Below are positions 1-63,568 of a DNA stretch of 63,568 bases, one piece after another. Below the pieces are notes generated by a model that searched no databases, was not told the origin of the DNA, and saw only the letters and a program-made list of their open reading frames with translations. The stretch lies in contig JADHVQ010000003.1 of NCBI GenBank assembly GCA_016783905.1, positions 1 to 63,568 on the forward strand, written 5' to 3'. This DNA is from Bacteroidales bacterium (GTDB taxonomy: Bacteria; Bacteroidota; Bacteroidia; Bacteroidales; FEN-979). The position numbers were made by a program, and so were the translations under genes. The stretch's first letter is position 1. Every line of letters begins with the position of its first letter.

Positions 1-272
1 TTAATAAAACTTGTTTCTTTTTGCGTTATAACCTGACCAACCAGTAATTCCGGCATCAGGAAAGAGAAGAGACAGGCGACTATGATTTTATCCAGGTTGG
101 CTTTCATGACTACGATGATTTATCCGGTCCAAATATAACCATCCTGAACATGTTTTGCAAGTGGATTATTCAGGATTCAAGAAAACATGTAAAACTGCTC
201 CAGATACAGCAAGAAAAACTGGTGGAGATCAGCAGTTTGACCTGACTTCCGAAAAAGTGATTTTAATTATAG

Positions 273-700
273 ATGCTTCAATATATGAAGACCCGTTTAC
301 CAGAAGGTCCGGAAACGCTATATGCTAGCCTGGATGATATTTTCTTTACCGGCGGTTCATCACATCGATTTTTATTCCATTCAAAAAATAAAAAAATTAC
401 TTTCGATCATCGCTGATATAGTTCCATACAAACAAAATGTCGAGAAGTTAGCGAAACAGACCGGAACAACCAGGGATTCTTTACTTAAATACCTGTTTTA
501 CCTTGAGAAATCAGAAATCGTAAATTGGTTAAGCCGGGATACTTCGGGCATCAATTATCTAAATAAACCCGAAAAACTTTACCTGCAAAACAGCAACCTG
601 ATGTATTCTCTTACGAGGCAAATTCCAGATCCGGGAACGATTCGTGAAACGTTCTTTCTTAATCAGATGAAAGTAAAACATGGAGTATCCCGATAAAAAC
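273..700 (+). pseudogene. Internally deleted remnant of an AAA_14/DUF4143-type ATPase
   Basis: From ATG 273 the sequence reads MLQYMKTRLPEGPETLYASLDDIFFT, resembling the segment after Walker A. It joins in another frame to LPAVHHIDF...KPEKLYLQNSNL...GTIRETFFLNQ, resembling the DUF4143 C-terminal part. Walker A/B and the true C-terminus are missing. Confidence 0.7.
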
Positions 701-740
701 AAAATTCCTCTCTGGCTGTTCGGTTTTCTCTATTAAAATT

Positions 741-781
741 CTTCGTGTATCTTCGTGCCTCCTTCGTGTCACTTCGTGTAA
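741..781. repeat. Four copies of CTTCGTG at 10-11 nt spacing
   Basis: cttcgtgtat cttcgtgcctc cttcgtgtca cttcgtgtaa read directly. Confidence 0.85.
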
Positions 782-787
782 CAACTG

Positions 788-795
788 TACCTTTG
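788..795 (+). promoter_or_regulatory. Bacteroidota sigma-70 -7 box (TAnnTTTG)
   Basis: TACCTTTG about 24 nt upstream of ATG 819. Matching boxes precede many other genes: + strand 3428, 12976, 19019, 21999, 23566, 38682, 41692, 43759, 45236, 53799, 60876; - strand near 7790, 18955, 38590, 48925, 50940, 55540, 60870. Confidence 0.65.
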
Positions 796-818
796 CAATA
801 CCCAATAACCGACGACGG

Positions 819-1355
819 ATGACGAATGATCTTTTAACCGGCAAAAAATTGAAACTCCGTGCGGTGGAGCCATCTGACATTGATCTTCTTCTCGAGTGTG
901 AGAACAACACATCCATCTGGAAAGTAAGTAATACCGTCACCCCCTATTCAAGGTTTGAGTTGGAGGAGTATGTCCTGAATGCCAAACGGGATATCTTTTC
1001 TGCCCGGCAACTGAGGCTGATGATTGACCGTATTGATGGCGTGGATCCTCCGGTAACCATCGGGACCATTGACCTGTACGATTTCGACCCGGTGCATCTC
1101 CGGGCAGGGATTGGAATCATGATCGCCGAAGAGTTCCGGGAACAGGGTCATGCAGCGGAAGCCCTGAAGATCCTGATCCGGTATGCAGTGGATAGTCTTC
1201 TCCTGCATCAGCTGTTCTGCCATATCTCATCTGATAACCAAATAAGCATCAGGCTTTTTGAAAGCCTCGGATTCATCCGTTGCGGGGAGAAAAAAGAGTG
1301 GCTCAATATTGGCGATGGGTGGATGGATGAATATATGTACCAACTGATTCTGTAA
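819..1355 (+). CDS. GNAT (RimJ/SpeG-like) N-acetyltransferase
   Basis: LRAVEPSD start, GIMIAEEFREQGHA acetyl-CoA loop, NQISIRLFESLGF motif. Confidence 0.85.
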   Translation: MTNDLLTGKKLKLRAVEPSDIDLLLECENNTSIWKVSNTVTPYSRFELEEYVLNAKRDIFSARQLRLMIDRIDGVDPPVTIGTIDLYDFDPVHLRAGIGIMIAEEFREQGHAAEALKILIRYAVDSLLLHQLFCHISSDNQISIRLFESLGFIRCGEKKEWLNIGDGWMDEYMYQLIL

Positions 1356-1360
1356 CACCC

Positions 1361-2404
1361 ATGCGCCTCTTTTTTCGAATTACCGTCCTGCGCATCATTC
1401 CTTTCCTTGTCCTGGCAACTCTGCTTGTGGGAACGGAGCGGCTCTATTTCCGGATCCATACGTCTGTAATCGATCTGGGAGATGCCGATCATGCATGGTT
1501 AACTATTCCTACCGGGGCAGGTTTCAACCAGGTAAAAGACAGCTTGTATTATCATGGTTACGTCAATAAAAAGAAATTCATTGAGAACTACGTTGAACTG
1601 GGGAAGTACGACCACTATTTCAAGCCTGGGCGATACAGGCTTCGGAACAAGATGAGTGCACAGGAACTGGTGGATATGCTGATCAGGGGACTCCAAACCC
1701 CGGTGAAGGTTTCATTTCATAATATCCGGAACAAAGAGGAGCTTGCGGGAAGGATTGCCCGTCAGATCGAAGCTGATAGCCTGAGCCTGTTGAAGGCGCT
1801 TTCTGATGACACATTCCTGTCTCAATACGAGGTAACTGTCCTGACTCTATTCACCATGACCATCCCCAACACCTATGAGATGTGGTGGAATTCCACGGCA
1901 GAAGACTTCATGGCACGAATGGCAACGGAATCCGGGAAGTTCTGGAAAGGGGCAAGAACGCAGCAAGCCGATTCTATCGGGCTGAGCATTCCGGAAGTGG
2001 TAACACTTGCCTCCATCATTGAGAAGGAGACCGCAATGAATGATGAAAAGCCCCTGATTGCCGGAGTTTACATCAACCGGCTTCAAAAAAAATGGCCCCT
2101 TCAGGCCGATCCCACACTGATCTTTGCATGGGATGATTTCACAATCAACCGGGTTCTGAACAAACACAAAGAGATAAATTCTCCCTATAACACCTATAAA
2201 AACATAGGGCTTCCTCCGGGTCCAATCTGTATTCCGTCCATCGCTTCGATCGATGCAGTCCTCAACTACCGGGATCATGGATATATGTACTTTTGTGCCA
2301 GGGATGATTTCTCTGGATACCATGTCTTCTCCACCTCATTAAATGAGCACAACAGGAATGCACGAAGGTACCAGCAAGTATTTTCGAGAAGAGAGAGGAA
2401 ATAG
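1361..2404 (+). CDS. mltG: Endolytic transglycosylase MltG (YceG family)
   Basis: LASIIEKET, NRLQKKWPLQADPT, SPYNTYKNIGLPPGPI, YMYF motifs; N-terminal TM segment. Confidence 0.93.
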   Translation: MRLFFRITVLRIIPFLVLATLLVGTERLYFRIHTSVIDLGDADHAWLTIPTGAGFNQVKDSLYYHGYVNKKKFIENYVELGKYDHYFKPGRYRLRNKMSAQELVDMLIRGLQTPVKVSFHNIRNKEELAGRIARQIEADSLSLLKALSDDTFLSQYEVTVLTLFTMTIPNTYEMWWNSTAEDFMARMATESGKFWKGARTQQADSIGLSIPEVVTLASIIEKETAMNDEKPLIAGVYINRLQKKWPLQADPTLIFAWDDFTINRVLNKHKEINSPYNTYKNIGLPPGPICIPSIASIDAVLNYRDHGYMYFCARDDFSGYHVFSTSLNEHNRNARRYQQVFSRRERK

Positions 2405-2416
2405 GTTTGACAAGAC

Positions 2417-2456
2417 AACTGGATGACTGGATGACTGGATGATTAGATGATTAGAA
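2417..2456. repeat. Degenerate octamer tandem array (GACTGGAT/GATTAGAT x5)
   Basis: aactggat gactggat gactggat gattagat gattagaa, directly after the mltG stop. Confidence 0.85.
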
Positions 2457-3403
2457 GAAAAGACCAATCAATTCAAAGTAGTATTCATGGTCGATTGACC
2501 TCTGTGCAACTCTATTTCTGGTTGCCAGTTTTGTTCATTTTCCTGATCTCCGGCTCCCCTGTTCAGGCTCAAAAACGGTCCTTTGAGCCAAATCCTCTCT
2601 ATCCCGACACACTCCACAAAGGCAGGCTCATCGGAGTTCTTTCTGCCCAGGGAGTCATCTATTTCGGATCCCTCACCGGGCTCTATTACCTCTGGTATAA
2701 GGATTACGCGCAAAGCAACTTTCACTTTTTCAATGATAACAACGAATGGCTCCAGATGGACAAAATGGGGCATGTTTTCTCCTCCTACTACCTCAGCCGT
2801 GTCATGTATACATCCTACAGATGGGCCGGAGTGGAACGCAAAAAAGCGATACTTTTCGGAAGCTTGCTCACTTATGCATTCATGCTTAACATTGAAATCC
2901 TGGACGGGTTCTCGGCAGAGTGGGGCTTCTCATGGGGGGATCTCGCTGCCAATACGGCCGGTTGCCTTCTTTTTGTGGGACAGCAGTTTGGCTGGGATGA
3001 ACAGCGCTTCTTGCTCAAATACTCTTATCACCCGAGTAAATATCCGCAATACAATCCTGACCTGCTTGGAAGGAACCTGATCCAGAACCTGGTGAAGGAT
3101 TACAACGGAATGTCGTTCTGGCTCTCGGGAAATATCCACTCATTCCTGCCCAAACACTCAAAATTTCCCAAATGGTTAAATGTGGCCGTGGGATATGGGG
3201 CCGAAGGTTTAGGTGTAAACAACCAGGAGTTCGACAGGTACCGGAAATTCTTCCTGTCCCTGGATGTGGATCTCACCAGGATCCCAACCAGGTCAAAAGC
3301 ATTAAAAGGAATCTTCACCATCCTCAATTTGATTAAGATTCCCTTTCCGGCACTTGAATACGATACAAAAGGTCAGTTTAAATTTCATGCCATCTATTTC
3401 TGA
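2447..3403 (+). CDS. DUF2279/YfiM-like protein (start uncertain because the ATG lies in the repeat)
   Basis: FHFFNDNNEWLQMDKMGH, EILDGFSAEWGFSWGDLAAN, KDYNG and LSLDVDLTRI motifs. Confidence 0.8.
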   Translation: MIRRKDQSIQSSIHGRLTSVQLYFWLPVLFIFLISGSPVQAQKRSFEPNPLYPDTLHKGRLIGVLSAQGVIYFGSLTGLYYLWYKDYAQSNFHFFNDNNEWLQMDKMGHVFSSYYLSRVMYTSYRWAGVERKKAILFGSLLTYAFMLNIEILDGFSAEWGFSWGDLAANTAGCLLFVGQQFGWDEQRFLLKYSYHPSKYPQYNPDLLGRNLIQNLVKDYNGMSFWLSGNIHSFLPKHSKFPKWLNVAVGYGAEGLGVNNQEFDRYRKFFLSLDVDLTRIPTRSKALKGIFTILNLIKIPFPALEYDTKGQFKFHAIYF

Positions 3404-3460
3404 GGAGATTGAAAAAATCCCTACCTTTACCTTTGCGTTTTACTAATTAATCCGGCAATC

Positions 3461-3826
3461 ATGGAAGAACAAAATGCACATGCCACTCCCGACCAGGATA
3501 ACATGTTCTCACAACCAGCACAACAACATCTTCCCAACTCAACAGCGGTCCTGGTCCTGGGGATTTTGTCCATTGTATTCAGCATCTGGTATGTTTCAAT
3601 CCTGGGTGTGATCCTCAGTATTGTGGCCCTGGTTCTTTCCTCAAAGGACATGAGCCTCTATGCCTCCAACAGCTCAAAGTATACCCTTAGCTCTTTTAAC
3701 AATCTGAAAGCGGGAAGGATCTGTGCGATCATCGGCCTTACTGTGGCGATCATCTTTTTCGTGATCATTATGCTCATCATTTTCGGAATTCTTGCCACCA
3801 TGCCCTTCTGGGGAATGATCGATTAG
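3461..3826 (+). CDS. Small two-TM membrane protein (DUF4190/CCC-motif-like)
   Basis: LPNSTAVLVLGILSI and NLKAGRICAIIG patterns; -7 box at 3428. Confidence 0.75.
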   Translation: MEEQNAHATPDQDNMFSQPAQQHLPNSTAVLVLGILSIVFSIWYVSILGVILSIVALVLSSKDMSLYASNSSKYTLSSFNNLKAGRICAIIGLTVAIIFFVIIMLIIFGILATMPFWGMID

Positions 3827-3828
3827 CC

Positions 3829-5340
3829 ATGAAAATACTCCCTGTTGACAAGATCCGGGAAGCAGACGCGTACACCATTGAACACGAGCCGATTACAGAC
3901 ATCGACCTGATGGAACGGGCTGCCGGCAAATGTTTTGACTGGCTGTACCAGCACATACCCTCCACCCGCTCCATTACGGTATTCGCCGGAACAGGAAATA
4001 ATGGTGGAGATGGGTTGGCCATCGCCCGGATGCTTGCCCAGAAGGAGTATGAAGTAGAGGTATTTCTGGCAGGTAAAAAGGAGCAACTCTCCCCTAGTTG
4101 CCGGATCAATTACGAGCGACTACCCCACCCCTTAATCCCCTCCCCATTAAGGGAGGGGAAATTGGAAATGAATTTCTCCCCAAATGACGTAGTGATTGAC
4201 GCTTTGTTCGGTAGTGGCTTAATCCGCCCGGTCACCGGATTCCACGCTGATCTGATCCGGGCCATCAACGAAACAAAAGCCATGGTGGTAGCGATCGATG
4301 TACCCTCCGGTCTCTTTATAGATGAAACGGTAACAGGTGAAAAAGAGCCGGTCGTCATTAGGGCCGATTACACCCTCACCTTTGCCCCGCCAAAACTCGC
4401 CCTCTTTTTCCCGGAAAATGACCTCTATATCGGAGAGTGGGTTCTGCTCGACATCGGACTTTCCGACGAGTATCTGAAACAGGCGGAGGTGAAAAATTTT
4501 ACGATTACCGCCGCCAGTGTCAAACCACTTTTACGCAAACGCAATAAATTCGCTCACAAAGGAAACTTTGGCCACGCCCTGCTGATCTGTGGCGGAAAAG
4601 GGAAGATGGGGGCGGCCGTGCTGGCGGCAAAAGCCTGCCTGCATTCGGGCCCCGGACTGGTCACGGTGAAGGTTCCCCGTTCGGGAGTGGAGATCCTGCA
4701 AACGGCAGTCCCGGAAGCCATGCTTGCGATCGACCCGGATGAAGCGTGTTACTCTGAACTTCCCAAACTGGAAGGATACACAGCCATTGGGATCGGTCCG
4801 GGTATCGGTCTGGAAAAATCCACAGGGGATGCTTTCAAACATCTGATTCAGGAAGGAATCCCGATGGTCATCGATGCCGATGCCATCAATATCCTGGGTG
4901 AAAATAAAACCTGGCTCAGCTTTCTTCCGCCAGGCAGCATCCTTACACCACACCCCAAAGAGTTTGAACGGATAGCAGGCAAAACATCCGACGATTTCGA
5001 ACGGAACCAGGTGCAACGGGAGCTCTCATTCAAATACTCCTGTTACATCGTATTGAAAGGAGCCTACACCGCCATCACGACACCCGACGGGAAGTGCTTT
5101 TTCAACACCACCGGAAATCCCGGCATGGCTACCGGAGGAAGTGGCGATGTGCTGACCGGAATGATTACCGGATTGGTTGCCCAGCACTACCTTCCGTTGG
5201 AAGCCTGTTTGCTGGGTGTTTACCTGCATGGACTGGCCGGTGACCTGGCTGCGGAAATCACCGGCCAGGAGGCATTGACCGCCGGAAAGATTATCAACCA
5301 CCTCGGAAACGCATTTTTATCGCTTTATGGAGAATTATGA
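3829..5340 (+). CDS. nnr: Bifunctional NAD(P)HX epimerase/dehydratase
   Basis: GTGNNGGDG, DALFGSG, AIDVPSG (YjeF_N); HKGNFG, GPGIG, VIDADA, LTPHPKEF, GGSGDVLTG (carbohydrate kinase domain). Confidence 0.95.
   Translation: MKILPVDKIREADAYTIEHEPITDIDLMERAAGKCFDWLYQHIPSTRSITVFAGTGNNGGDGLAIARMLAQKEYEVEVFLAGKKEQLSPSCRINYERLPHPLIPSPLREGKLEMNFSPNDVVIDALFGSGLIRPVTGFHADLIRAINETKAMVVAIDVPSGLFIDETVTGEKEPVVIRADYTLTFAPPKLALFFPENDLYIGEWVLLDIGLSDEYLKQAEVKNFTITAASVKPLLRKRNKFAHKGNFGHALLICGGKGKMGAAVLAAKACLHSGPGLVTVKVPRSGVEILQTAVPEAMLAIDPDEACYSELPKLEGYTAIGIGPGIGLEKSTGDAFKHLIQEGIPMVIDADAINILGENKTWLSFLPPGSILTPHPKEFERIAGKTSDDFERNQVQRELSFKYSCYIVLKGAYTAITTPDGKCFFNTTGNPGMATGGSGDVLTGMITGLVAQHYLPLEACLLGVYLHGLAGDLAAEITGQEALTAGKIINHLGNAFLSLYGEL
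4122..4159. repeat. G/C-rich REP-like hairpin inside nnr
   Basis: TCCCCTCCC-cattaa-GGGAGGGGA (9-bp stem, 4136-4159) preceded by ACCCCACCCC; translated in frame as PHPLIPSPLREG. Confidence 0.65.
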
Positions 5341-5908
5341 AGAAGAAGCGCTGGAACAACTTGTTCTGGCACCTTACATACAAAAAAGCACCGCGCTTCG
5401 CGGAAAGTTCAGGTATGTGGGAGGGAATCAGTTCCGCCACGCCTTCGGAACCTTCGCTATCCTCCTGGATTATCATTACATCGACCCGGTCCTGCTGAAA
5501 GCCTCCATGATTCATGATGTGTTTGAGGATGTAAAATATGTATCCAAAGAGGAGATCATAAGCCTCGATGAGGATGGGCCCAAAGTATTTGACCTGGTCA
5601 TGGAGGTTACCCGAAAAAAAAACGAGTCCAAAACTGCGTTCCTCGAACGTATTCTGAAAGAGGGATCCACCCATGCCAAGGTTCTCAAGTGTGCCGACCG
5701 TATCAGCAACCTTACTGACCTGCATTCGGATACCTTCGATAAAGAGTTTATTAAAAAATACATCGAAGAGACGAAGGGATTTGTTCTCCCCATGGCAAAG
5801 GAGGTCAACCAGCATATGCTGTTCGAACTGAAGGATCTCATAAAAAAACGGGAAGCGAGCTTGAGGCTTTCAACCCATTTCTGGCCGCTGCACAGGAAAG
5901 AGGATTAA
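5327..5908 (+). CDS. Stand-alone HD-domain hydrolase, Mesh1/small alarmone hydrolase-like
   Basis: QFRH...[10 protein letters not shown]...VMEVT...[11 protein letters not shown] matches the RelA/SpoT HD signature; no synthetase domain. Confidence 0.8.
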
Positions 5909-7761
5909 TTCAATTGCGGATTTAGCAGGAGGTCATTCTCCATCCGGAGATTATCAATGATGAAGCCCTGACGCTGAGGCGTATTTTTCCCCATGTAAAA
6001 GGCGAGTACCTCCTGGATAGAAGAATCTTTGGAAAGCAGGACCGGATCGAGACGGATGTTGTTTCCGATGAAATGGCTGAACTCATCCGGAGAGATCTCT
6101 CCTAATCCTTTGAACCTGGTGATCTCCGGATTCCCACCCAGCGTTTCAATAGCCTGCTGTTTCTCTTCCCCGGAATAACAATAAAAGGTCTTCTGTTTAT
6201 TCCGGACGCGGAACAGCGGGGTTTGAAGGATATACAGATGGCCGTTACGCACCAGGTCGGGATAGAACTGCAGGAAAAAAGTGAGCAGTAACAGTCGGAT
6301 ATGCATCCCGTCAACATCAGCATCCGTGGCAATTACCACATGGTTGTAACGGAGGTTCTCCAGGCCCTCTTCCAGGTTCAACGCAGCCTGCAGCAAATTG
6401 AACTCATCGTTCTCATAAACCACCCGTTTGCTGAGTCCGTAAACATTGAGCGGTTTACCTTTCAATGAAAATACCGCCTGGGTGTTGACATCCCTTGCTT
6501 TGGTGATGGATCCGCTGGCGGAATCCCCCTCGGTGATGAAGATGGTCGTCTCAAACTTCCGGTCGTCGTGATTGTTATAATGAATGCGGCAGTCGCGAAG
6601 TTTTTTATTGTGAAGGCTGACCTTTTTCACACTATCTTTGGCGATCTTTTTGATATTTGCCAGCTCTTTACGCTCCCTCTCGCTCTGCAGGATCTTCTTC
6701 AGCAACGATTCGGCCGTTTCGGAGTTGATGTGAAGATAATTATCGAGATGCCGCTTCACGATATCCATGATGTAATTCCGGATGGTCTGTCCATCGGGTT
6801 CAATCAGCTGTGAACCCAGTTTGGTCTTGGTCTGAGATTCAAACACGGGATCCTGCACCTTGATGCTGATCGATGCCAGCAGGGAAGCTTTGATATCATT
6901 GGTGTCAAAATCCTTTTTGTAAAACTCGCGGATCGTCTTCACCAGGGCTTCCCGGAAGACGGACTGATGAGTCCCTCCCTGGGTGGTATGCTGTCCGTTT
7001 ACAAAAGAGTAGTACTCCTCCCCGTACATTTCGCAATGGGTAAAGGCAAACTCAAAATCCCCCTCTTTCACATGAATAATTGGATAGAGGATATTGGAAT
7101 CGATGTTGCTCTTCAGCAGGTCGAGCAAGCCGTTGGAGGAGTGAAATTTCTCACCATTGAAAATGATGGTCAGCCCATTATTGAGGTAGGCATAATTCCA
7201 GAGCATCTTGGTGATGTACTCCGGGATGAAGTGGATATTTCCAAACAGCTCGTCATCCGGTGTAAAGGTTACGATGGTGCCGTTCCGGAGTTCGCATTCC
7301 TTCTCATCCTCCTCATTCAGCACAATCCCTTTCTGAAACTCCACGATCTTTGTCCTGCCGTCACGGATTGACTGGACCTTGAAGTAGTTCGTGAGTGCAT
7401 TGACCGCTTTGGCTCCTACCCCATTGAGTCCTACCGCTTTCTTAAAAACCTTGGAATCGTATTTAGCGCCGGTGTTGATTTTTGATACACATTCCACCAC
7501 CTTCCCGAGCGGCATACCCCGTCCATAATCACGCACACAAACCTGCTGATCGTGAATGGTCACTTCGATCGTCTTTCCAAATCCCATCACAAACTCATCC
7601 ACAGAGTTGTCCAGGATCTCCTTGATCAGCACATAGATGCCGTCATCGGGAGAAGCACCATCACCCAGCTTCCCGATATACATCCCCGGACGCATACGAA
7701 TATGCTGCTTCCAGTCGAGCGATCGAATGGTATCTTCTGTATAATTATCTGGCTGAAACAT
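5905..7761 (-). CDS. parE: DNA topoisomerase IV subunit B
   Basis: [47 protein letters not shown]; about 620 aa with no GyrB insertion; a -7 box near 7790 supports start 7761. Confidence 0.9.
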
Positions 7762-7851
7762 CCTGTTTTTCCTTTCTGCGGTGCAAATATAACAGAAACG
7801 ACCTGCCATGAAGTATAGCCGGTAAAAGAGTTTTCAAAAAGTTGTACACAG

Positions 7852-9141
7852 CTATTCTGGCTTCTGACTTCTGGCTTCCGGGGAGATTCCCTGCCTTACC
7901 TCCTGTATCAGTAGCTTGATCTCCTCCTTCCTGATCAGGAAATCCCTGGCTTTGACTCCCGATAATACGAAAAAGGCGATCAGCTGATAAATGGTGGCTG
8001 CAGTGTAAGAGCAGGAAGCGGCGATCCCAGCGCCGATGATTCCGTAAACAGGGATCAGCCAGAGGCTGAGGGCGATGGTGAAGATCAGACCGATTCCGGA
8101 CGCTATGGCGCTGTGCATCGGTTTCCCCATCCCAGCAAAAAAGGAGCTGAGGAGAATGGAAAAAGAGAGTGAAATGATCCCGACAGCCAGGCTGATGATT
8201 ACCGGTTTGATTCCACTGAATTCAGGTCCGAAAACGAACACAAAGAAACTGGCTGGCAACATCAGGATCAATCCTACGATCAGGGTGGAAACCAGCACTC
8301 CTACCTTGCTGAAAACGAGGGTTACCTTCACCGCATAATCCCATCTCTTTTCATTGCTGATCCTTGAAAGCTGTACCATGGAAATGCTGCGCGGGATGAT
8401 CCAGACTCCTTCCGAAAGCTGAACACCGGTAGAATATACGCCAAGTGCGGCTTTATTGATCATATGTTCGATAAAGTAATAACTCAGCCGGTAATTGAAG
8501 AGCTGGAAGATATTGGCTGTTTGCGCCCATGTGCCAAACGCAAGGATTTCACGGATAACCTGTTTCATACCGCTCAGCTCGCTACGCTTCAACCGGGTGG
8601 TGATCAATGCAAAACTGGGAAGAAACATGACGATATATGCAACATACATGGCGTATACATAGACCATTACCTCCCTGTTTGAGGTTAAAAGGTAAAACGC
8701 CATCAGGGTGGCGATCAGGGCGGTGAACTGAGCCACTGTGAGTACATTGATGGCCCTGATACGCTCCTGACCAAGAAGAATCATGGTGTTCACCGTAAAG
8801 AGGGAATGAAGCAAGGAAAGGATCATCACATGCAGAAAATAGCCTTCCGGAATGGAACCAGTGATATTAAGTACTCCGGCACAGACAACAGAGGCAATCA
8901 CTCCCCAAATGTAAGAGGGGATAAAAAGTTTTAACAGAGGGGTTCTGGGGACAAGATATACCAGCGCCGCACCGCCAATAAAGTTATTCACCATCTGGAC
9001 GATGGTGATGGCCAGAATGATCAGGCTGATTATTCCCACCTTTTCGGCACCAAGATACCGGGCATTCATTACCACAATAACCAGCATAAAGATGGCTACC
9101 AGAAACCTGGTAATGATGGTGCCTATTATTTTTTTAAACAT
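7852..9141 (-). CDS. Polysaccharide flippase (Wzx/MATE-like)
   Basis: About 12 hydrophobic segments, LGVYS and LIPVYGIIGAGIA motifs; start overlaps the glycosyltransferase stop. Confidence 0.8.
   Translation of the reverse strand: MFKKIIGTIITRFLVAIFMLVIVVMNARYLGAEKVGIISLIILAITIVQMVNNFIGGAALVYLVPRTPLLKLFIPSYIWGVIASVVCAGVLNITGSIPEGYFLHVMILSLLHSLFTVNTMILLGQERIRAINVLTVAQFTALIATLMAFYLLTSNREVMVYVYAMYVAYIVMFLPSFALITTRLKRSELSGMKQVIREILAFGTWAQTANIFQLFNYRLSYYFIEHMINKAALGVYSTGVQLSEGVWIIPRSISMVQLSRISNEKRWDYAVKVTLVFSKVGVLVSTLIVGLILMLPASFFVFVFGPEFSGIKPVIISLAVGIISLSFSILLSSFFAGMGKPMHSAIASGIGLIFTIALSLWLIPVYGIIGAGIAASCSYTAATIYQLIAFFVLSGVKARDFLIRKEEIKLLIQEVRQGISPEARSQKPE
7855..7882. repeat. Heptamer array TTCTG(G/A)C at the flippase 3' end
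   Basis: ttctggc ttctgac ttctggc ttccggg; encodes the tail PEARSQKPE. Confidence 0.7.
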
Positions 9142-10312
9142 TGCCCATGATTTGGGTATAAATTGCTGAGAGTTGACTGCCCACCGATTGAGGCGAGTAC
9201 CGGTCCTGTACAGTAGCCCGGATAGCCTCCCGGTCAAAGGAACTGAACTGATCGAGCATGCGATCGATGGCCTCAACCAGCGCTTGTTTATCATTCACCG
9301 GGACCAAAATTCCATTGCGGTCAGTAATCACTTCGGGAGCAATTCCTACCGCCGTGGAGACGACCGGAGCGCCGCAGGCCAGGCTCTCGATCAGTACGGT
9401 GCCAAAGGTCTCATACCGGCTCGATAGTACCGTAAAATCAACCTGTTCATAAAGTCCTGTAAGATCTTTCTGTGCTTTCAGTCCTACAAAGAACACAGTT
9501 TTTCCCATTAGATCGAGATCTACAGCCACCTGCTGTATCCGCTCCAGGTCGGGCCCCTCACCTGCCAGCAGACACCGGAAATCTGACCTTCGTTTCAACA
9601 GCTCAGCAATCGCTTCAAACAATCCGCTGATATTCTTGGCCCGGTCATCGAAACAGGAAACATGTAAGAACTGTTTCCGGGAACCATGTCTCTGCTGATG
9701 CTTATCAATCCGAAGGGGAGATGTAACCACATTGGGAACCACAAAATAATGCAGGTTAGATAGATGACAAGCAATCATCGCATGCTTCAGCGCCTCAGAA
9801 ACTGCTATCATGGCCGCCGCCTTCCCAACCACATACCGGGTAACCGGTTTCCTGAGCCATCCCCGGTAAGTGCCATTCTCCTGAAAATATCTTGACCAGT
9901 GCTCAGAGATCACATGAGGAACCCGGTACCGGCGACTCATAAGGTGTCCGATCAAAGCTGTCCGGGTAAGAATATGTGAGTGTATGACATCAGGAATAAA
10001 ATCACCAACAACTTCTAACCCTCTCTGGTGAGCCCGGTAGAAGCTTGAAAGGTTCAACGCCTGGTAGATCCCGGGAAGGACTGTCTCTGGAATCTTGTAA
10101 TAGACCCGGACAGCCGTCACACCGTTTTCCTCTGCAAAATCGATCTCAAATTCACTCGGGCAATGTGGATCAGGATGAACATAGAGCACCACCACATGAT
10201 GCCAGGTGGTAAGCGCCTCAGCCTGCCGCTGGATAAACAATCCCGGCATCGGATCATACCGGTGAGGATACCAGCGAGGCAAGAAGAGAATATTCAGGGG
10301 AGAGGCGGACAT
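9134..10312 (-). CDS. Glycosyltransferase family 4
   Basis: SRYETFGTVLIESLACGAPVVST (E-x7-E), ISEHWS, DVIHSH. Confidence 0.9.
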   Translation of the reverse strand: MSASPLNILFLPRWYPHRYDPMPGLFIQRQAEALTTWHHVVVLYVHPDPHCPSEFEIDFAEENGVTAVRVYYKIPETVLPGIYQALNLSSFYRAHQRGLEVVGDFIPDVIHSHILTRTALIGHLMSRRYRVPHVISEHWSRYFQENGTYRGWLRKPVTRYVVGKAAAMIAVSEALKHAMIACHLSNLHYFVVPNVVTSPLRIDKHQQRHGSRKQFLHVSCFDDRAKNISGLFEAIAELLKRRSDFRCLLAGEGPDLERIQQVAVDLDLMGKTVFFVGLKAQKDLTGLYEQVDFTVLSSRYETFGTVLIESLACGAPVVSTAVGIAPEVITDRNGILVPVNDKQALVEAIDRMLDQFSSFDREAIRATVQDRYSPQSVGSQLSAIYTQIMGNV

Positions 10313-10319
10313 GAAGCGA

Positions 10320-10416
10320 AATTACTAATTACTAATTACGAATGACGAATGACGAATTGAGAGCAAAGTATCGCGTATCGTGTATCACGTATCGCGCATC
10401 CGGCATCCGGCATCAA
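10320..10416. repeat. Two abutting heptamer arrays (AAT(T/G)AC(T/G)-like x6; G(T/C)ATCnn x7)
   Basis: aattact aattact aattacg aatgacg aatgacg aattgag ... gtatcgc gtatcgt gtatcac gtatcgc gcatccg gcatccg gcatcaa; fills almost the whole intergenic gap. Confidence 0.85.
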
Positions 10417-10420
10417 ATCA

Positions 10421-10954
10421 CTATGTAAAACATGCGTCAACGAATTTTATTGCATTCCTCAACCGCTCTTCCCCCAGGCCGGAAACAACACGGAAGTTCC
10501 AGCCACGTTCCAGCATCTCGTCGTAATAGAGGTTAAAGAGCTGTTCCCGCATGTGCGGATGCTCCCGTTGCGGATCCTCCTCCCAGGGTGTATCGATGTA
10601 GCAAAGGAGGTAAAGATCATAGGAATGGGCATCCAGTTGTTGCAGGATCCAGGCATCACACCGGCTGAATTTCACCTCACTCCAGATCTTGGTGACCAGA
10701 AACTCGGTGTCGCAAAATAAGTACGGTCTCCTCTCCTTCTTTTTTTCAAGGAGAGCCTCCCCCTCCTTTTCTCTTATCAGCTGCCCTTTCGCAATCGTCA
10801 AAATATCGTGTTCCGCATAAGGCCGGTCCAACTGGTCGATGTACTCCCGTGCATATTCAGGCACCCAAACCGTTTTGTAATGGCTGGCCAGCTGTTCCGC
10901 GAGCATCGATTTTCCGGTAGATTCCGGTCCCGTTATTGCGATTCGATTCAGCAT
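10421..10954 (-). CDS. NadR-like ribosylnicotinamide kinase / AAA_28 ATPase
   Basis: ITGPESTGKS, VPEYAREY, FCDT, PWEEDPQRE; adjacent to pnuC. Confidence 0.85.
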   Translation of the reverse strand: MLNRIAITGPESTGKSMLAEQLASHYKTVWVPEYAREYIDQLDRPYAEHDILTIAKGQLIREKEGEALLEKKKERRPYLFCDTEFLVTKIWSEVKFSRCDAWILQQLDAHSYDLYLLCYIDTPWEEDPQREHPHMREQLFNLYYDEMLERGWNFRVVSGLGEERLRNAIKFVDACFT

Positions 10955-10957
10955 TAT

Positions 10958-11686
10958 CTATCTTCCGGCCTGTTCACTATTCACCTCCTTCGTCCTTCGT
11001 CTTTCGTCCTTCGTCCTTCGTCCTTCGTCCTTCGTCCTTCGTCCCTCGATCTTCCTTCTCCATTCAATAAACCCAAAAATAGCAATTACTGTAAACACCA
11101 GGAACTGGAAGGAGCTGAAGTAAAGGTTGAGCCAGGCAAACATCCCGATAGAGATTATATCACCGATGATCCAGAGAATCCAGTGCTCGATCTTTTTCTG
11201 TGCCAGCAACCACATGGCAACAATATAAATGGCTGTGGTCACTGCATCCCAGGCTGGTATCTCACTATCTGTAAACTGAACCAGAAGAAATCTGAGGCTA
11301 AAGAAGAAACCCAGGATGATCAGGGCATAGATCAGTAGGCCCCGTATCGAAAGACGGGTTACCCTGATCCGCTCATCCTGTTCATTTTTCCTCAACCAGT
11401 TGTACCAGCCATAAGCGCTCATGACCGCATAGAACACGTTGATCCCTGCATAGGCATATAACCTGGAATGGAAGCAGATATAGACGTAAATCGAAACATT
11501 GATGATGCCTAGAGGGTATACAAGAATATTCTCCTTCTTCATGAACCATACACTGGCAAGACCGCATAGAACAGCCACGATCTCCAGGATGGTAGTTTGA
11601 GTTCCCAGGATGACAAACGGATCGGTCAGCACGAAACGAAAGTTATTAACATCACGGGGCAAAGATATTTTAAAATGACGGAGCAT
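10958..11686 (-). CDS. pnuC: Nicotinamide riboside transporter PnuC (start uncertain)
   Basis: YGWYNW, WDAVTT, QKKIEHWILWIIGD, GFIEW motifs; the C-tail is encoded by a heptamer repeat. Confidence 0.88.
   Translation of the reverse strand: MLRHFKISLPRDVNNFRFVLTDPFVILGTQTTILEIVAVLCGLASVWFMKKENILVYPLGIINVSIYVYICFHSRLYAYAGINVFYAVMSAYGWYNWLRKNEQDERIRVTRLSIRGLLIYALIILGFFFSLRFLLVQFTDSEIPAWDAVTTAIYIVAMWLLAQKKIEHWILWIIGDIISIGMFAWLNLYFSSFQFLVFTVIAIFGFIEWRRKIEGRRTKDEGRRTKDERRRTKEVNSEQAGR
10991..11046. repeat. Heptamer tandem array (CGTCCTT)x8
   Basis: Eight near-perfect units, with variants cgtcttt and cgtccct. Confidence 0.95.
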
Positions 11687-11732
11687 GGAGGAAATGATAT
11701 AATTTTGCGCGATTCTTCAAATCCTTCCTTCT

Positions 11733-12968
11733 ATGCCACCTGTGGCTCACTTTCAGTTGCCGTTGATTGTAACACTGCTTCTCCTACTATTGTCGGCCAG
11801 GGTACTCGGCGAACTATTTGAACGGATCGGTTCACCCGCCATGGTTGGGGAGGTATTGGCCGGGGTCATTCTTGGCCCCTCCCTCATCAACCTGGTGGTT
11901 CCCTCCCCGGAACTCAATGTGATCTCCGATCTCGCTGTCTTCCTGCTGATCATCATGGCAGCCCTGGAGATTTCGCCGGAGGAGATCCGGAAGGCCCTGA
12001 AACCCGGCACCATCTGGATTGCCGTGTTCGGTTTTTGTGTCCCCTTCCTGAGCGGCATCTCTGCGGGAATGCTTCTTGGATATACCCCCATATTTTCCTT
12101 GTTCCTGGGCCTCTGTATCTCCATCACAGCATTGCCGGTCACCGTGCGGATCCTGATGGACCTGGGCAGGCTTCAGAGTGATACCGGACAAATGATCATC
12201 ACCGCAGCGATCTTCAATGACGTTCTGTCCCTTCTGATCCTGGGAATACTTCTTGATTTTCCCGGGGAGTCCGGATCTATCCGGCAATTCATCATCTCCG
12301 TCGGGATTACTGTGCTAAAGCTGATCCTGTTCATTTCCCTGCTCTATGTAACCTTCCGGCTGATCAGATATGCCTCGCAGAAGCTGGACTTCATCAGTCT
12401 GCAACTGGACAGGTTTCTGCTCATTCTGAAAGGGAAGGAATCGATGTTTGCCCTGGTGATGCTCTTCGTCCTCATGTTTGCCAGCATATCTGAACTGCTT
12501 GGGATCTATTTCATTGTGGGAGCCTTCTTCGGAACCATCCTGATCCCCCGGGTTATCGTTTCCAGAAATGACTTCCGAAGAGTAAAAGAGGCCGCTTCCG
12601 GGATCTCTTCCGGTTTTCTGGTGCCGATATTTTTTGCTGCCATGGGGGCCTCCTTCAGTTTGTCAGCCCTGCAGGATTACACCCTCTTTCTGATCCTGGC
12701 CGGTACCATTTTTACCAGTAAGATCCTCGGTGGATATCTGGGTGGGCGACTCTCCGGGATGAATTCACGCGATGCCCTGACCCTGGGTATCGGGATCAAT
12801 GCCGGGGGAGTCATGGCCCTGGTTATTACCAACATTGCTCTGAATAAAAACCTGATCGATCTGAACCTCTTTTCGATCCTGGTGTTACTGGCACTGATCA
12901 CTACCCTGATCACTCCATTACTATTGAAGCTCTCTTTTAGAAGAACCGGGAGGTCCGTATCCTTGTAA
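11733..12968 (+). CDS. Cation:proton antiporter (CPA2/KefB-like)
   Basis: GEVLAGVILGPS, SITALPV, AAIFNDV, GAFFG, FLVPIFF. Confidence 0.88.
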   Translation: MPPVAHFQLPLIVTLLLLLLSARVLGELFERIGSPAMVGEVLAGVILGPSLINLVVPSPELNVISDLAVFLLIIMAALEISPEEIRKALKPGTIWIAVFGFCVPFLSGISAGMLLGYTPIFSLFLGLCISITALPVTVRILMDLGRLQSDTGQMIITAAIFNDVLSLLILGILLDFPGESGSIRQFIISVGITVLKLILFISLLYVTFRLIRYASQKLDFISLQLDRFLLILKGKESMFALVMLFVLMFASISELLGIYFIVGAFFGTILIPRVIVSRNDFRRVKEAASGISSGFLVPIFFAAMGASFSLSALQDYTLFLILAGTIFTSKILGGYLGGRLSGMNSRDALTLGIGINAGGVMALVITNIALNKNLIDLNLFSILVLLALITTLITPLLLKLSFRRTGRSVSL

Positions 12969-13006
12969 AAAAGTTTATCTTTGCGCCCGAACTGAAACGA
13001 TGAAGT

Positions 13007-13672
13007 ATGTTAGACCTGCTCAAATTCCTGGTCGATTTTATCCTCCACATTGACCAGCACCTGCTGCGAATTGTCTCTGACTACCAGACCTGGACCTACC
13101 TGATCCTCTTTGCCATCATCTTCATGGAGACAGGATTCGTTGTAACACCGTTTCTCCCTGGTGACTCTTTGTTATTTGCAGCCGGGACGATCGCTGCCAT
13201 GACGGGCAATCCACTTAACGTTTGGGTGATCATTCCACTGCTGATTACAGCTGGATTCCTTGGCGACAACACCAATTACTTCATCGGGAAGTTTCTGGGG
13301 CATAAGGTCTACGAGAAAAATTACAAGCTCATCAAACGGAAATACCTGGATCAGACCCACCAGTTTTACGAGAAACACGGCAGGATCACCATCATCATCG
13401 CCCGGTTCATCCCGATCATCCGGACATTCGCTCCCTTTGTGGCAGGAGTAGGCACCATGCAATACATCCGCTTTGTCTCCTTCAGTATCGTGGGGAATAT
13501 TTTATGGGTGACGCTCTTCACCCTGGCGGGATATTTCTTCGGAAACATTCCGTTAATTAAAAATAATTTTACCATCGCCATTTTAGGGATTATCTTTGTA
13601 TCCATACTTCCCATGATCATCGCCGGTGTCAGAAAATACCTGGAAACCCGGAAACGTAGAAACAGTGTATGA
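13007..13672 (+). CDS. dedA: DedA family membrane protein
   Basis: ETGFVVTPFLPGDSLLFAAG, GDNTNYFIG, ARFIPIIRTFAPFVAG. Confidence 0.93.
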   Translation: MLDLLKFLVDFILHIDQHLLRIVSDYQTWTYLILFAIIFMETGFVVTPFLPGDSLLFAAGTIAAMTGNPLNVWVIIPLLITAGFLGDNTNYFIGKFLGHKVYEKNYKLIKRKYLDQTHQFYEKHGRITIIIARFIPIIRTFAPFVAGVGTMQYIRFVSFSIVGNILWVTLFTLAGYFFGNIPLIKNNFTIAILGIIFVSILPMIIAGVRKYLETRKRRNSV

Positions 13673-15633
13673 GTCGCTCGGGTCATAAAAGCCAGATCAC
13701 CGGGGCCTCTACTGCCGGTGTGCTGGTCACCCTCGGTATTATCTTCGGCGATATCGGGACCTCCCCTCTCTATGTGATGCGCGCCATCATCCATGGAGCT
13801 GATACCATCTCCGAGATGTTCATCCTGGGTGGCCTCTCCCTGGTTTTCTGGACGCTGACCCTGCAAACCACTATCAAGTACATCACCATCACCCTGCGGG
13901 CTGACAACAAAGGGGAAGGAGGGATTTTTGCCCTCTTTGCCCTGATCCGGAAACGGGCCAAATGGGCATACCTGTTTGCCATGATCGGGGGATGCACCCT
14001 GCTTTCGGATGGGGTGATCACCCCTGCCATTACCATCGTTTCGGCTGTGGAAGGGCTCATCATCGTCAATCCCCGTGTTCCGGTTGTTCCCATTGCCCTG
14101 GTCATCATCACGGTGATTTTTTTCATTCAGAAATACGGCACCAAGGTGGTGGGCCGATCGTTCGGTCCCATCATGCTGGTCTGGTTCACCATGCTGGGGA
14201 CACTGGGATTACTGCAGATCATCAAGTATCCCATCATCCTCAAAGCACTCAATCCCTATTACGGATACTATTTCCTGACCCACTTTCCGCAAGGTTTCCT
14301 GTTGCTGGGAGCTGTGTTCCTCTGTACCACAGGTGCCGACGCACTCTATTCAGACCTGGGCCATTGCGGACTGAAAAATATCCGGATCTCCTGGAGCTAC
14401 GTAAAAACCACCCTGTTACTGAACTACTTCGGCCAGGGAGCCTGGATCCTGATCAATGCCGATTATGTGAACGAATGGACCAACCCCTTCTTTGCCATCA
14501 TGCCCTCCTGGTTCCTGATCTTCGGGATCGGCATTGCTACGGTAGCGGCAATCATTGCCAGCCAGGCTATGATCACCGGATCTTACACGTTGATCAGTGA
14601 AGCGATATCCCTGAACTTCTGGCCCAAGATCAAGATCAATTACCCGACCAACATCAAAGGGCAGATGTACATCTCCAGCATCAATTGGATCCTCTACTTC
14701 TGCTGTGGCTTTGTCGTGCTCTTCTTCCAGAAATCAGCAAACATGGAGGCTGCATACGGACTGACGATCAACATCACCATGCTGATGACTACGCTGCTGT
14801 TAAGCGTCTACCTGTTCAAAAAGAAAGTGCCGGTCTACCTGATCGGGCTCTTTCTGGCGATTTACCTGTTCATTGAAGGGTCTTTTCTGGTAGCCAATCT
14901 CAATAAGTTTATCTACGGTGGATGGTTCACCTTCCTGCTTGGTAGTTTGTTGTTTGTGGTGATGTATGTCTGGTTTAACGGCCGGAAGATCAAGAACTCC
15001 TTCATCGAATTTGTTAAAATCGAAAACTACTTCGAGATCATCAAAGAGCTTCACATCGACGAATCGATCCCCAAATACGCCACTCACCTTGTATTTCTTA
15101 CAAAAGCAAATAAGGCCACCGATGTGGAGACCAAGATCATCTATTCCATGCTCAACAAACAACCAAAACGTGCTGATGTTTACTGGTTGTTACATGTCGA
15201 TATTCTCGATGATCCGCATGTGCTGGAATACAAGATCACTCAGTTGATCCCCGATATCCTGATCAAAGTGGATTTCAAGATCGGGTTCAAGGTTCAACCG
15301 CGTGTGAACCTCTTCTTCCACCAGGTGATAGAAGAGATGAGCCGGAACAACGAAATAGACCTGGTGAGTAAATACGAGTCCCTTAGGAAGTTCCATGTCA
15401 TGAGTGACTTCCGGTTTATTGTCATCGACCGGATCCAGAACTACGACTTTGATTTTCCGCCCAAAGAGCAGTTCATCATGGACATGTACGATATTTTCAA
15501 GAAATTCGGCATCAGTGAGGTGAGGGCTTTAGGGCTGGATACCAGTAACGTGACCATTGAAACAGTACCCCTTTACGTCGACAAGGAGATTCCTGTACTT
15601 CTAACTCCTCATGACCAGAAGAAGCATCACTAG
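13669..15633 (+). CDS. kup: KUP/HAK/KT potassium transporter
   Basis: [40 protein letters not shown]. Confidence 0.95.
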
Positions 15634-16589
15634 TTCCGGCGGATCACCCGTTGTACTGCTTCCACGAGTTCCGGGGTGTCAAGCCCATATTTCGTAAGAA
15701 GCTCTTCCGGTTTTCCACTCTCCCCGAATGTATCATCCACCGCCACCATCTCCATCGGTACCGGAAACTGCCGGACCAGTAACTGCGCAATGCTGTCGCC
15801 CAGTCCGCCATTTCGCATGTGCTCCTCCGCTGAAACAACACAACCCGTTTTCTTCACGGACACCAGGATCGCTTCGTCATCAAGGGGTTTGATCGTATGG
15901 ATGTTGATCACCTCGGCCCGGATTCCCTTACCGGCCAGGATCCGGGTAGCCTCCAGCGCTTTCCATACCAAATGCCCGGTGGCAATGATCGTCACATCAT
16001 TCCCCTCCTCCAGCAACACGGCTTTCCCGATCACAAACTCCTGGTCGGGAGGCGTGAAGTTAGGGACCTTGGGCCGGCCGAAACGCAGGTAGACAGGGCC
16101 AATGTGCCTGGCAATGGCCAGCGTGGCTGCTTTGGTCTGGTTGAAGTCGCAGGGACTGATCACCGTCATGTTTGGGAGCATCTTCATCATGCCAATATCT
16201 TCCAGACTCTGATGGGTGGCCCCGTCTTCCCCCAGGGTAATGCCGGCATGCGATGCACAAATCTTCACGTTCTTGTTCGAATAGGCCACCGATTGCCGGA
16301 TCTGATCGTAGACCCGTGCGGTCGAAAAATTGGCAAACGTACCGGTGAATGGGATCTTTCCTCCGATGGTGAGACCGGCTGCAAGACCAATCATGTTGGC
16401 CTCTGCAATCCCCACTTCAAAAAACCGCTCCGGAAACTCTTTGGCAAAAGCGTTCATCTTCAACGAACCTGTGAGGTCAGCACACAGGGCAACGATATTT
16501 TCATCTTTTCTGCCAAGCTCCAGCAGCGCCTCTCCAAATCCCGAGCGGGTATCTTTGGAACCAAGATTTGTAAAATCAATCATTCGCAT
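15630..16589 (-). CDS. Transketolase, C-terminal subunit
   Basis: [38 protein letters not shown]. Confidence 0.93.
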
Positions 16590-16619
16590 GAAATTTGATG
16601 TAATATAATTGGTTGTATC

Positions 16620-16654
16620 CGTATTTCGTATTTCGTATTTCGTAATTCGTATTT
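16620..16654. repeat. Heptamer array (CGTATTT)x5
   Basis: cgtattt x3, cgtaatt, cgtattt; overlaps the VWA gene stop. Confidence 0.9.
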
Positions 16655-18023
16655 ATAGTTCTACCTCCACCGTTTCTCCTGCTTCAACCTTAAACTGCTT
16701 CTGCCGGGTATCCTGCTGCCGGTGGGATGACTTCAGCCGGTACACAATGATATAGTTTCCCGGCTGAAGCTGCATGGTCTCAGTTGTATTATCGGAACGA
16801 AGGTGTTCTACCAGCAGCAACTCTCCCGCCACCTCCATGTAGATTGAACCCACTACCGGGGCACTGTACTTCAGCATAGCAGCTCCGGTGGCCGGGATCC
16901 TGAGTTGGGTGATTTGATCAGCCGCGATCTCCACGTTGGAAAAGTTCATCCTCGGCATGGTCAACACAGTGATATCGTAATTTCCGGCCAGGTACTTCTC
17001 CATCCGGTCGCTGGGTTGAACATGGATAGCCTTCCCGGTACCACTCCTGCGAATGATGCATGAAAACACCTTCTCATCCTCACTGATAAAGGAAAGATAA
17101 CCCTGGCGGGCATCCAGGGTGATCGTTGTATGTTCGCCCGGCTCAATCCAAACCGCCTCTTTCCGCAGAGGAGGGATGGTTTGAACAACTACATCATAGG
17201 TCACCAGCGGATCCAGTTCAAGGGTGTCGGGCAATCCATTGGGATTCAATGTGTGGACGAAACTGTATTTAGCAGTGCCGGTGATGGTGTTATAGAGCGT
17301 CACATGAACATCTGTCTGCGAGGGATTCCCAAACCTATCCAGCAGGTTTATTTGGGCCGAAGCGGCTTTAAGTGTAGAAGCAACTATGGTTTGAAGGGCG
17401 CGCCGGTAGTCATTTTCATTGACGGCATTGTAATAGTTACCCATGCAATTGAATTGTGCCTGCATGTTTTCACCAATCCCAACGATGAAGGGCCTCAGGA
17501 AGATGCCCTTGCGTTGCAACTCTTTTGAAACCTGACATGGATCCCCTCCACAAGCTTCCAGGCCATCGGTGATCAGGATCACAATGTTCCTGCAATGACT
17601 GCATGGAGGAAAATCCGAAGCCGTCTGCTCCAGCGAATAAGCGATTGGGGTAGTTCCGCTAGGACTCAATCCGTGCAACACAGATCTGATTGAAGAAAAA
17701 TTATCTGTTCCAAACGGTACCATGATATAGGAATCCTCACAATCAGTACCCGGTGCCCGTTTCGGTCCGTAAACCCGTAAACCGATCTCCAGGTTCTCCT
17801 GTCCCTGAAGGCTGTCGAGGATCCCCGATAGCACGTTGATGGCAATCCGGTACTTCGTATCGCTCTGCCAGTGATTGGCCATGCTTTGCGAAGCATCAAA
17901 TACAAAGAGAATGCGGATTAACGGTACTGGCAGATCCCGTTCCACGACAACCTGGGATTGTGCTGCGCCAACCATGGCAGCAAAAAAAAGAAGGATCAAA
18001 ACTTTACCAGGCCAGTGCATCAT
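16653..18023 (-). CDS. Secreted VWA-domain protein
   Basis: Signal-like N-terminus, MIDAS motif FDASQSM, GTTPIAYSL, ILITDGLEACGGDPC. The ORF extension upstream of 18023 is repeat-derived. Confidence 0.85.
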   Translation of the reverse strand: MMHWPGKVLILLFFAAMVGAAQSQVVVERDLPVPLIRILFVFDASQSMANHWQSDTKYRIAINVLSGILDSLQGQENLEIGLRVYGPKRAPGTDCEDSYIMVPFGTDNFSSIRSVLHGLSPSGTTPIAYSLEQTASDFPPCSHCRNIVILITDGLEACGGDPCQVSKELQRKGIFLRPFIVGIGENMQAQFNCMGNYYNAVNENDYRRALQTIVASTLKAASAQINLLDRFGNPSQTDVHVTLYNTITGTAKYSFVHTLNPNGLPDTLELDPLVTYDVVVQTIPPLRKEAVWIEPGEHTTITLDARQGYLSFISEDEKVFSCIIRRSGTGKAIHVQPSDRMEKYLAGNYDITVLTMPRMNFSNVEIAADQITQLRIPATGAAMLKYSAPVVGSIYMEVAGELLLVEHLRSDNTTETMQLQPGNYIIVYRLKSSHRQQDTRQKQFKVEAGETVEVEL

Positions 18024-18065
18024 TCGTAAATCGTAAATCGTAATTCGTAAATCGTAAATCGTAAT
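18024..18065. repeat. Heptamer array (TCGTAA(A/T))x6
   Basis: tcgtaaa tcgtaaa tcgtaat tcgtaaa tcgtaaa tcgtaat; fills the gap between the tkt-N stop and the VWA start. Confidence 0.92.
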
Positions 18066-18067
18066 TT

Positions 18068-18913
18068 CTAATAGTCTCCCATCGTCTCTTCCAGCTGTGC
18101 GAGCGCTCGTTCTGCCTCTTCGTCGTTCGGTGGCACTCCATGCCATTCGTGGTTATCATGCATGAAGTCTACACCAAATCCCATGATGGTGTGCATGATG
18201 ATAATAACGGGTCTCCCCTGGTTTAATTGTTGCTTTGCAAAGGTCAGCTGATCCAGTATCTCTGCCATATCGTGCCCGTTCATCTCCAGTACCAGCCAGC
18301 CGAATGACTCCAGCTTCGCCCTGAGATCCCCAAGGGAAAGAACCTCCTCCAGGGGTCCATCAATCTGTTTTTGGTTAAAGTCAACGGTTGCAATGATATT
18401 ATCCACTCCCTTGGCAGCGCCATACATCAGCGCTTCCCAGTTCTGCCCCTCCTGCAACTCTCCATCCCCTACCAGGCAGTAAACGGTACGGGTATCTCCG
18501 TTCAGCTTCTTGGCAATGGCCGCGCCCAGTGCTACAGATAATCCTTGCCCCAGGGATCCGGATGCCATTCGTACCCCCGGCGTTCCATCCATCACGGAAG
18601 GATGCCCCTGCAGCCGGGAATCCAGTTTCCTGAAAGTTTCAAGCTCGGCCGGTTGAAAATAACCGTAACGTGCCAGAACACTATACCATGCAGGAGAAAT
18701 ATGGCCGTTCGAAAGGAAAAAGATATCTTCATCCGTCCCGTCCAAAGAGAATTTATTAGGATCGGGTTTCATGACAGCGAAGTAGAGTGCCACCAGAAAA
18801 TCGGTCGCCCCAAGAGATCCGCCCGGATGGCCTGAGGAGGCACCATTTACCATTCGGATGATATCCCTTCTGACCTGGGATGCTATTTTTGTCAAATCTG
18901 TGGATGATACCAT
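18068..18913 (-). CDS. Transketolase, N-terminal (TPP-binding) subunit
   Basis: SGHPGGSLG, LSNGH, LQGHP, GSLGQGLS, GDGELQEGQNWE. Confidence 0.93.
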   Translation of the reverse strand: MVSSTDLTKIASQVRRDIIRMVNGASSGHPGGSLGATDFLVALYFAVMKPDPNKFSLDGTDEDIFFLSNGHISPAWYSVLARYGYFQPAELETFRKLDSRLQGHPSVMDGTPGVRMASGSLGQGLSVALGAAIAKKLNGDTRTVYCLVGDGELQEGQNWEALMYGAAKGVDNIIATVDFNQKQIDGPLEEVLSLGDLRAKLESFGWLVLEMNGHDMAEILDQLTFAKQQLNQGRPVIIIMHTIMGFGVDFMHDNHEWHGVPPNDEEAERALAQLEETMGDY

Positions 18914-19054
18914 TGAAAATGATATATTTAAATAACATGTACCTGTCGAGTCAAAGATAGCCCTTTTACATTTTTCGATGGGCCGCGTGTTGATAAAAAT
19001 GGATAAGATTTAAAAAGTTATTTTTGCAGCACCACACGTCAATTTCTGCCCCTC

Positions 19055-21997
19055 ATGAAAATCATCAGCCTGGTAATTGTCATCCTGCTTTCCTTTCATC
19101 AAAATATCAGCTCCTCTAAGGCCGGACATTCTTTTAATCATTATGAGATCCGCAAAGAACAGTGGGTGGATTCCGTTTTTCGTTCCCTTTCGCTCAACGA
19201 ACAGATCGCCCAGCTTTTGGTTATCAGAGCTTACTCCAACCGCGACAAAGCATACAACGATAGCATCAGAGAACTTATCCAAAAATATGGCGTTGGCGGG
19301 GTCTGTTTTTTTCAGGGAAGTCCGGTTGCCCAGGCAATCCTTACCAACAGCTGGCAACAGGCTGCTAAAACTCCGCTTCTGATTGCCATCGACGCAGAGT
19401 GGGGATTAGGAATGAGGCTGGACAGCGTCTACGATTTCCCCTTCCAGATAACACTGGGTGCATCCACTAATGACTCACTGATCTATGAGATGGCTGCTGC
19501 GATCGCCCGGGACTGTAAGCGGATGGGGATCCACATGAACCTGGCGCCGGTGGTGGATGTGAACAACAACCCGCGGAATCCGGTCATCAATTTCAGGTCG
19601 TTCGGTGAGAATCCCTTCGCCGTGGCCCGGAAAGGAGTGGTCTATATGAAAGGATTACAGGACAATGGAATTCTGGCCATAGCGAAGCACTTTCCGGGCC
19701 ACGGCGATACCGACACCGACTCCCACCTGGATCTCCCTGTGATCAACCACCCGGAAGAGCGCATGGAGTCGGTGGAGCTATATCCCTTCCGCGAAGTCAT
19801 TGCCAACCGGATCAACGGCATCATGATCGCCCATCTCTACATCCCAACCTATGATGATACACCAGATCTCGCGGCCACCTTCTCTCCCCGTATCGTAACC
19901 GGCCTCCTCAAACAACAGATGGGCTTTCAGGGTGTGGTGATCACCGATGCGCTCGATATGAAAGGGGTAACCAGGTTCTTTTCTCCCGGGGAGATTGAAG
20001 TGAAAGCCCTCCTGGCCGGAAACGACATCCTGTTGCTTCCACAGGATGTGCCGGCAGCCGTTGAATCAATCCGGCAGGCCGTCGAACATGGGATCATCCC
20101 GCGTGAAGTCATCGCAGAAAGATGTCTCAAAATGCTCCAACTCAAATTTGACCTGGGTCTCGATTTTTACCAACCGGTGAACCTCGGGAATCTGACTGCA
20201 GACCTGAATCCAACCGCCTCCCTGGATATTACCAACCGCATCTATAAATCAGCCGTCACGGTGGTCAAAAACGAGAACAACCTCCTCCCGTTAACCCTTC
20301 TGCAACGACGCCGGATTGCTTGTGTCTCTATCGGGAATACCTCCATGACACCCTTTCAGCAATCTCTCAACTGGTATGCTCCAATTACCCATTTCCAGAT
20401 TTTAAAGAATGCCTCATCCGAAGAGCTCAAAGAACTGGAGAAAAACCTCGCCCCATACAACCTGGTCATCCTGGGAGTCCATCGGAACAACCTCTATCCG
20501 GCTCAACATTTCGGCAATCCGGATGAGATCCTTGCATTTGTTCACGACATCAGCCGAAAAAAACGTACCATCCTCACCCTGTTCGGAAATCCCTATCTCG
20601 TCCAATCCCTGAAAAATACCTCAAACCTGGAAGCAATCCTGGTCACTTACCAGGATCAGCCGGAAGCAGAGAAGGTAGCGGCAGAGATCATTTTCGGAGG
20701 CATTCCTGCAAGAGGCGAGTTGCCGGTCTCCACAGCCGGGTTCTCATCAGGAACCGGGGTACTGTTTGATCAGATCCGGCTGGATTTCGCTCTTCCGGAA
20801 GAGATTGGAATTCCATCTGAAAAGCTGGCATCCATCGACAGTCTGGTCATCAATGGCATCGATTCGTCTGCCTACCCGGGATGCCAGGTTCTCTTCGCCA
20901 AAGATGGCAAGATCTTCTATTACAAAGCCTTCGGAAATCCCACTTACAATGATAGCATACCGGTGACCGAAACCGACCTGTATGACATAGCCTCCCTGAC
21001 CAAAGTGGCGGCCACCACCCTCTCTATGATGAAACTCTATGAGGAGGGAATGATACACCCCGATGATCCTCTTTCTATACACCTTCCGGAATTACGGGCC
21101 ACGGATAAAGAACGCATAACCATCCGGGAGGTAATGACCCACCAGGCTGGGCTTTATCCCTGGATCCCCTTTTATGAGCGAACTCTTGGGGATAGTCTGT
21201 CGGAGTTTGAGATCTACGATACCATCTTTTCTATGCTACATCCGATCCGGGTTGCTGAACATCTTTATATGAAACGGGCCTATCGTGACAGCATTTATAC
21301 ATGGATCATCCGGTCAGAACTCAGGGATACGAAAGAGTATAAATACAGTGACCTTGGGTTTTATCTCCTGGTAAAGATGATCGAACGAAAAACAGGGGAA
21401 CCCTTCCCTGATTATCTTGAAAAGACCTTCTACCGGCCGCTGGGATTGACCACCCTGGGTTTCCATCCCCGGAACCGGGTCTCACTCAGCAGGATCATGC
21501 CAACCGAATGCGATACACTCTTCCGGAAGCAACTCATCCGGGGAGATGTTCACGATCCGGGAGCTGCTATGCTTGGGGGCGTCTCCGGTCATGCCGGCTT
21601 GTTCAGTGATGCCTTTGACGTGGCGGTCATCCTGCAAATGTTACTGAACCATGGAGCGTATGGAGGGAAACAATACCTGCTCCCTTCCACCATCCGTGAA
21701 TTCACCAGGAAGCAGTTCCCTGGGAAAGAGAGCCGCAGAGGGATGGGCTTTGACAAACCAATGCCTGAATACGATCCCAACGGGCCGGCTTGCGAGGCGG
21801 CGTCGTCCGCCAGCTTCGGCCATTCAGGATTTACCGGAACCTATATGTGGGCTGATCCGGCAAACGGACTGATCTATGTATTTCTGTCAAACCGGATCTA
21901 TCCTGATGCCGCAAATCCGAAAATCTCTCAAATGAATATCCGGACCGGTATCCATCAAAAGATGGTTGAGATCATCAAACCAGAAATCGGGAAATGA
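19055..21997 (+). CDS. GH3 beta-N-acetylglucosaminidase fused to a beta-lactamase-fold serine hydrolase
   Basis: DAEWG, KHFPGHGDTDTDSH, ITDALDM (NagZ-like); ASLTK (SxxK), YSDLG, GHSGFTG in the C-terminal domain. Confidence 0.9.
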   Translation: MKIISLVIVILLSFHQNISSSKAGHSFNHYEIRKEQWVDSVFRSLSLNEQIAQLLVIRAYSNRDKAYNDSIRELIQKYGVGGVCFFQGSPVAQAILTNSWQQAAKTPLLIAIDAEWGLGMRLDSVYDFPFQITLGASTNDSLIYEMAAAIARDCKRMGIHMNLAPVVDVNNNPRNPVINFRSFGENPFAVARKGVVYMKGLQDNGILAIAKHFPGHGDTDTDSHLDLPVINHPEERMESVELYPFREVIANRINGIMIAHLYIPTYDDTPDLAATFSPRIVTGLLKQQMGFQGVVITDALDMKGVTRFFSPGEIEVKALLAGNDILLLPQDVPAAVESIRQAVEHGIIPREVIAERCLKMLQLKFDLGLDFYQPVNLGNLTADLNPTASLDITNRIYKSAVTVVKNENNLLPLTLLQRRRIACVSIGNTSMTPFQQSLNWYAPITHFQILKNASSEELKELEKNLAPYNLVILGVHRNNLYPAQHFGNPDEILAFVHDISRKKRTILTLFGNPYLVQSLKNTSNLEAILVTYQDQPEAEKVAAEIIFGGIPARGELPVSTAGFSSGTGVLFDQIRLDFALPEEIGIPSEKLASIDSLVINGIDSSAYPGCQVLFAKDGKIFYYKAFGNPTYNDSIPVTETDLYDIASLTKVAATTLSMMKLYEEGMIHPDDPLSIHLPELRATDKERITIREVMTHQAGLYPWIPFYERTLGDSLSEFEIYDTIFSMLHPIRVAEHLYMKRAYRDSIYTWIIRSELRDTKEYKYSDLGFYLLVKMIERKTGEPFPDYLEKTFYRPLGLTTLGFHPRNRVSLSRIMPTECDTLFRKQLIRGDVHDPGAAMLGGVSGHAGLFSDAFDVAVILQMLLNHGAYGGKQYLLPSTIREFTRKQFPGKESRRGMGFDKPMPEYDPNGPACEAASSASFGHSGFTGTYMWADPANGLIYVFLSNRIYPDAANPKISQMNIRTGIHQKMVEIIKPEIGK

Positions 21998-22042
21998 TTA
22001 CATTTGCAACCTGAAACGTATATATCTATCTAAATCCGAACT

Positions 22043-22870
22043 ATGAATCCAAGACTGAAATCTTTTCTCTTATGGATACTGGCCTTTGTCATCACGGTAG
22101 CAGCTGGCTATTACCAGCGTACAACGGGCCCTACTTATGAAATCCGCGGGAAAGCAGTCATTGATGGAGAGAGCTATAAATACAAACTGATCCGTACGTA
22201 TGACGGAAGTGACGATGCACCCATTGAGCTGACTATTTCTGACCCGGAGGTATCAGGAGAACTGAGATTACGTCGGTACAAAAGCTATGACGAATGGAGC
22301 ACTACCCCGATGGTACGTCAGGGAGATAAGCTGGCCGGCACTATTCCTCATCAGGAGATGGCCGGTAAAGTGATGTATCATGTTACGCTGATGAAAAACG
22401 GTAAAAACTACCTGCTCAATGAAGAGCCTGCAGTCATCCGTTTCAAAGGATTCGTTCCCCTGGGAGTACTCTATGCACATATCATCACTATTTTCCTGGC
22501 CATGCTGTTCAGCACACGAACGGCATTTGAGGTGTTGTTCAAGTTAAAATACACCTACCTCTACACCTGGCTGACAGTGATCTTTCTGGCTGTTGGTGGG
22601 ATGATTCTCGGACCGGTCATTCAGAAATACGCGTTCGACGCTTACTGGACCGGATGGCCCTTTGGCAATGACCTGACCGACAATAAATCGCTGCTGGCAT
22701 TTATTTTCTGGCTTGTCGCACTCGGTTACCAGATCTGGAGAAGGGAGAAGAAGGGCTGGGCCGTTGCTGCAGCAGTGGTCCTGTTTGTTATCTATATGAT
22801 CCCTCACAGTGTCCTCGGTTCGGAAATAGACTACACCAAAGAAGGTCAGCAGACAGAAATTCAGGAATAA
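22043..22870 (+). CDS. Conserved hypothetical membrane protein
   Basis: 275-aa ORF with an N-terminal TM, a soluble domain and four C-terminal TMs (WTGWPFGNDLTDNK); -7 box at 21999. Confidence 0.65.
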   Translation: MNPRLKSFLLWILAFVITVAAGYYQRTTGPTYEIRGKAVIDGESYKYKLIRTYDGSDDAPIELTISDPEVSGELRLRRYKSYDEWSTTPMVRQGDKLAGTIPHQEMAGKVMYHVTLMKNGKNYLLNEEPAVIRFKGFVPLGVLYAHIITIFLAMLFSTRTAFEVLFKLKYTYLYTWLTVIFLAVGGMILGPVIQKYAFDAYWTGWPFGNDLTDNKSLLAFIFWLVALGYQIWRREKKGWAVAAAVVLFVIYMIPHSVLGSEIDYTKEGQQTEIQE

Positions 22871-22893
22871 ACATCTGATAATTGGAATCTGTT

Positions 22894-23517
22894 ATGGAGA
22901 TAACAATCAGTATTATTGCCGTTACCGTGCTTGTATCCATTCTTGGATTTAACAACGAGAATCTTTTTAATAAATGCAAGTTTAATCCCTATGATGTAAA
23001 GCATAGCAGACAATGGTACAGGTTCTTTACCTATGGATTTTTACATGCAGGTTGGGTTCATCTGCTCATCAACATGTTTGTCTTCTATTCTTTCGGGGAG
23101 ATGGTTGAAAAAGCCTACCGGTATTATTTCCACAGCAAATACATCCTCTATTATCTGTTGCTCTACATCGGGGCCTTGTTACTCTCAGTCATTCCTTCAT
23201 TCGGAAAGCACAAAAACGATGTCTTTTACAGTTCGGTAGGGGCTTCAGGCGCTGTATCTGCGGTCGTATTTGCCAGCATCATCATCGCACCTACACAAAA
23301 GATCTATCTCTTCTTTATACCAATAGGGATCCCGGCCATTATTTTCGGATTACTCTACATCGCCTATGAATATTGGATGAGCAGAAGGGCTAAAGACAAC
23401 ATCGGGCACGATGCCCATTTATGGGGAGCTATGATCGGGCTGATCTTTACCATCGCCATGAAACCAGTGATCTTCCTCTATTTCCTGAGACAGCTGGGGT
23501 TTGAGGTAACGATTTGA
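22894..23517 (+). CDS. Rhomboid intramembrane serine protease
   Basis: WYR, HAGWVHLLINM, GASG, HDAHLWG. Confidence 0.92.
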   Translation: MEITISIIAVTVLVSILGFNNENLFNKCKFNPYDVKHSRQWYRFFTYGFLHAGWVHLLINMFVFYSFGEMVEKAYRYYFHSKYILYYLLLYIGALLLSVIPSFGKHKNDVFYSSVGASGAVSAVVFASIIIAPTQKIYLFFIPIGIPAIIFGLLYIAYEYWMSRRAKDNIGHDAHLWGAMIGLIFTIAMKPVIFLYFLRQLGFEVTI

Positions 23518-23603
23518 TCTTTCTAAAAAGTTATCAACAACATTGAAAATATTCTTTCTATTTATTATATTTGACGAATTCTGTCAAGTCAATTTTTAGT
23601 CAA

Positions 23604-23912
23604 TTGGGTAATTTCGGTCAACGCATCAGGGAACTCAGGGAAAACAAGGGGATTCTGTTACGGCAGATGGCTGCTTCCCTTGAAATTGATACTGCGCTCA
23701 TAAGTAAATTCGAACGGGGAGAACGAAAACCTAACCGTGAACAGGTTAAACGGATTGCCCGGTTCCTGAAAGCAGATAAAAATGAACTGTTGACATTATG
23801 GCTTGCAGATAGAGTACAGTACATCATCAGCGAGGAAATGTCACTCGCCGAAGAAGCTTTGGAAATCGTTAAAAGAAATATAAAGGATGAAACCCGGACT
23901 CATACTGATTGA
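23604..23912 (+). CDS. XRE-family HTH regulator (controller-like); probable TTG start 23604
   Basis: FGQRIRELRE...LRQMAASLEIDTALISKFERGERKP. The -7 box at 23566-23573 overlaps the longer TTG start at 23571. Confidence 0.85.
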   Translation: MGNFGQRIRELRENKGILLRQMAASLEIDTALISKFERGERKPNREQVKRIARFLKADKNELLTLWLADRVQYIISEEMSLAEEALEIVKRNIKDETRTHTD

Positions 23913-26678
23913 CAATTCATCTGAACATTATTTTTTGGGCACTGTTCTTAAGGAATTGATCATCGCTCATTCGTTTTCCCAGGTTTCTGTTGCAACAGGA
24001 TACTGGGACTTACCCGGAATGGTTGGGATATATGATGAATTAAAGTCGTTCCTTGAACGGGAAAGTACATTATTCCGGCTTTTACTGGGAGAAGAACCTT
24101 ACGTCCGTGCGTACCAGGTTAAAAATCCCCAAAGACAGGATCCCGAATTTCCTGAGAAATATCTGAAAAAGGATTTGGAAGAACTTGAGTTGAAGGATGA
24201 ATATCAGAAAGTAGTGGATCTGCTTTTATCTTACACGAGGCAAAATGGGAAGATTCAGATCAAAGTTTACCGGAAAAATTTTCTGCATGCGAAATGTTAC
24301 ATCTTTGGCAGTACTGAGGATAACGCGATCGGAATATTGGGAAGCTCCAATTTTACCAGTCAGGGAATGTTCGGTAACCTGGAATTAAACCAGCTTGAAG
24401 CCAATAATGCAACGGTAAATTATATCCGGCAACATCTTGATCAACAGCCAACTCACCGCTCCTGGTTTGAAGATTTATGGAATGAAAGCGAAGAATGGTC
24501 GGGTATATTCAAAGAAGAAATACTTGATATCAGCAAGCACGGGAGCCTATGCTTCAGTCCGTATGAAATGTATGTTCATGCATTGTACCGGATCTATGGG
24601 CAGGATCTTCTGGATGAAAAAGAGAACAGGGTAGAACCCGATGATCCTTCATCCGGTAAACCTCAGCTTCTGAAGTTTCAGATTCAGAATGCAAACTCAA
24701 TTATCAAGAAACTTGAACGGCAGGGTGTTGCCATGCTTTCAGATTCCGTGGGACTGGGTAAGACGTATACTGCAATCAAAGTCATTGAATATTATAGAAA
24801 ATTTTATAACCAGCGGGTTGTGGTGATAGCGCCGGCGGGCCTGAAAGCTCAATGGGAAAAAGCATTCGACGAATTCAAAATTGTTCAGATTCCTGAAATT
24901 TACAGTCTTCAGGATATTTCAAGGATTGAAGATGTAAGGGAAAATTAAAATCAATCCCTGTAGGGCTTTTTGTTTTTGATGAAAGTCATAACCTCCGAAG
25001 CTCGGGCGGACAACGCTTTGACGTGTTCATCAAATGGCGACAGGCCAATGAGAATGCTAACACATTACTTGTAACCGTTACCCCGATAAACAACCAGCTT
25101 TCGGATTTAACGAACCAGATCATGCTTGGTTCAGGAGGAGAAATTCACAAGCTTGGCAGATTTTATGACAGGGGACGTCAGAAATTTTATACCATGCAGG
25201 AACGGTTACAAACGTTACAGGATGAAATTAAACGACAACTACGTGAAAACAGAATGGTGAACTATCAGCAGATCAAAGAACAGTTTACTCCGCTCCTGAA
25301 TCGTTTTATTATCAGGAGATCCCGGCAAGGAATCGAAAATGAGTATCCGGAAGGTTTTGAGATCAACGGGAAATTACAGAAATTCCCACAGTCTTATCCA
25401 TATAATCTTGAATATGAGCTTCCTAACCAATATAAAACGCAGCTGCTCATATTTGCATCTGAATTCGATCTGCTGCTCCAGGCATATAGTTATACCGATG
25501 ATAGTCTTTCAGATCTTGAATACCTGGCCCATCCTCTTGATCTTTTTGAACATTTTAAACAACGGGAAAAACCGGTTCAAACTTCACTGGAAGTATTATA
25601 TTCCGGGCTGTTGACCTTTGGATTCCCTTGCTACAGGTACCATATTTACCGTCATGCCTATTACAAAAGGAAACGGGGTGAACTGAAACTGAATGTTGAT
25701 GAAAACCGGGAACTGTCGCGTCAGATCGGTATTTATGGCATTTTCAGAACCATCTTCCTGAAACGACTGGAATCATCATTATATTCCATACAGGTATCAA
25801 TCCTGAATTATGAGAAGAAGTTGAAAGATTTCAAAGAGAAACTCGAAAAATATAACAAGATCATTTCCGTAAAGAATCTTGAAAAGCTAAATAAGGCCAT
25901 TGATGCATATAATGAGCAACGTGCCGAGGAAGATGAATTGGATATTGAAAAAGACCTCAGGATCATTTCCGTATTGAAAGAACAACTTGCCTTGCTGATC
26001 AAAAAGGATAATAAAATCAAGGTTCTTGCAGATAAACTCGATGAAAATGAGGAGTCCAAAGTGCTGGTATTTACCTATAAGAATTCTGTTAAAAACCTTC
26101 CAAAAGGAAAATGGGGATTTGTTCAGATGCGGAATGAGGACGATGATTTCGTACACCTGGCACATATGGTGGATGAAAAAAATGAAGCAGGCTATTTTGT
26201 GGCTTTTGATAAAAACCGGACAGGTGAACTGATAACAGCTACGGAAGGCTTGTTGCATATCAAAGCCACCAGCGACCAGAATCAACAGTTTAAAGACACC
26301 TTTAAAAATAAGCCCCAAACCGAAAGCTATATTAACAATTTTATAAAAACCTATCAGTTTACAGAGGAGGATCATAAGAACAGGTTCAATAAATCTCAGG
26401 AGGAAGCCATTATTCTACTCCGGAATAAAATGATTGAATATGGCTATCCGGTCGATATCATTGAAAACGTGTACAACTGTATCATGTATTCACAAAACGC
26501 CTATTTCAATAAACAGAATATGAAACTTGTCAGGCTGGTTGCCCGGCTGGCAAGAAACAACAAACATATCGGAGATGAAGTGATCCAGAATTTCATAGAC
26601 CTTGCCATACAATACAGGCCCGAAGAAAAATCAGAGAAAGCGCCGCTAAGTGAGATCATTCAAATTTTCACTCAATGA
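23887..26678 (+). pseudogene. PLD-nuclease/SNF2 helicase fusion, frameshifted at about 24940-24948 and lacking the helicase C motifs
   Basis: HAKCYIF..GSSNFT (PLD) and DSVGLGKT (motif I) are in ORF 23887-24948. FVFDESHNLR (motif II), TVTPINN, FIIRRSR and KRLESS follow in the -1 frame. No motif V/VI appears after KVLVFTY. Confidence 0.8.
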
Positions 26679-29600
26679 ATATCGAGGAATTAAACGCTTT
26701 CATAGAAAAGCTATCTTTAACCCGAAACCGGGACACGGTTTTCGAATTTGCTTTTGCCCTGATCGAATGGATGGGATTGCAGCCGGCCGAGGACAAGAGA
26801 CCCCGGTTATTGTCGCCCCAGACACAGAAACTGAAAGAATACCTTGTTAATGTTCCTCTTACTGTTCAACCTCAGCTTTACCGGCTCACGGCCGACGGGC
26901 AACATGTCCGGATCCGGTTTGCTGCATTGAAAAAGCTCAAAAAAGAATATATCAGCCAGCTTGTTGATAATGATCCCGGACTTACAAGCTACCAGGCTTC
27001 CATAAAGGGAATTGTAAATTTACCCGGCAGACCCGCCTACATTCCATCAGAACCCTATTTTATTCATTTCATCACTACTCAGGATTATGATAAGCTCATT
27101 CTGGTTTTCAACCAGGGTGACCAGAAACGTATCATCACTTTCCGGAACAAACTTACCCAGACAAAATATTACAGGATTGTTCAGCAATGGAAAGACATTG
27201 CTTTAAGGTCAAAACCTGAACTGGCAGATCTCTTATGGAAAAGTCTGGATGTTAAAGAGGTTAATAAGGAATTTTACCGGAAGATAAAAGAACGGTTCGA
27301 CGACCTGGTCGGTTTGATTAAAGCTACCGATGTTCAATCTGATGAGAATCATATCAGGCAGTTTGCTATTCGATTGATCGGACGATACGTTTTTTGCTGG
27401 TTCCTGAAAGAAAAAGAGATTGTTCCTGAAGAGCTGATCAGTTCATCCACCATTGAACAAAACAGGCCCGGTTATTATCAGAATTTCCTGCTGCGCCTAT
27501 TCTTTCAAACCCTGAACACGGAAGTTCAGCAACGCAATTTCCTGATACCAAATCATCCGCTTGATGCATTATTTTTAAATATCCCCTATCTGGATGGGGG
27601 TCTTTTCGAGGATGTTACCGAAGATAAACCATTTCATAAGTTTGTTACGGATGACTGGCTTAATGGTTTTGTAAAAATCCTTGAATCCTATGACTTCACA
27701 GTTGATGAAAGCTCTATGCAATACCAGCAGGTGGCCATTGATCCGGAGATGTTGGGACGGATCTTTGAGAATCTGCTGGCAAGCCAGAACCCGGAAACAG
27801 AGAAGCTGGCCAACCAGCGAAAAGCTTTCGGAGCATTTTATACACCAAGGGAAATTGTGGAATATATGGTGGATGCCTCATTGAAAGCCTATCTTGAACA
27901 GGTTTTGATGCCTGAAGATAAACCCTCTTCTTCACAAGTGAACGAGCCGGTAATCACTTACTCAGGCACACTTTTCCAGGCACTGGAATCTCAGCAAACT
28001 GAAATCCTTCTGGAACCACAGGAGAAATATTCCGATGCCCAGACAAGAAAAAGAATCGTTGAAAAAATTGAGAAGCTCTTTTTACCAGGTTGTGATACAA
28101 ATCCTTTTGATAAAAGAGAAACACTGATCATTCAGAATGCCCTCCGTGATATAAAAGCGCTTGACCCGGCTTGTGGTTCAGGCGCTTTCCCGATCAGCAT
28201 GTTATTACGGTTAATGAATCTCAGAGAAATTATTGGTAATTCTTTGAACAGCCCTTATGAATTGAAAAGTGAAATTCTGAGCCGTAATATATATGGCGTG
28301 GATATCATGCCAATGGCTATTGAGATTGCCAGACTACGGGCATGGCTTAGTCTGGTTCTAGAGGCAGATTATAAACCTGCCGACCGGAAACATAATTTTA
28401 ACATCAAAGCCCTGCCCAACCTTGATTTTAAGTTTATTTGCGCAAACAGTCTGATTGATATCGGGTACGACGATTTAATCAGGAAAATAGAGAGAAGTCA
28501 TGGCGCTACGGTCCTGGTAAGGTTGGATAATGAAATCCAGAAATTGCAAAGATTGCGTGAACAATATTTTGATACAAGAGGGGATAAAGCTCAAAAATAT
28601 ACCCTGCAGCATGAGTTCCATAAAACAAAAGAACTCATTAAAACGGAAAATTCTTCTTTAGGAAAGCGATGGAGGATTGAATCTTTTCTGGGACAAGTTG
28701 ATGACTGGAATCCATTTAATGACAGTCATGCATCTTCATTTTTTTCTCCCGGATGGATGTTCGGGATCAAAAACGGTTTTGATGTGGTGATCGGGAATCC
28801 GCCATATGTTCAAATGCAAAAAGATGGTGGAAAATTGGCGAAAATGCTTGAAGGGTTAGGATATGAAACATATGAACGTACCGGTGATGTTTATTCCATT
28901 TTTTATGAAGTTGGATTTAAATGTTTAAAAACAGAGGGAATCCATACTTTTATTACTTCCAGTCAATGGTTACGAGCCAAATATGGAAAATCATTAATGA
29001 AATTTTTCCTATCAAAAGATCCGTTAAGATTAATTGAACTTGGTCCTGGAGTATTTGAAAATACTATTGTTGATACTATTATTTTAATTGTTAAAAACTC
29101 TTTCTTTGGCAACCAGTTGCTTGGGACAATTATTGAAAAACCTGAGCAGATTGAACATTTGAACGAATTGAGTTTTCAAAAAATGCCTAATATTTCAACC
29201 GGAGATTGGACCCTTGTATCACCAATAAAAGGAAGTATATACAAAAAGATCAAAGAAAAAGGTAAAAGACTTAGCGAATGGAATATCCAAATAAACAGAG
29301 GAATTCTTACCGGGCTAAATGAAGCTTTTATAATTAATGAGAAAAAAAGAAAAGAACTTATTGACGAAGAGTCAAAAAGTGAAGAAATAATCCGACCAAT
29401 ATTAAGGGGAAGGGATATTGATGAATATTACACAGAATGGGATAGGGATTATCTAATAAGTACTTTTCCATCATTAAAAATTAATATTTCAGAATTCACA
29501 GCAATAAATAATTATCTTGAAACATTTCGACCAAAAATTAATCAGACAGGTGAAACATTTATAAATTCATCGGGGGGGAAAGAAAAATCGAGAAAAAAAA

Positions 29601-30103
29601 CTTCAAATAAATGGTATGAAACACAAGATCAGATAGGATACTATCAGGAATTCAAAAAAGAGAAAATTATTTGGAAAAGGATTGGCTCACAATTAAGATT
29701 CTCATATTTCGATAAAGAGATTTATTCATTAGACAGCACATGTATTTCGACAGGTGAAAAAATAAAATATCTGACGGCTTATCTAAATTCGAATCTTTGT
29801 CATTACCAGCTTTTTGAAAATTCTCCTAAGACTGGAATGGGTGATTTAATAATAAGCGTTCAGGCTCTGGAACCTTTGATTGTATATTATCCAAACGAAA
29901 CAGAAGAAAAGAAAATCGTAGAATATTTAGATAAAATCATTGAGATTAAAAAAACTCATCAATCGGATGATATATCTTATTACCAAAGACAAATTGATCT
30001 CCTTATTTATAAGTTCTATGACCTAACTTATAATGAAGTAAAGGAGATTGATAAAGATTTTTCGATGAGTGAGGAGGAATATGAAAAAAGTAAAACCAAG
30101 TAA
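26675..30103 (+). CDS. Type IIG/Eco57I-like N6-adenine DNA methyltransferase with a TaqI_C-like target recognition domain
   Basis: DPEMLGRIFENLL, GAFYTPREIV, LDPACGSGAF, YGVDI, FDVVIGNPPY, RGILTGLNEAF, KWYETQD. No nuclease motif recognised in the N-terminus. Confidence 0.88.
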   Translation: MNIEELNAFIEKLSLTRNRDTVFEFAFALIEWMGLQPAEDKRPRLLSPQTQKLKEYLVNVPLTVQPQLYRLTADGQHVRIRFAALKKLKKEYISQLVDNDPGLTSYQASIKGIVNLPGRPAYIPSEPYFIHFITTQDYDKLILVFNQGDQKRIITFRNKLTQTKYYRIVQQWKDIALRSKPELADLLWKSLDVKEVNKEFYRKIKERFDDLVGLIKATDVQSDENHIRQFAIRLIGRYVFCWFLKEKEIVPEELISSSTIEQNRPGYYQNFLLRLFFQTLNTEVQQRNFLIPNHPLDALFLNIPYLDGGLFEDVTEDKPFHKFVTDDWLNGFVKILESYDFTVDESSMQYQQVAIDPEMLGRIFENLLASQNPETEKLANQRKAFGAFYTPREIVEYMVDASLKAYLEQVLMPEDKPSSSQVNEPVITYSGTLFQALESQQTEILLEPQEKYSDAQTRKRIVEKIEKLFLPGCDTNPFDKRETLIIQNALRDIKALDPACGSGAFPISMLLRLMNLREIIGNSLNSPYELKSEILSRNIYGVDIMPMAIEIARLRAWLSLVLEADYKPADRKHNFNIKALPNLDFKFICANSLIDIGYDDLIRKIERSHGATVLVRLDNEIQKLQRLREQYFDTRGDKAQKYTLQHEFHKTKELIKTENSSLGKRWRIESFLGQVDDWNPFNDSHASSFFSPGWMFGIKNGFDVVIGNPPYVQMQKDGGKLAKMLEGLGYETYERTGDVYSIFYEVGFKCLKTEGIHTFITSSQWLRAKYGKSLMKFFLSKDPLRLIELGPGVFENTIVDTIILIVKNSFFGNQLLGTIIEKPEQIEHLNELSFQKMPNISTGDWTLVSPIKGSIYKKIKEKGKRLSEWNIQINRGILTGLNEAFIINEKKRKELIDEESKSEEIIRPILRGRDIDEYYTEWDRDYLISTFPSLKINISEFTAINNYLETFRPKINQTGETFINSSGGKEKSRKKTSNKWYETQDQIGYYQEFKKEKIIWKRIGSQLRFSYFDKEIYSLDSTCISTGEKIKYLTAYLNSNLCHYQLFENSPKTGMGDLIISVQALEPLIVYYPNETEEKKIVEYLDKIIEIKKTHQSDDISYYQRQIDLLIYKFYDLTYNEVKEIDKDFSMSEEEYEKSKTK

Positions 30104-30202
30104 CAATTATAATGAGAATATGGATAAATACTTAAATATTCCTATACTTGACACATTAAAATTGATGGCATATTAAACCGTCTTCGTTTAAAGTAAAAAG
30201 AA

Positions 30203-31351
30203 ATGGTCATTTCAAGATTAATTCTAAGAAACTGGAAAAACTTTAAAGAGCTTGATATTGAACTTCAAGATCGGGTTTTCATAGTTGGAGCAAATGCATC
30301 TGGCAAATCAAACCTTCTGGATGTGTTTCGTTTTCTCAGGGATATAGCTAAACCAGGCGGAGGCTTGCAAAAAGCAGTAGATGATAGAGGAGGAATAGCA
30401 AAAATCCGATCCCTTGCTGCGAGAAGACATCCTGATATAGAAATTGAGGTTCACCTTTCAAATTTTGGTTCAAGAGATATTATTTGGAAATATGCAATTG
30501 GAATTAAGCAAGAACCACGGGGATACAGATTGCCTTATCTATCTTATGAGAAAGTATGGGATAAAGATCGACTAATTAGAAACAGACCGGAAGAGGAGGA
30601 CCAGAGAGATATTGTCAGACTTACGCAAACGTATATAGAACAAATTAATACAAATAAACCATTTCGGGAAATTGCAAGATTTTTTGAGAATATCCTATAC
30701 CAACATCTTATTCCTCAATTACTTAGATATCCTTCAGCATTTACCGGGCCGAATTTACCTGGGGATCCATTTGGAAAAGGATTCCTGGAACGAGTTGCAA
30801 AAGTCAATGAAAAAACAAGAAATGCATGGCTTCGTAAAATTCAAATTGCATTAAAATTGGCAGTCCCACAATTAAATGAATTAAAATATACCACGGAATT
30901 AGGATATCCTCATCTTGAAGCATTATATGAACACTGGAGACCTGGTGCTGGTAAGCAAAAAGAAGATCAGTTTAGTGATGGAACATTGCGCTTTATTGGG
31001 CTATTATGGTCATTACAAGAGGGTGATTCTATGTTATTACTTGAAGAACCTGAACTTTCCTTAAATGGAGCAATTGTTTCGAAGCTTCCACCCATTATTT
31101 ATAAACTTCAAAAGAATAGAAAACGACAAGTGTTATTATCCTCTCATAGTTCAGATCTTTTAAGTGACAAAGGAATTTCTCTAAATGAGATTGTCGTTTT
31201 AGAACCTTCCTCAGAAGGTACAAAAGCAAGTATTGCTGCTACAATAAAGGAAGTAAAAGATATGTTAGATGTAGGAATGAGTCCAGCCTCGGCCGTACTT
31301 CCAAGGATAAAACCAAAAGGCATTAACCAGCTAACTCTTAGTCTAGAATGA
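30203..31351 (+). CDS. ABC-type ATPase (AAA_21/AAA_15-like), putative defence sensor
   Basis: GANASGKSN, FSDGT signature, LLLEEPE, SSHS H-loop; no TM partner. Confidence 0.85.
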   Translation: MVISRLILRNWKNFKELDIELQDRVFIVGANASGKSNLLDVFRFLRDIAKPGGGLQKAVDDRGGIAKIRSLAARRHPDIEIEVHLSNFGSRDIIWKYAIGIKQEPRGYRLPYLSYEKVWDKDRLIRNRPEEEDQRDIVRLTQTYIEQINTNKPFREIARFFENILYQHLIPQLLRYPSAFTGPNLPGDPFGKGFLERVAKVNEKTRNAWLRKIQIALKLAVPQLNELKYTTELGYPHLEALYEHWRPGAGKQKEDQFSDGTLRFIGLLWSLQEGDSMLLLEEPELSLNGAIVSKLPPIIYKLQKNRKRQVLLSSHSSDLLSDKGISLNEIVVLEPSSEGTKASIAATIKEVKDMLDVGMSPASAVLPRIKPKGINQLTLSLE

Positions 31352-31971
31352 ATCCTATTCCGTTAAATCTTGCATTTGAAGATCAAATCAGTGAATACAT
31401 AATGCTAAAATTAACTGATGACTTAAATAAATTTTTTATCGGCTATTCATATTCAGAAGGTGGTTTTGGATATATTAAAAACAACATAAAGGGCTTTAAT
31501 GAAGCATCAAAAGGTTGCCCATTTTTTATTCTAACTGATCTTGATATACAAGACTGTGCCCCAAACTTGATAAAGTCTTGGATTAATGTTCCAATATCCC
31601 CAAATTTACTTTTTAGAGTCGCAGTAAGAGAGGTTGAAGCATGGTTATTAGCGGACATTGAAGGATTTTCTACTTATATTGGTGTTTCGCCAATTCATTT
31701 TAATAATTCACCTGAACAAATAGGTGACCCAAAATCAGAGCTTTTTCGTTTGGTCAGTCGTTCAAGAAAAAAACAAATTAAACAAGATATATTACCAAAG
31801 GATAGATTTGCGAGAATTGGGCCGAATTATAATGAAAGATTAGGCGAGTTTGTCCTGAATTACTGGGATGTTACTCGTGCAATGCAACGTTCAAATAGCT
31901 TGAAAAGAACAATTCAACGTTTATCAACTTTTCAGATTTTCGATACCATGAATGACCAATGCCAAGAATGA
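31348..31971 (+). CDS. DUF4276-like TOPRIM-fold protein, putative nuclease effector
   Basis: FEDQISE, LTDLD (DxD), EVEAWLLAD; 4-nt overlap with the ATPase stop. Confidence 0.7.
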   Translation: MNPIPLNLAFEDQISEYIMLKLTDDLNKFFIGYSYSEGGFGYIKNNIKGFNEASKGCPFFILTDLDIQDCAPNLIKSWINVPISPNLLFRVAVREVEAWLLADIEGFSTYIGVSPIHFNNSPEQIGDPKSELFRLVSRSRKKQIKQDILPKDRFARIGPNYNERLGEFVLNYWDVTRAMQRSNSLKRTIQRLSTFQIFDTMNDQCQE

Positions 31972-32037
31972 ACATGAACGACGAATGACATGAATGAGCA
32001 ACAGCAAGCAGACTGTGGACTGAAGACTGCGGACTGA
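31950..32037. repeat. Degenerate heptamer arrays (GAATGAn; (A/G)GACTGn x4) at the right edge of the island
   Basis: gaatgac caatgcc..gaatgaa..gaacgac gaatgac..gaatgag, then agactgt ggactga agactgc ggactga. Confidence 0.7.
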
Positions 32038-32045
32038 CTATGTCC

Positions 32046-34118
32046 CTACCTCCCCACCTCCTTACGTTCAATACGTATCCGGGCGTCAACCACAACCACT
32101 CGATCCCCCTCCCCCAGCAACGGATTGAAGTCGAGTTCGGTAATCTCCGGCGCGACTTTTAACAGGGCGGAGAGTTTCACTATGATATCGGCGAATACCT
32201 CTTCATTGACCCCTTTCCGGCCCCTGATTCCCTGGATGATCTGATATCCTTTCAACCGGTGGATCATCGACAACGCCTCCTCCATCCCCAGAGGTGAAAG
32301 CCCGGCTGATGTGTCTTTCAGGACTTCAATGAAGATCCCTCCCAATCCACAGAGGATGAGATGGCCAAACCCGGGTTCATAACTCGCCCCGATAAACAGT
32401 TCAATCCCCGATAACATGGGCTGGAGCAATATTCCGGTTGTCTCGGGAATCCGGATCATCCGGTTAAATTCCCGAACGAGGATCTCTTCATCCTGGACGT
32501 TCAATACCACACCGCCCACATCCGATTTGTGAACAGGGCCAACCACCTTCATCACTAACGGAAATCCCAGGTCAACTGCGGCTGTTTTTACTGCTTCCGG
32601 GGTGGTCACCACAGCTTCCCGGGCACGCGGGATCCGGCAGGCGTCCAGCAATCCCTGAATCTCAGCCGGAGATATATAACCTTCAGTTGATTGGTCAATA
32701 ATTCTCCGGATCGTCTGTTCGTCTACGGGAGGCAGATCCGGTTCAAGGGAAGCAGGGGGAGGTGTAAAGTAAACCCGTGCAAGCGCTGTTGCGAAGAGGA
32801 CCTCCTGGGGAAAATAGGTGTGACCCCAGCTGATGAAGTCTTTGATCTCCTCCCCAGCTGTCATAATGGATGGTAAGATGGGGAAAATGGGTTTTTTGCA
32901 AACTTTCATCTTTTCATCAATGACACCGTACTCGTTGAAAACCCTGGTCAGTCCGGGTGTCCCGAAAATAACCACCATCCCGTCGATTTCATCAAACTCT
33001 TTCTCTACGTAATCAATGATAATCCCTAATTGCTCTGCATTCCCGGTAGCCAGGAAGTCGATCGGGTTAGCTACCGATGATCCCTGAAAAAGATGTTTGT
33101 GCAATGCTGCAGCAGTGGGTCCTTCAAGATGGGGAACCCCCATTCCTCTGGCCGACAGGGCATCCGTAAGCATCACTGCCGGACCTCCTGCATGAGTGAT
33201 GATCGCGATATTCTTCCCCTTCAGAACCGGGAATTGAAAAACAGATGCCACATTGATCAGTTCATCCCTTCCATGACATCGAACGATTCCGGCTTTCCGA
33301 AAAAGAGCTTCCACCGCCGCATCCGGACTTGCCAGTGCGCCGGTATGTGAAGAAGCAGCCCGTGTGCCTGCCTCAGACGTACCCGCTTTGATGGCTGCAA
33401 TCTGGCATCCTTTCCGGATCAGGGAAGAGGCATGTTTCAACAACATCCCGGGTTTGGTGATGGTTTCCAGATAGAGCAACTTGGTAAGCGAACTGGAAGC
33501 AGGATCAAAGGTCTCATCCATGTATTGAAGGATATCTTCCACTCCAATCTGGGCGCTGTTTCCCACAGAGAAAACGCGTGCGAATTTCATGCCGATGGGG
33601 ATTCCGGCCTCCATGATAAAGCAGGCTGTGGCGCCTGAACCCGAAATAAAATCAAATCCGCGCGGATGTAACGTTGGGATGGGTCTTGTAAAGACACCCG
33701 CATAATTAGGGGAAAGAACACCGATGCAATTGGGACCGATCAACGAACCATTGACGCTGTTGACAATTTCCACCAACCTCTCTTCCATTATTCTTCCCTC
33801 CTTACTCTCTTCACTAAAACCTGCCGAAATGACGATAAATGCACGGGTATTTTTTCCCCGCGCAAGAATTTCCACTACGTCGACGACAAATTTGGCCGGG
33901 ATAACGATGATTGCCAGATCTACCTCCGGCAATGACGCCGGATCTTTGAAACTTTGGATTCCCTGTACCCTGTCCTCTTTCGGATTCAATACATAAAGAT
34001 CTCCCCGGTAGCCTGTCTCTATGAGATGCTGGAGGACGGCTCCACCCGGTTTATGCCTGTCGTTTGACCCCCCGACGACAACAATGCTGCGGGGTTTGAG
34101 AAGCTGTTCATTGATCAT
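32046..34118 (-). CDS. ADP-forming acyl/acetyl-CoA synthetase (fused alpha-beta)
   Basis: ISAGFSE, IGPNCIG, ASSHTGALA, NPIDFL, HKSDVGGV, ELDFNP. Confidence 0.9.
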   Translation of the reverse strand: MINEQLLKPRSIVVVGGSNDRHKPGGAVLQHLIETGYRGDLYVLNPKEDRVQGIQSFKDPASLPEVDLAIIVIPAKFVVDVVEILARGKNTRAFIVISAGFSEESKEGRIMEERLVEIVNSVNGSLIGPNCIGVLSPNYAGVFTRPIPTLHPRGFDFISGSGATACFIMEAGIPIGMKFARVFSVGNSAQIGVEDILQYMDETFDPASSSLTKLLYLETITKPGMLLKHASSLIRKGCQIAAIKAGTSEAGTRAASSHTGALASPDAAVEALFRKAGIVRCHGRDELINVASVFQFPVLKGKNIAIITHAGGPAVMLTDALSARGMGVPHLEGPTAAALHKHLFQGSSVANPIDFLATGNAEQLGIIIDYVEKEFDEIDGMVVIFGTPGLTRVFNEYGVIDEKMKVCKKPIFPILPSIMTAGEEIKDFISWGHTYFPQEVLFATALARVYFTPPPASLEPDLPPVDEQTIRRIIDQSTEGYISPAEIQGLLDACRIPRAREAVVTTPEAVKTAAVDLGFPLVMKVVGPVHKSDVGGVVLNVQDEEILVREFNRMIRIPETTGILLQPMLSGIELFIGASYEPGFGHLILCGLGGIFIEVLKDTSAGLSPLGMEEALSMIHRLKGYQIIQGIRGRKGVNEEVFADIIVKLSALLKVAPEITELDFNPLLGEGDRVVVVDARIRIERKEVGR

Positions 34119-34184
34119 TGTCAAAGTGATTTACCGGTAAAAATACTAAAAAGATATCGTATTTTTATGGCCATTATTTGCCTT

Positions 34185-35210
34185 ATGAAAGATCAGATCG
34201 TTGATTTACGAAGTGATACCGTAACCCGGCCTACTCCTGGAATGATGCAAGCAATGGTTTCAGCGAAAGTGGGCGACGATGTATTTGGGGATGATCCCAG
34301 CGTGATCGCTCTGGAAAAAAAAGCTGCCGCCATCTTTGGCATGGAAGCCGGCCTGTTTTGCCCCTCCGGGACCATGACCAACCAGATCGCCATCAAGGCG
34401 CATACCCGCCCGGGAGATGAGGTCATCTGTGACATCGGTTCGCACATCTACAAATATGAGGGCGGGGGTATCGCTTTCAACTCCGGGGCTTCGGTACGCC
34501 TGATCCAGGGCGACAGGGGCCGGATCACCGCTGAACAGGTAGCTGCCAACATCAACCCTGACGACATCCACCATCCGGTATCAAGACTGGTGGTGGCTGA
34601 AAACACCTCCAACCGCGGCGGTGGCAGTTGTTACGATGCAGGTGAACTGCAACGAATCAGTTCCCTTTGCCGGGAGCGCTCCCTGAAATTTCACCTCGAC
34701 GGCGCCCGGTTCTTTAATGCCATGATAGCAACCGGCATAGATCCCCTGGAGACAGGGACACGATTTGACTCCATCTCGATCTGCCTTTCAAAAGGGCTCG
34801 GCGCTCCTGTTGGATCGCTCCTTTTGGGTTCCGCAGAATTCATCCGTCAGGCCCGGCGGATCCGGAAAGTACTGGGAGGCGCCATGCGACAAGCCGGGTA
34901 CCTGGCAGCAGCCGGCATCTATGCACTGGACCATCACATCAAACGTCTCTCTGAAGATCATGAACGGGCAGGGAGAATCGGCAGGTTGCTTGAAGCATGT
35001 CCCTTTGTGACACAGGTTGCTCCCATCGAGACCAATATCATCGTATTCACCTTGTCCGAAGAGATGCCTGATGAACGATTCCTTCACCGTTTGAAAGAGG
35101 CAGGGATCCTGGCCATCGGATTCGGACCGCAGACCATTCGCATGGTCACCCATCTCGATGTATCGGATGCAATGATGGAGAAGCTGGCCGGGGCGCTGAA
35201 AAATGGCTAG
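34185..35210 (+). CDS. ltaE: Low-specificity L-threonine aldolase
   Basis: [33 protein letters not shown]. Confidence 0.93.
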
Positions 35211-35435
35211 ACGGTATTCGTAACGCAGGACTCCCCTTCGAGTTCAATCTCCAGCGTGGAGTGCTGGATATTCAAGGTCAGCAACACCTGCTGAATTTCT
35301 ATCTTCAACGGAGTTGAGGTAAACTCCGGCACCAAGCTCTATGACGACAAAAAGCAGGTTGAGAATAATCCCAATGATAAATGCCCTGTTAACACCACTG
35401 AAGCCATTCGATCCGATGGGTTGCTGTGTGCTCAA
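35207..35435 (-). pseudogene. Cation diffusion facilitator (CzcD-like) remnant: first TM joined to the C-terminal tail
   Basis: AFIIGIILNLLFVVIELGAGVYLNSV (CDF TM1), then in a shifted frame LKIEIQQVLLTLNIQHSTLEIELEGESC* (CDF C-terminal H-x-T-x-E-x-E). Confidence 0.75.
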
Positions 35436-35442
35436 TGGAAAA

Positions 35443-36201
35443 TTATAGCCACTTGATAAATGGGATAAAAGGAGCGGTCTTTCGGGCATATTCCTCCCAT
35501 CCGGGTTGCTGTTTCAGCTTCTTCTCCAGCATGGGAACCCCTGAAATGAAACGCAAAGAGAGGGTGATTACGACAGGACTAATGACCGTTATCCAGCCAC
35601 CGGGGATCCCGATAGCGTAAAACCAGATGCCCCACCAGATAAGAGCTTCACCGAAATAGTTTGGGTGCCTTGTGTATTTCCACAATCCGGTAGTGATCAG
35701 CGTGCTTTTGTTTTTTGGATTCTGCTTGAAAAACGAAAGTTGCATGTCTCCAATCGTCTCAAACATAAATCCTATGCCGAAAATGACCAGGCCAATGGTA
35801 TCTAATGTGGAAAGTACCTCTCCCGGGTGGTAGTTGATGTACCAGATGGGATATGAGATGATGTACATGAACAATCCCTGCAAAAGAAAGATCTGGAAAA
35901 AACTTCGGAAGACAAAATTTTTCCATGTTTCCCGCCAGTGCTTATACCTGAAATCTTCCCCCTTTCCTCTGTTCCGCAGGAAAATGTAGATCGCCAGTCG
36001 CAACCCCCAGAGCAATACAAGGAAGGCAACAATGAGCTTCCGCATGTCCAGATCAGGAGCCATGGAGAGTGAAAAAGCGGTAACAATAATGAATCCCGGC
36101 CCCCAGAAGAGATCCACAATGGAATTATCCCGGCCTAACAGGGCGACAATAAACGCCAGGATCATAAATCCGAGAATCACCAGTGCTATTTGCCAATACA
36201 T
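35443..36201 (-). CDS. DUF1295 / steroid 5-alpha-reductase-like membrane protein
   Basis: [32 protein letters not shown]. Confidence 0.88.
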
Positions 36202-36212
36202 AGCGGTGAATA

Positions 36213-38012
36213 TTACTTCAACATGAACGAAACGCCCACCACACCAGGACCAGTGTTGGCAACTAGTACCGGAGAAATGTGATCCAGGAAGAGAGGTTTT
36301 TTGCCTGTCATCTTCTCCATCTCACTGGCGTAATACCCAGCTACCTCATGATTGTCTGCATGGGTGATGGCATATTCCCAGATCTCCTGCCCTTGCAGGA
36401 TCTTGCGGATATTGGCCAGCAATTTCTTCTTGGAACCACTGACTGATAAAGATTTCCCGGATATTTCCGCCTTTCCCTCTTCATCAATTTCAATCACCGG
36501 TTTCAAATCCAGCGTGCGTGCGATAAAACTTTTAAAGGGGCTGATCCTCCCGGATTTGATGATGTAGTTCAGGGTTGGCACTGTGACGCGTATGTATGAT
36601 TTCGCAATCCAGGTATCAATTTTTGGCAGGATCTCTTCCAGCATCATGCCCTCTTCCACTGCACGGGCAACACGCAAGACGATCAGACCCAGAGCGGCAG
36701 AAAGATTTCTGGAGTTATAAATAAAAGATGGCTTCCCGCCTCTGCCTCCGACATCTTTGGCAGATTTTACACCATTCTGAAAGGTCCCGCTGAGTTTCTC
36801 ACTGATAAAGAAACCCAGGGTCGAAGCATAGTGTGTTGAAAGGTACTCATATTTATTCTGAAAATCCTTGATGGTAGGCTGCGAGGTGGTGGGACGCACA
36901 TCCGTTTGCTGCTGCATCTGGTAAAACTGCTGGGGATGCATGGTCATCCTGTCCAGGTAAAAGCTATCCCCGAAATGCACACTCAAAGGCATCATATGGA
37001 TCTGATAGCGCTCCAGAATTTCATGGGGAAGGTCACACGTGGAGTCGGTCAGGATGGCAATATCCGATTTGCGGTTGTGCATAATCTCCTGCTGCATCAC
37101 CATATCATCCACCTTCTGATAGGTTATATCTCCAAACCTGCTCAACTTGGAGAAGACCTCTGCAGGATGATCCGTATGAATATGTACCCTCATTTTACGT
37201 GGTGAACCGGCAATAACCATGGAGTCACCACAGTTTTGCAACTGTTCCCGGATCAGCTTTTTGTCCAGGTTCCCCCCTGAGATCATCGCCTCGGTACAAA
37301 ACCGGAATGTAATCTCCTCATGGAGATCGGCCACCTCTATCGTTTGCGTATCCTCTTCTGATTCAGCTTTTACAATAATCCCATCCCCTTTTGTGAAGAA
37401 ATCAAGGATCCCCTCCAAAAAATAGACAAATCCTTTAGCTCCGGCATCTACCACATTGGCTCGTGCAAGGACCTCCAGTTTTTGGGTCGTTTCAGAAAGT
37501 GACTCCACCGCCTTGTTGTAAGCCTCAATCAGGATCTTGATAAAATCATCAATGATGTCCTTCAATGCATAGAGGTATTCAGCCCAATCTTTGATCACGG
37601 TGAGGATTGTTCCCTCTACCGGGTTGGCAATGGCTTCGTAGGCATAGGTCACAGCCCTCTTCATGCTCTCAGCAAAGGACTGCACGTCAATCTTCCCATC
37701 AGCTTTGATCTCGTTGCTGAATCCATAAAGAAACTGGGCAAAGATGATCCCGGAATTTCCCCGGGCACCACTTAACGCAGCATCAGCTATGGCAGTTGCA
37801 GTCTGCTTGAGATTCTCAATCGGGATTTTTGCATCTACAATGGAACGCATGGTGGAGGCAAGATTGGTCCCGGTATCTGCGTCAGCGACAGGGAATACAT
37901 TAATCTTATTCAGGATCTTCTGATGGTCGAAGATTCGCTGTGCTCCCGCGATAATGCTGTAATAGAGCTGACTTCCGTCTAGCTCCCGTAATTGTATTGC
38001 TTCTGTGTTCAT
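36213..38012 (-). CDS. DAK2 (FakA-like)-DegV (FakB-like) fatty acid kinase fusion
   Basis: [39 protein letters not shown]; then TDSTCDL, TTSQP, SEKLSGT, GPG. Confidence 0.88.
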
Positions 38013-38539
38013 TTGATCTTTTTGCAATCGGAAAGTTTCCCCGAATCAATAATCTGGTTCAGTTCCCTGACGATGTCATTGTATTGATAGCGGTTTCCGC
38101 ATTGATACATCTCCAGGAGCGGATCTTTATCCAGCAACTGCTGAAACAAATCATCCGCACTCGGGGTTTTGGTCTGAGCTTGATAAACATCGTAAGTGAT
38201 GGAAAGAAAGGCCACATCGGGGCCGATTCCACGGTTGTCCAGGAAAAATCCCCCGCACAATGGTTGGGGATAAACGGCTGTGCCCTGTTTCCGGATATCC
38301 GAAGCATCCGGATAGGAGGTAATCCTTGTTTTGTCTCCAGAGAGTGAAACCGGAACATACGACGTATAATCCGCTCTGGTCTTGTAAATAATACACGGGG
38401 GTAATGCCATCGATGATCCTCCAGTTTGCTCCTTTATTTCAGTGGTGGCAGCAGTAACAGGTTGTGATTTTTTTGAACAGGAGACCAGGGAAATCCCCGA
38501 AAAAAGGATGGCCCAAGATAATACAAAGAGTTTTTTCAT
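38009..38539 (-). CDS. Hypothetical lipoprotein
   Basis: Signal peptide with lipobox LVSC; its stop overlaps the next ATG. Confidence 0.7.
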   Translation of the reverse strand: MKKLFVLSWAILFSGISLVSCSKKSQPVTAATTEIKEQTGGSSMALPPCIIYKTRADYTSYVPVSLSGDKTRITSYPDASDIRKQGTAVYPQPLCGGFFLDNRGIGPDVAFLSITYDVYQAQTKTPSADDLFQQLLDKDPLLEMYQCGNRYQYNDIVRELNQIIDSGKLSDCKKIK

Positions 38540-38709
38540 AGAGTCTCTGTTTCAGATACCACTGATGAGAAAAATAGTTTCAGCATGCAAATATAAAAAA
38601 TATAAAAAAAAGTGAATGTGTTTAGTTGAAAACAAAGTGTTAAAATATTGTAAATTATTGTAATGAACCATTCGATTTGTATATTTTTGCAGCATAATAA
38701 TTCAATCCT

Positions 38710-39180
38710 ATGCGAACCATCATATTATCTTGTATTTTCCTGTTATCTGCAGCTGATATATCCAGTGCCCAGCAGGCTGATCCCAACAATCCACAAATCT
38801 CAAATCAGAATGCTCCGGAGATTACATTCGAAAAGACAGTCCACGACTACGGTACCATTGTGAGAGGAAGCAACGGAACGTGTGAATTTCAATTCACAAA
38901 CACCGGAAAAGAACCACTGATCCTGTCTAAACCGATCTCTTCATGCGGGTGTACAGTCCCCACCTGGCCCCAGGAGCCGATCCTGCCGGGAAAAAGCGAT
39001 GTGATCAAGGTGACCTACAACACCAAGAACATCGGTCCGATTAACAAAACGGTGACGGTCTACTCCAACGCTCAGACAAACAGGGTGATGCTGTCAATCA
39101 AAGGAAACGTGATTGCAGCTCCCGTCGAAACTGTTCCGGAAAAACATAACGACATTGGCGCAACACCTGTTAATAAATAA
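38710..39180 (+). CDS. DUF1573 Ig-like secreted protein
   Basis: FTNTGKEPLIL...SCGCTVP...PILPG...KTVTVYSNA. Confidence 0.88.
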   Translation: MRTIILSCIFLLSAADISSAQQADPNNPQISNQNAPEITFEKTVHDYGTIVRGSNGTCEFQFTNTGKEPLILSKPISSCGCTVPTWPQEPILPGKSDVIKVTYNTKNIGPINKTVTVYSNAQTNRVMLSIKGNVIAAPVETVPEKHNDIGATPVNK

Positions 39181-39207
39181 CTGAGCCCGTTCTAAGAACC
39201 GATCGCG

Positions 39208-40404
39208 ATGCCAAACATCTCTGCCCGGGGAGCGCACATGCCTGCTTCTCCTATCAGAAAACTTGTTCCGTATGCCGAAGAGGCAAAACGAAAAGGAATT
39301 AAAGTCTATCACCTGAACATCGGACAACCGGATATTGAGACACCACCCAACGTGATGGATGCCATCCGGAACATCAGCATGAAAGTAGTGGAATACAGTC
39401 ACTCTGCCGGCATTCTCTCCTACCGTCAAAAACTGGCTGACTATTACAGGCGGAACCAGATCGAGATTACCCCGGATGAGATGATCGTAACCACCGGAGG
39501 GTCTGAAGCCATCCTCTTTGCCATGATGAGCTGCCTCGATACCGGGGATGAGATCATTATCCCGGAACCCTTCTACGCCAACTACAACGGATTCGCTATT
39601 GCTGCCGGCGCCGTGATCAAACCCATCGATTCATTCATCGAGGATGGATTTGCACTCCCCCCGATCAGCTCGTTCGAAAAAGCAATAACGCCCCGGACAA
39701 AAGCCATCATGATCTGCAATCCGAACAATCCTACCGGGTACCTTTACTCCCTCGATGAACTGGAAACCCTGAAAGAGATCATCCGGAAATACGACCTCTT
39801 TCTATTCGCAGACGAAGTGTACCGCGAATTCTGTTACGATGGGAAAAAGCACCATTCCGTGATGAACCTCAAGGGCATCGAAAACAATGTGGTTCTGGTG
39901 GACTCCGTCTCCAAACGGTACAGCGCCTGCGGCGTGAGGATTGGGGTGTTGATCTCCCGCAATAAAGAGGTGATGTCAACTGCTATGAAATTCGCACAGG
40001 CGAGGCTAAGTCCTCCTTCCCTCGGACAGGTAGCCGGTGAAGCTGCAGTAGATACGCCGGATGCCTACATGCAGACTGTGCTGGATGAATATGTCCAGCG
40101 CCGCAACATCGTGGTAGAGTCGATCAACCGGATGGAAGGGTGTTTTTGCCCGAATCCGGGAGGAGCGTTCTATGCAACAGCCAGGTTGCCGATCGATGAC
40201 TCTGACAAATTCTGCCAGTGGCTTCTGGATAGTTTCAATTATGAAAAACAAACCGTGATGCTGGCACCGGCTACCGGATTCTATTCTACCCCCGGGAGGG
40301 GCAAAGATGAGGTCAGGATCAGCTATGTGCTCAATGTCGACCACCTGGAAAAAGCAATGAAGTGCCTGGAAGAGGGACTCAACGTCTATCCAGGAAGAAA
40401 ATAA
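39208..40404 (+). CDS. PLP-dependent class I/II (aspartate) aminotransferase
   Basis: NIGQPD, CNPNNPTG, DEVY, SVSKRYSACGVRIG. Confidence 0.92.
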   Translation: MPNISARGAHMPASPIRKLVPYAEEAKRKGIKVYHLNIGQPDIETPPNVMDAIRNISMKVVEYSHSAGILSYRQKLADYYRRNQIEITPDEMIVTTGGSEAILFAMMSCLDTGDEIIIPEPFYANYNGFAIAAGAVIKPIDSFIEDGFALPPISSFEKAITPRTKAIMICNPNNPTGYLYSLDELETLKEIIRKYDLFLFADEVYREFCYDGKKHHSVMNLKGIENNVVLVDSVSKRYSACGVRIGVLISRNKEVMSTAMKFAQARLSPPSLGQVAGEAAVDTPDAYMQTVLDEYVQRRNIVVESINRMEGCFCPNPGGAFYATARLPIDDSDKFCQWLLDSFNYEKQTVMLAPATGFYSTPGRGKDEVRISYVLNVDHLEKAMKCLEEGLNVYPGRK

Positions 40405-40418
40405 TCCGGAGAGAACCC

Positions 40419-40448
40419 GGATCTTTCAGGATCATTCAGGATCATTCA
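40419..40448. repeat. Decamer tandem (GGATC(A/T)TTCA)x3 between convergent genes
   Basis: ggatctttca ggatcattca ggatcattca. Confidence 0.75.
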
Positions 40449-41614
40449 TACAGCAAATAATTCTCCCGCATCTTCTTAAAGGCAGTGAGTTCATCCTGCC
40501 ATGATTGACGGATCTCTGCCTCCGGGATTCCGCTGAGGATCTGTTGCCTCAATCGATCCGTTCCGGCCAGTTTATCAAAGTAAGCAGTGAAGAAATCCGG
40601 ACTGCTCCCCAGGTTTTTAAAAGCCATCATCAGCCAGGCGAGGTTGATCCGCCCAAACATGGCAGGATGTGTACCGTAAAAATTACGCAGATCGAGCCCC
40701 CGGCATAACGCTCCTTCATGAGGTGGATGAAGGCTTTTCCCGGGCATGCTCTCGGGAGTGAAAGAGAAGGAGAATCCTTTCATCACCGGGTGGCCGAAAA
40801 CTTCAAACGGATAACAGGTACCCCTTCCTAAACTGATGTCGGTCCCTTCAAAAAGGCAGAGAGAAGGATACAGATAGATAGCATTCGGGGTAGGAAGATT
40901 CGGAGACGGGGCCTCCTGAATCTCCACAAATGTATGATGCGTCCAGTTCTCCATGGGTACTACTTCCAGTCCGCAACGAATGCCATCCTTCAGCCAGCGC
41001 TCACCGTTTACCATTCGGGCATATTCGCCAATGGTCATCCCATAGACCACCGGAACCGGGTGCAGTCCGACGAACGACGAGAACCGTGGATCCAATACCG
41101 GTCCGTCGATGTAAAAACCGTTTGGATTGGGCCGGTCAAAAACCAGGACCGGGATACCTGCTTCCGCACATGCCTCCATAACATAGCTCAAGGTAGAGAT
41201 GTAGGTATAGAACCTGACTCCCACATCTTGGATATCAAAAACTACCAGATCGATTCCTTCCAGGTGCTCACGCTCCGGTTTCCTGTTTTTCCCGTAAAGG
41301 GAGACAACCTCCACCCCAGACACACTTTCGGTGCTATTCTCCACCAGCACACCTGCGCCAACCTGCTGCCGGAACCCGTGCTCGGGTGAAAATATCTTCA
41401 CCACCTCACATCCCATCGCTATCAGGGTATCAACCGTATTGACCCCATGCACCACGGAAGCGCTGTTTGCAACCACCCCGATCCGCTTCCCCTCCAATAA
41501 GGAGAGGTAATCATCCGTACGTTCCACCCCGCTCACCACCTGCCCGAAAGCCAATCCACAACAACCAATCAACAAAAACCATCCAACCAAAACAAAAAAA
41601 ATTGAATTTTTCAT
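40442..41614 (-). CDS. namZ: Exo-beta-N-acetylmuramidase NamZ (DUF1343)
   Basis: FSPEHG, FDIQDVGVRFYTYIST, DRPNP, PSPNLP, LFEGT, GRGT. Confidence 0.88.
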   Translation of the reverse strand: MKNSIFFVLVGWFLLIGCCGLAFGQVVSGVERTDDYLSLLEGKRIGVVANSASVVHGVNTVDTLIAMGCEVVKIFSPEHGFRQQVGAGVLVENSTESVSGVEVVSLYGKNRKPEREHLEGIDLVVFDIQDVGVRFYTYISTLSYVMEACAEAGIPVLVFDRPNPNGFYIDGPVLDPRFSSFVGLHPVPVVYGMTIGEYARMVNGERWLKDGIRCGLEVVPMENWTHHTFVEIQEAPSPNLPTPNAIYLYPSLCLFEGTDISLGRGTCYPFEVFGHPVMKGFSFSFTPESMPGKSLHPPHEGALCRGLDLRNFYGTHPAMFGRINLAWLMMAFKNLGSSPDFFTAYFDKLAGTDRLRQQILSGIPEAEIRQSWQDELTAFKKMRENYLLYE

Positions 41615-41636
41615 AACAACACCCCTTCTTGGAATC

Positions 41637-41676
41637 CACCAACTCACCAGTTCACCAACTCACCAACTCACAAGTT
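41637..41676. repeat. Octamer array (CACCAACT-like)x5
   Basis: caccaact caccagtt caccaact caccaact cacaagtt between divergent genes. Confidence 0.85.
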
Positions 41677-41719
41677 CCTCCACAAATTTACTACTTTTGC
41701 AACAGCAACCCATCTCCCC

Positions 41720-42940
41720 TTGAACACCGAACTCTTTATCGCCAACCGGATGGTCGCCCGCACGAAAGCCAACTTCTCCAGGCCCATCGTGATCATCGCT
41801 ATCATCAGCATTGCATTGGGGCTTTCGGTGATGTTTCTATCCATAGCTATTCTCAGTGGATTTCAGAAAGAGATCCGGGAAAAGGTGATCGGCTTCGGAG
41901 GGCACATCCAGGTAACCAGCTTCGAGGAGAACCAATCATTTGAACCCAAACCCATCCGGAAAGACCAGGAATTTCTGTCATCCCTGAATAACCTTGACGG
42001 AATCAGGCACATCCAGGTATTTGCAACCAAAGCCGGCATCATTAAAACCGATGACCAGATCCAGGGAGTCGTACTAAAGGGGGTTGGGAGTGACTTCGAC
42101 TGGTCCTTTTTTAATAGTAAGATCAAGGAAGGAAGACATTTTCTGGCCACTGATACGGGCCGGACAGATGAGGTGATCATCTCCAGGAAGCTCTGTAATC
42201 TGCTTACCCTGAAACTACATGACGACCTGAGAATGTATTTTATTGCGGGAGATCACGTGCTGGGCCGGAAATTCAGCATTGTTGGGATCTATGAAACGGG
42301 ATTGGAAGAGTTTGATGATTTGTATGTGCTGGGAGATATTCACCACATCCGAAGACTGAACAGGTGGGAACCGGGAGAGGTTGGCGGACTGGAGATCCTG
42401 ATCGATGATTTCAATGAGATCGACAGACTGGGGAAGTCGGTCTATCAAAGCATTGGATTCAACCTCGATGCCTCTACCATCAAACAATTGTACCCGCAAA
42501 TATTCGATTGGCTTGCCCTGCAGGATATCAACGTGCTGATCATCCTGATCCTGATGATCCTGGTGGCCGGAATCACAATGATCTCCACCCTGTTGATCCT
42601 GATCCTGGAACGAACCAATACGATTGGCGTGCTGAAAGCTCTGGGGATGAATAACCGGTCTGTTCGAAAGATTTTCCTCTACCAGTCGGTATTCATCATC
42701 GGCCTCGGATTGCTCTTCGGGAACATAGCCGGGTTCGGTTTAGCATTTCTTCAGAAAAGTTTTGGATTGATCACCTTGCCGCAAGAATCCTACTACATGT
42801 CTGTAGTGCCAATATACCTCGATGGTTGGAATATCCTGATTCTGAATCTCGGCACATTACTGATCTGCTACCTGATGCTCATCATTCCCTCCATGATCAT
42901 CACCCGGATTACACCGATTAAAGCCATCCGGTTCAATTGA
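41720..42940 (+). CDS. Lipoprotein-releasing ABC permease (LolC/E family)
   Basis: IAIISIALG, ILERTNTIGVLKALG, YYMSVVP, PIKAIRF. Confidence 0.88.
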   Translation: MNTELFIANRMVARTKANFSRPIVIIAIISIALGLSVMFLSIAILSGFQKEIREKVIGFGGHIQVTSFEENQSFEPKPIRKDQEFLSSLNNLDGIRHIQVFATKAGIIKTDDQIQGVVLKGVGSDFDWSFFNSKIKEGRHFLATDTGRTDEVIISRKLCNLLTLKLHDDLRMYFIAGDHVLGRKFSIVGIYETGLEEFDDLYVLGDIHHIRRLNRWEPGEVGGLEILIDDFNEIDRLGKSVYQSIGFNLDASTIKQLYPQIFDWLALQDINVLIILILMILVAGITMISTLLILILERTNTIGVLKALGMNNRSVRKIFLYQSVFIIGLGLLFGNIAGFGLAFLQKSFGLITLPQESYYMSVVPIYLDGWNILILNLGTLLICYLMLIIPSMIITRITPIKAIRFN

Positions 42941-42966
42941 TTCTCAGACTTTACGCAGAACCGTGT

Positions 42967-43695
42967 TCAAGTCCTCCCGGAATTCCTTGTATGCAACCCA
43001 CACTCTTTGAGATCCGGTTGTTCCCACCACCAACGACCGGCCCGGGATTCCTCTTCCGGAAGAACAGCACGTGTGCAGGGGAGGCATCCGATACTGGGGA
43101 AACCCTTATCATGAAGCGTGTTATATGGGATCTTATGGTCCCTGATAAAGGTCCAGACATCCTGATCCTTCCAATCGATCAAAGGATTGACTTTGATCAG
43201 GGCCAGATTCACATCCCAGGCAAGAGCCCCGGTATCACCACGTGTAACAGATTGCTCCCGGCGCAATCCCGTAATCCAGATCTCCATCCCATCCAACGCA
43301 CGTTTCAGCGGTTCGATCTTGCGGATGTGACAGCATAACTTACGGTCTTCAATGCTGTCGTAAAAAAGGTTGATCCCCTTTGTATTCACCATCTTTTCCA
43401 CTTTTGCTGCTTCAGGGAAATAGACCTCAAATGGAAGGTGATACCGGTGCCTGGTGATCTCGAGCAGTTCATAGGTCTCCTGGAATAACCGGCCCGTATC
43501 CAGTGTAAAAAGCTTAACGGGTTTTCCTGTACCTGCCAGCATGTGGGTAAGTACCTGGTCTTCGGCACCCAGACTGCTGCTGAAGGCGACCTTGCCGGGA
43601 TGCCGTTCCAGGAAAAATTCAATCAGCTCAACCGGGGATAGGGATAGGTCTTCCTTGGTATACCTGTCAAAAGCTTTCTTCAAGTCTCTTTTCAT
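42967..43695 (-). CDS. cysH: Adenylyl-sulfate (APS/PAPS) reductase, Fe-S type
   Basis: LDTG, CCHIRK, TGLRREQS, SIGCLPCT, RAGRW, ECGLH. Confidence 0.92.
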   Translation of the reverse strand: MKRDLKKAFDRYTKEDLSLSPVELIEFFLERHPGKVAFSSSLGAEDQVLTHMLAGTGKPVKLFTLDTGRLFQETYELLEITRHRYHLPFEVYFPEAAKVEKMVNTKGINLFYDSIEDRKLCCHIRKIEPLKRALDGMEIWITGLRREQSVTRGDTGALAWDVNLALIKVNPLIDWKDQDVWTFIRDHKIPYNTLHDKGFPSIGCLPCTRAVLPEEESRAGRWWWEQPDLKECGLHTRNSGRT

Positions 43696-43783
43696 TTCAA
43701 TTTGTGAAATTACAAAAATCCAATTACCACATGCAACTTCCTGCATGCAAAATAATCGTAATTTTGAGTTTCAACCTTCCTCT

Positions 43784-45133
43784 ATGCGTGTTCATTTTAT
43801 CGCTATCGGTGGTAGTGCCATGCACAACCTCGCCATCGCCCTTCATCAAAAAGGATACACTGTTACCGGCTCCGATGATGAGATCTTTGAACCCTCAAAA
43901 AGTCGCCTGGCAACCTTTGGACTACTCCCACCCACAGAAGGATGGTTTCCAGAACGGATCCACCCCGAACTGGATGCCGTGATCCTGGGGATGCATGCCA
44001 AAGCCGATAATCCTGAACTGAAAAGGGCCAGGGAACTGGGGCTACGCATTTTCTCCTACCCTGACTACCTGTATGAACAGGCCAGAAATAAAACCCGGGT
44101 GGTCATCGGCGGAAGCCACGGAAAGACGACCATCACGGCGATGATCCTTCACGTGCTGAAAAAAAACGGGATCGACTGTGATTTCATGGTCGGAGCTCAG
44201 CTCGAAGGATTTGATGTGATGGTGAAACTGAGCGATGAAGCGCCGGTTATGATCATTGAAGGGGACGAATACCTCACCTCCCCCCTCGACCGGCGTCCCA
44301 AATTCCATCTATACCGGCCCGATATCGCGTTGCTGAGCGGGGTAGCATGGGACCACATCAACGTCTTCCCCTCCTTCGAAAATTACGTGGAGCAGTTTAC
44401 CGAATTTATCCGGCTGATCACACCCCGCGGAACCCTCATTTTCTGTGACGAGGACGAGGTGCTTCAAGCCATTTGCTGCAAAACCAGGAAGGATATTACC
44501 CTGATTCCCTATACCACTCCCTCCTACCTGGTTGAACACGGAACCACCTCAGTACTGACCGATCATGGTCCCTTCCCCCTCCTGATCTTCGGCCGCCATA
44601 ACCTCCTGAATCTGAATGGTGCCCGTCTCGTATGCAATCAACTGGGGATCACGGATCTGGCATTTTACCAGGCCATTACCACCTTTCCCGGCGCCTCCAA
44701 ACGGCTGGAACTGCTGGCAAGCGAAGGAACATTCACGATGTTCAGAGACTTTGCCCATGCCCCATCCAAGGTTAAAGCCACCACCGCAGCCATGAAGGAA
44801 CAGTACCCCGGCCGGAGGTTGGTCGCTTGCCTGGAGTTGCATACTTACTCCAGCCTGAGTGAGGATTTCCTGCCCCACTATGCCGGTACCATGGATCAGG
44901 CCGATGTGGCCATCGTCTACTTCAATCCCCATGCTATTCAGTTGAAACGGCTCCCGGCTATCACACCCGACCAGATCAAAGCCGGATTCAACCACCCTGG
45001 CCTGGAGGTGTTCGATGATTCAACAAAACTGATGGAACGGTTATCGGAACTCCCGAAAGAGCATGCAGTCTTCCTGATGATGAGCTCCGGAAACTTTGAC
45101 GGACTGGATTTGAAACTAATAGAACGCAGATAA
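43784..45133 (+). CDS. Mur ligase family protein (Mpl/MurC-like)
   Basis: HFIAIGGSAM, GSHGKTT, EGDEY, DHIN, DFAHAP, MSSGNF. Confidence 0.88.
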   Translation: MRVHFIAIGGSAMHNLAIALHQKGYTVTGSDDEIFEPSKSRLATFGLLPPTEGWFPERIHPELDAVILGMHAKADNPELKRARELGLRIFSYPDYLYEQARNKTRVVIGGSHGKTTITAMILHVLKKNGIDCDFMVGAQLEGFDVMVKLSDEAPVMIIEGDEYLTSPLDRRPKFHLYRPDIALLSGVAWDHINVFPSFENYVEQFTEFIRLITPRGTLIFCDEDEVLQAICCKTRKDITLIPYTTPSYLVEHGTTSVLTDHGPFPLLIFGRHNLLNLNGARLVCNQLGITDLAFYQAITTFPGASKRLELLASEGTFTMFRDFAHAPSKVKATTAAMKEQYPGRRLVACLELHTYSSLSEDFLPHYAGTMDQADVAIVYFNPHAIQLKRLPAITPDQIKAGFNHPGLEVFDDSTKLMERLSELPKEHAVFLMMSSGNFDGLDLKLIERR

Positions 45134-45159
45134 CGCGGATAAAACGGATTTTCGCGGAT
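45123..45159. repeat. 9-10-mer array with CGCGGAT core
   Basis: aacgcagat aacgcggat aaaacggat tttcgcggat; overlaps the mpl stop. Confidence 0.8.
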
Positions 45160-45262
45160 ATCATTCGTAAATCCAAAATCGAATCAATCGGAGATCCCTT
45201 ACGCGCAACCTATTTCAATTTCGCAAAACAAATCATATCTTTGTTAATGTGAATCCTTCCCA

Positions 45263-48200
45263 GTGAAAACAAAGATCATCATCGTGTTGATTTTGATCTC
45301 ACCTCTGGTGACTTTATCCCAGGGGGAATTCAATATTTGGTATTTCGGAAATAAAGCCGGCCTGGATTTTAATACTGTTCCGCCAACTCCCCTTCATAAT
45401 AGTGCTATGTGGATCGCTGCTACTGCAACTGTGAGCATCTCAGATTCACTGGGGAACTTATTGTTTTATTCAAATGGTGCAATGGTTTGGAATAGAAATC
45501 ACCAAGTTATGCCAAATGGAAACGGCTTAGTGTTTGGAATGAACTATTCGCAACCGGTATATGCCGTGAAATCTATTGGGGAAGATAGTATTAATTATTT
45601 GTTTTGTTTACAAGAACCGGAATTTCCGACCTATGAGGTTGGACTTTTTTATTCGGTCATTGATATGTGTCTCGACGGAGGCTTCGGCGATGTTGTCATT
45701 GGAATGAAAAACCTGCCAGTGACCGGAGCAGAAGAAGCAAGGGATAAGCTTCACGGTACCAGGCATAATAATAACCGGGATGCCTGGATTGTCACAAAGA
45801 ATTATGATACATGGGATTTTGCAGCTTATCTTATTACATCAACTGGTATAAGCAACTCACCGGTATTAAGTTCAAGCATTGTTCATGACATAAATGCAGA
45901 ACGGTCAGGCGAAATGAAAATATCACAGGATGGCAATAAATTGTGCGCAACATATAGAACTAACGTTCCAAATTATCCAGGGTACACAATAGCAGAGTTT
46001 TGTGATTTTGATAAAACAACTGGTATCATTTCCCCATTATTTAGATTTAAGCCAGTATTTGATACTATTGTCTGGCACGCAAATTATACCGAATTTTCAC
46101 CGGATTCAAAATTGCTATATATTATAGCCGAAAGCGGTTACTACCCAATAATGGGTTGTTTTCAATATTATGCCTCGAAAACAGATTCGACCGAGTTTAT
46201 GCAAAGCCAAACAGTCATAAGTTATTCTTATGGAGCAGTGACTCGTGGTTTACAAATAGCACCCGATGGAAAAATATACGGATGCAAACCGTTTATTGAT
46301 TCACTCAGTGTCATTAATAATCCCAACATTCAAGGAATTGGGTGTAATTTCCAGTTAAATGGGATAAGTCTTGATGGAAGAATTAGTTATGAAGGTCTTC
46401 CCCAATTCCTCCAAAAAATATAAAGCATACATTCATCACACAGGTTTTTGCCAGAATGATTCCTTTTATTTCTCGTCCGATATCTGGCCGCCTCCAGACA
46501 GCATCCACTGGGATTTCGGGGATCCTGCATCCGGCGCTGCAAACTATTCCAACGACACCGCACCATCGCATATTTACACACTCCCTGGACAATACACGGT
46601 TGAACTGTTTGTCCGGCATATCGATAACCGGACCGATACCTCCTGGGTAACGATCATTATTCATGAAACGCCGGCTCCGGAATTAGGTAATGATACCACC
46701 ATCTGCCAGGGAGATTCGGTTACATTTGATGCTGGTTTCTGTTCAGGTTGTACTTATGCATGGACAAGCATTCCTCCTGGTTTTTTTTCCACCACTCAAA
46801 TGGTTACCCTCGGTCAGACTGGGATATATGAAGTTAGCATAACATCACCGAATGGTTGTATAGGCAGAGACTCCGTTCAATTGACAGTCACGGTTCCACC
46901 AGTAATAACAAATACCCCTCTTTCAAAGTCAATTTGTTCCGGGGAATCCACAGACATTCCATTAGCTTCCAATGTTCCGGCTACAACCTTTGCCTGGACA
47001 GCCATGGGCTCTTCGCTATTTGTTTCCGGCTTTGCCCCAGGCGCAGGTGATACAATAGACCAGATGCTAATAAACACCGGATCAGGAGATGAAACTGTGA
47101 CCTATACCATCACTCCTGCTGTGGGTGGCTGTGTGGGTGATTCGGTTCAATACGTGGTAACGGTCAACCCGGTAGACACTATTTTGGTTATAATTTCTTC
47201 TGAGGATCTACTCCCGCTTATCAATGGAAAGTCAACGGAATGGATGAAGGGACAAATGACTCTGTTTTTGCTTATATACCCAGTAATGGAGACACTATAA
47301 CCTGTGTACTTACTTCCTCTGATTCTATCTGTACTACCAATAATCCGGCAACCTCGAACGCAATCATTATGACAGTATATCCCGATTTACTCGTCGGTAT
47401 TTCTATCACACCTTCGGGTAATCCTGTCTGTGAAGGAATGCCGGTAACTTTCACGGTAACACCCACTAATGGAGGCAGTTCCCCAACATACCAATGGCAA
47501 GTCAATACAATCAATGCAGGAATGAACAATGCAGAATTTACATATACCCCGATAAATGGGGATATTGTGAGTTGTATGCTCACATCTTCCGAACTATGTA
47601 CATCCAACAATCCGGCATCCAGCAATCCAGTCATCATGATCGTCGTGGAAACCCCTGAAGTGACTTTCACCCCTTGTTTCGATACCATCACCACACTCAA
47701 CGCCAAACCTTTTAAGCTCAAAGGAGGAATCCCCCTGGGAGGAACCTATACCGGTCCGGGAGTGGATCAGATCACCGCTTATTTCAATCCGGCCATGGCG
47801 GGTATTGGCACCCATCAGGTCACATACAGTTATACCAATTTTGCCTTCTGTTCCGGCTCAGAAAACAGAAGCATCCAGGTTTTCCCCTCATCCCTCATGG
47901 CTTGTGGCTCATGGCTCGTCGATATTCGGGACAGTACGACATATCTGACAGTTCAACTAGGCTCCCAATGCTGGATGGCAGCGAACCTGAACTACGGCAC
48001 TGAAATCCCACATACGACCCCCCAACGCGATAACTGCCTCCCCGAAAAATATTCTCGTCCTTCGTCCCTCATCCCTCTTCCTTCGTTCTATCAGTGGGAC
48101 GAACTCATGTGTTACCAGGATGCTGAAGAACTCCAAGGCCTCTGGCCCACCCGGCTGGCATATACCTTCCGAAGCCGACTGGAACACACTGTTCTCCAAC

Positions 48201-48452
48201 TGGATCAACAACGCCTTTGCCGGGGCGCCGTTGAAATATTCGGGATATTCCGGATTCAACGCGTTTCTGAATGGGGCAGCGTTTTTTAATAAGGTTTGGG
48301 AGTATGATGCATTCGCCACCTTCTTCTGGTCCTCTACCTCACACGGGCCGTTTAAAGCATGGGCACACGGAATAAACGAGTACAACTATTCGGTGTCTTA
48401 TTATCCGAGTTATCGGGCGAATGCGTTTGCGGTGAGGTGTATGCGGGATTGA
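45263..48452 (+). pseudogene. Large secreted protein (beta-propeller-like N-terminus, PKD, Ig-like repeats, C-terminal FISUMP/Fib_succ_major domain) broken into four ORFs
   Basis: NIWYFGNKAGLDF start; WDFGDP..HIY..PGQYTV (PKD); two GGS.P.YQW.VN repeats; TVQLGSQCWMAANLN, YQWDE, GWHIPS, FWSST, AVRC. Breaks at about 46415 (+1 A), 47200 (deletion) and 48143 (+1 G). Confidence 0.8.
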
Positions 48453-48456
48453 TTCA

Positions 48457-48651
48457 TTACGCCACCTCATATTCAAATTTCATGGGCTGGGGTATCTTTT
48501 TGGATGCATTAAGTACTTCAATCCCGATGATAGATCCGTCTTTATCATAATCCAAAATAATTCCCGGCTTACCCTCATCACTTTCTTTAACCTCAGCTTC
48601 AGAAAAAGAAATGAAAAGGACATCTACTGACTTGTCATATTTTATTTTCAT
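48457..48651 (-). CDS. DUF2283 family small protein (putative antitoxin)
   Basis: MKIKYDKSVDVLFI...IILDYDKDGSIIGIEVLNASK. Confidence 0.85.
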   Translation of the reverse strand: MKIKYDKSVDVLFISFSEAEVKESDEGKPGIILDYDKDGSIIGIEVLNASKKIPQPMKFEYEVA

Positions 48652-48892
48652 GGTACTTTGTTATTTTCGATGTTCTATAAACGGTAATTACAAGAGGTGG
48701 CACTTTAAATATGTTGACAAATACCCGTATAAGATACTTCCCCTGATCTGATTCCTCTATTTTCTGATAAATCGTATAATTCTCTTCTGAAATTCTCTGA
48801 TCCGGAAAATCAATAACTTTTTTCACAACCTCTTCTGAAATCCCTCTACGGGACATTTGGTCTAACGCATGTTGTGATAGAGAGAATTCCAT
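48635..48892 (-). CDS. DUF4258 family protein (putative RelE-like toxin)
   Basis: LSQHALDQMSRRGIS...LIRVFV...VITVYRTSKITKY; overlaps DUF2283; own -7 box near 48925. Confidence 0.8.
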   Translation of the reverse strand: MEFSLSQHALDQMSRRGISEEVVKKVIDFPDQRISEENYTIYQKIEESDQGKYLIRVFVNIFKVPPLVITVYRTSKITKYHENKI

Positions 48893-48960
48893 TCTAAATT
48901 TTTATTCCCGACTTTTTTACAAAGATAAGGAATAATGAGGAACGGAATGTTGGGGCAAGC

Positions 48961-49011
48961 TTTCCAAGTTGCCGGGCAAATGCGTTTTCGGTGAGGTGTT
49001 TACGTGATTGA
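48961..49011 (+). repeat. Orphan second copy of the FISUMP gene 3' end
   Basis: Encodes FPSCRANAFSVRCLRD*, versus YPSYRANAFAVRCMRD* at 48402-48452; 42/51 nt identical by manual alignment. Confidence 0.85.
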
Positions 49012-49040
49012 GTAACGAAAATTTCGCTATTTAATTATGG

Positions 49041-49141
49041 AACGCGGATATTCGCGGATTTCACTGGGAAGGAATTTGTACTTCTAAGTTCTACGTTCTA
49101 CCTTCCAGTTTGCATTTCTTACTTCTGACTTCTGGCTTCTC
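49041..49141. repeat. CGCGGAT-core repeat followed by nnTTCT(A/G) heptamer arrays
   Basis: aacgcggat attcgcggat; acttcta agttcta cgttcta ccttcca; atttctt acttctg acttctg gcttctc, up to the rho stop. Confidence 0.78.
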
Positions 49142-49143
49142 TT

Positions 49144-50805
49144 CTAGCTGTTCATTGAGATCAGAAACTCCTCATTCGTAGCTGTGAACTTCATCTTCTC
49201 TTTCAGGAATTCCATTGCCTCAAGCGGTGTCATGTCGGCCAAATGGTTCCGGAGAATCCAGATACGGCCAAGGATATCTTTCTCAAGTAAAAGATCTTCA
49301 CGACGGGTACTGGAAGCGACAATGTCAACTGCCGGCCAGATACGCTTGTTGGAAAGTTTACGGTCCAGTTGAAGCTCCATGTTCCCGGTTCCCTTAAACT
49401 CCTCGAAGATCACTTCGTCCATCTTGGATCCTGTGTCAATCAACGCTGTGGCAATGATTGTCAGGGATCCGCCATGTTCGATCTGACGAGCTGCGCCAAA
49501 GAAACGTTTGGGTTTTTGAAGCGCATTGGCCTCAACCCCACCCGACAACACCTTCCCGGAAGCGGGAGCCACCGTGTTGTATGCGCGAGCGAGACGGGTG
49601 ATAGAGTCGAGCAGGATCACCACATCATGTCCGCATTCTACCAGCCGTTTGGCTTTTTCGAGAACGATGTTGGATATCCGTGCGTGACGTTCAGCCGGTT
49701 CATCAAAGGTCGATGAAATCACTTCGCCCTTTACACTGCGTGCCATATCGGTTACCTCCTCAGGACGCTCATCAATCAGCAATACGATCAGATAGACATC
49801 CGGATGATTGGCAGCAATTGCATTGGCGATCTCCTTTAGCAAAACTGTTTTTCCTGTCTTTGGCTGTGCTACGATCAATCCGCGTTGTCCGAATCCGATT
49901 GGAGCAAACATATCAATGATGCGGGTTGAAGTGGTGCACTCCGGATGACCGGTCAGCTTGAACTTCTTCATCGGAAAAAGAGGCGTGAGGAAATCGAAAG
50001 GGATCCGGTCTCGAACATCCTCTGCTTTCTTGCCGTTGATCAACTCTACTTTAATTAATGGGAAATATTTTTCTCCCTCTTTCGGAGGACGGATGGTGCC
50101 ACGTACCGTGTCGCCGGTCTTCAGGCCAAACAGCTTGATCTGCGACTGGGAAACATATACATCATCCGGGGAGTTCAGGTAATTGTAATCAGAAGAACGG
50201 AGAAATCCATAGCCATCTGCCATGATCTCCAGGACTCCTTCGGTGGTGATGATCCCTTCAAACTCAAAGGTATACTCCTCACGATGACGCTCGGTCGTAT
50301 GTTTTCGTGGCTGCTCACGGTTCCTTTTATCATCCTGCTGCGAAGCAGATCCAACCTCACTACCACTTAATTCTTTCTCTTTAACGGACTCAGAGGGCAG
50401 ATCGGAAGAGACTTTACCGACTATCGTCAGTTCCTCATCGGGTTTAGGATGGCTTTTTTCAACCGGCTTGTAAAACTCTTTTTTCTTGTCAACTGCAGGC
50501 TCTTTTTTCTCCTCCCTGGGTGCCTCTTTCTCAGGTTTGGATTTGGTCTTGTTATCTGCTTCAATACCTGCTTTGGCCTCCTCCTTACGCGGACGCACAA
50601 CCTTACGGGGGCGTCCCCGGCCACGCTTCACCTCTTTTTTCTCTTTGGTAATATCATCCTGAGTAGGATTCAGAGCCTGGTGGTCAAGTATCTTGTAAAT
50701 TAACTCCTGCTTCTCAAGCTTATCCACTTTGGGAATGTTCATGGATTTCGCAATCTCACGAATCTCAGACAGTTCTTTACTGTCGAGTGAAATAATGTCG
50801 TACAT
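49144..50805 (-). CDS. rho: Transcription termination factor Rho with a charged N-terminal insertion
   Basis: [53 protein letters not shown]. Confidence 0.97.
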
Positions 50806-51022
50806 TGAATATTTGTTTTGTGTTGTATTGTCTTATGGAAAGAACCTATCAGAAAAGAAAACGTTGAACCTTGAAATGGGTAAAAGAAAGCACTTGAAAA
50901 GGGTAAATGATAGAATACGGGAATCAAATTCGGTGCAAATATAATTAATCTTCGTCAATTATCAAAAAAATTGAGTTTCTTTCCTAACTTCGCGTTGCAA
51001 ATCACTGAATAAGTAGCACGCC

Positions 51023-51496
51023 ATGATTCAACGTATTCAAACCATTTTTCTGGTCCTTGCAGTGATCTCCGGGGCACTCCTGTTTTATTTTCCCCTGGCC
51101 GAATATTACCATGAATTATATGGGAACTACAAATTCTTTGTGACGGAACTGAAATCGATGGACCCGGATCCGAAAATCACCACATCCATCTGGTTTACCT
51201 CTCCACTCTGGCTCATTGCCGGAGCCTCCATAATCCTCACCCTGATCTCCATTTTTCTATATAAAAACAGGCTGACCCAACTTCGTCTGGTTGCCTTCAA
51301 CATCCTGCTCAACATTGGTCTCGTGGTCCTGGTCTTTATCATCTACTCAAGCAAAATCACTGAACTTACCCAGATTGAACCCGCTTATCAGATAGGAATC
51401 TTTTTGCCACTGATCTCCCTCGTTTTTCTTATTCTGGCTAATCGCTTTATCCGCAAGGACGAAGCCCTTGTTAAAGCTGCTGACAGACTTAGATAG
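51023..51496 (+). CDS. DUF4293 family membrane protein
   Basis: MIQRIQT start, IFLYKNR..Q, IRKDEALVKAADRLR end. Confidence 0.88.
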   Translation: MIQRIQTIFLVLAVISGALLFYFPLAEYYHELYGNYKFFVTELKSMDPDPKITTSIWFTSPLWLIAGASIILTLISIFLYKNRLTQLRLVAFNILLNIGLVVLVFIIYSSKITELTQIEPAYQIGIFLPLISLVFLILANRFIRKDEALVKAADRLR

Positions 51497-51501
51497 AAGA
51501 T

Positions 51502-52848
51502 ATGTTAGAAATTCTCATTGGTGTTTCAGTGCTGATCCTGATCACCGGATTTAGCCTTATTTTCTGGAAACTGAACCGCTCTTCAGCCCGACGAGGAGGG
51601 GACTCAATCGATGACGTGAACAAGCGGCTGGAGGAGATGACCTCTGCAAAGAGGGTTGCCGAGGAGAAGATCTCCTGGCTGAACGAACAGCTTCAGGGGT
51701 ATGCCCACGAAACACAGCAAAAAGAGTCTGCCATCCTGGAACTGAACGGTCAGATCTCACGGAAAGAGGCCGAGATCAAGGCAATGACCGAGAAATTCAC
51801 GGAACAGAAAGCCGGGATAGAACAACTGCAGGAGAAATTCCGGATCGAATTCAAGAACCTTGCCAACGAAATCCTGGAAGAGAAAACACAAAAATTCACC
51901 GAACAGAATAAAACGCGTCTCGAAGAGATCCTGAAACCCCTGGGTGAAAAGATCCGGGATTTTGAGAAAAAGGTGGAAGAGACCTATGATAAAGAATCGA
52001 AAGAACGCTTCTCGCTCGCCAGGGAAATCAAGAATCTGGCAGATCTCAACCAGCAAATCAGCAAAGAGGCGAGTAACCTGACCAACGCACTCAAAGGACA
52101 ATCCAAAACGCAGGGCAATTGGGGCGAAATCATCCTTGAGAGCATCCTTGAAAAATCAGGTTTGATGCGAGACAGGGAATATGTAGTTCGGCAATCTTAT
52201 GTCAACGAACAGGGTCGCCGCCTTCAACCGGATGTGGTAGTCAATTATCCGGGTGACCGCCATGTGGTCATCGACTCCAAGGTCTCCCTTACCGCGTATG
52301 AACGATTTGCTTCTGCCGACTTAAAAGAGGAGCAGGAGAGTGCCCTGCGCGATCACCTCATCTCGATAAAAAACCACGTGAACGAACTGAGTTCTAAAAA
52401 TTACCAGGATCTGTATCAACTGAAAAGCCTGGATTTTGTGATGATGTTCATGCCGGTCGAACCTGCCTACCTGGTAGCCATGCAGGGAGAACCCAGCCTC
52501 TGGAATTACGCTTATGAACGGCGTGTTCTGCTGATTAGTCCCACCAACCTGATAGCTGCCTTGCGCATGATTTCCAATCTCTGGCGGGTAGAGAACCAAA
52601 ATAAAAACGCCCAGGAGATCGCCCGGCAAAGCGGAGAGCTGCTGGATAAACTGGCCGGGTTTGTGAATGATCTCATGGATATCGGGACCAAACTGGATTC
52701 CACAAGGAAGAGTTATGACGCCGCCGTAAATAAGTTCTCTACGGGCAAAGGAAACCTGGTCAGAAGGGCGGAGAAGATCAGAGAACTGGGTGCCAAATCC
52801 AGTAAGGAACTCCCCGGCCAGATCCTTGAAAATGCTGATAATGAATGA
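51502..52848 (+). CDS. rmuC: DNA recombination protein RmuC
   Basis: QGNWGE, LQPDVVV, IDSKVSL, FVMMFMP, SPTNL. Confidence 0.93.
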   Translation: MLEILIGVSVLILITGFSLIFWKLNRSSARRGGDSIDDVNKRLEEMTSAKRVAEEKISWLNEQLQGYAHETQQKESAILELNGQISRKEAEIKAMTEKFTEQKAGIEQLQEKFRIEFKNLANEILEEKTQKFTEQNKTRLEEILKPLGEKIRDFEKKVEETYDKESKERFSLAREIKNLADLNQQISKEASNLTNALKGQSKTQGNWGEIILESILEKSGLMRDREYVVRQSYVNEQGRRLQPDVVVNYPGDRHVVIDSKVSLTAYERFASADLKEEQESALRDHLISIKNHVNELSSKNYQDLYQLKSLDFVMMFMPVEPAYLVAMQGEPSLWNYAYERRVLLISPTNLIAALRMISNLWRVENQNKNAQEIARQSGELLDKLAGFVNDLMDIGTKLDSTRKSYDAAVNKFSTGKGNLVRRAEKIRELGAKSSKELPGQILENADNE

Positions 52849-53597
52849 AAAAAGAAAATTTCATATTTGGATTACGCCCCGTTATCGAAGCCATCAAATC
52901 GGGCAAAGAGTTGGACCGGATTTTGCTCCAGAAAAACCTCCGCGGAGAATCCTTTCGCGAACTCTTCAACCTGATCCGCGAGCTTGAGATCCCTTTTCAA
53001 TTTGTTCCTTTGGAGAAGCTGAACCGCCTCTCCAAACAAAACCATCAGGGAGTGATAGCCTGGGTCACTGACATCAGCTACCAGAAGATCGAAGATATCC
53101 TTCCTCTCTTGTATGAGGATGGCAGGGTGCCTCTCATACTCCTCCTGGAAGGCATCACCGATGTCAGAAATATGGGAGCCATCGCCCGTACGGCGGAATG
53201 TGCCGGAGTGGATGCCATCGTGATTCCTCTCAAGGGTTCGGCCATGATCAACTCAGAAGCAATCAAAACATCAGCCGGAGCACTTTACAAAGTTCCGGTT
53301 TGCCGGACATCCAAACTAAAAGAGACTATCACCCTGATGAAAGAGAGCGGATTACAGGTGGTAGCAGCCACAGAGAAAGGAAGCAGAGACTATACGTCAG
53401 CCGATTTTATCAGCCCGCTCGTCCTCATAATGGGATCCGAGGGAACCGGCATTTCCAACGAGCTACTGAACCTGTGTGATGAACGCATCAGAATCCCACT
53501 TGCCGGAGAAATCGAATCCCTTAATGTCTCTGTGGCAGCAGGAATTCTCCTTTTTGAGATCATACGGCAGAGAAACAACACACATGTACATCGTTAA
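52845..53597 (+). CDS. rlmB: 23S rRNA Gm2251 methyltransferase RlmB
   Basis: NHQG, DVRNMGAIART, MGSEGTG, ESLNVSVAAG. Confidence 0.92.
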   Translation: MKKENFIFGLRPVIEAIKSGKELDRILLQKNLRGESFRELFNLIRELEIPFQFVPLEKLNRLSKQNHQGVIAWVTDISYQKIEDILPLLYEDGRVPLILLLEGITDVRNMGAIARTAECAGVDAIVIPLKGSAMINSEAIKTSAGALYKVPVCRTSKLKETITLMKESGLQVVAATEKGSRDYTSADFISPLVLIMGSEGTGISNELLNLCDERIRIPLAGEIESLNVSVAAGILLFEIIRQRNNTHVHR

Positions 53598-53787
53598 AAT
53601 ACAAGGAACGACAAAGATTCCTGATTTCATTCAGATCAGGGATGACGATTTTACCCTGATCGCTTACTTCAGGATCAACAATCCAAGGCGGGCATTGAAC
53701 CGGTGCCGGTTGATCGACAAACAAGAGGAGATTATAAACCTGGCTAAAAAATTACCTTATGGGAAAATTCAAAAGCTGGAACTGTGA
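53584..53787 (+). CDS. Small conserved hypothetical protein (67 aa)
   Basis: MYIVKIQGTTKIPDFIQIRDDDFTLIAYFR; ATG overlaps the end of rlmB. Confidence 0.65.
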   Translation: MYIVKIQGTTKIPDFIQIRDDDFTLIAYFRINNPRRALNRCRLIDKQEEIINLAKKLPYGKIQKLEL

Positions 53788-53826
53788 CCTTTGTTATCTA
53801 CATTTGTAAAAAAAAATTCCTTCAAC

Positions 53827-54501
53827 ATGCCCGGAGATTTAATTATTATCCTGGATAAAGTGTCTGTCTATCAGAATGAAAACCTGATCCTGGCCAATGT
53901 TTCGCTGACCGTTAGCCGGGGCGAGTTCGTTTACCTGATCGGTCGGACCGGAACAGGGAAAAGCAGTCTGCTGAAGACCCTCTATGCCGAATTGCCCATC
54001 CGTATTGGCACCGCCGGGGTGGCGGGCTATGATTTGAGAAAAGTGCGCAGGCATGAGGTCCCGTATCTTCGGCGGAAGCTGGGTATTGTATTTCAGGATT
54101 TCCAGTTGCTGATGGATCGCACAATCAATGAAAACCTGCTGTTTGTCATGCGCGCTACCGGATGGAAAGACAACATCCTGATGACCAAACGTCTCCAGGA
54201 AGTGCTGGCAAAAGTAGGCCTGCAAACCAAAGGGAACAAGATGCCTCATCAGCTATCCGGGGGTGAGCAGCAACGTGTCGCCATCGCCCGGGCGCTTGTC
54301 AACGACCCGGAGATCATTTTGGCCGATGAACCTACCGGGAATCTCGATCCCGAAAGCTCCGAAGGAATCATCAGCCTCCTGATGGATATCTCCAAGACGG
54401 GGCGGGCCGTTTTGATGGCCACACACAATTACGCGATGTTTGAAAAATATCCGGCCCGAACCCTGAAATGTGAATTTGGGAAGGTGATCCCCGTGAACTA
54501 A
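53827..54501 (+). CDS. FtsE-like ABC ATP-binding protein
   Basis: [43 protein letters not shown]. Confidence 0.85.
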
Positions 54502-55499
54502 TCTCCCAGGGTGGCAACCATTACAGCCTTGATGGTATGTAACCGGTTTTCAGCTTCATCAAAAACAATGGAAGCGGGGGATTCAAATACCTCCTCACTG
54601 ACCTCCAGGCCATCAAGATTGTATGTTGTGAAAATCTCATACCCCACTTCGGTATCTTTGTTATGAAATGAGGGGAGGCAATGCATAAATTTCACCTTCG
54701 GATTGCCCGTTTTTTCCATCATGGCTTTGTTTACCTGGAAAGGCAGCATCTCTTTAATTCGTTCTTCCCACAACTCTTTCGCCTCGCCCATGGATAACCA
54801 AACGTCGGCATAGACAAAATCCACACCTTTCACCGCTTCATCGATATCCTCGGAAAGCGTAATCTTTGCACCCGTCTCTTTCGCCATAACACGGCAACGA
54901 TCTACAAGCTCTTCTTCCGGCCAGTATTTTTTAGGAGCAAACGCCCGGAAGTCCATCCCCATCTTGGCGGCGCCAACCATCAACGAATTCCCCATGTTAT
55001 TCCGTGCATCCCCGCAATAAACAAAAGAGATGTGGCGCAGCGGTTTATCCGAATGCTCCATCATGGTCAGAAAATCAGCCAGGATCTGGGTGGGATGGAA
55101 TTCATTGGTAAGCCCGTTCCATACCGGCACCCCCGCATATTTACCCAGCTCTTCCACGATCTCCTGTCCGAATCCACGGTACTCAATGCCATCGTACATC
55201 CGTCCCAATACCCTGGCTGTATCCTTCATGGTCTCTTTTTTACCGATATGTGAACCCTCCGGGCCAAGGTAGGTAACCTGTGCACCCTGGTCGTAAGCAG
55301 CTGCCTCAAACGCACATCGTGTCCGGGTGGAAGCCTTCTCAAAAATCAAAGCAATGTTCTTTCCTTTCAGCCTTTGGTGCTCTGTTCCTGCATATTTTGC
55401 TTTTTTCAGATCCCAGGAGAGATCAAGTAAAAATTTAATCTCCTGCGGGGTAAAATCCAGTAACTTTAGAAAGTTGCGGTTTCTCAGATTAAATGACAT
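54498..55499 (-). CDS. argF: Ornithine carbamoyltransferase
   Basis: STRTR, HPTQ, WLSMG, HCLP, AENR. Confidence 0.95.
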
Positions 55500-55510
55500 A
55501 CATTTTCAAA

Positions 55511-55531
55511 TTACGATTTACGATTTACGAA
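55511..55531. repeat. Heptamer array (TTACGAT)x3 in the argF leader
   Basis: ttacgat ttacgat ttacgaa; reverse complement of the 18024 array family. Confidence 0.75.
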
Positions 55532-55548
55532 TGGGCAAAATTAGTGAA

Positions 55549-56730
55549 TTACCGGAAGGTGCCAAATCTCAGACCCGCCGTAAACGTAATAGAATGGCGG
55601 TGATCGGAAAGCATGCTGTTAAAAACGTTATTGTCCTTATCTGCTGAGAGATAGCTGTATTCGGCCCGCAAATAAGAGTTGCGAACAGGATTGAACTCTA
55701 CTCCAACCGTACCCCCATAGGTGAGCAACCCTCTGAGCTTGCCATCATAGGCATAAAGAGGGGTGACTGAACCATCGGGATCGCTCAGGTACTCACCACG
55801 AACCGAGGTTGCAAACCATTTCGTAAACCGATAGGTCGCCTGGAGAAATCCCGAAATTCCTGATGCGATACTCGTCGTATCAGGGGGTTTCTTGGAATTT
55901 CCATAAACGCCAAAATCAACCTCTCCTACCAGCCATAAGTTTATAACCGGTTTTACAGTAAGAATGAGATTGTTATACAGGTAAAAGTGGTTTTGTTCCG
56001 ATGTGACAATTGATGCATTCCCCAGCATATTGTTGTAATTCACGGAAAAAATATCCCTGTAATTATACTTCAAGGTCATACCCCCGTAAATGCGCTTGTT
56101 CTTACCATATGCCAGTGTATATTGATTCCCCACGTAAATTCCGGCAAAGAGAGAGGGAGTTAGCTGCCCGGATATCTCCACGCCAAGAAAATTTCCTGTT
56201 TCAAAGTATCCCCCTACAGTTACCGTACTGATCTGATTCCGGATTGGATACGAAGACTCATAACCAACCGGGTTGGGGAGATACCCGATATCAACCCAAT
56301 AGTTCTTATAGACCCGGAAGCCGAAATGTGCCTCTCGCATATATTTGATAAATTGTTCCTCCGGGGTGGAACGCAGGTTGGGAACATCTCCAAACTGGAC
56401 TAATAATTTCCCGCGGATGTTTTTCGAATTATACTCCAGCCAGAGACTGGCAACATTGAGCCTGAATTCATCCGCAAATGGGCAGTTTGCCGCAAATTCC
56501 TTCAGGTTGGAGGTATCTCCCTCCGGATCATTCAGGGTAAACGTGTAATACGCATCTAGATAGACACTCCCATCAAAGTTCCGGAGAAACTGCTGAAACT
56601 TTTCCCGCAGGCCGGGAGAGAGTGTATCACTTTGTGCCTGAAGGGTATTGATACTAATAACCATTCCCACAGACACAACCAGGAGGGTGAGTATCTGCTT
56701 GGGCCGGCTCATTAAAAGGAACTGTTTCAT
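55549..56730 (-). CDS. Putative outer-membrane beta-barrel (BBP2/porin-like)
   Basis: Signal peptide, GSVYLDAYY, VGYES, RGEYLSD, LRAEY, alternating terminal strand ending near F. Confidence 0.7.
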   Translation of the reverse strand: MKQFLLMSRPKQILTLLVVSVGMVISINTLQAQSDTLSPGLREKFQQFLRNFDGSVYLDAYYTFTLNDPEGDTSNLKEFAANCPFADEFRLNVASLWLEYNSKNIRGKLLVQFGDVPNLRSTPEEQFIKYMREAHFGFRVYKNYWVDIGYLPNPVGYESSYPIRNQISTVTVGGYFETGNFLGVEISGQLTPSLFAGIYVGNQYTLAYGKNKRIYGGMTLKYNYRDIFSVNYNNMLGNASIVTSEQNHFYLYNNLILTVKPVINLWLVGEVDFGVYGNSKKPPDTTSIASGISGFLQATYRFTKWFATSVRGEYLSDPDGSVTPLYAYDGKLRGLLTYGGTVGVEFNPVRNSYLRAEYSYLSADKDNNVFNSMLSDHRHSITFTAGLRFGTFR

Positions 56731-56733
56731 GGA

Positions 56734-57966
56734 TTACTTTCTTGGAATAGGTGGTTTAGGCTCAGGTTCCAGATCAGGCAATACACTGCTGATCCGTTGA
56801 AAGGCTTTCAAATGAAAAGCCGGAAGTGTATCATATACATGTTCGAAAAAGTCGGCCTGGAAATTTTCGAATGCTACCCAGTCGGGGGAGTTATAAAATG
56901 TATAAACTTCTACCGGAAGTCCGTTTTCAGCCGGCTGTAACTGGCGAATCATCAATGTTGTATCCTGATTGATAATCGGTTTACTTCTGAGATGATGGGC
57001 CAGGTATCTGCGAAAAAGACCCAGGTTGGTAACCTCTTCATCTTTCGGGAGCCATGCATCAACCGAAAATCCCTTCGCCCGGAGCCCTTCAATCAACTCC
57101 TCACTGACCTTCTCGATGGTCCTCACATCCACCAGAAAGGAACGTTTCATCCGTCGTCCTCCAGCCTCAGCAAAACTACGCCAGTTCATGAATGAGTCAG
57201 TGATCAGCGAATAGGTGGGAACCAGGCTTACTGAGTTATCGAAGTTTCTGACCTTCACCGTGACCAGGGAGATGTCGAAGACCGTGCCGTCTGTGTTAAA
57301 CTTGGGCGCCGTGATCCAGTCACCGATCTGCAGGGCTTTGTTGCTGGAGAGCTGAATCCCGGCAACAAATCCCAGGAGACTGTCCTTGAAGATCAGCATC
57401 AGCACCGCCGACATGGCCCCAAGTCCAGCCAGCATAGTGATTGGTGACTTCCCTACCAGGATGGAAATCATGATGATCCCGCCAATGACCAGCGTGACGA
57501 TTTTGCCAATCTGGATATATCCTTTGATCGGTTTGGCATCGGAGACCTCAAACTCCCGGTAGATCTTCTGCACCGCGTTAAGAAATGAGATCACCACCAG
57601 GATGAGAATGAAGGCGATATACAGGTTAATCCCAAGGTGAATGTATTTGACCGCCAGAGCATAGGAGGAGAGGACCGATTCAATGCTTACATTCATGATA
57701 AGTGGCGGGATCAGGAGAGCCAGCCGGGTAAAGACCTTCTGTGAATACAGATGATCGTCCCACGTGCTTGGCGTACGCTTTATCAACCTTTTCAATACAC
57801 GGTTGATGATGTACTTGGCAATGTAGTAAACAATTACCGAAATGAATAAGATCAGGATGAGTACTGAAAAATCTACAAAATACCCTGCCCAGGTATCGTT
57901 CATCCCCCAATTAAGAAGAAGATTCCTGAACTTTTCGCTAAACGTTGTTGCAGCCGTCTCTGTCAT
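56734..57966 (-). CDS. MscS-family mechanosensitive channel (YbdG-like)
   Basis: GLGAMSAVLMLIFKDSLLGFVAGIQL, GDWI, TVKVRNFD, GGRRMKR, GLPVEVY. Confidence 0.9.
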   Translation of the reverse strand: MTETAATTFSEKFRNLLLNWGMNDTWAGYFVDFSVLILILFISVIVYYIAKYIINRVLKRLIKRTPSTWDDHLYSQKVFTRLALLIPPLIMNVSIESVLSSYALAVKYIHLGINLYIAFILILVVISFLNAVQKIYREFEVSDAKPIKGYIQIGKIVTLVIGGIIMISILVGKSPITMLAGLGAMSAVLMLIFKDSLLGFVAGIQLSSNKALQIGDWITAPKFNTDGTVFDISLVTVKVRNFDNSVSLVPTYSLITDSFMNWRSFAEAGGRRMKRSFLVDVRTIEKVSEELIEGLRAKGFSVDAWLPKDEEVTNLGLFRRYLAHHLRSKPIINQDTTLMIRQLQPAENGLPVEVYTFYNSPDWVAFENFQADFFEHVYDTLPAFHLKAFQRISSVLPDLEPEPKPPIPRK

Positions 57967-57976
57967 GGTGCTATCA

Positions 57977-58873
57977 TTAAGGAACAATTACTTGCAAAGA
58001 TAAAGGATGAACTTTAACGGTTAAGGTTTTTCCCTCTTTCCTGGGATCGCCATCCAGATGAATGTATTTTCCCTTCTTTCTCTTAACGATGACCTCCCTG
58101 GCCCGGATGATCTCCAGGTAGGGAGTTTTGTCAAACTTTCGGGTGAATACCAGTGGTGACAGAAGTATGATCTTCCAGAAAGGAAGTTTCCTGACAATAC
58201 ACACATCAATAAAGCCATCATCAAGAGAAGCATTGGGAGCAATCGTAGTATTGTTCCCAAACTGGCTCGAATTGGCAAAACTGATCAGAAGCGCTCTCCT
58301 CCTCACCACCTTCCCGTCAATCGTTATCTTATATTTTTTCGGTTTGTATTTTCTGTATGAAACAGTCGAAATGGAGAAATAGGAGAAAAATCCACGCCCG
58401 GTAGCCTGTTCAAACTTGCGGGCCACATGGGCATCGAACCCTACCCCGGCCATGTTGACAAACAAAGCTCCATTCAGGGTTGCAGTATCAATCTTTTGCC
58501 GATTCCCCTGGTTGATGATTCTGATAGCTTTCCGGAAATTCAACGGAAGCCGCAGGTGACGGGCCAATCCATTACCCGATCCAGTGGGTATGATAGCGAG
58601 TGCCGTATCAGTCCCAACCAATCCTTGTCCAACCTCATTTACCGTTCCGTCACCCCCAACTGCGACCACTACTGAAGCCCCTTCTTCCACAGCTTCCCTG
58701 GCTAAGCGGGAAGCATGACCCTTCTCTTCAGTGAAAAGAACCTCATAGCTGAATCTGGAATTATCAAGGTATTTTTCAACAACCTTCCCAATCTTTTTCT
58801 GCCGTCCGGAACCGGAAACGGGATTGACAACGAAGAGAATCCTCTCCTTGGGATATGTGGCAGGGGTCGTCAT
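57977..58873 (-). CDS. Diacylglycerol kinase family lipid kinase (YegS-like)
   Basis: VNPVSG, GGDGTVNE, PTGSGNGLAR, GVGFDA, HLDGD. Confidence 0.92.
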   Translation of the reverse strand: MTTPATYPKERILFVVNPVSGSGRQKKIGKVVEKYLDNSRFSYEVLFTEEKGHASRLAREAVEEGASVVVAVGGDGTVNEVGQGLVGTDTALAIIPTGSGNGLARHLRLPLNFRKAIRIINQGNRQKIDTATLNGALFVNMAGVGFDAHVARKFEQATGRGFFSYFSISTVSYRKYKPKKYKITIDGKVVRRRALLISFANSSQFGNNTTIAPNASLDDGFIDVCIVRKLPFWKIILLSPLVFTRKFDKTPYLEIIRAREVIVKRKKGKYIHLDGDPRKEGKTLTVKVHPLSLQVIVP

Positions 58874-60846
58874 GGAAGTAATAACCGGTTCTCAATCATC
58901 CGGTTGTTATATTGCTGGATATAGGCTTTGATAAATTGTTCCATCTGCTGCCTGACCTCCGGATGTGATGATACAAGATTCTGTTTTCTGCTTACGTCTG
59001 CATGCACATCATACAAAGAGAGACTTTCAGATCCGTTAAATTCCAGGACATACCCCTCTTTGATCAACGTATAGATGCCGGAAACATAATGAATGGAGAA
59101 GTGGGGCGCCGAACGATCCATCATATCGGTGCCAAAAGCGATATAATCCTTGTCATAACCCATGTAGCTCAGAATGGTAGGTAGGATATCCGTCTGCTGG
59201 GCGATCTCCCGGTAGATCCCACGTTGTCTCTCATCCGGAAAGAGGATCAGGATCGGAATGGCATATTGTCCCACCGGCCCCTTATAATAGGGGTAATAGC
59301 CTTCAGAAGTATGATCTGCTGTGATCACAATGATGGTATTCCTGTACCATGGCATACGTTGAATGGTGTCCATGAAGCGGCCCAGGGCAAAATCTGAATA
59401 CATGATACTCTGCTGGATAGGTAGCTTTCCTTCCCGAAAAACATGCCGGTATTTCCCAGGAACAAAATAAGGATGATGTGCAGAGAGAGAATACAATAAA
59501 GCTACAAAGGGCTGTTTCAACTCATTCATCCGCTGGGCTGAATACTGAAAAAACTCCTCATCCCTGATCCCCCACTTGCCATCATAGTCGCGTTCATCAT
59601 TGTATTCTGTCCGTCCGAAATAGTGATCAAATCCCACCACACGGGTGTACATATCATAGCCCATGGTACCGTTCGTCCCGCCATGGAAAAATGCTGTGCT
59701 GTACCCTTTTGGTTTCAGTAACCCGGCAATACTTGTATACCGGTTCCCGGAATAAGTTGATTGGGTCAAGGCATCGTTCATCAGGCTCGGGATAGATGAA
59801 AGAATGGCCGGGATGGCCTTAATAGAGGTCTTTTCGTTGGCAAATCCTTCAACGTAGGTTCCCCTTTGGATCAGGGAGTCAAATACAGGGGTAAACCCCC
59901 TGTATCTTCCGTTATCCAGGTGTTTGTTCAGGAAGCCGATATGTTCCCTCGAAAAACTTTCCATCACGATGATCAGCACATTATAGGGTTTGAACCCGCT
60001 TTTCATTCCGGAATGAAGCGGTGAATAAACCTTCTCGAGATCTGCCTCGGAGGAAAAATATGCCTTTCGCTCCAGGCTACTATGGGTAAAGGTCTTAACA
60101 ATGGCAAAGGGGGTGTTCAATACCAGGGGGACGTCCCTGGTAGATGTATATTTTCCCGCTGTGACCAAACTGATGGGCCGTAACTGGAATCCTCCACGAA
60201 ACCCGGTCACCACCAGGAATATGATCACGGCAAAGATCACGGAATGAACGGCGTAATAGCGAAATCCCATCGTCCTGGGAGGAGAATCCTTGATCCGGAT
60301 CTTCCGGCAAACCAGGATCATGATCAAAACAAATCCGATCCAGAGAAGTTGAACATACCAGAAGTCCTTGATGAATTGGGGCAGTAATCGATCGAAATCC
60401 CCTCCAACCTCAATAAACTTAAAGATATCGGAAGTCATGCGCTTCAGGGTGAACCTGAAATAGACAATATCAATGAAATTGGTCAACAACACCAGGGAGT
60501 TGATGATGTAAAAGAGACCGTTGGCGAATCCCTGGTAACCTTTCCCGACACGGAATTTGAAGGGAATGGAATTCATCAGGATGAAGGGTAGATTCAGGAT
60601 CAGCAGAACGGAGAGATCAAAACGCAGCCCGGCGATAAAAATCTGAATCAGCTCCGTGAAAGGGATGGAATGAAAATAAGATAAATTAAAGAGATAGAAC
60701 AGGATGCGGGAAAGAAACATCAGGAGCAGTACCATTAATAGTTTGAGCGTCATTGCTACATACATGTTTCCGGTGAAACCCTTCTTTCCTGACCGTTTTG
60801 TAACGGTTCTTCGCTTCGTTCCCTTTTTTCGCGCTCTTTTACCCAT
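58870..60846 (-). CDS. LTA synthase / sulfatase family membrane protein
   Basis: Five N-terminal TMs, IVMESF, SAHHPY, ITADH, QQTDILPT; a -7 box near 60870 supports start 60846. Confidence 0.88.
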   Translation of the reverse strand: MGKRARKKGTKRRTVTKRSGKKGFTGNMYVAMTLKLLMVLLLMFLSRILFYLFNLSYFHSIPFTELIQIFIAGLRFDLSVLLILNLPFILMNSIPFKFRVGKGYQGFANGLFYIINSLVLLTNFIDIVYFRFTLKRMTSDIFKFIEVGGDFDRLLPQFIKDFWYVQLLWIGFVLIMILVCRKIRIKDSPPRTMGFRYYAVHSVIFAVIIFLVVTGFRGGFQLRPISLVTAGKYTSTRDVPLVLNTPFAIVKTFTHSSLERKAYFSSEADLEKVYSPLHSGMKSGFKPYNVLIIVMESFSREHIGFLNKHLDNGRYRGFTPVFDSLIQRGTYVEGFANEKTSIKAIPAILSSIPSLMNDALTQSTYSGNRYTSIAGLLKPKGYSTAFFHGGTNGTMGYDMYTRVVGFDHYFGRTEYNDERDYDGKWGIRDEEFFQYSAQRMNELKQPFVALLYSLSAHHPYFVPGKYRHVFREGKLPIQQSIMYSDFALGRFMDTIQRMPWYRNTIIVITADHTSEGYYPYYKGPVGQYAIPILILFPDERQRGIYREIAQQTDILPTILSYMGYDKDYIAFGTDMMDRSAPHFSIHYVSGIYTLIKEGYVLEFNGSESLSLYDVHADVSRKQNLVSSHPEVRQQMEQFIKAYIQQYNNRMIENRLLLP

Positions 60847-60913
60847 ATGTCCCCGGTTGATACGTGCAAAATTACTACTTTTGACCATCTTTTCAAGAAC
60901 GAAAAAAACTACG

Positions 60914-62128
60914 ATGGGAGAACTTGTATCTGCAGGAAACAAAGGAAAAGGAGTGCGTTCCGATTGTTTCGTTTCACTTGAACTGACATCCGGGGGGGGC
61001 ATCCTGCTGGAGCTGGATTCCAAGGTAGCTGTGATGTACGGAAACGATATCCGGAAGGAGATCCATGCTATTCTCGATCACTATGCCATCCGGGATGCCG
61101 TGATCAGGGTCGAAGACTCCGGGGCATTGCCCCTGGTGGTAGCGGCACGGTTGGAAGCAGCCATTAACAAAGCAATGCAAAGCAAAAAAGAGTTTCTCCT
61201 CCCCATGCTGGATGAGAACCAGTACACGACAGCCATAGACCGCAACCGCTTCTCCCGCCTCTACCTCCCGGGGAATACCCCTTCCCTGATGATCAATGCA
61301 GGCATCCACCATCCCGATGGCATCATCCTCGACCTGGAAGATGCAGTGGCCCCGGATAAAAAGGACGAGGCCCGGTACCTGGTAAGGAATGCACTGCGTG
61401 GCATTGACTTTTACGGGGCGGAACGGATGGTCAGGATCAACCAGGGAGAGAGAGGTCTGGCCGACCTCGATTTTATCGTTCCACACAACGTGAACCTCAT
61501 TCTCATTCCTAAATGCGAACACCCTGAGCAGATTCTCGCTGTAAATGCGCGGATCCATGAGATCCAGCAACAGATCAAACTGCTAAATCCCATCTGGTTG
61601 ATGCCTATCATTGAAAATGCCCTGGGTGTGATTTACGCCTATTCTATTGCCACTGCAGCGGAGAATGTGGTTTCCCTGGCCATCGGATTGGAGGATTACA
61701 CAGCTGATCTGGGAATCCGCAGAACCACAGAGGGATCAGAGAGTTTTTTTGCACGTAGCATGATCGTCAATGCAGCACGTGCCGCCGGGATCCAACCCAT
61801 CGACTCGGTATTCTCAGATGTCGCCGACATGGACGGTCTGCGCGAAAACGTGCGTCGTTCCAAAGCCTTGGGATTCGATGGCATGGGGTGTATCCATCCC
61901 CGCCAGATTCCTGTGATCCATGAGACCTTCGCTCCCACAAAGGAGGAGATCGAAAAAGCGAAAAAGATCGTGGCAGCCTTCCACGATGCCGAAACAAAAG
62001 GATTGGGTGTGGTGGCCCTTGGAAGCAAAATGATCGATCCACCGGTTGTTAAAAGAGCGCTGAATACGATTCAACTGGCTGTTAAAATGAATAAACTGGA
62101 CGAAAACTGGAGAGAAAGCAATGAGTAA
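60914..62128 (+). CDS. citE: Citrate lyase acyl-carrier (CitD)-beta subunit (CitE) fusion
   Basis: N-terminal AGNKG..RSDC...SKVAVMYG...VEDSGAL..VVAARLEAA (CitD-like); then LYLPGN, LDLEDAV, IIENALG, GLEDYTADLG, CIHPRQ, MIDPP. Confidence 0.85.
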   Translation: MGELVSAGNKGKGVRSDCFVSLELTSGGGILLELDSKVAVMYGNDIRKEIHAILDHYAIRDAVIRVEDSGALPLVVAARLEAAINKAMQSKKEFLLPMLDENQYTTAIDRNRFSRLYLPGNTPSLMINAGIHHPDGIILDLEDAVAPDKKDEARYLVRNALRGIDFYGAERMVRINQGERGLADLDFIVPHNVNLILIPKCEHPEQILAVNARIHEIQQQIKLLNPIWLMPIIENALGVIYAYSIATAAENVVSLAIGLEDYTADLGIRRTTEGSESFFARSMIVNAARAAGIQPIDSVFSDVADMDGLRENVRRSKALGFDGMGCIHPRQIPVIHETFAPTKEEIEKAKKIVAAFHDAETKGLGVVALGSKMIDPPVVKRALNTIQLAVKMNKLDENWRESNE

Positions 62129-63568
62129 GTATGATAAACTGGTAGCCAACGCAGCCGGCCGGGTGGTCCCCACCATCATCAACGGAAAACCAGCAGTTCC
62201 CTATATGGGCATCGGAAAATTTAAGCCCACCGGCAGAAAAACTGCTCCTCCCATTGTCAGTTGTGCTGATTACCCGGCCGACGGAAACAAAGTGGTCACC
62301 TCCCTGAAAGAGGCATTGATCAAGTGCAGCATCAAAGATGGCATGACCATCTCCACCCACCACCACTTCCGGGATGGTGACCTGGTCGCAGTACCGGTTT
62401 TCGATGCAGCCAAAGAGATGGGTGTGAAGGAGCTGATGTGGTTCCCCTCTGCCTCTTTCCCCTGCCATGAACCCCTGATCAACTATCTGGAAGACGGTAC
62501 CATTCACCACATCGAAGGGAGCATGAATGGCCCGCTAGGCAGGTTCACCTCGGAAGGAAGAATGAAAGGCCTTGGCGTATTACGATCCCACGGAGGCCGT
62601 TACCAGGCCGTTCAGGATGGGGATGTCCACATCGATATTGCAGTGATCGCTGCTCCTTCTGCCGACCCCTTCGGAAACGCCAACGGAGTGAACGGCCCGG
62701 CTGCCTGCGGACTTCTTGGCTTTGCCCTGGCCGACTCTCAATACGCTGATAAGGTAATCATAGTAACCGATAACCTCGTTCCCTTTCCTTGCATCCCCTG
62801 GCAGATACATGGGAATTATGTTGACTTTGTGGTGGTGTTGGATCAGATTGGAATCCCCGAAAAGATCATATCAGGAACCACGGAGATCACCAAAAGCCCT
62901 GACCGGCTGCTGCTCGCTGAATGGAGCGCCCGGTTCTGCGATGAAGCCGGCCTGATTTACAACGGATTCTCGTTCCAGGCAGGAGCAGGGGGAACCTCGC
63001 TCTCCATCGGGATCTACTTTGCCGATATCCTGCGGGAACGGGGTTGGAAAGCTCGTTTCGCCCGGGGCGGAAGTAATAAATACATGGTGCAGATGCTGGA
63101 AGAGGGACTGACCGACTACATCCTCGACGGGCAAACCTTCGACCTGGATGGGGTGCGCTCTATGCGCGACAACCCGGCACACGTCAACACCAGCCCCTTC
63201 ACCAGTTATAACTATCACGGGAAAGGGAATTTCTCTACCCTGGTCGATGTGGTGATCCTCGGCGCCACCGAGGTGGACGTGAATTTCAACGCGAACGTGG
63301 TAACCCACTCCGATGGGTTGCTCCTTCACGGCATCGGGGGATGGCAGAACTGCCTCTTCGGGAAGACGGTGATCTTGCCCATTCCGCTTTTCCGTGACCG
63401 GAACCCGGTCATCCGCGACAAAGTAACCACCCTGTGTGGCCCCGGTGAACTGATCGATGTCATCGTGACTGAGCGGGGAATAGCTATTAATCCTCGGAGA
63501 ACGGACCTCATCGAAAAAATGAAAGGCTCATCATTGCCAATAAAGACCATTCAGGAACTGAAAGAAGA
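62121..63568 (+). CDS. citF: Citrate lyase alpha subunit (partial, runs off the window)
   Basis: Read from ATG 62121: GMTISTHHHFRDGD, LRSHGGR, FQAGAGG, LGATEVDVNFNANV, VIVTERGIAINP. Not in the ORF track because it has no stop in the window. Confidence 0.9.
   Translation, partial: MSKYDKLVANAAGRVVPTIINGKPAVPYMGIGKFKPTGRKTAPPIVSCADYPADGNKVVTSLKEALIKCSIKDGMTISTHHHFRDGDLVAVPVFDAAKEMGVKELMWFPSASFPCHEPLINYLEDGTIHHIEGSMNGPLGRFTSEGRMKGLGVLRSHGGRYQAVQDGDVHIDIAVIAAPSADPFGNANGVNGPAACGLLGFALADSQYADKVIIVTDNLVPFPCIPWQIHGNYVDFVVVLDQIGIPEKIISGTTEITKSPDRLLLAEWSARFCDEAGLIYNGFSFQAGAGGTSLSIGIYFADILRERGWKARFARGGSNKYMVQMLEEGLTDYILDGQTFDLDGVRSMRDNPAHVNTSPFTSYNYHGKGNFSTLVDVVILGATEVDVNFNANVVTHSDGLLLHGIGGWQNCLFGKTVILPIPLFRDRNPVIRDKVTTLCGPGELIDVIVTERGIAINPRRTDLIEKMKGSSLPIKTIQELKE

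Follow-up and report, generated by a model that had tools for sequence, protein, structure and literature searches.

Tandem 7-10-nt arrays of a FEN-979-type Bacteroidales genome share their units with the arms of small-gene cassettes bearing a competence-type motif

The S23p 23S rRNA intervening sequence of Coxiella burnetii, as far as it is described in the consulted part of PMC4990558, resembles the elements analyzed here in that it encodes a protein of the four-helix family (2GSC match) between terminal inverted repeats, carries heptamer repeats beside the ORF and shows signs of horizontal transfer as well as ORF decay. The REPIN-RAYT systems outlined in PMC3116915 are similar in another respect, since a repeat-flanked gene element coexists with many dispersed gene-less copies and singlet remnants, and insertion occurs in or near older copies. 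Heptamer repeats as such are over-represented in many bacteria and have been called unexplained in passages of PMC4692102 and PMC4679880; examples are GGGAATC of Xanthomonas and the Nostoc repeats (PMC4692102), TAACTGA of Beggiatoaceae and Bacteroidetes (PMC4679880) and, in excerpts of PMC2700814, the four-unit paired 7/8-mer sites of Geobacter metallireducens. The repeats in these three reports share with our arrays the period of 7-8, about four units, a G-rich strand after stops, inverted pairs and the location of some copies in genes; in the parts consulted they figure as G-quadruplexes or as sites bound by regulators, or are left without an explanation, and a term search for 'four helix' gave no hit in PMC4692102 and PMC4679880. 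The short single-strand patches with which SPDIR replaces chromosomal sequence at microhomologies resemble the in-frame substitutions reported below, but SPDIR, in the sections available, is a rare process without sequence specificity that DprA and RecA suppress, whereas the patches found here are specific repeat families with polarity.

The window, by which we mean the whole analyzed stretch of 63,568 nucleotides, belongs to a 2.47-Mb genome (G000, 89% complete). Cassettes of about 500 bp overall were found in this genome and its congeners, each composed of a G/purine-rich tandem arm, a gene of about 120 aa and a reverse-complement arm. The cargo is a four-helix-bundle (TIGR02436), GxxExxY (TIGR04256) or DUF559 (PF04480) protein. 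Judged by eye, 8 of the 9 TIGR02436 genes in G000 are enclosed by inverted arms, and the intact cassette on C113 folds arm to arm (z=-4.7) and encodes a protein matching 2GSC and 2RLD (five chains each). The S23p-type arrangement of a four-helix ORF between inverted repeats occurs in G000 outside the window, the window itself containing no four-helix cassette. No integrase or transposase gene was seen inside the cassettes, which consist of arm, ORF and arm only, in line with the proposal of an earlier note on this DNA that no local integrase is needed. The cassettes studied sit between protein genes and not in 23S or 16S rRNA genes. They differ from the Coxiella sequence in this placement, in their occurrence in either orientation, in their GxxExxY and DUF559 cargo, in a competence-type motif and in that hundreds of gene-less arrays belong to the same families as their arms. 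In contrast to REPIN-RAYT systems, the arms here are tandem 7-10-mers rather than palindromic REPs, no transposase is encoded as cargo, doublets show no enrichment, the coexisting families number in the dozens and many copies lie in frame in genes. Neither the cassette nor its motif was found described in the main texts of freely accessible papers that were searched.

Tandem arrays are more abundant than expected by chance. TRF called 453 period-7 and 217 period-8 arrays in G000, whereas a genome generated with a 4th-order Markov model gave 2 and 7, and a second, custom detector found 335 heptamer and 160 octamer arrays compared to 1 and 0. TRF also recovered the window sites given in the earlier note except the one at 49041, where CGCGGAT is present but in two copies only. 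The window features are as follows, all with TRF calls, whose intervals are given where they differ.

740..780, no strand assigned: 10-mer array of TCTTCGTGT type with the polarity of a right arm on the plus strand
2418..2455, no strand assigned: 8-mer array ACTGGATG after the mltG stop; other families there in congeners
7855..7878, no strand assigned: TTCTGAC/TTCTGGC array at the stop of a flippase-like gene
10320..10414, minus: three-family stack at the nadR GT4 junction (10320-10358, 10368-10400, 10396-10414)
10986..11048, minus: (GAAGGAC)x9 in the last pnuC codons
16620..16654, minus: AATACGA array beginning at the VWA stop; family varies among congeners
18022..18066, minus: ATTTACG/AATTACG array from the tktN stop toward the VWA start (18024-18064); family kept in congeners
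31947..32061, plus: stack of left (ATGAATGAC-type), left (GACTGCG) and right (TCCCCACC) (31947-31997, 32010-32037)
40419..40448, no strand assigned: 10-mer array GGATCATTCA at a convergent junction
41637..41671, no strand assigned: CACCAACT 8-mer array, same family as the arms of the C102 four-helix cassette of G000
45118..45200, plus: left arm of GxxExxY type (AACGCGGAT; like L138), then a right arm of four-helix type (like L106) (45123-45142)
48054..48086, plus: CTCGTCC array in frame in a FISUMP-type ORF (47240-48289)
49036..49140, plus: stack of left (CGCGGAT, GxxExxY type), right (TTCTACG) and right (TTCTGAC) before the rho stop (49082-49105, 49116-49140)
55511..55530, minus: TCGTAAA right-arm array just ahead of the ornithine carbamoyltransferase start

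The recurrence of unit families at distant window sites was confirmed for the units named in the earlier note. The array at 7855..7878 matches the four-helix cassette arms of L121 (0/12 controls equal this match), the array at 32010 those of the four-helix cassette L081, and (GAAGGAC)x9 shares its family with the intact cassette at C113:25916-26464; at least four distinct element types occupy the junction of the latter array among congeners. The stack at 10320..10414 reads on the minus strand as left GATGCCG, left GCGATAC and right TTCGTAA, its middle family is missing from most congeners and 0 of 8 congeners compared have an inserted gene there; one related population, seen in contigs of public runs, skips 10358-10398. 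The features at 45118..45200 lie at the left end of a 4-kb insert missing from G006 and G010, and the 48054 family is found at the same spot in three G000 paralogues, with about 33 nt in place of about 42 nt of a congener paralogue. The array at 740..780 is weakly similar to GxxExxY arms and the one at 40419..40448 is missing in 2 congeners; both belong to the 7 of 17 window arrays (740, 2418, 10396, 16620, 18022, 40419, 49082) whose cassette match does not exceed column-permuted controls. The four window clusters that were folded gave no significant hairpin (z values between -1.7 and +0.3).

Genome-wide, the units of 16% of the 335 heptamer and 21% of the 160 octamer G000 arrays (all those scoring >=12) exactly match a cassette arm unit of the genus, compared to 1.9% and 0.4% of shuffled units, which supports the statement of the earlier note that arrays of this kind flank four-helix-bundle, GxxExxY and DUF559 genes. 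Contact with stop codons likewise holds genome-wide, as 134 purine-rich arrays begin within 12 nt of a stop and the next three 25-nt bins hold 26, 9 and 11 (521 arrays; genes were called with a custom hexamer caller, whose starts tend to be short), but the arrays at 740 and 41637 are separated from the nearest codon by tens of bases. Gene junctions cover the pattern only in part: the window array at 48054 is intragenic, and genome-wide 126 arrays lie deep within genes.

The cassettes are further distinguished by a bipartite motif, absent from the earlier note, that is shared, at fixed distance, by the regions before dprA, comM, comEC, comF, ssb and recA and is also found ahead of an ECF sigma gene (G000 C68:1478-2059). 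With a PWM trained on 8 host genes only (threshold >=14), 15 of 1588 G000 genes score, training genes included, as do 55/92 four-helix genes of the genus, 14/30 in other genera of the family, 11/15 GxxExxY and 5/13 DUF559 genes. Upstream of dprA the motif is present in 17/19 members of the family and in 0/9 outside it, upstream of comM in 5/5 and upstream of the ECF sigma gene in 20/28, at 47-71 nt; the sigma gene is probably autoregulated. Cassettes antisense to the upstream gene carry it more often (22/27) than co-oriented ones (16/39; p=0.002). In a four-helix tree built by a quick method (107 columns, 87 rows, rows <70 aa and one duplicate dropped), carriers of the motif are found on either side of the deepest split and the starred branches force at least 8 changes. 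The cassette motif follows lineage-specific host variants; its commonest form is TATAACC. It is missing from 37 of the 92 genus cassettes, with a copy up to 4 kb upstream in only 8 of these 37. Armed cassettes in families outside the FEN-979-type family are without it (0/29), and the link between cassette and competence may thus be lineage-specific; a second motif common to dprA and these outside cassettes was not evident by eye.

At about 19 junctions that hold a cassette in congeners, G000 possesses collapsed hairpins, lone arms, arms of another family or a clean junction. That orthologous junctions are filled in some relatives and empty in others, as the earlier note had expected, was therefore seen, but outside the window: the three junctions it had named (GT4 nadR, tktN VWA, mpl rho) hold no small gene in the window-syntenic DNA of six congeners, nor is any other window junction filled in these partly covered genomes. 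Contigs of four public runs on window positions 1-20000 are likewise without an inserted gene, a weak check as contigs drop rare variants. Target-site duplications were not recognizable by eye in the filled/empty pairs, which have diverged. Among the compared genomes, which as members of one genus are not independent, a congener has an array at 37/43 array-bearing G000 junctions and at 12/151 array-free ones, and the family differs in 38/71 pairwise comparisons of orthologous junctions. The junction C1 2|3 has hosted three arm families and C10 5|6 both four-helix and GxxExxY cargo. The idea of arrays as landing sites is borne out insofar as arrays attract further arrays, both at such hot junctions and in that 287 of 678 arrays have a different-family neighbor within 45 nt.

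One account of these alleles, close to that of the earlier note, would be that every array is the remainder of a whole cassette that inserted at a junction and lost its gene, the motif being captured incidentally. Where congeners hold a cassette, G000 shows collapsed hairpins of the same family (C121 11|12, C98 9|10, C38 2|3), C112 7|8 retains an orphan motif with a small remnant, and the 5-17 four-helix genes per genome are dispersed singly at varying sites, all of which speaks for it. As a complete explanation we nevertheless regard it as improbable, although it is the best of the alternatives. The 126 in-frame arrays, spread over 80 genes and in many cases located in apparently essential ones, cannot be scars of whole cassettes, because whole cassettes contain stops; they often comprise several families in a row with the same polarity as at junctions, and family swaps in coding loops keep length and phase (C108_7, C97_9). 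The occurrence of the motif on three unrelated cargo families, tracking host variants, also argues against this account. Abutting families are polar, G-rich left and C-rich right, with LR:RL ratios by G-C skew of 15:0 in genes and 32:4 at junctions, and by family of 9:1 and 35:0. They are usually a left and a right arm of different families and not, as had been supposed, one empty cassette. Arms are nested in L106 and at G000 C1:4570-4829 (fold z=-5.6) and chimeric at C113 20|22 and C65 12|13; the nesting claim is based on examples inspected by eye and on the polarity counts, automated detection in cassette flanks giving few multi-family cases. In-gene arrays and polarity together indicate that gene-less arms probably also land within older arrays.

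Since the arrays match cassette arms and most cassettes carry the motif of DNA-uptake genes, the repeats likely spread during natural transformation. The reading we favor, at a probability of roughly 55%, is that the cassettes are competence-induced selfish elements and that new sites receive copies of their arms. The arrays, as arm families, would likely stem both from decay of whole cassettes and from gene-less arm copies entering older arrays, a process predicted to take place while cells are competent. The motif would be the promoter of the putative ECF sigma factor, so that expression of resident cassettes would coincide with abundant single-stranded DNA, DprA and RecA. Ordinary homologous recombination in the flanking genes could move whole cassettes at conserved junctions; it would require no integrase and would explain chimeric arms. 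New sites and gene-less arms may arise from short-homology-primed copying or patching off cassette ends, for which related arrays would be the best primers, each new arm being placed at the center of an old pair. Short-patch illegitimate recombination is suppressed by DprA and RecA in Acinetobacter, according to the part of 10.1101/2023.11.22.568220 consulted, which argues against a passive version of this patching step; the cargo proteins are candidates for binding their own arms, for nicking or for resisting removal by incoming empty alleles. More tentatively, and with clearly less confidence, the elements may represent a new selfish class living off transformation, in which three unrelated small proteins captured the competence sigma promoter, guard or copy their own cassette during uptake and write arm patches of about four units into breaks or older arrays, even in essential genes.

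If true, this last reading would account for the long-unexplained bacterial heptamer excess and give TIGR02436, GxxExxY and DUF559 a function; the link of arrays to armed cassettes, a candidate sigma factor and a defined motif makes this excess and the three common orphan protein families experimentally tractable. Mobile elements are mostly presented as antagonists of transformation in the portion of a 2025 review we used (PMC12378983), and elements bearing the host's own competence promoter would follow a different strategy. Dozens of proteins moreover gain repeat-coded loops through the array process, and for an uncultured Bacteroidales family the motif together with the sigma gene outlines a predicted competence regulon.

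A REPIN-like process, in which gene-less hairpins replicate and are moved in trans by a single-copy RAYT-like HUH protein (G000 C97:14834-15397), appears slightly less probable than the scar model. The gene carries the motif, its product matches NF047646 at 53 bits (cut-off 80), homologs 74-95% identical occur in 7/10 congeners, each with the motif, and REPINs also enter or adjoin older REPINs and decay to singlets (PMC3116915, in part). However, the search with this gene product detected no counterpart in G001, G002 and the 97% complete G003, which has 17 four-helix genes, and G002 and G003 gave only weak, partial NF047646 matches. The gene also lacks one dedicated flanking repeat family, and one enzyme would have to serve dozens of unrelated arm families. 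Moreover, singlets predominate: inverted array pairs at most 2.5 kb apart are not in excess in G000 (16 compared to 16.7 in permutations), and just 13 of 292 array-bearing junctions have a stem scoring >=12.

It is similarly doubtful, and a shade more so, that the cassettes are mRNA intervening sequences cut out by RNase III and that lone arrays persist because they signal translation or termination. Such a role would suit arrays that begin at stops, the RNase III excision of the Coxiella sequence with the same protein family and heptamer repeats (PMC4990558, in part) and the regulatory function proposed for TAACTGA repeats in a passage of PMC4679880, but at orthologous junctions the array families are replaced or lost, in-frame arrays are without strand bias (64 pyrimidine-rich, 62 purine-rich), and spread and motif are left without account. 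Independent origin by local polymerase slippage and selection is compatible with copy numbers of 2 to 25, and slippage was suggested for heptamers by Mrazek et al. 2007 (summarized in a section of PMC4679880). This origin is very improbable and, as the earlier note had argued for family recurrence, largely refuted by unit sharing and polarity, since a few units recur dozens of times in G000 and equal cassette arm units far above chance, and stacks show a fixed polarity where slippage accounts for length change only.

Among further systems compared, MITEs and insertion sequences share the terminal inverted repeats, but the cassette cargo is TIGR02436, TIGR04256 or PF04480 and no transposase, as an autonomous copy would encode. 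Regarding integrons, an integrase below the TIGR02249 cut-off (218 compared to 265 bits) carries the motif, and the cassettes are dispersed singly. The reverse transcriptase PF00078, a trait of Avd/DGR-like retroelements, was not found in G000 (89% complete), G003, G006 and G010, and was found in G011.

Every array listed in the earlier note was found in the window sequence, and these arrays belong to a repeat system that spans the genome and is linked to small cassettes. In the source genome G000 (2.47 Mb, 89% complete; the window is its contig C55), whose T9SS-type and Bacteroidota-type gene families agree with Bacteroidales, TRF detected 453 period-7 and 217 period-8 arrays, where a Markov control gave 2 and 7; a handful of units recur 10–38 times. 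The contact with stop codons holds genome-wide: purine-rich arrays begin there (134 starts at ≤12 nt; 26, 9 and 11 in later bins). Array 48054 lies in frame within an ORF. At tandem gene junctions with two arrays, the purine-rich one preceded the pyrimidine-rich one 20 times and never followed it. Folding of four array clusters of the window gave no significant hairpin.

The cassettes comprise a G/purine-rich tandem arm, a small four-helix-bundle (TIGR02436), GxxExxY or DUF559 gene and a reverse-complement arm. Eight of the nine TIGR02436 genes of G000, none of which lies in the window, are flanked by inverted arrays with a gene-specific unit, and the ninth has no arms. An armless four-helix gene at G000 C110:12858-13178, with similar 145–159-aa matches in most congeners, is possibly a domesticated copy. 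Congeners carry 5–17 TIGR02436 genes each; the arms of their GxxExxY genes are longer and degenerate, those of their DUF559 genes GC-rich and palindromic. GC-rich palindromes of this DUF559 type, CCCCT(A/G)AAGGGG, occur at the same hot junctions as heptamer arrays (loci L002, L007, L010 and L011 between pnuC and nadR; G000 C113 14|15 and 24|25). In G000, 16% of the heptamer arrays and 21% of the octamer arrays are identical to arm units of the genus (shuffled units 1.9% and 0.4%); allowing one mismatch raises this to 55% and 47% (shuffled 32% and 8%). Window arrays 7855, 32010, 41637, 48054 and 55511 match cassette arms above all 12 permuted controls and array 49116 above 11 of 12, while seven window arrays did not exceed their 12 controls. 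On direct comparison, arrays 45118 and 49036 appear similar to the left arm of the GxxExxY cassette L138.

The junction comparison took in 548 pairs (254 distinct) over 1.2 Mb of DNA, picked for the most part near cassettes and around the window and hence not a random sample. By eye, about 19 G000 junctions were classified as holding a cassette in some congener:

State of the G000 junction where a congener carries a cassette
Same-family collapsed hairpin: C121 11|12, C98 9|10
Arms of another family: C38 1|2, C97 9|10, C108 1|2, C113 9|10, C89 27|28, C89 30|31
Nested double hairpin: C1 5|6 (z=-5.6)
Orphan motif: C112 7|8
Clean junction: C1 2|3, C95 1|2, C40 9|10, C78 34|35

In the reverse case, the G000 cassette at C38 2|3 corresponds to a collapsed hairpin in two congeners, G003 and G005, and to a GxxExxY-type empty hairpin in G001. 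Three genomes show three arm families at C1 2|3, the cargo at C10 5|6 is either four-helix or GxxExxY, and left and right arms are chimeric at C113 20|22 and C65 12|13. The cassettes L106 and L103 encode sister proteins and share their inner arms but not their junction, L106 being nested within an older arm pair. Gene-free junctions had a congener array in 37 of 43 cases if G000 has an array there and in 12 of 151 if it does not; the family differed in 38 of 71 pairwise comparisons.

At the window junctions named in the earlier note, no gene is inserted between GT4 and nadR in eight congeners or one further genome, congeners show just an extra VWA-like gene (G010) between tktN and VWA, and the mpl–rho junction is empty in G006 and G010. 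Four-helix genes had no match in window-syntenic loci of six partly covered congeners. G000 itself carries a 4-kb insert between mpl and rho (window 45134-49143; absent in G006 and G010) with seemingly frameshifted PKD/FISUMP-type ORFs, a DUF4258-DUF2283 pair and GxxExxY-type left arms at both ends. A low-GC island (34–43%) at window 23667-31971, its right end overlapping the 31947 array stack, is likely a restriction or defence locus: it contains a pair of AAA_21 ATPases, a gene with a PLD domain and a large methyltransferase whose PglX-like match falls below the cut-off.

Arrays also occur within genes: 126, all in frame and with no strand bias, lie >120 nt deep in 80 genes; several of these genes are presumably, from their N-terminal sequences, tRNA synthetases, polA, dnaX and aroA. 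A different-family neighbour lies within 45 nt of 69 of the 163 coding arrays (expected about 1.5%), and abutting families run G-rich then C-rich rather than the reverse in ratios of 15:0 in genes and 32:4 at junctions. Orthologue alignments reveal four-unit families swapped at the same length and phase, an array in place of host codons and one family inserted within another; the modal length is four units, the detection threshold dropping the shortest. Since a whole stop-containing cassette cannot persist in such genes, gene-less arms would arrive on their own, and new arms probably settle in the middle of a left-right pair that is already there. Decay of whole cassettes to scars fits the collapsed hairpins where congeners carry a cassette but does not account for the in-frame arrays. 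The earlier proposal is partly right.

A bipartite motif, TATAACCTTTT-N9/10-(C/G)GATTAAT, first met in cassette flanks, lies in G000 upstream of dprA, comM, comEC, comF, ssb, recA and topA, of DUF2851, integrase, ORF6N, hicA, RAYT-like and ECF sigma genes, and some 550 nt ahead of a YraN-type (UPF0102) gene. With a PWM built from eight host sites (score ≥14) it was found at 15 of 1588 G000 genes, 55 of 92 four-helix genes of the genus and 14 of 30 from the family's other genera, and 11 of 15 GxxExxY and 5 of 13 DUF559 genes, but at none of 29 cassettes from beyond the family, counts that overstate independence because many rows are orthologous cassettes. The window holds no strong site. Of 19 family members, 17 have the motif before dprA, versus 0 of 9 others, and comM has it in 5 of 5. 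By eye, cassette motifs track host variants (TGACC in comM and cassettes of G023, TCACT in G021 and G022, terminal AAC in G013). The motif occurs on 22 of 27 antisense versus 16 of 39 co-oriented cassettes (22 unclear rows excluded), an excess as expected of a promoter. Its distribution over the four-helix tree takes 15 changes, of which at least 8 are forced. Repeat-like sequence lies between motif and dprA start in several genera (L186 in G011, L189 in G020, L193 in G022, L212 in G023).

According to PMC8459023, transformation in a Bacteroidota species requires ComEC, DprA, ComF and RecA and is reduced in a YifB/ComM mutant; YraN acts together with ComM (PMC13663708). The ECF sigma gene (G000 C68:1431-2062, L174) is preceded by the motif at 47–71 nt in 20 of 28 relatives, which suggests autoregulation, and its product is a candidate competence sigma factor of the family. 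A possible anti-sigma gene lies directly downstream. Further motif-bearing genes are candidates for unrecognised DNA-uptake components:

L179:228-2828, lamin-tail-domain protein
L178:83-2545, T9SS-type secreted protein
L173:170-985, PorV/PorQ-family protein
L171:5710-6192, DUF2851
G000 C99:12362-13480, nuclease-like gene

Beside the observed cassette anatomy, turnover, arm polarity and motif sharing with host genes, we propose that cassettes would be expressed on competence induction, filled alleles transferred via homologous recombination in flanking genes, arms copied into older arrays or breaks primed by short homology, and copy number altered by slippage. In Acinetobacter, DprA and RecA hold down passive short-patch recombination (10.1101/2023.11.22.568220); an active role of the cargo would thus be needed. 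Four genus genomes yielded no reverse transcriptase; the RAYT-like and integrase genes both carry the motif.

Arrays and cassettes work most like an autonomous/non-autonomous repeat pair. The nearest known systems, S23p intervening sequences, REPIN-RAYT and unexplained 7/8-mer repeats, each miss at least one defining feature, and we therefore file the system under none of them. Open papers, searched in their main texts, gave no account of the cassette class or motif, and a new class is a tentative reading (probability about 0.3).

The RAYT-like HUH gene (G000 C97:14834-15397, L177), not found in three congeners, is single copy, always with the motif, and reaches 93–95% identity in four congeners that share just 70–77% in nadR. 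The motif-bearing G000 C40:433-1899 (L172) encodes a 488-aa integron-integrase-like recombinase (match below cut-off), and two identical motif-bearing regions precede a hicA toxin-antitoxin gene at C120:12948 and C123:11, both at contig ends.

Follow-up and report, generated by a model that had tools for sequence, protein, structure and literature searches.

A predicted toxin-antitoxin pair in the window, by which we mean the whole stretch of 63,568 nt that was analyzed, lies on the opposite strand between two copies of the 3' end of a FISUMP gene, and in related genomes varied cargo occupies the same kind of place. Such pairs are found behind FISUMP ends far more often than expected by chance; a likely reason is that they are carried along when DNA is exchanged at the conserved gene end. 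The locus in the window may be explained by a replacement of the gene's 3' end that was anchored in homology and brought with it a hitchhiking, likely addictive pair, an explanation that we judge about as likely as not. The features on which the argument draws are listed below; G000 denotes the window's own genome and other G numbers denote relatives. The bacterial family is uncultured, and the host is probably of Bacteroidales type, judging by its 93 T9SS sorting domains and the type of promoter.

43784..45133, forward strand: Mur ligase gene (mpl-like), left border of the variable site by comparison with congeners
45263..48452, forward strand: large surface-protein gene with a C-terminal Fib_succ_major domain, a signal-like start and PKD/Ig repeats (the FISUMP gene)
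47980..48271, forward strand: part of the FISUMP gene for which runs X1 and X2 show a second allele, like G003 in its 3' part (157/158 nt)
48275..48397, forward strand: 123-nt tract identical to the FISUMP 3' end of G003:C44, by sequence comparison
48402..48452, forward strand: tail of the current FISUMP gene, reading YPSYRANAFAVRCMRD up to the stop
48457..48651, reverse strand: DUF2283, predicted antitoxin of 64 aa (E 1e-20), its stop 4 nt from the FISUMP stop
48635..48892, reverse strand: DUF4258, predicted BECR-fold RNase toxin of 85 aa (E 9e-9)
48920-48927, reverse strand: TATCTTTG, candidate promoter -7 box, 27 nt upstream of the ATG
48961..49011, forward strand: orphan FISUMP tail, reading FPSCRANAFSVRCLRD up to the stop; the DNA 3' of it resembles that after other FISUMP stops in the genus
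49144..50805, reverse strand: rho, right border of the variable site by comparison with congeners

The repeated gene end that the first-pass annotation had pointed out is real. Sequence comparison within the window finds 48402-48452 and 48961-49011, with 559 nt between them, identical at 42 of 51 nt, whereas shuffling the downstream region 300 times gives best tail matches with a mean of 22.7 and a maximum of 28; on the orphan side the likeness continues weakly back to about 48934. The three synonymous differences that had been claimed are present as three synonymous codons, beside four non-synonymous ones. An assembly artefact, which had been named as a possible refutation, is ruled out: single contigs of runs X1 and X2, which may be source samples, cover 48272-49032 and 48272-49400 with zero differences to the window, one metagenome contig covers 48369-49588 at 99.9%, and both junction regions are covered, in pieces, by run X6 from a separate study. 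Since the run contigs cross the locus unchanged, the duplicated tail does not stem from the assembly. A separate observation is a perfect 15-bp inverted repeat at 45254-45268 and 49059-49073 that encloses the whole insert. One of its arms overlies the FISUMP start codon, just these two copies occur in G000, the left arm has one mismatch in G003, and the placement may be due to chance.

The genes between the tails are an AT-rich, opposite-strand DUF4258-DUF2283 pair, as had been described, with E values of 9e-9 and 1e-20 and a GC content of 33-37% in the pair region against about 50% in its surroundings. The toxin gene comes first and overlaps the DUF2283 gene by 17 nt. The promoter box that had been ascribed to the pair is upheld in part: TATCTTTG matches what we take to be the Bacteroidota -7 box, TAnnTTTG, and a box of this type is also found upstream of 9 of 12 homologous pairs, but a sigma-70 promoter scan of the locus came out empty, as did a search for intrinsic terminators. 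With small genes coupled by the overlap and a putative promoter of their own, the pair has the layout of a type II toxin-antitoxin system. Complex prediction supports binding of DUF2283 to DUF4258, with a score of 0.70 for the pair and 0.01 for the best of three controls; the mark used for such predictions is reached by 116 of 157 solved pairs and by 2 of 215 mismatched pairs. At least 96% of the predicted contacts are common to the runs, the pLDDT of the partners is at least 83 with alignments of 10 and 14 rows, and the predicted interface includes H8, R16, T70, Y72 and T74, which are invariant in the toxin alignment. When DUF4258 was modeled from its single sequence (pLDDT 79), the structure did not clearly match any fold. 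G000 has one copy of each gene and none further.

In the available text of PMC11980606 and bioRxiv 10.64898/2026.08.28.747851, DUF4258 (PF14076) is a predicted BECR-fold RNase family that is experimentally uncharacterized. The window pair resembles the family described there in its family match and as a small bicistron; however, the order given in PMC11980606 is A/T, whereas the window pair has the toxin first, and DUF2283, which adjoins DUF4258 in the window, is without mention in the available parts of both sources.

Homologous pairs elsewhere have a varied history. The toxin gene has decayed in the pairs of G008 and G092, so addiction is not permanent. The FISUMP-linked DUF pairs do not form a single clade in the tree (3 changes, weak support) and are found in both orientations; with several clades and both orientations, first arrival behind a tail would have happened more than once, and a single origin of these pairs is neither shown nor excluded by the sequences. 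In genus g4 a DUF4258-DUF2283 pair occupies one conserved site by an ABC permease gene in six genomes (loci L152, L153, L155, L157, L158 and L160), with the toxin decayed in at least one of them.

The FISUMP gene of the window is damaged and mosaic. Relative to an intact counterpart of 1080 aa in G003 it carries three frameshifts, near 46400, 47250 and 48130, which are also present in the run contigs (no indels among the differences). It is 87-96% like the G003 gene at this site (G003:C119) over 45201-46400 and just 70-77% over 47200-48400, and yet the 123-nt tract matches G003:C44 at 100%, against a background likeness between the window and G003 of 86.5% for rho and 82% for the upstream 4.2 kb. 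This points to a recent exchange between species. As the tract does not reach the cargo, and G003 has different cargo, that exchange would have carried none. The second allele of the neighboring segment is represented by an alternative contig of 347 nt, covering 47950-48301, with a depth of 10.9 in X1 and 21.1 in X2. Added to the depth of the window allele (15 and 65), this comes close to that of the flanks (about 25 and 81). The second allele has 92 letters where the window has 97, and G003's cargo, next gene and rho are without coverage in runs X1 and X2. Judged from these contigs, the simplest reading is a segment polymorphic within the population; it may alternatively be a paralog of a co-occurring strain. 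The tract, the second allele and the mosaic gene are what one finds in a homologous anchor that recombines. The first-pass annotation had further supposed that the process acts on a ligand-binding surface domain. What is exchanged, however, is a conserved domain end and not a variable business end, and the gene is frameshifted, so ligand-binding diversification is without support. Within the FISUMP domain, window positions 48052-48086 belong in frame to a heptamer-like intergenic repeat family with many matches in the genome.

G000 contains 15 FISUMP domains and, by a matrix scan with a score gap from 39 to 14, 12 tails belonging to the close subfamily; the window's is the single orphan among them. 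The search of the genome for further orphan tails, which had been proposed as a check, thus produced no second case in G000. The window orphan matches the tails of paralogs on C113 and C50 at 43 and 42 of 51 nt and the adjacent tail at 42 of 51, whereas the adjacent tail matches the same paralogs at 46 of 51 and is closer to them than to the orphan. The orphan is equally near to distant paralogs, which speaks against a simple, recent copying of the adjacent end; the stranded end may have belonged to this gene itself or to a paralog that closed a short array. Behind another FISUMP end of this genome, at about 3900-2850 of C31, lies a transposase-like ORF, its identity guessed from the sequence.

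Comparison of the locus in relatives, also proposed in advance, proved informative. The Mur ligase gene directly adjoins rho in 7 of 10 congeners, and in the congener G008 the site is empty. G003:C44 has the same plan as the window at the same site with other cargo: a FISUMP end, an opposite-strand HEPN-nucleotidyltransferase (HEPN-MNT) pair that ends 2 nt from the FISUMP stop, and a 430-nt FISUMP 3' remnant. Upstream of this remnant lies promoter-like DNA resembling that before the window gene. The window orphan and the G003 remnant agree at 38 of 51 nt, and their likeness after the stop, in part low-complexity, ranks 4th-5th of 143, which does not establish them as orthologs. In G007 three successive FISUMP ends precede rho in an intact gene-pair-gene-pair-gene array, whose whole paralogs are separated by HicB and by DUF5615-DUF433; in G002 a HepT gene lies about 430 nt beyond rho. 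At a locus unrelated to mpl-rho, G008:C90, from a congener, is about 80% like window positions 48381-48740 in one unbroken alignment, which leads from the 3' end of the FISUMP gene across the stop to DUF2283 and the end of DUF4258; no orphan lies behind the pair. The G008 pair is sister to the window pair (support 99/99). G008:C90 thus has the anchor beside foreign DNA that a donor would have, and represents a donor-like relative and not the actual donor.

The arrangement recurs beyond this site. Our survey covered about 616 kb around FISUMP ends, from the 150 listed of 347 matches and with ends at contig edges mostly skipped. Among the listed ends the matrix found 144 tails, of which 8 are orphans, and none in shuffled DNA; orphan ends are not peculiar to FISUMP, since in G000 2 of the 93 ends with T9SS sorting also look like orphans. 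Toxin-antitoxin-type genes lie behind 14 of 136 gene ends (Pfam on 81 of 118 nearby ORFs), so most FISUMP ends are without such cargo. Cargo between tail copies, predicted to occur elsewhere, is found at nine loci in eight genomes and six genera (G000, G003 with two, G011, G014, G043, G047, G056 and G080); the cargo varies and includes HEPN-MNT in G003:C44, AAA_14-DUF4143 in G003:C102 and Bro-N in G014. Two of these are serial arrays. G080:C207 has a FISUMP end, DUF2283-DUF4258, a tail, DUF4160-DUF2442, a second tail, DUF433-DUF5615 and then the next FISUMP gene, with tails of 110-125 nt that are 84-91% alike, and the array of G056:C49 is similar. Additional tails without a gene between them occur in G023, G046 and G011, and an orphan ahead of cargo in G041. 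Pairs also lie between intact paralogs (G065, G043, G047), and their stops are often 0-50 nt from the FISUMP stop.

The 16 orphans examined range from 26 to about 480 nt, all inside the conserved domain and none with the upstream repeats. Two of them (G011 and G007:C21) are clearly joined to a paralog's 5' end, and at the other 14, the window's included, no 5' remnant of a paralog was detected with a library that comprised 40 paralog starts only and also neighbors' tails, which blunted the test. The tail varies freely at third codon positions, so its conservation is at the protein level. Three side observations concern individual FISUMP loci. Four FISUMP genes in G023 (L212, L213, L214 and L215) and one in G002 (L032) are disrupted where the FISUMP domain begins, by frameshifts or small deletions next to short 7-nt-type repeats; the same 20-nt stretch precedes both orphan tails of L062 (G011), suggesting that one orphan was itself duplicated; and a SocA/Panacea-HTH antitoxin lies behind a FISUMP end in G015 (L086:804-1945), its 114-aa partner without a Pfam match.

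The association is also seen when starting from the cargo. We sampled loci of five families in 41-81 genomes regardless of FISUMP and counted them as linked if a FISUMP tail ended no more than 1.5 kb upstream. This applies to 6 of 17 DUF2283 and 2 of 14 DUF433 loci and, among the best 30 of 52, 52 and 50 matches, to 10 HEPN, 3 HepT and 1 DUF2442 loci. In total 22 of 121 loci (18%) lie behind a FISUMP end and 99 have no tail nearby; the 22 include the window locus, kin are not independent, and six DUF2283 rows represent a single orthologous site. The chance expectation is about 1%, estimated from a total of 305 FISUMP matches in 25 family genomes. As a control, 5 of 121 loci lie behind a T9SS sorting domain, although T9SS-sorted ends are roughly 7-fold commoner; the control model and the copy numbers come from G000 alone (90-93 T9SS sorting domains against 12 tails), and the T9SS family is more stable than FISUMP. 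The pairs are thus strongly enriched behind FISUMP ends. Outside the bacterial family, 2 of 62 DUF2283 loci on genome contigs have a tail, both already counted; of five metagenome loci, one is the window sequence and another adds a FISUMP-linked locus whose pair runs on the same strand.

If the 3' end was replaced, the incoming DNA would have consisted of a FISUMP 3' part with the DUF4258-DUF2283 pair behind it. One crossover likely fell inside the conserved FISUMP domain. The second joint to the chromosome likely lay 50-90 nt ahead of a resident FISUMP stop, so that this resident end was stranded; no parent sequence close enough to place that joint, or a microhomology at it, turned up among the relatives. 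The direction of the event, an illegitimate second joint and uptake of the DNA by transformation are inferred; ComEC is present in 16 of 16 family genomes searched, and also in 10 of 14 control genomes. The pair would be retained through addiction, as recombination between the tails would delete the predicted antitoxin with it. We favor replacement because it accounts for the serial arrays and the lengths of the orphans as well as for the G008 junction and the mosaic gene, although illegitimate capture is rare according to the available text of PMC5361080, which counts against it. The earlier proposal that recombination swapped the 3' end together with cargo therefore holds for the exchange and the G008 junction, but the orphan is not traceable to this gene. 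An internal deletion of a paralog may give the same picture (G011, G007:C21, G003), and erosion of a dead gene would likewise leave short ends. An alternative explanation, which we take seriously as possible, is the decay of a tandem array (FISUMP, pair, FISUMP, rho), in which the second gene body was lost, the addictive pair with its promoter was kept and no cargo entered through a tail. The intact G007 array ends at rho with its cargo between whole paralogs, pairs lie between intact paralogs in three genomes, 5' and 3' remnants are fused in G011 and G007:C21 and probably in G003 and G014, the window gene is itself decaying, and pairs stabilizing arrays are a described model in the available part of PMC2654758. 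The residue of a deleted paralog, which the first-pass annotation had given as a refutation of its own reading, is thus found at some loci (2 of 16 clearly, G003 probably), but the window is among the 14 orphans where the 40 paralog starts detected no 5' remnant. Decay would also require two separate near-total deletions in G080, each leaving a tail of similar length and sequence, and it leaves the G008 junction elsewhere and the arrival of pairs behind FISUMP genes unexplained. Replacement and paralog decay may both act in turn.

The tail would be irrelevant if FISUMP genes and pairs were both mobile and gathered at tolerant sites, for example between convergent genes. An mpl-rho site that is empty in most congeners and filled in others, the HepT gene beyond rho in G002, the six DUF2283 loci at the unrelated ABC-permease site and the 99 loci without a tail agree with this, yet we consider it clearly unlikely given that pair stops are often so close to the FISUMP stop, that pairs lie behind the 3' end at many sites, and that the association with T9SS-sorted ends is far weaker. 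The serial tail-pair-tail-pair arrays of G080 and G056, and Fib_succ_major domains being known DGR targets (PMC5758913, available text), could instead suggest that the tail is the recognition site of a dedicated recombinase or reverse transcriptase, building integron-like or DGR-like arrays. This is very improbable: conservation of the tail is at the protein level, the variable orphan length seems to leave no fixed crossover point, and there is no adenine bias, 3 of 9 differences having A in either copy. A reverse transcriptase was found neither beside the locus nor in G000 (89% complete), and a DGR template repeat is ruled out. We put forward only tentatively that conserved FISUMP ends form a dispersed, integrase-free cassette system of serial landing pads for toxin-antitoxin and defense-like genes, in which each addition would duplicate the tail; if true, addictive cargo would protect costly paralog arrays from collapse.

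Taken singly, the window locus is just a scar beside a pseudogene. Its wider interest is that the movement and landing of chromosomal toxin-antitoxin pairs without mobility genes are poorly explained, and that 18% of sampled loci, and one third of HEPN loci (best 30 of 52), lie behind one paralog family. Hitchhiking on a conserved coding anchor offers a testable route for such pairs, would extend displacement arrays past secreted toxins, and comes with DUF2283 as a predicted partner for the DUF4258 family of predicted toxins. We found no published report of toxin-antitoxin pairs or orphan tails behind FISUMP genes in the literature searched, which had supplements outside it and subscription journals sparse.

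Several known systems are similar in part; the comparisons refer to the available text of the sources cited. Rhs C-terminal and T6SS effector-immunity displacement (PMC5361080, PMC5727410) shares with our loci a conserved coding anchor, a 3' module and stranded older ends, and strings of orphan 3' regions downstream, as in polymorphic toxin loci, are present in G080, G056, G046 and G011. However, the Rhs/T6SS anchor is the core before a variable toxin, whereas in FISUMP genes a lectin-fold domain provides the anchor with its conserved end, and the FISUMP orphans are too short to serve as reusable domains, unlike displaced Rhs/T6SS ends. There is no variable toxic C-terminal domain, as the Fib_succ_major end is conserved among paralogs while the cargo behind like tails varies. 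Nor is there a cognate immunity gene of the tip downstream; the two cargo genes form a free-standing module, with a putative promoter of their own and in either orientation, and those on the opposite strand in the window encode products predicted to bind each other. The likeness to C-terminal displacement drawn in the first-pass annotation is thus one of working and does not make this a polymorphic toxin locus. In the downstream copy of a target's 3' end the locus resembles DGR targets with Fib_succ_major (PMC5758913), but the window copies are without adenine-specific differences and a reverse transcriptase was not found. Vibrio superintegrons (PMC2654758) likewise hold toxin-antitoxin cassettes among dispensable, repeat-flanked genes, but the repeats at FISUMP arrays are protein-coding tails. 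Homology-facilitated illegitimate recombination (PMC5361080) also combines one homologous anchor with foreign DNA and a displaced gene end; here, in contrast, the anchor is a paralog family of 10-40 copies, which provides many landing sites per genome.
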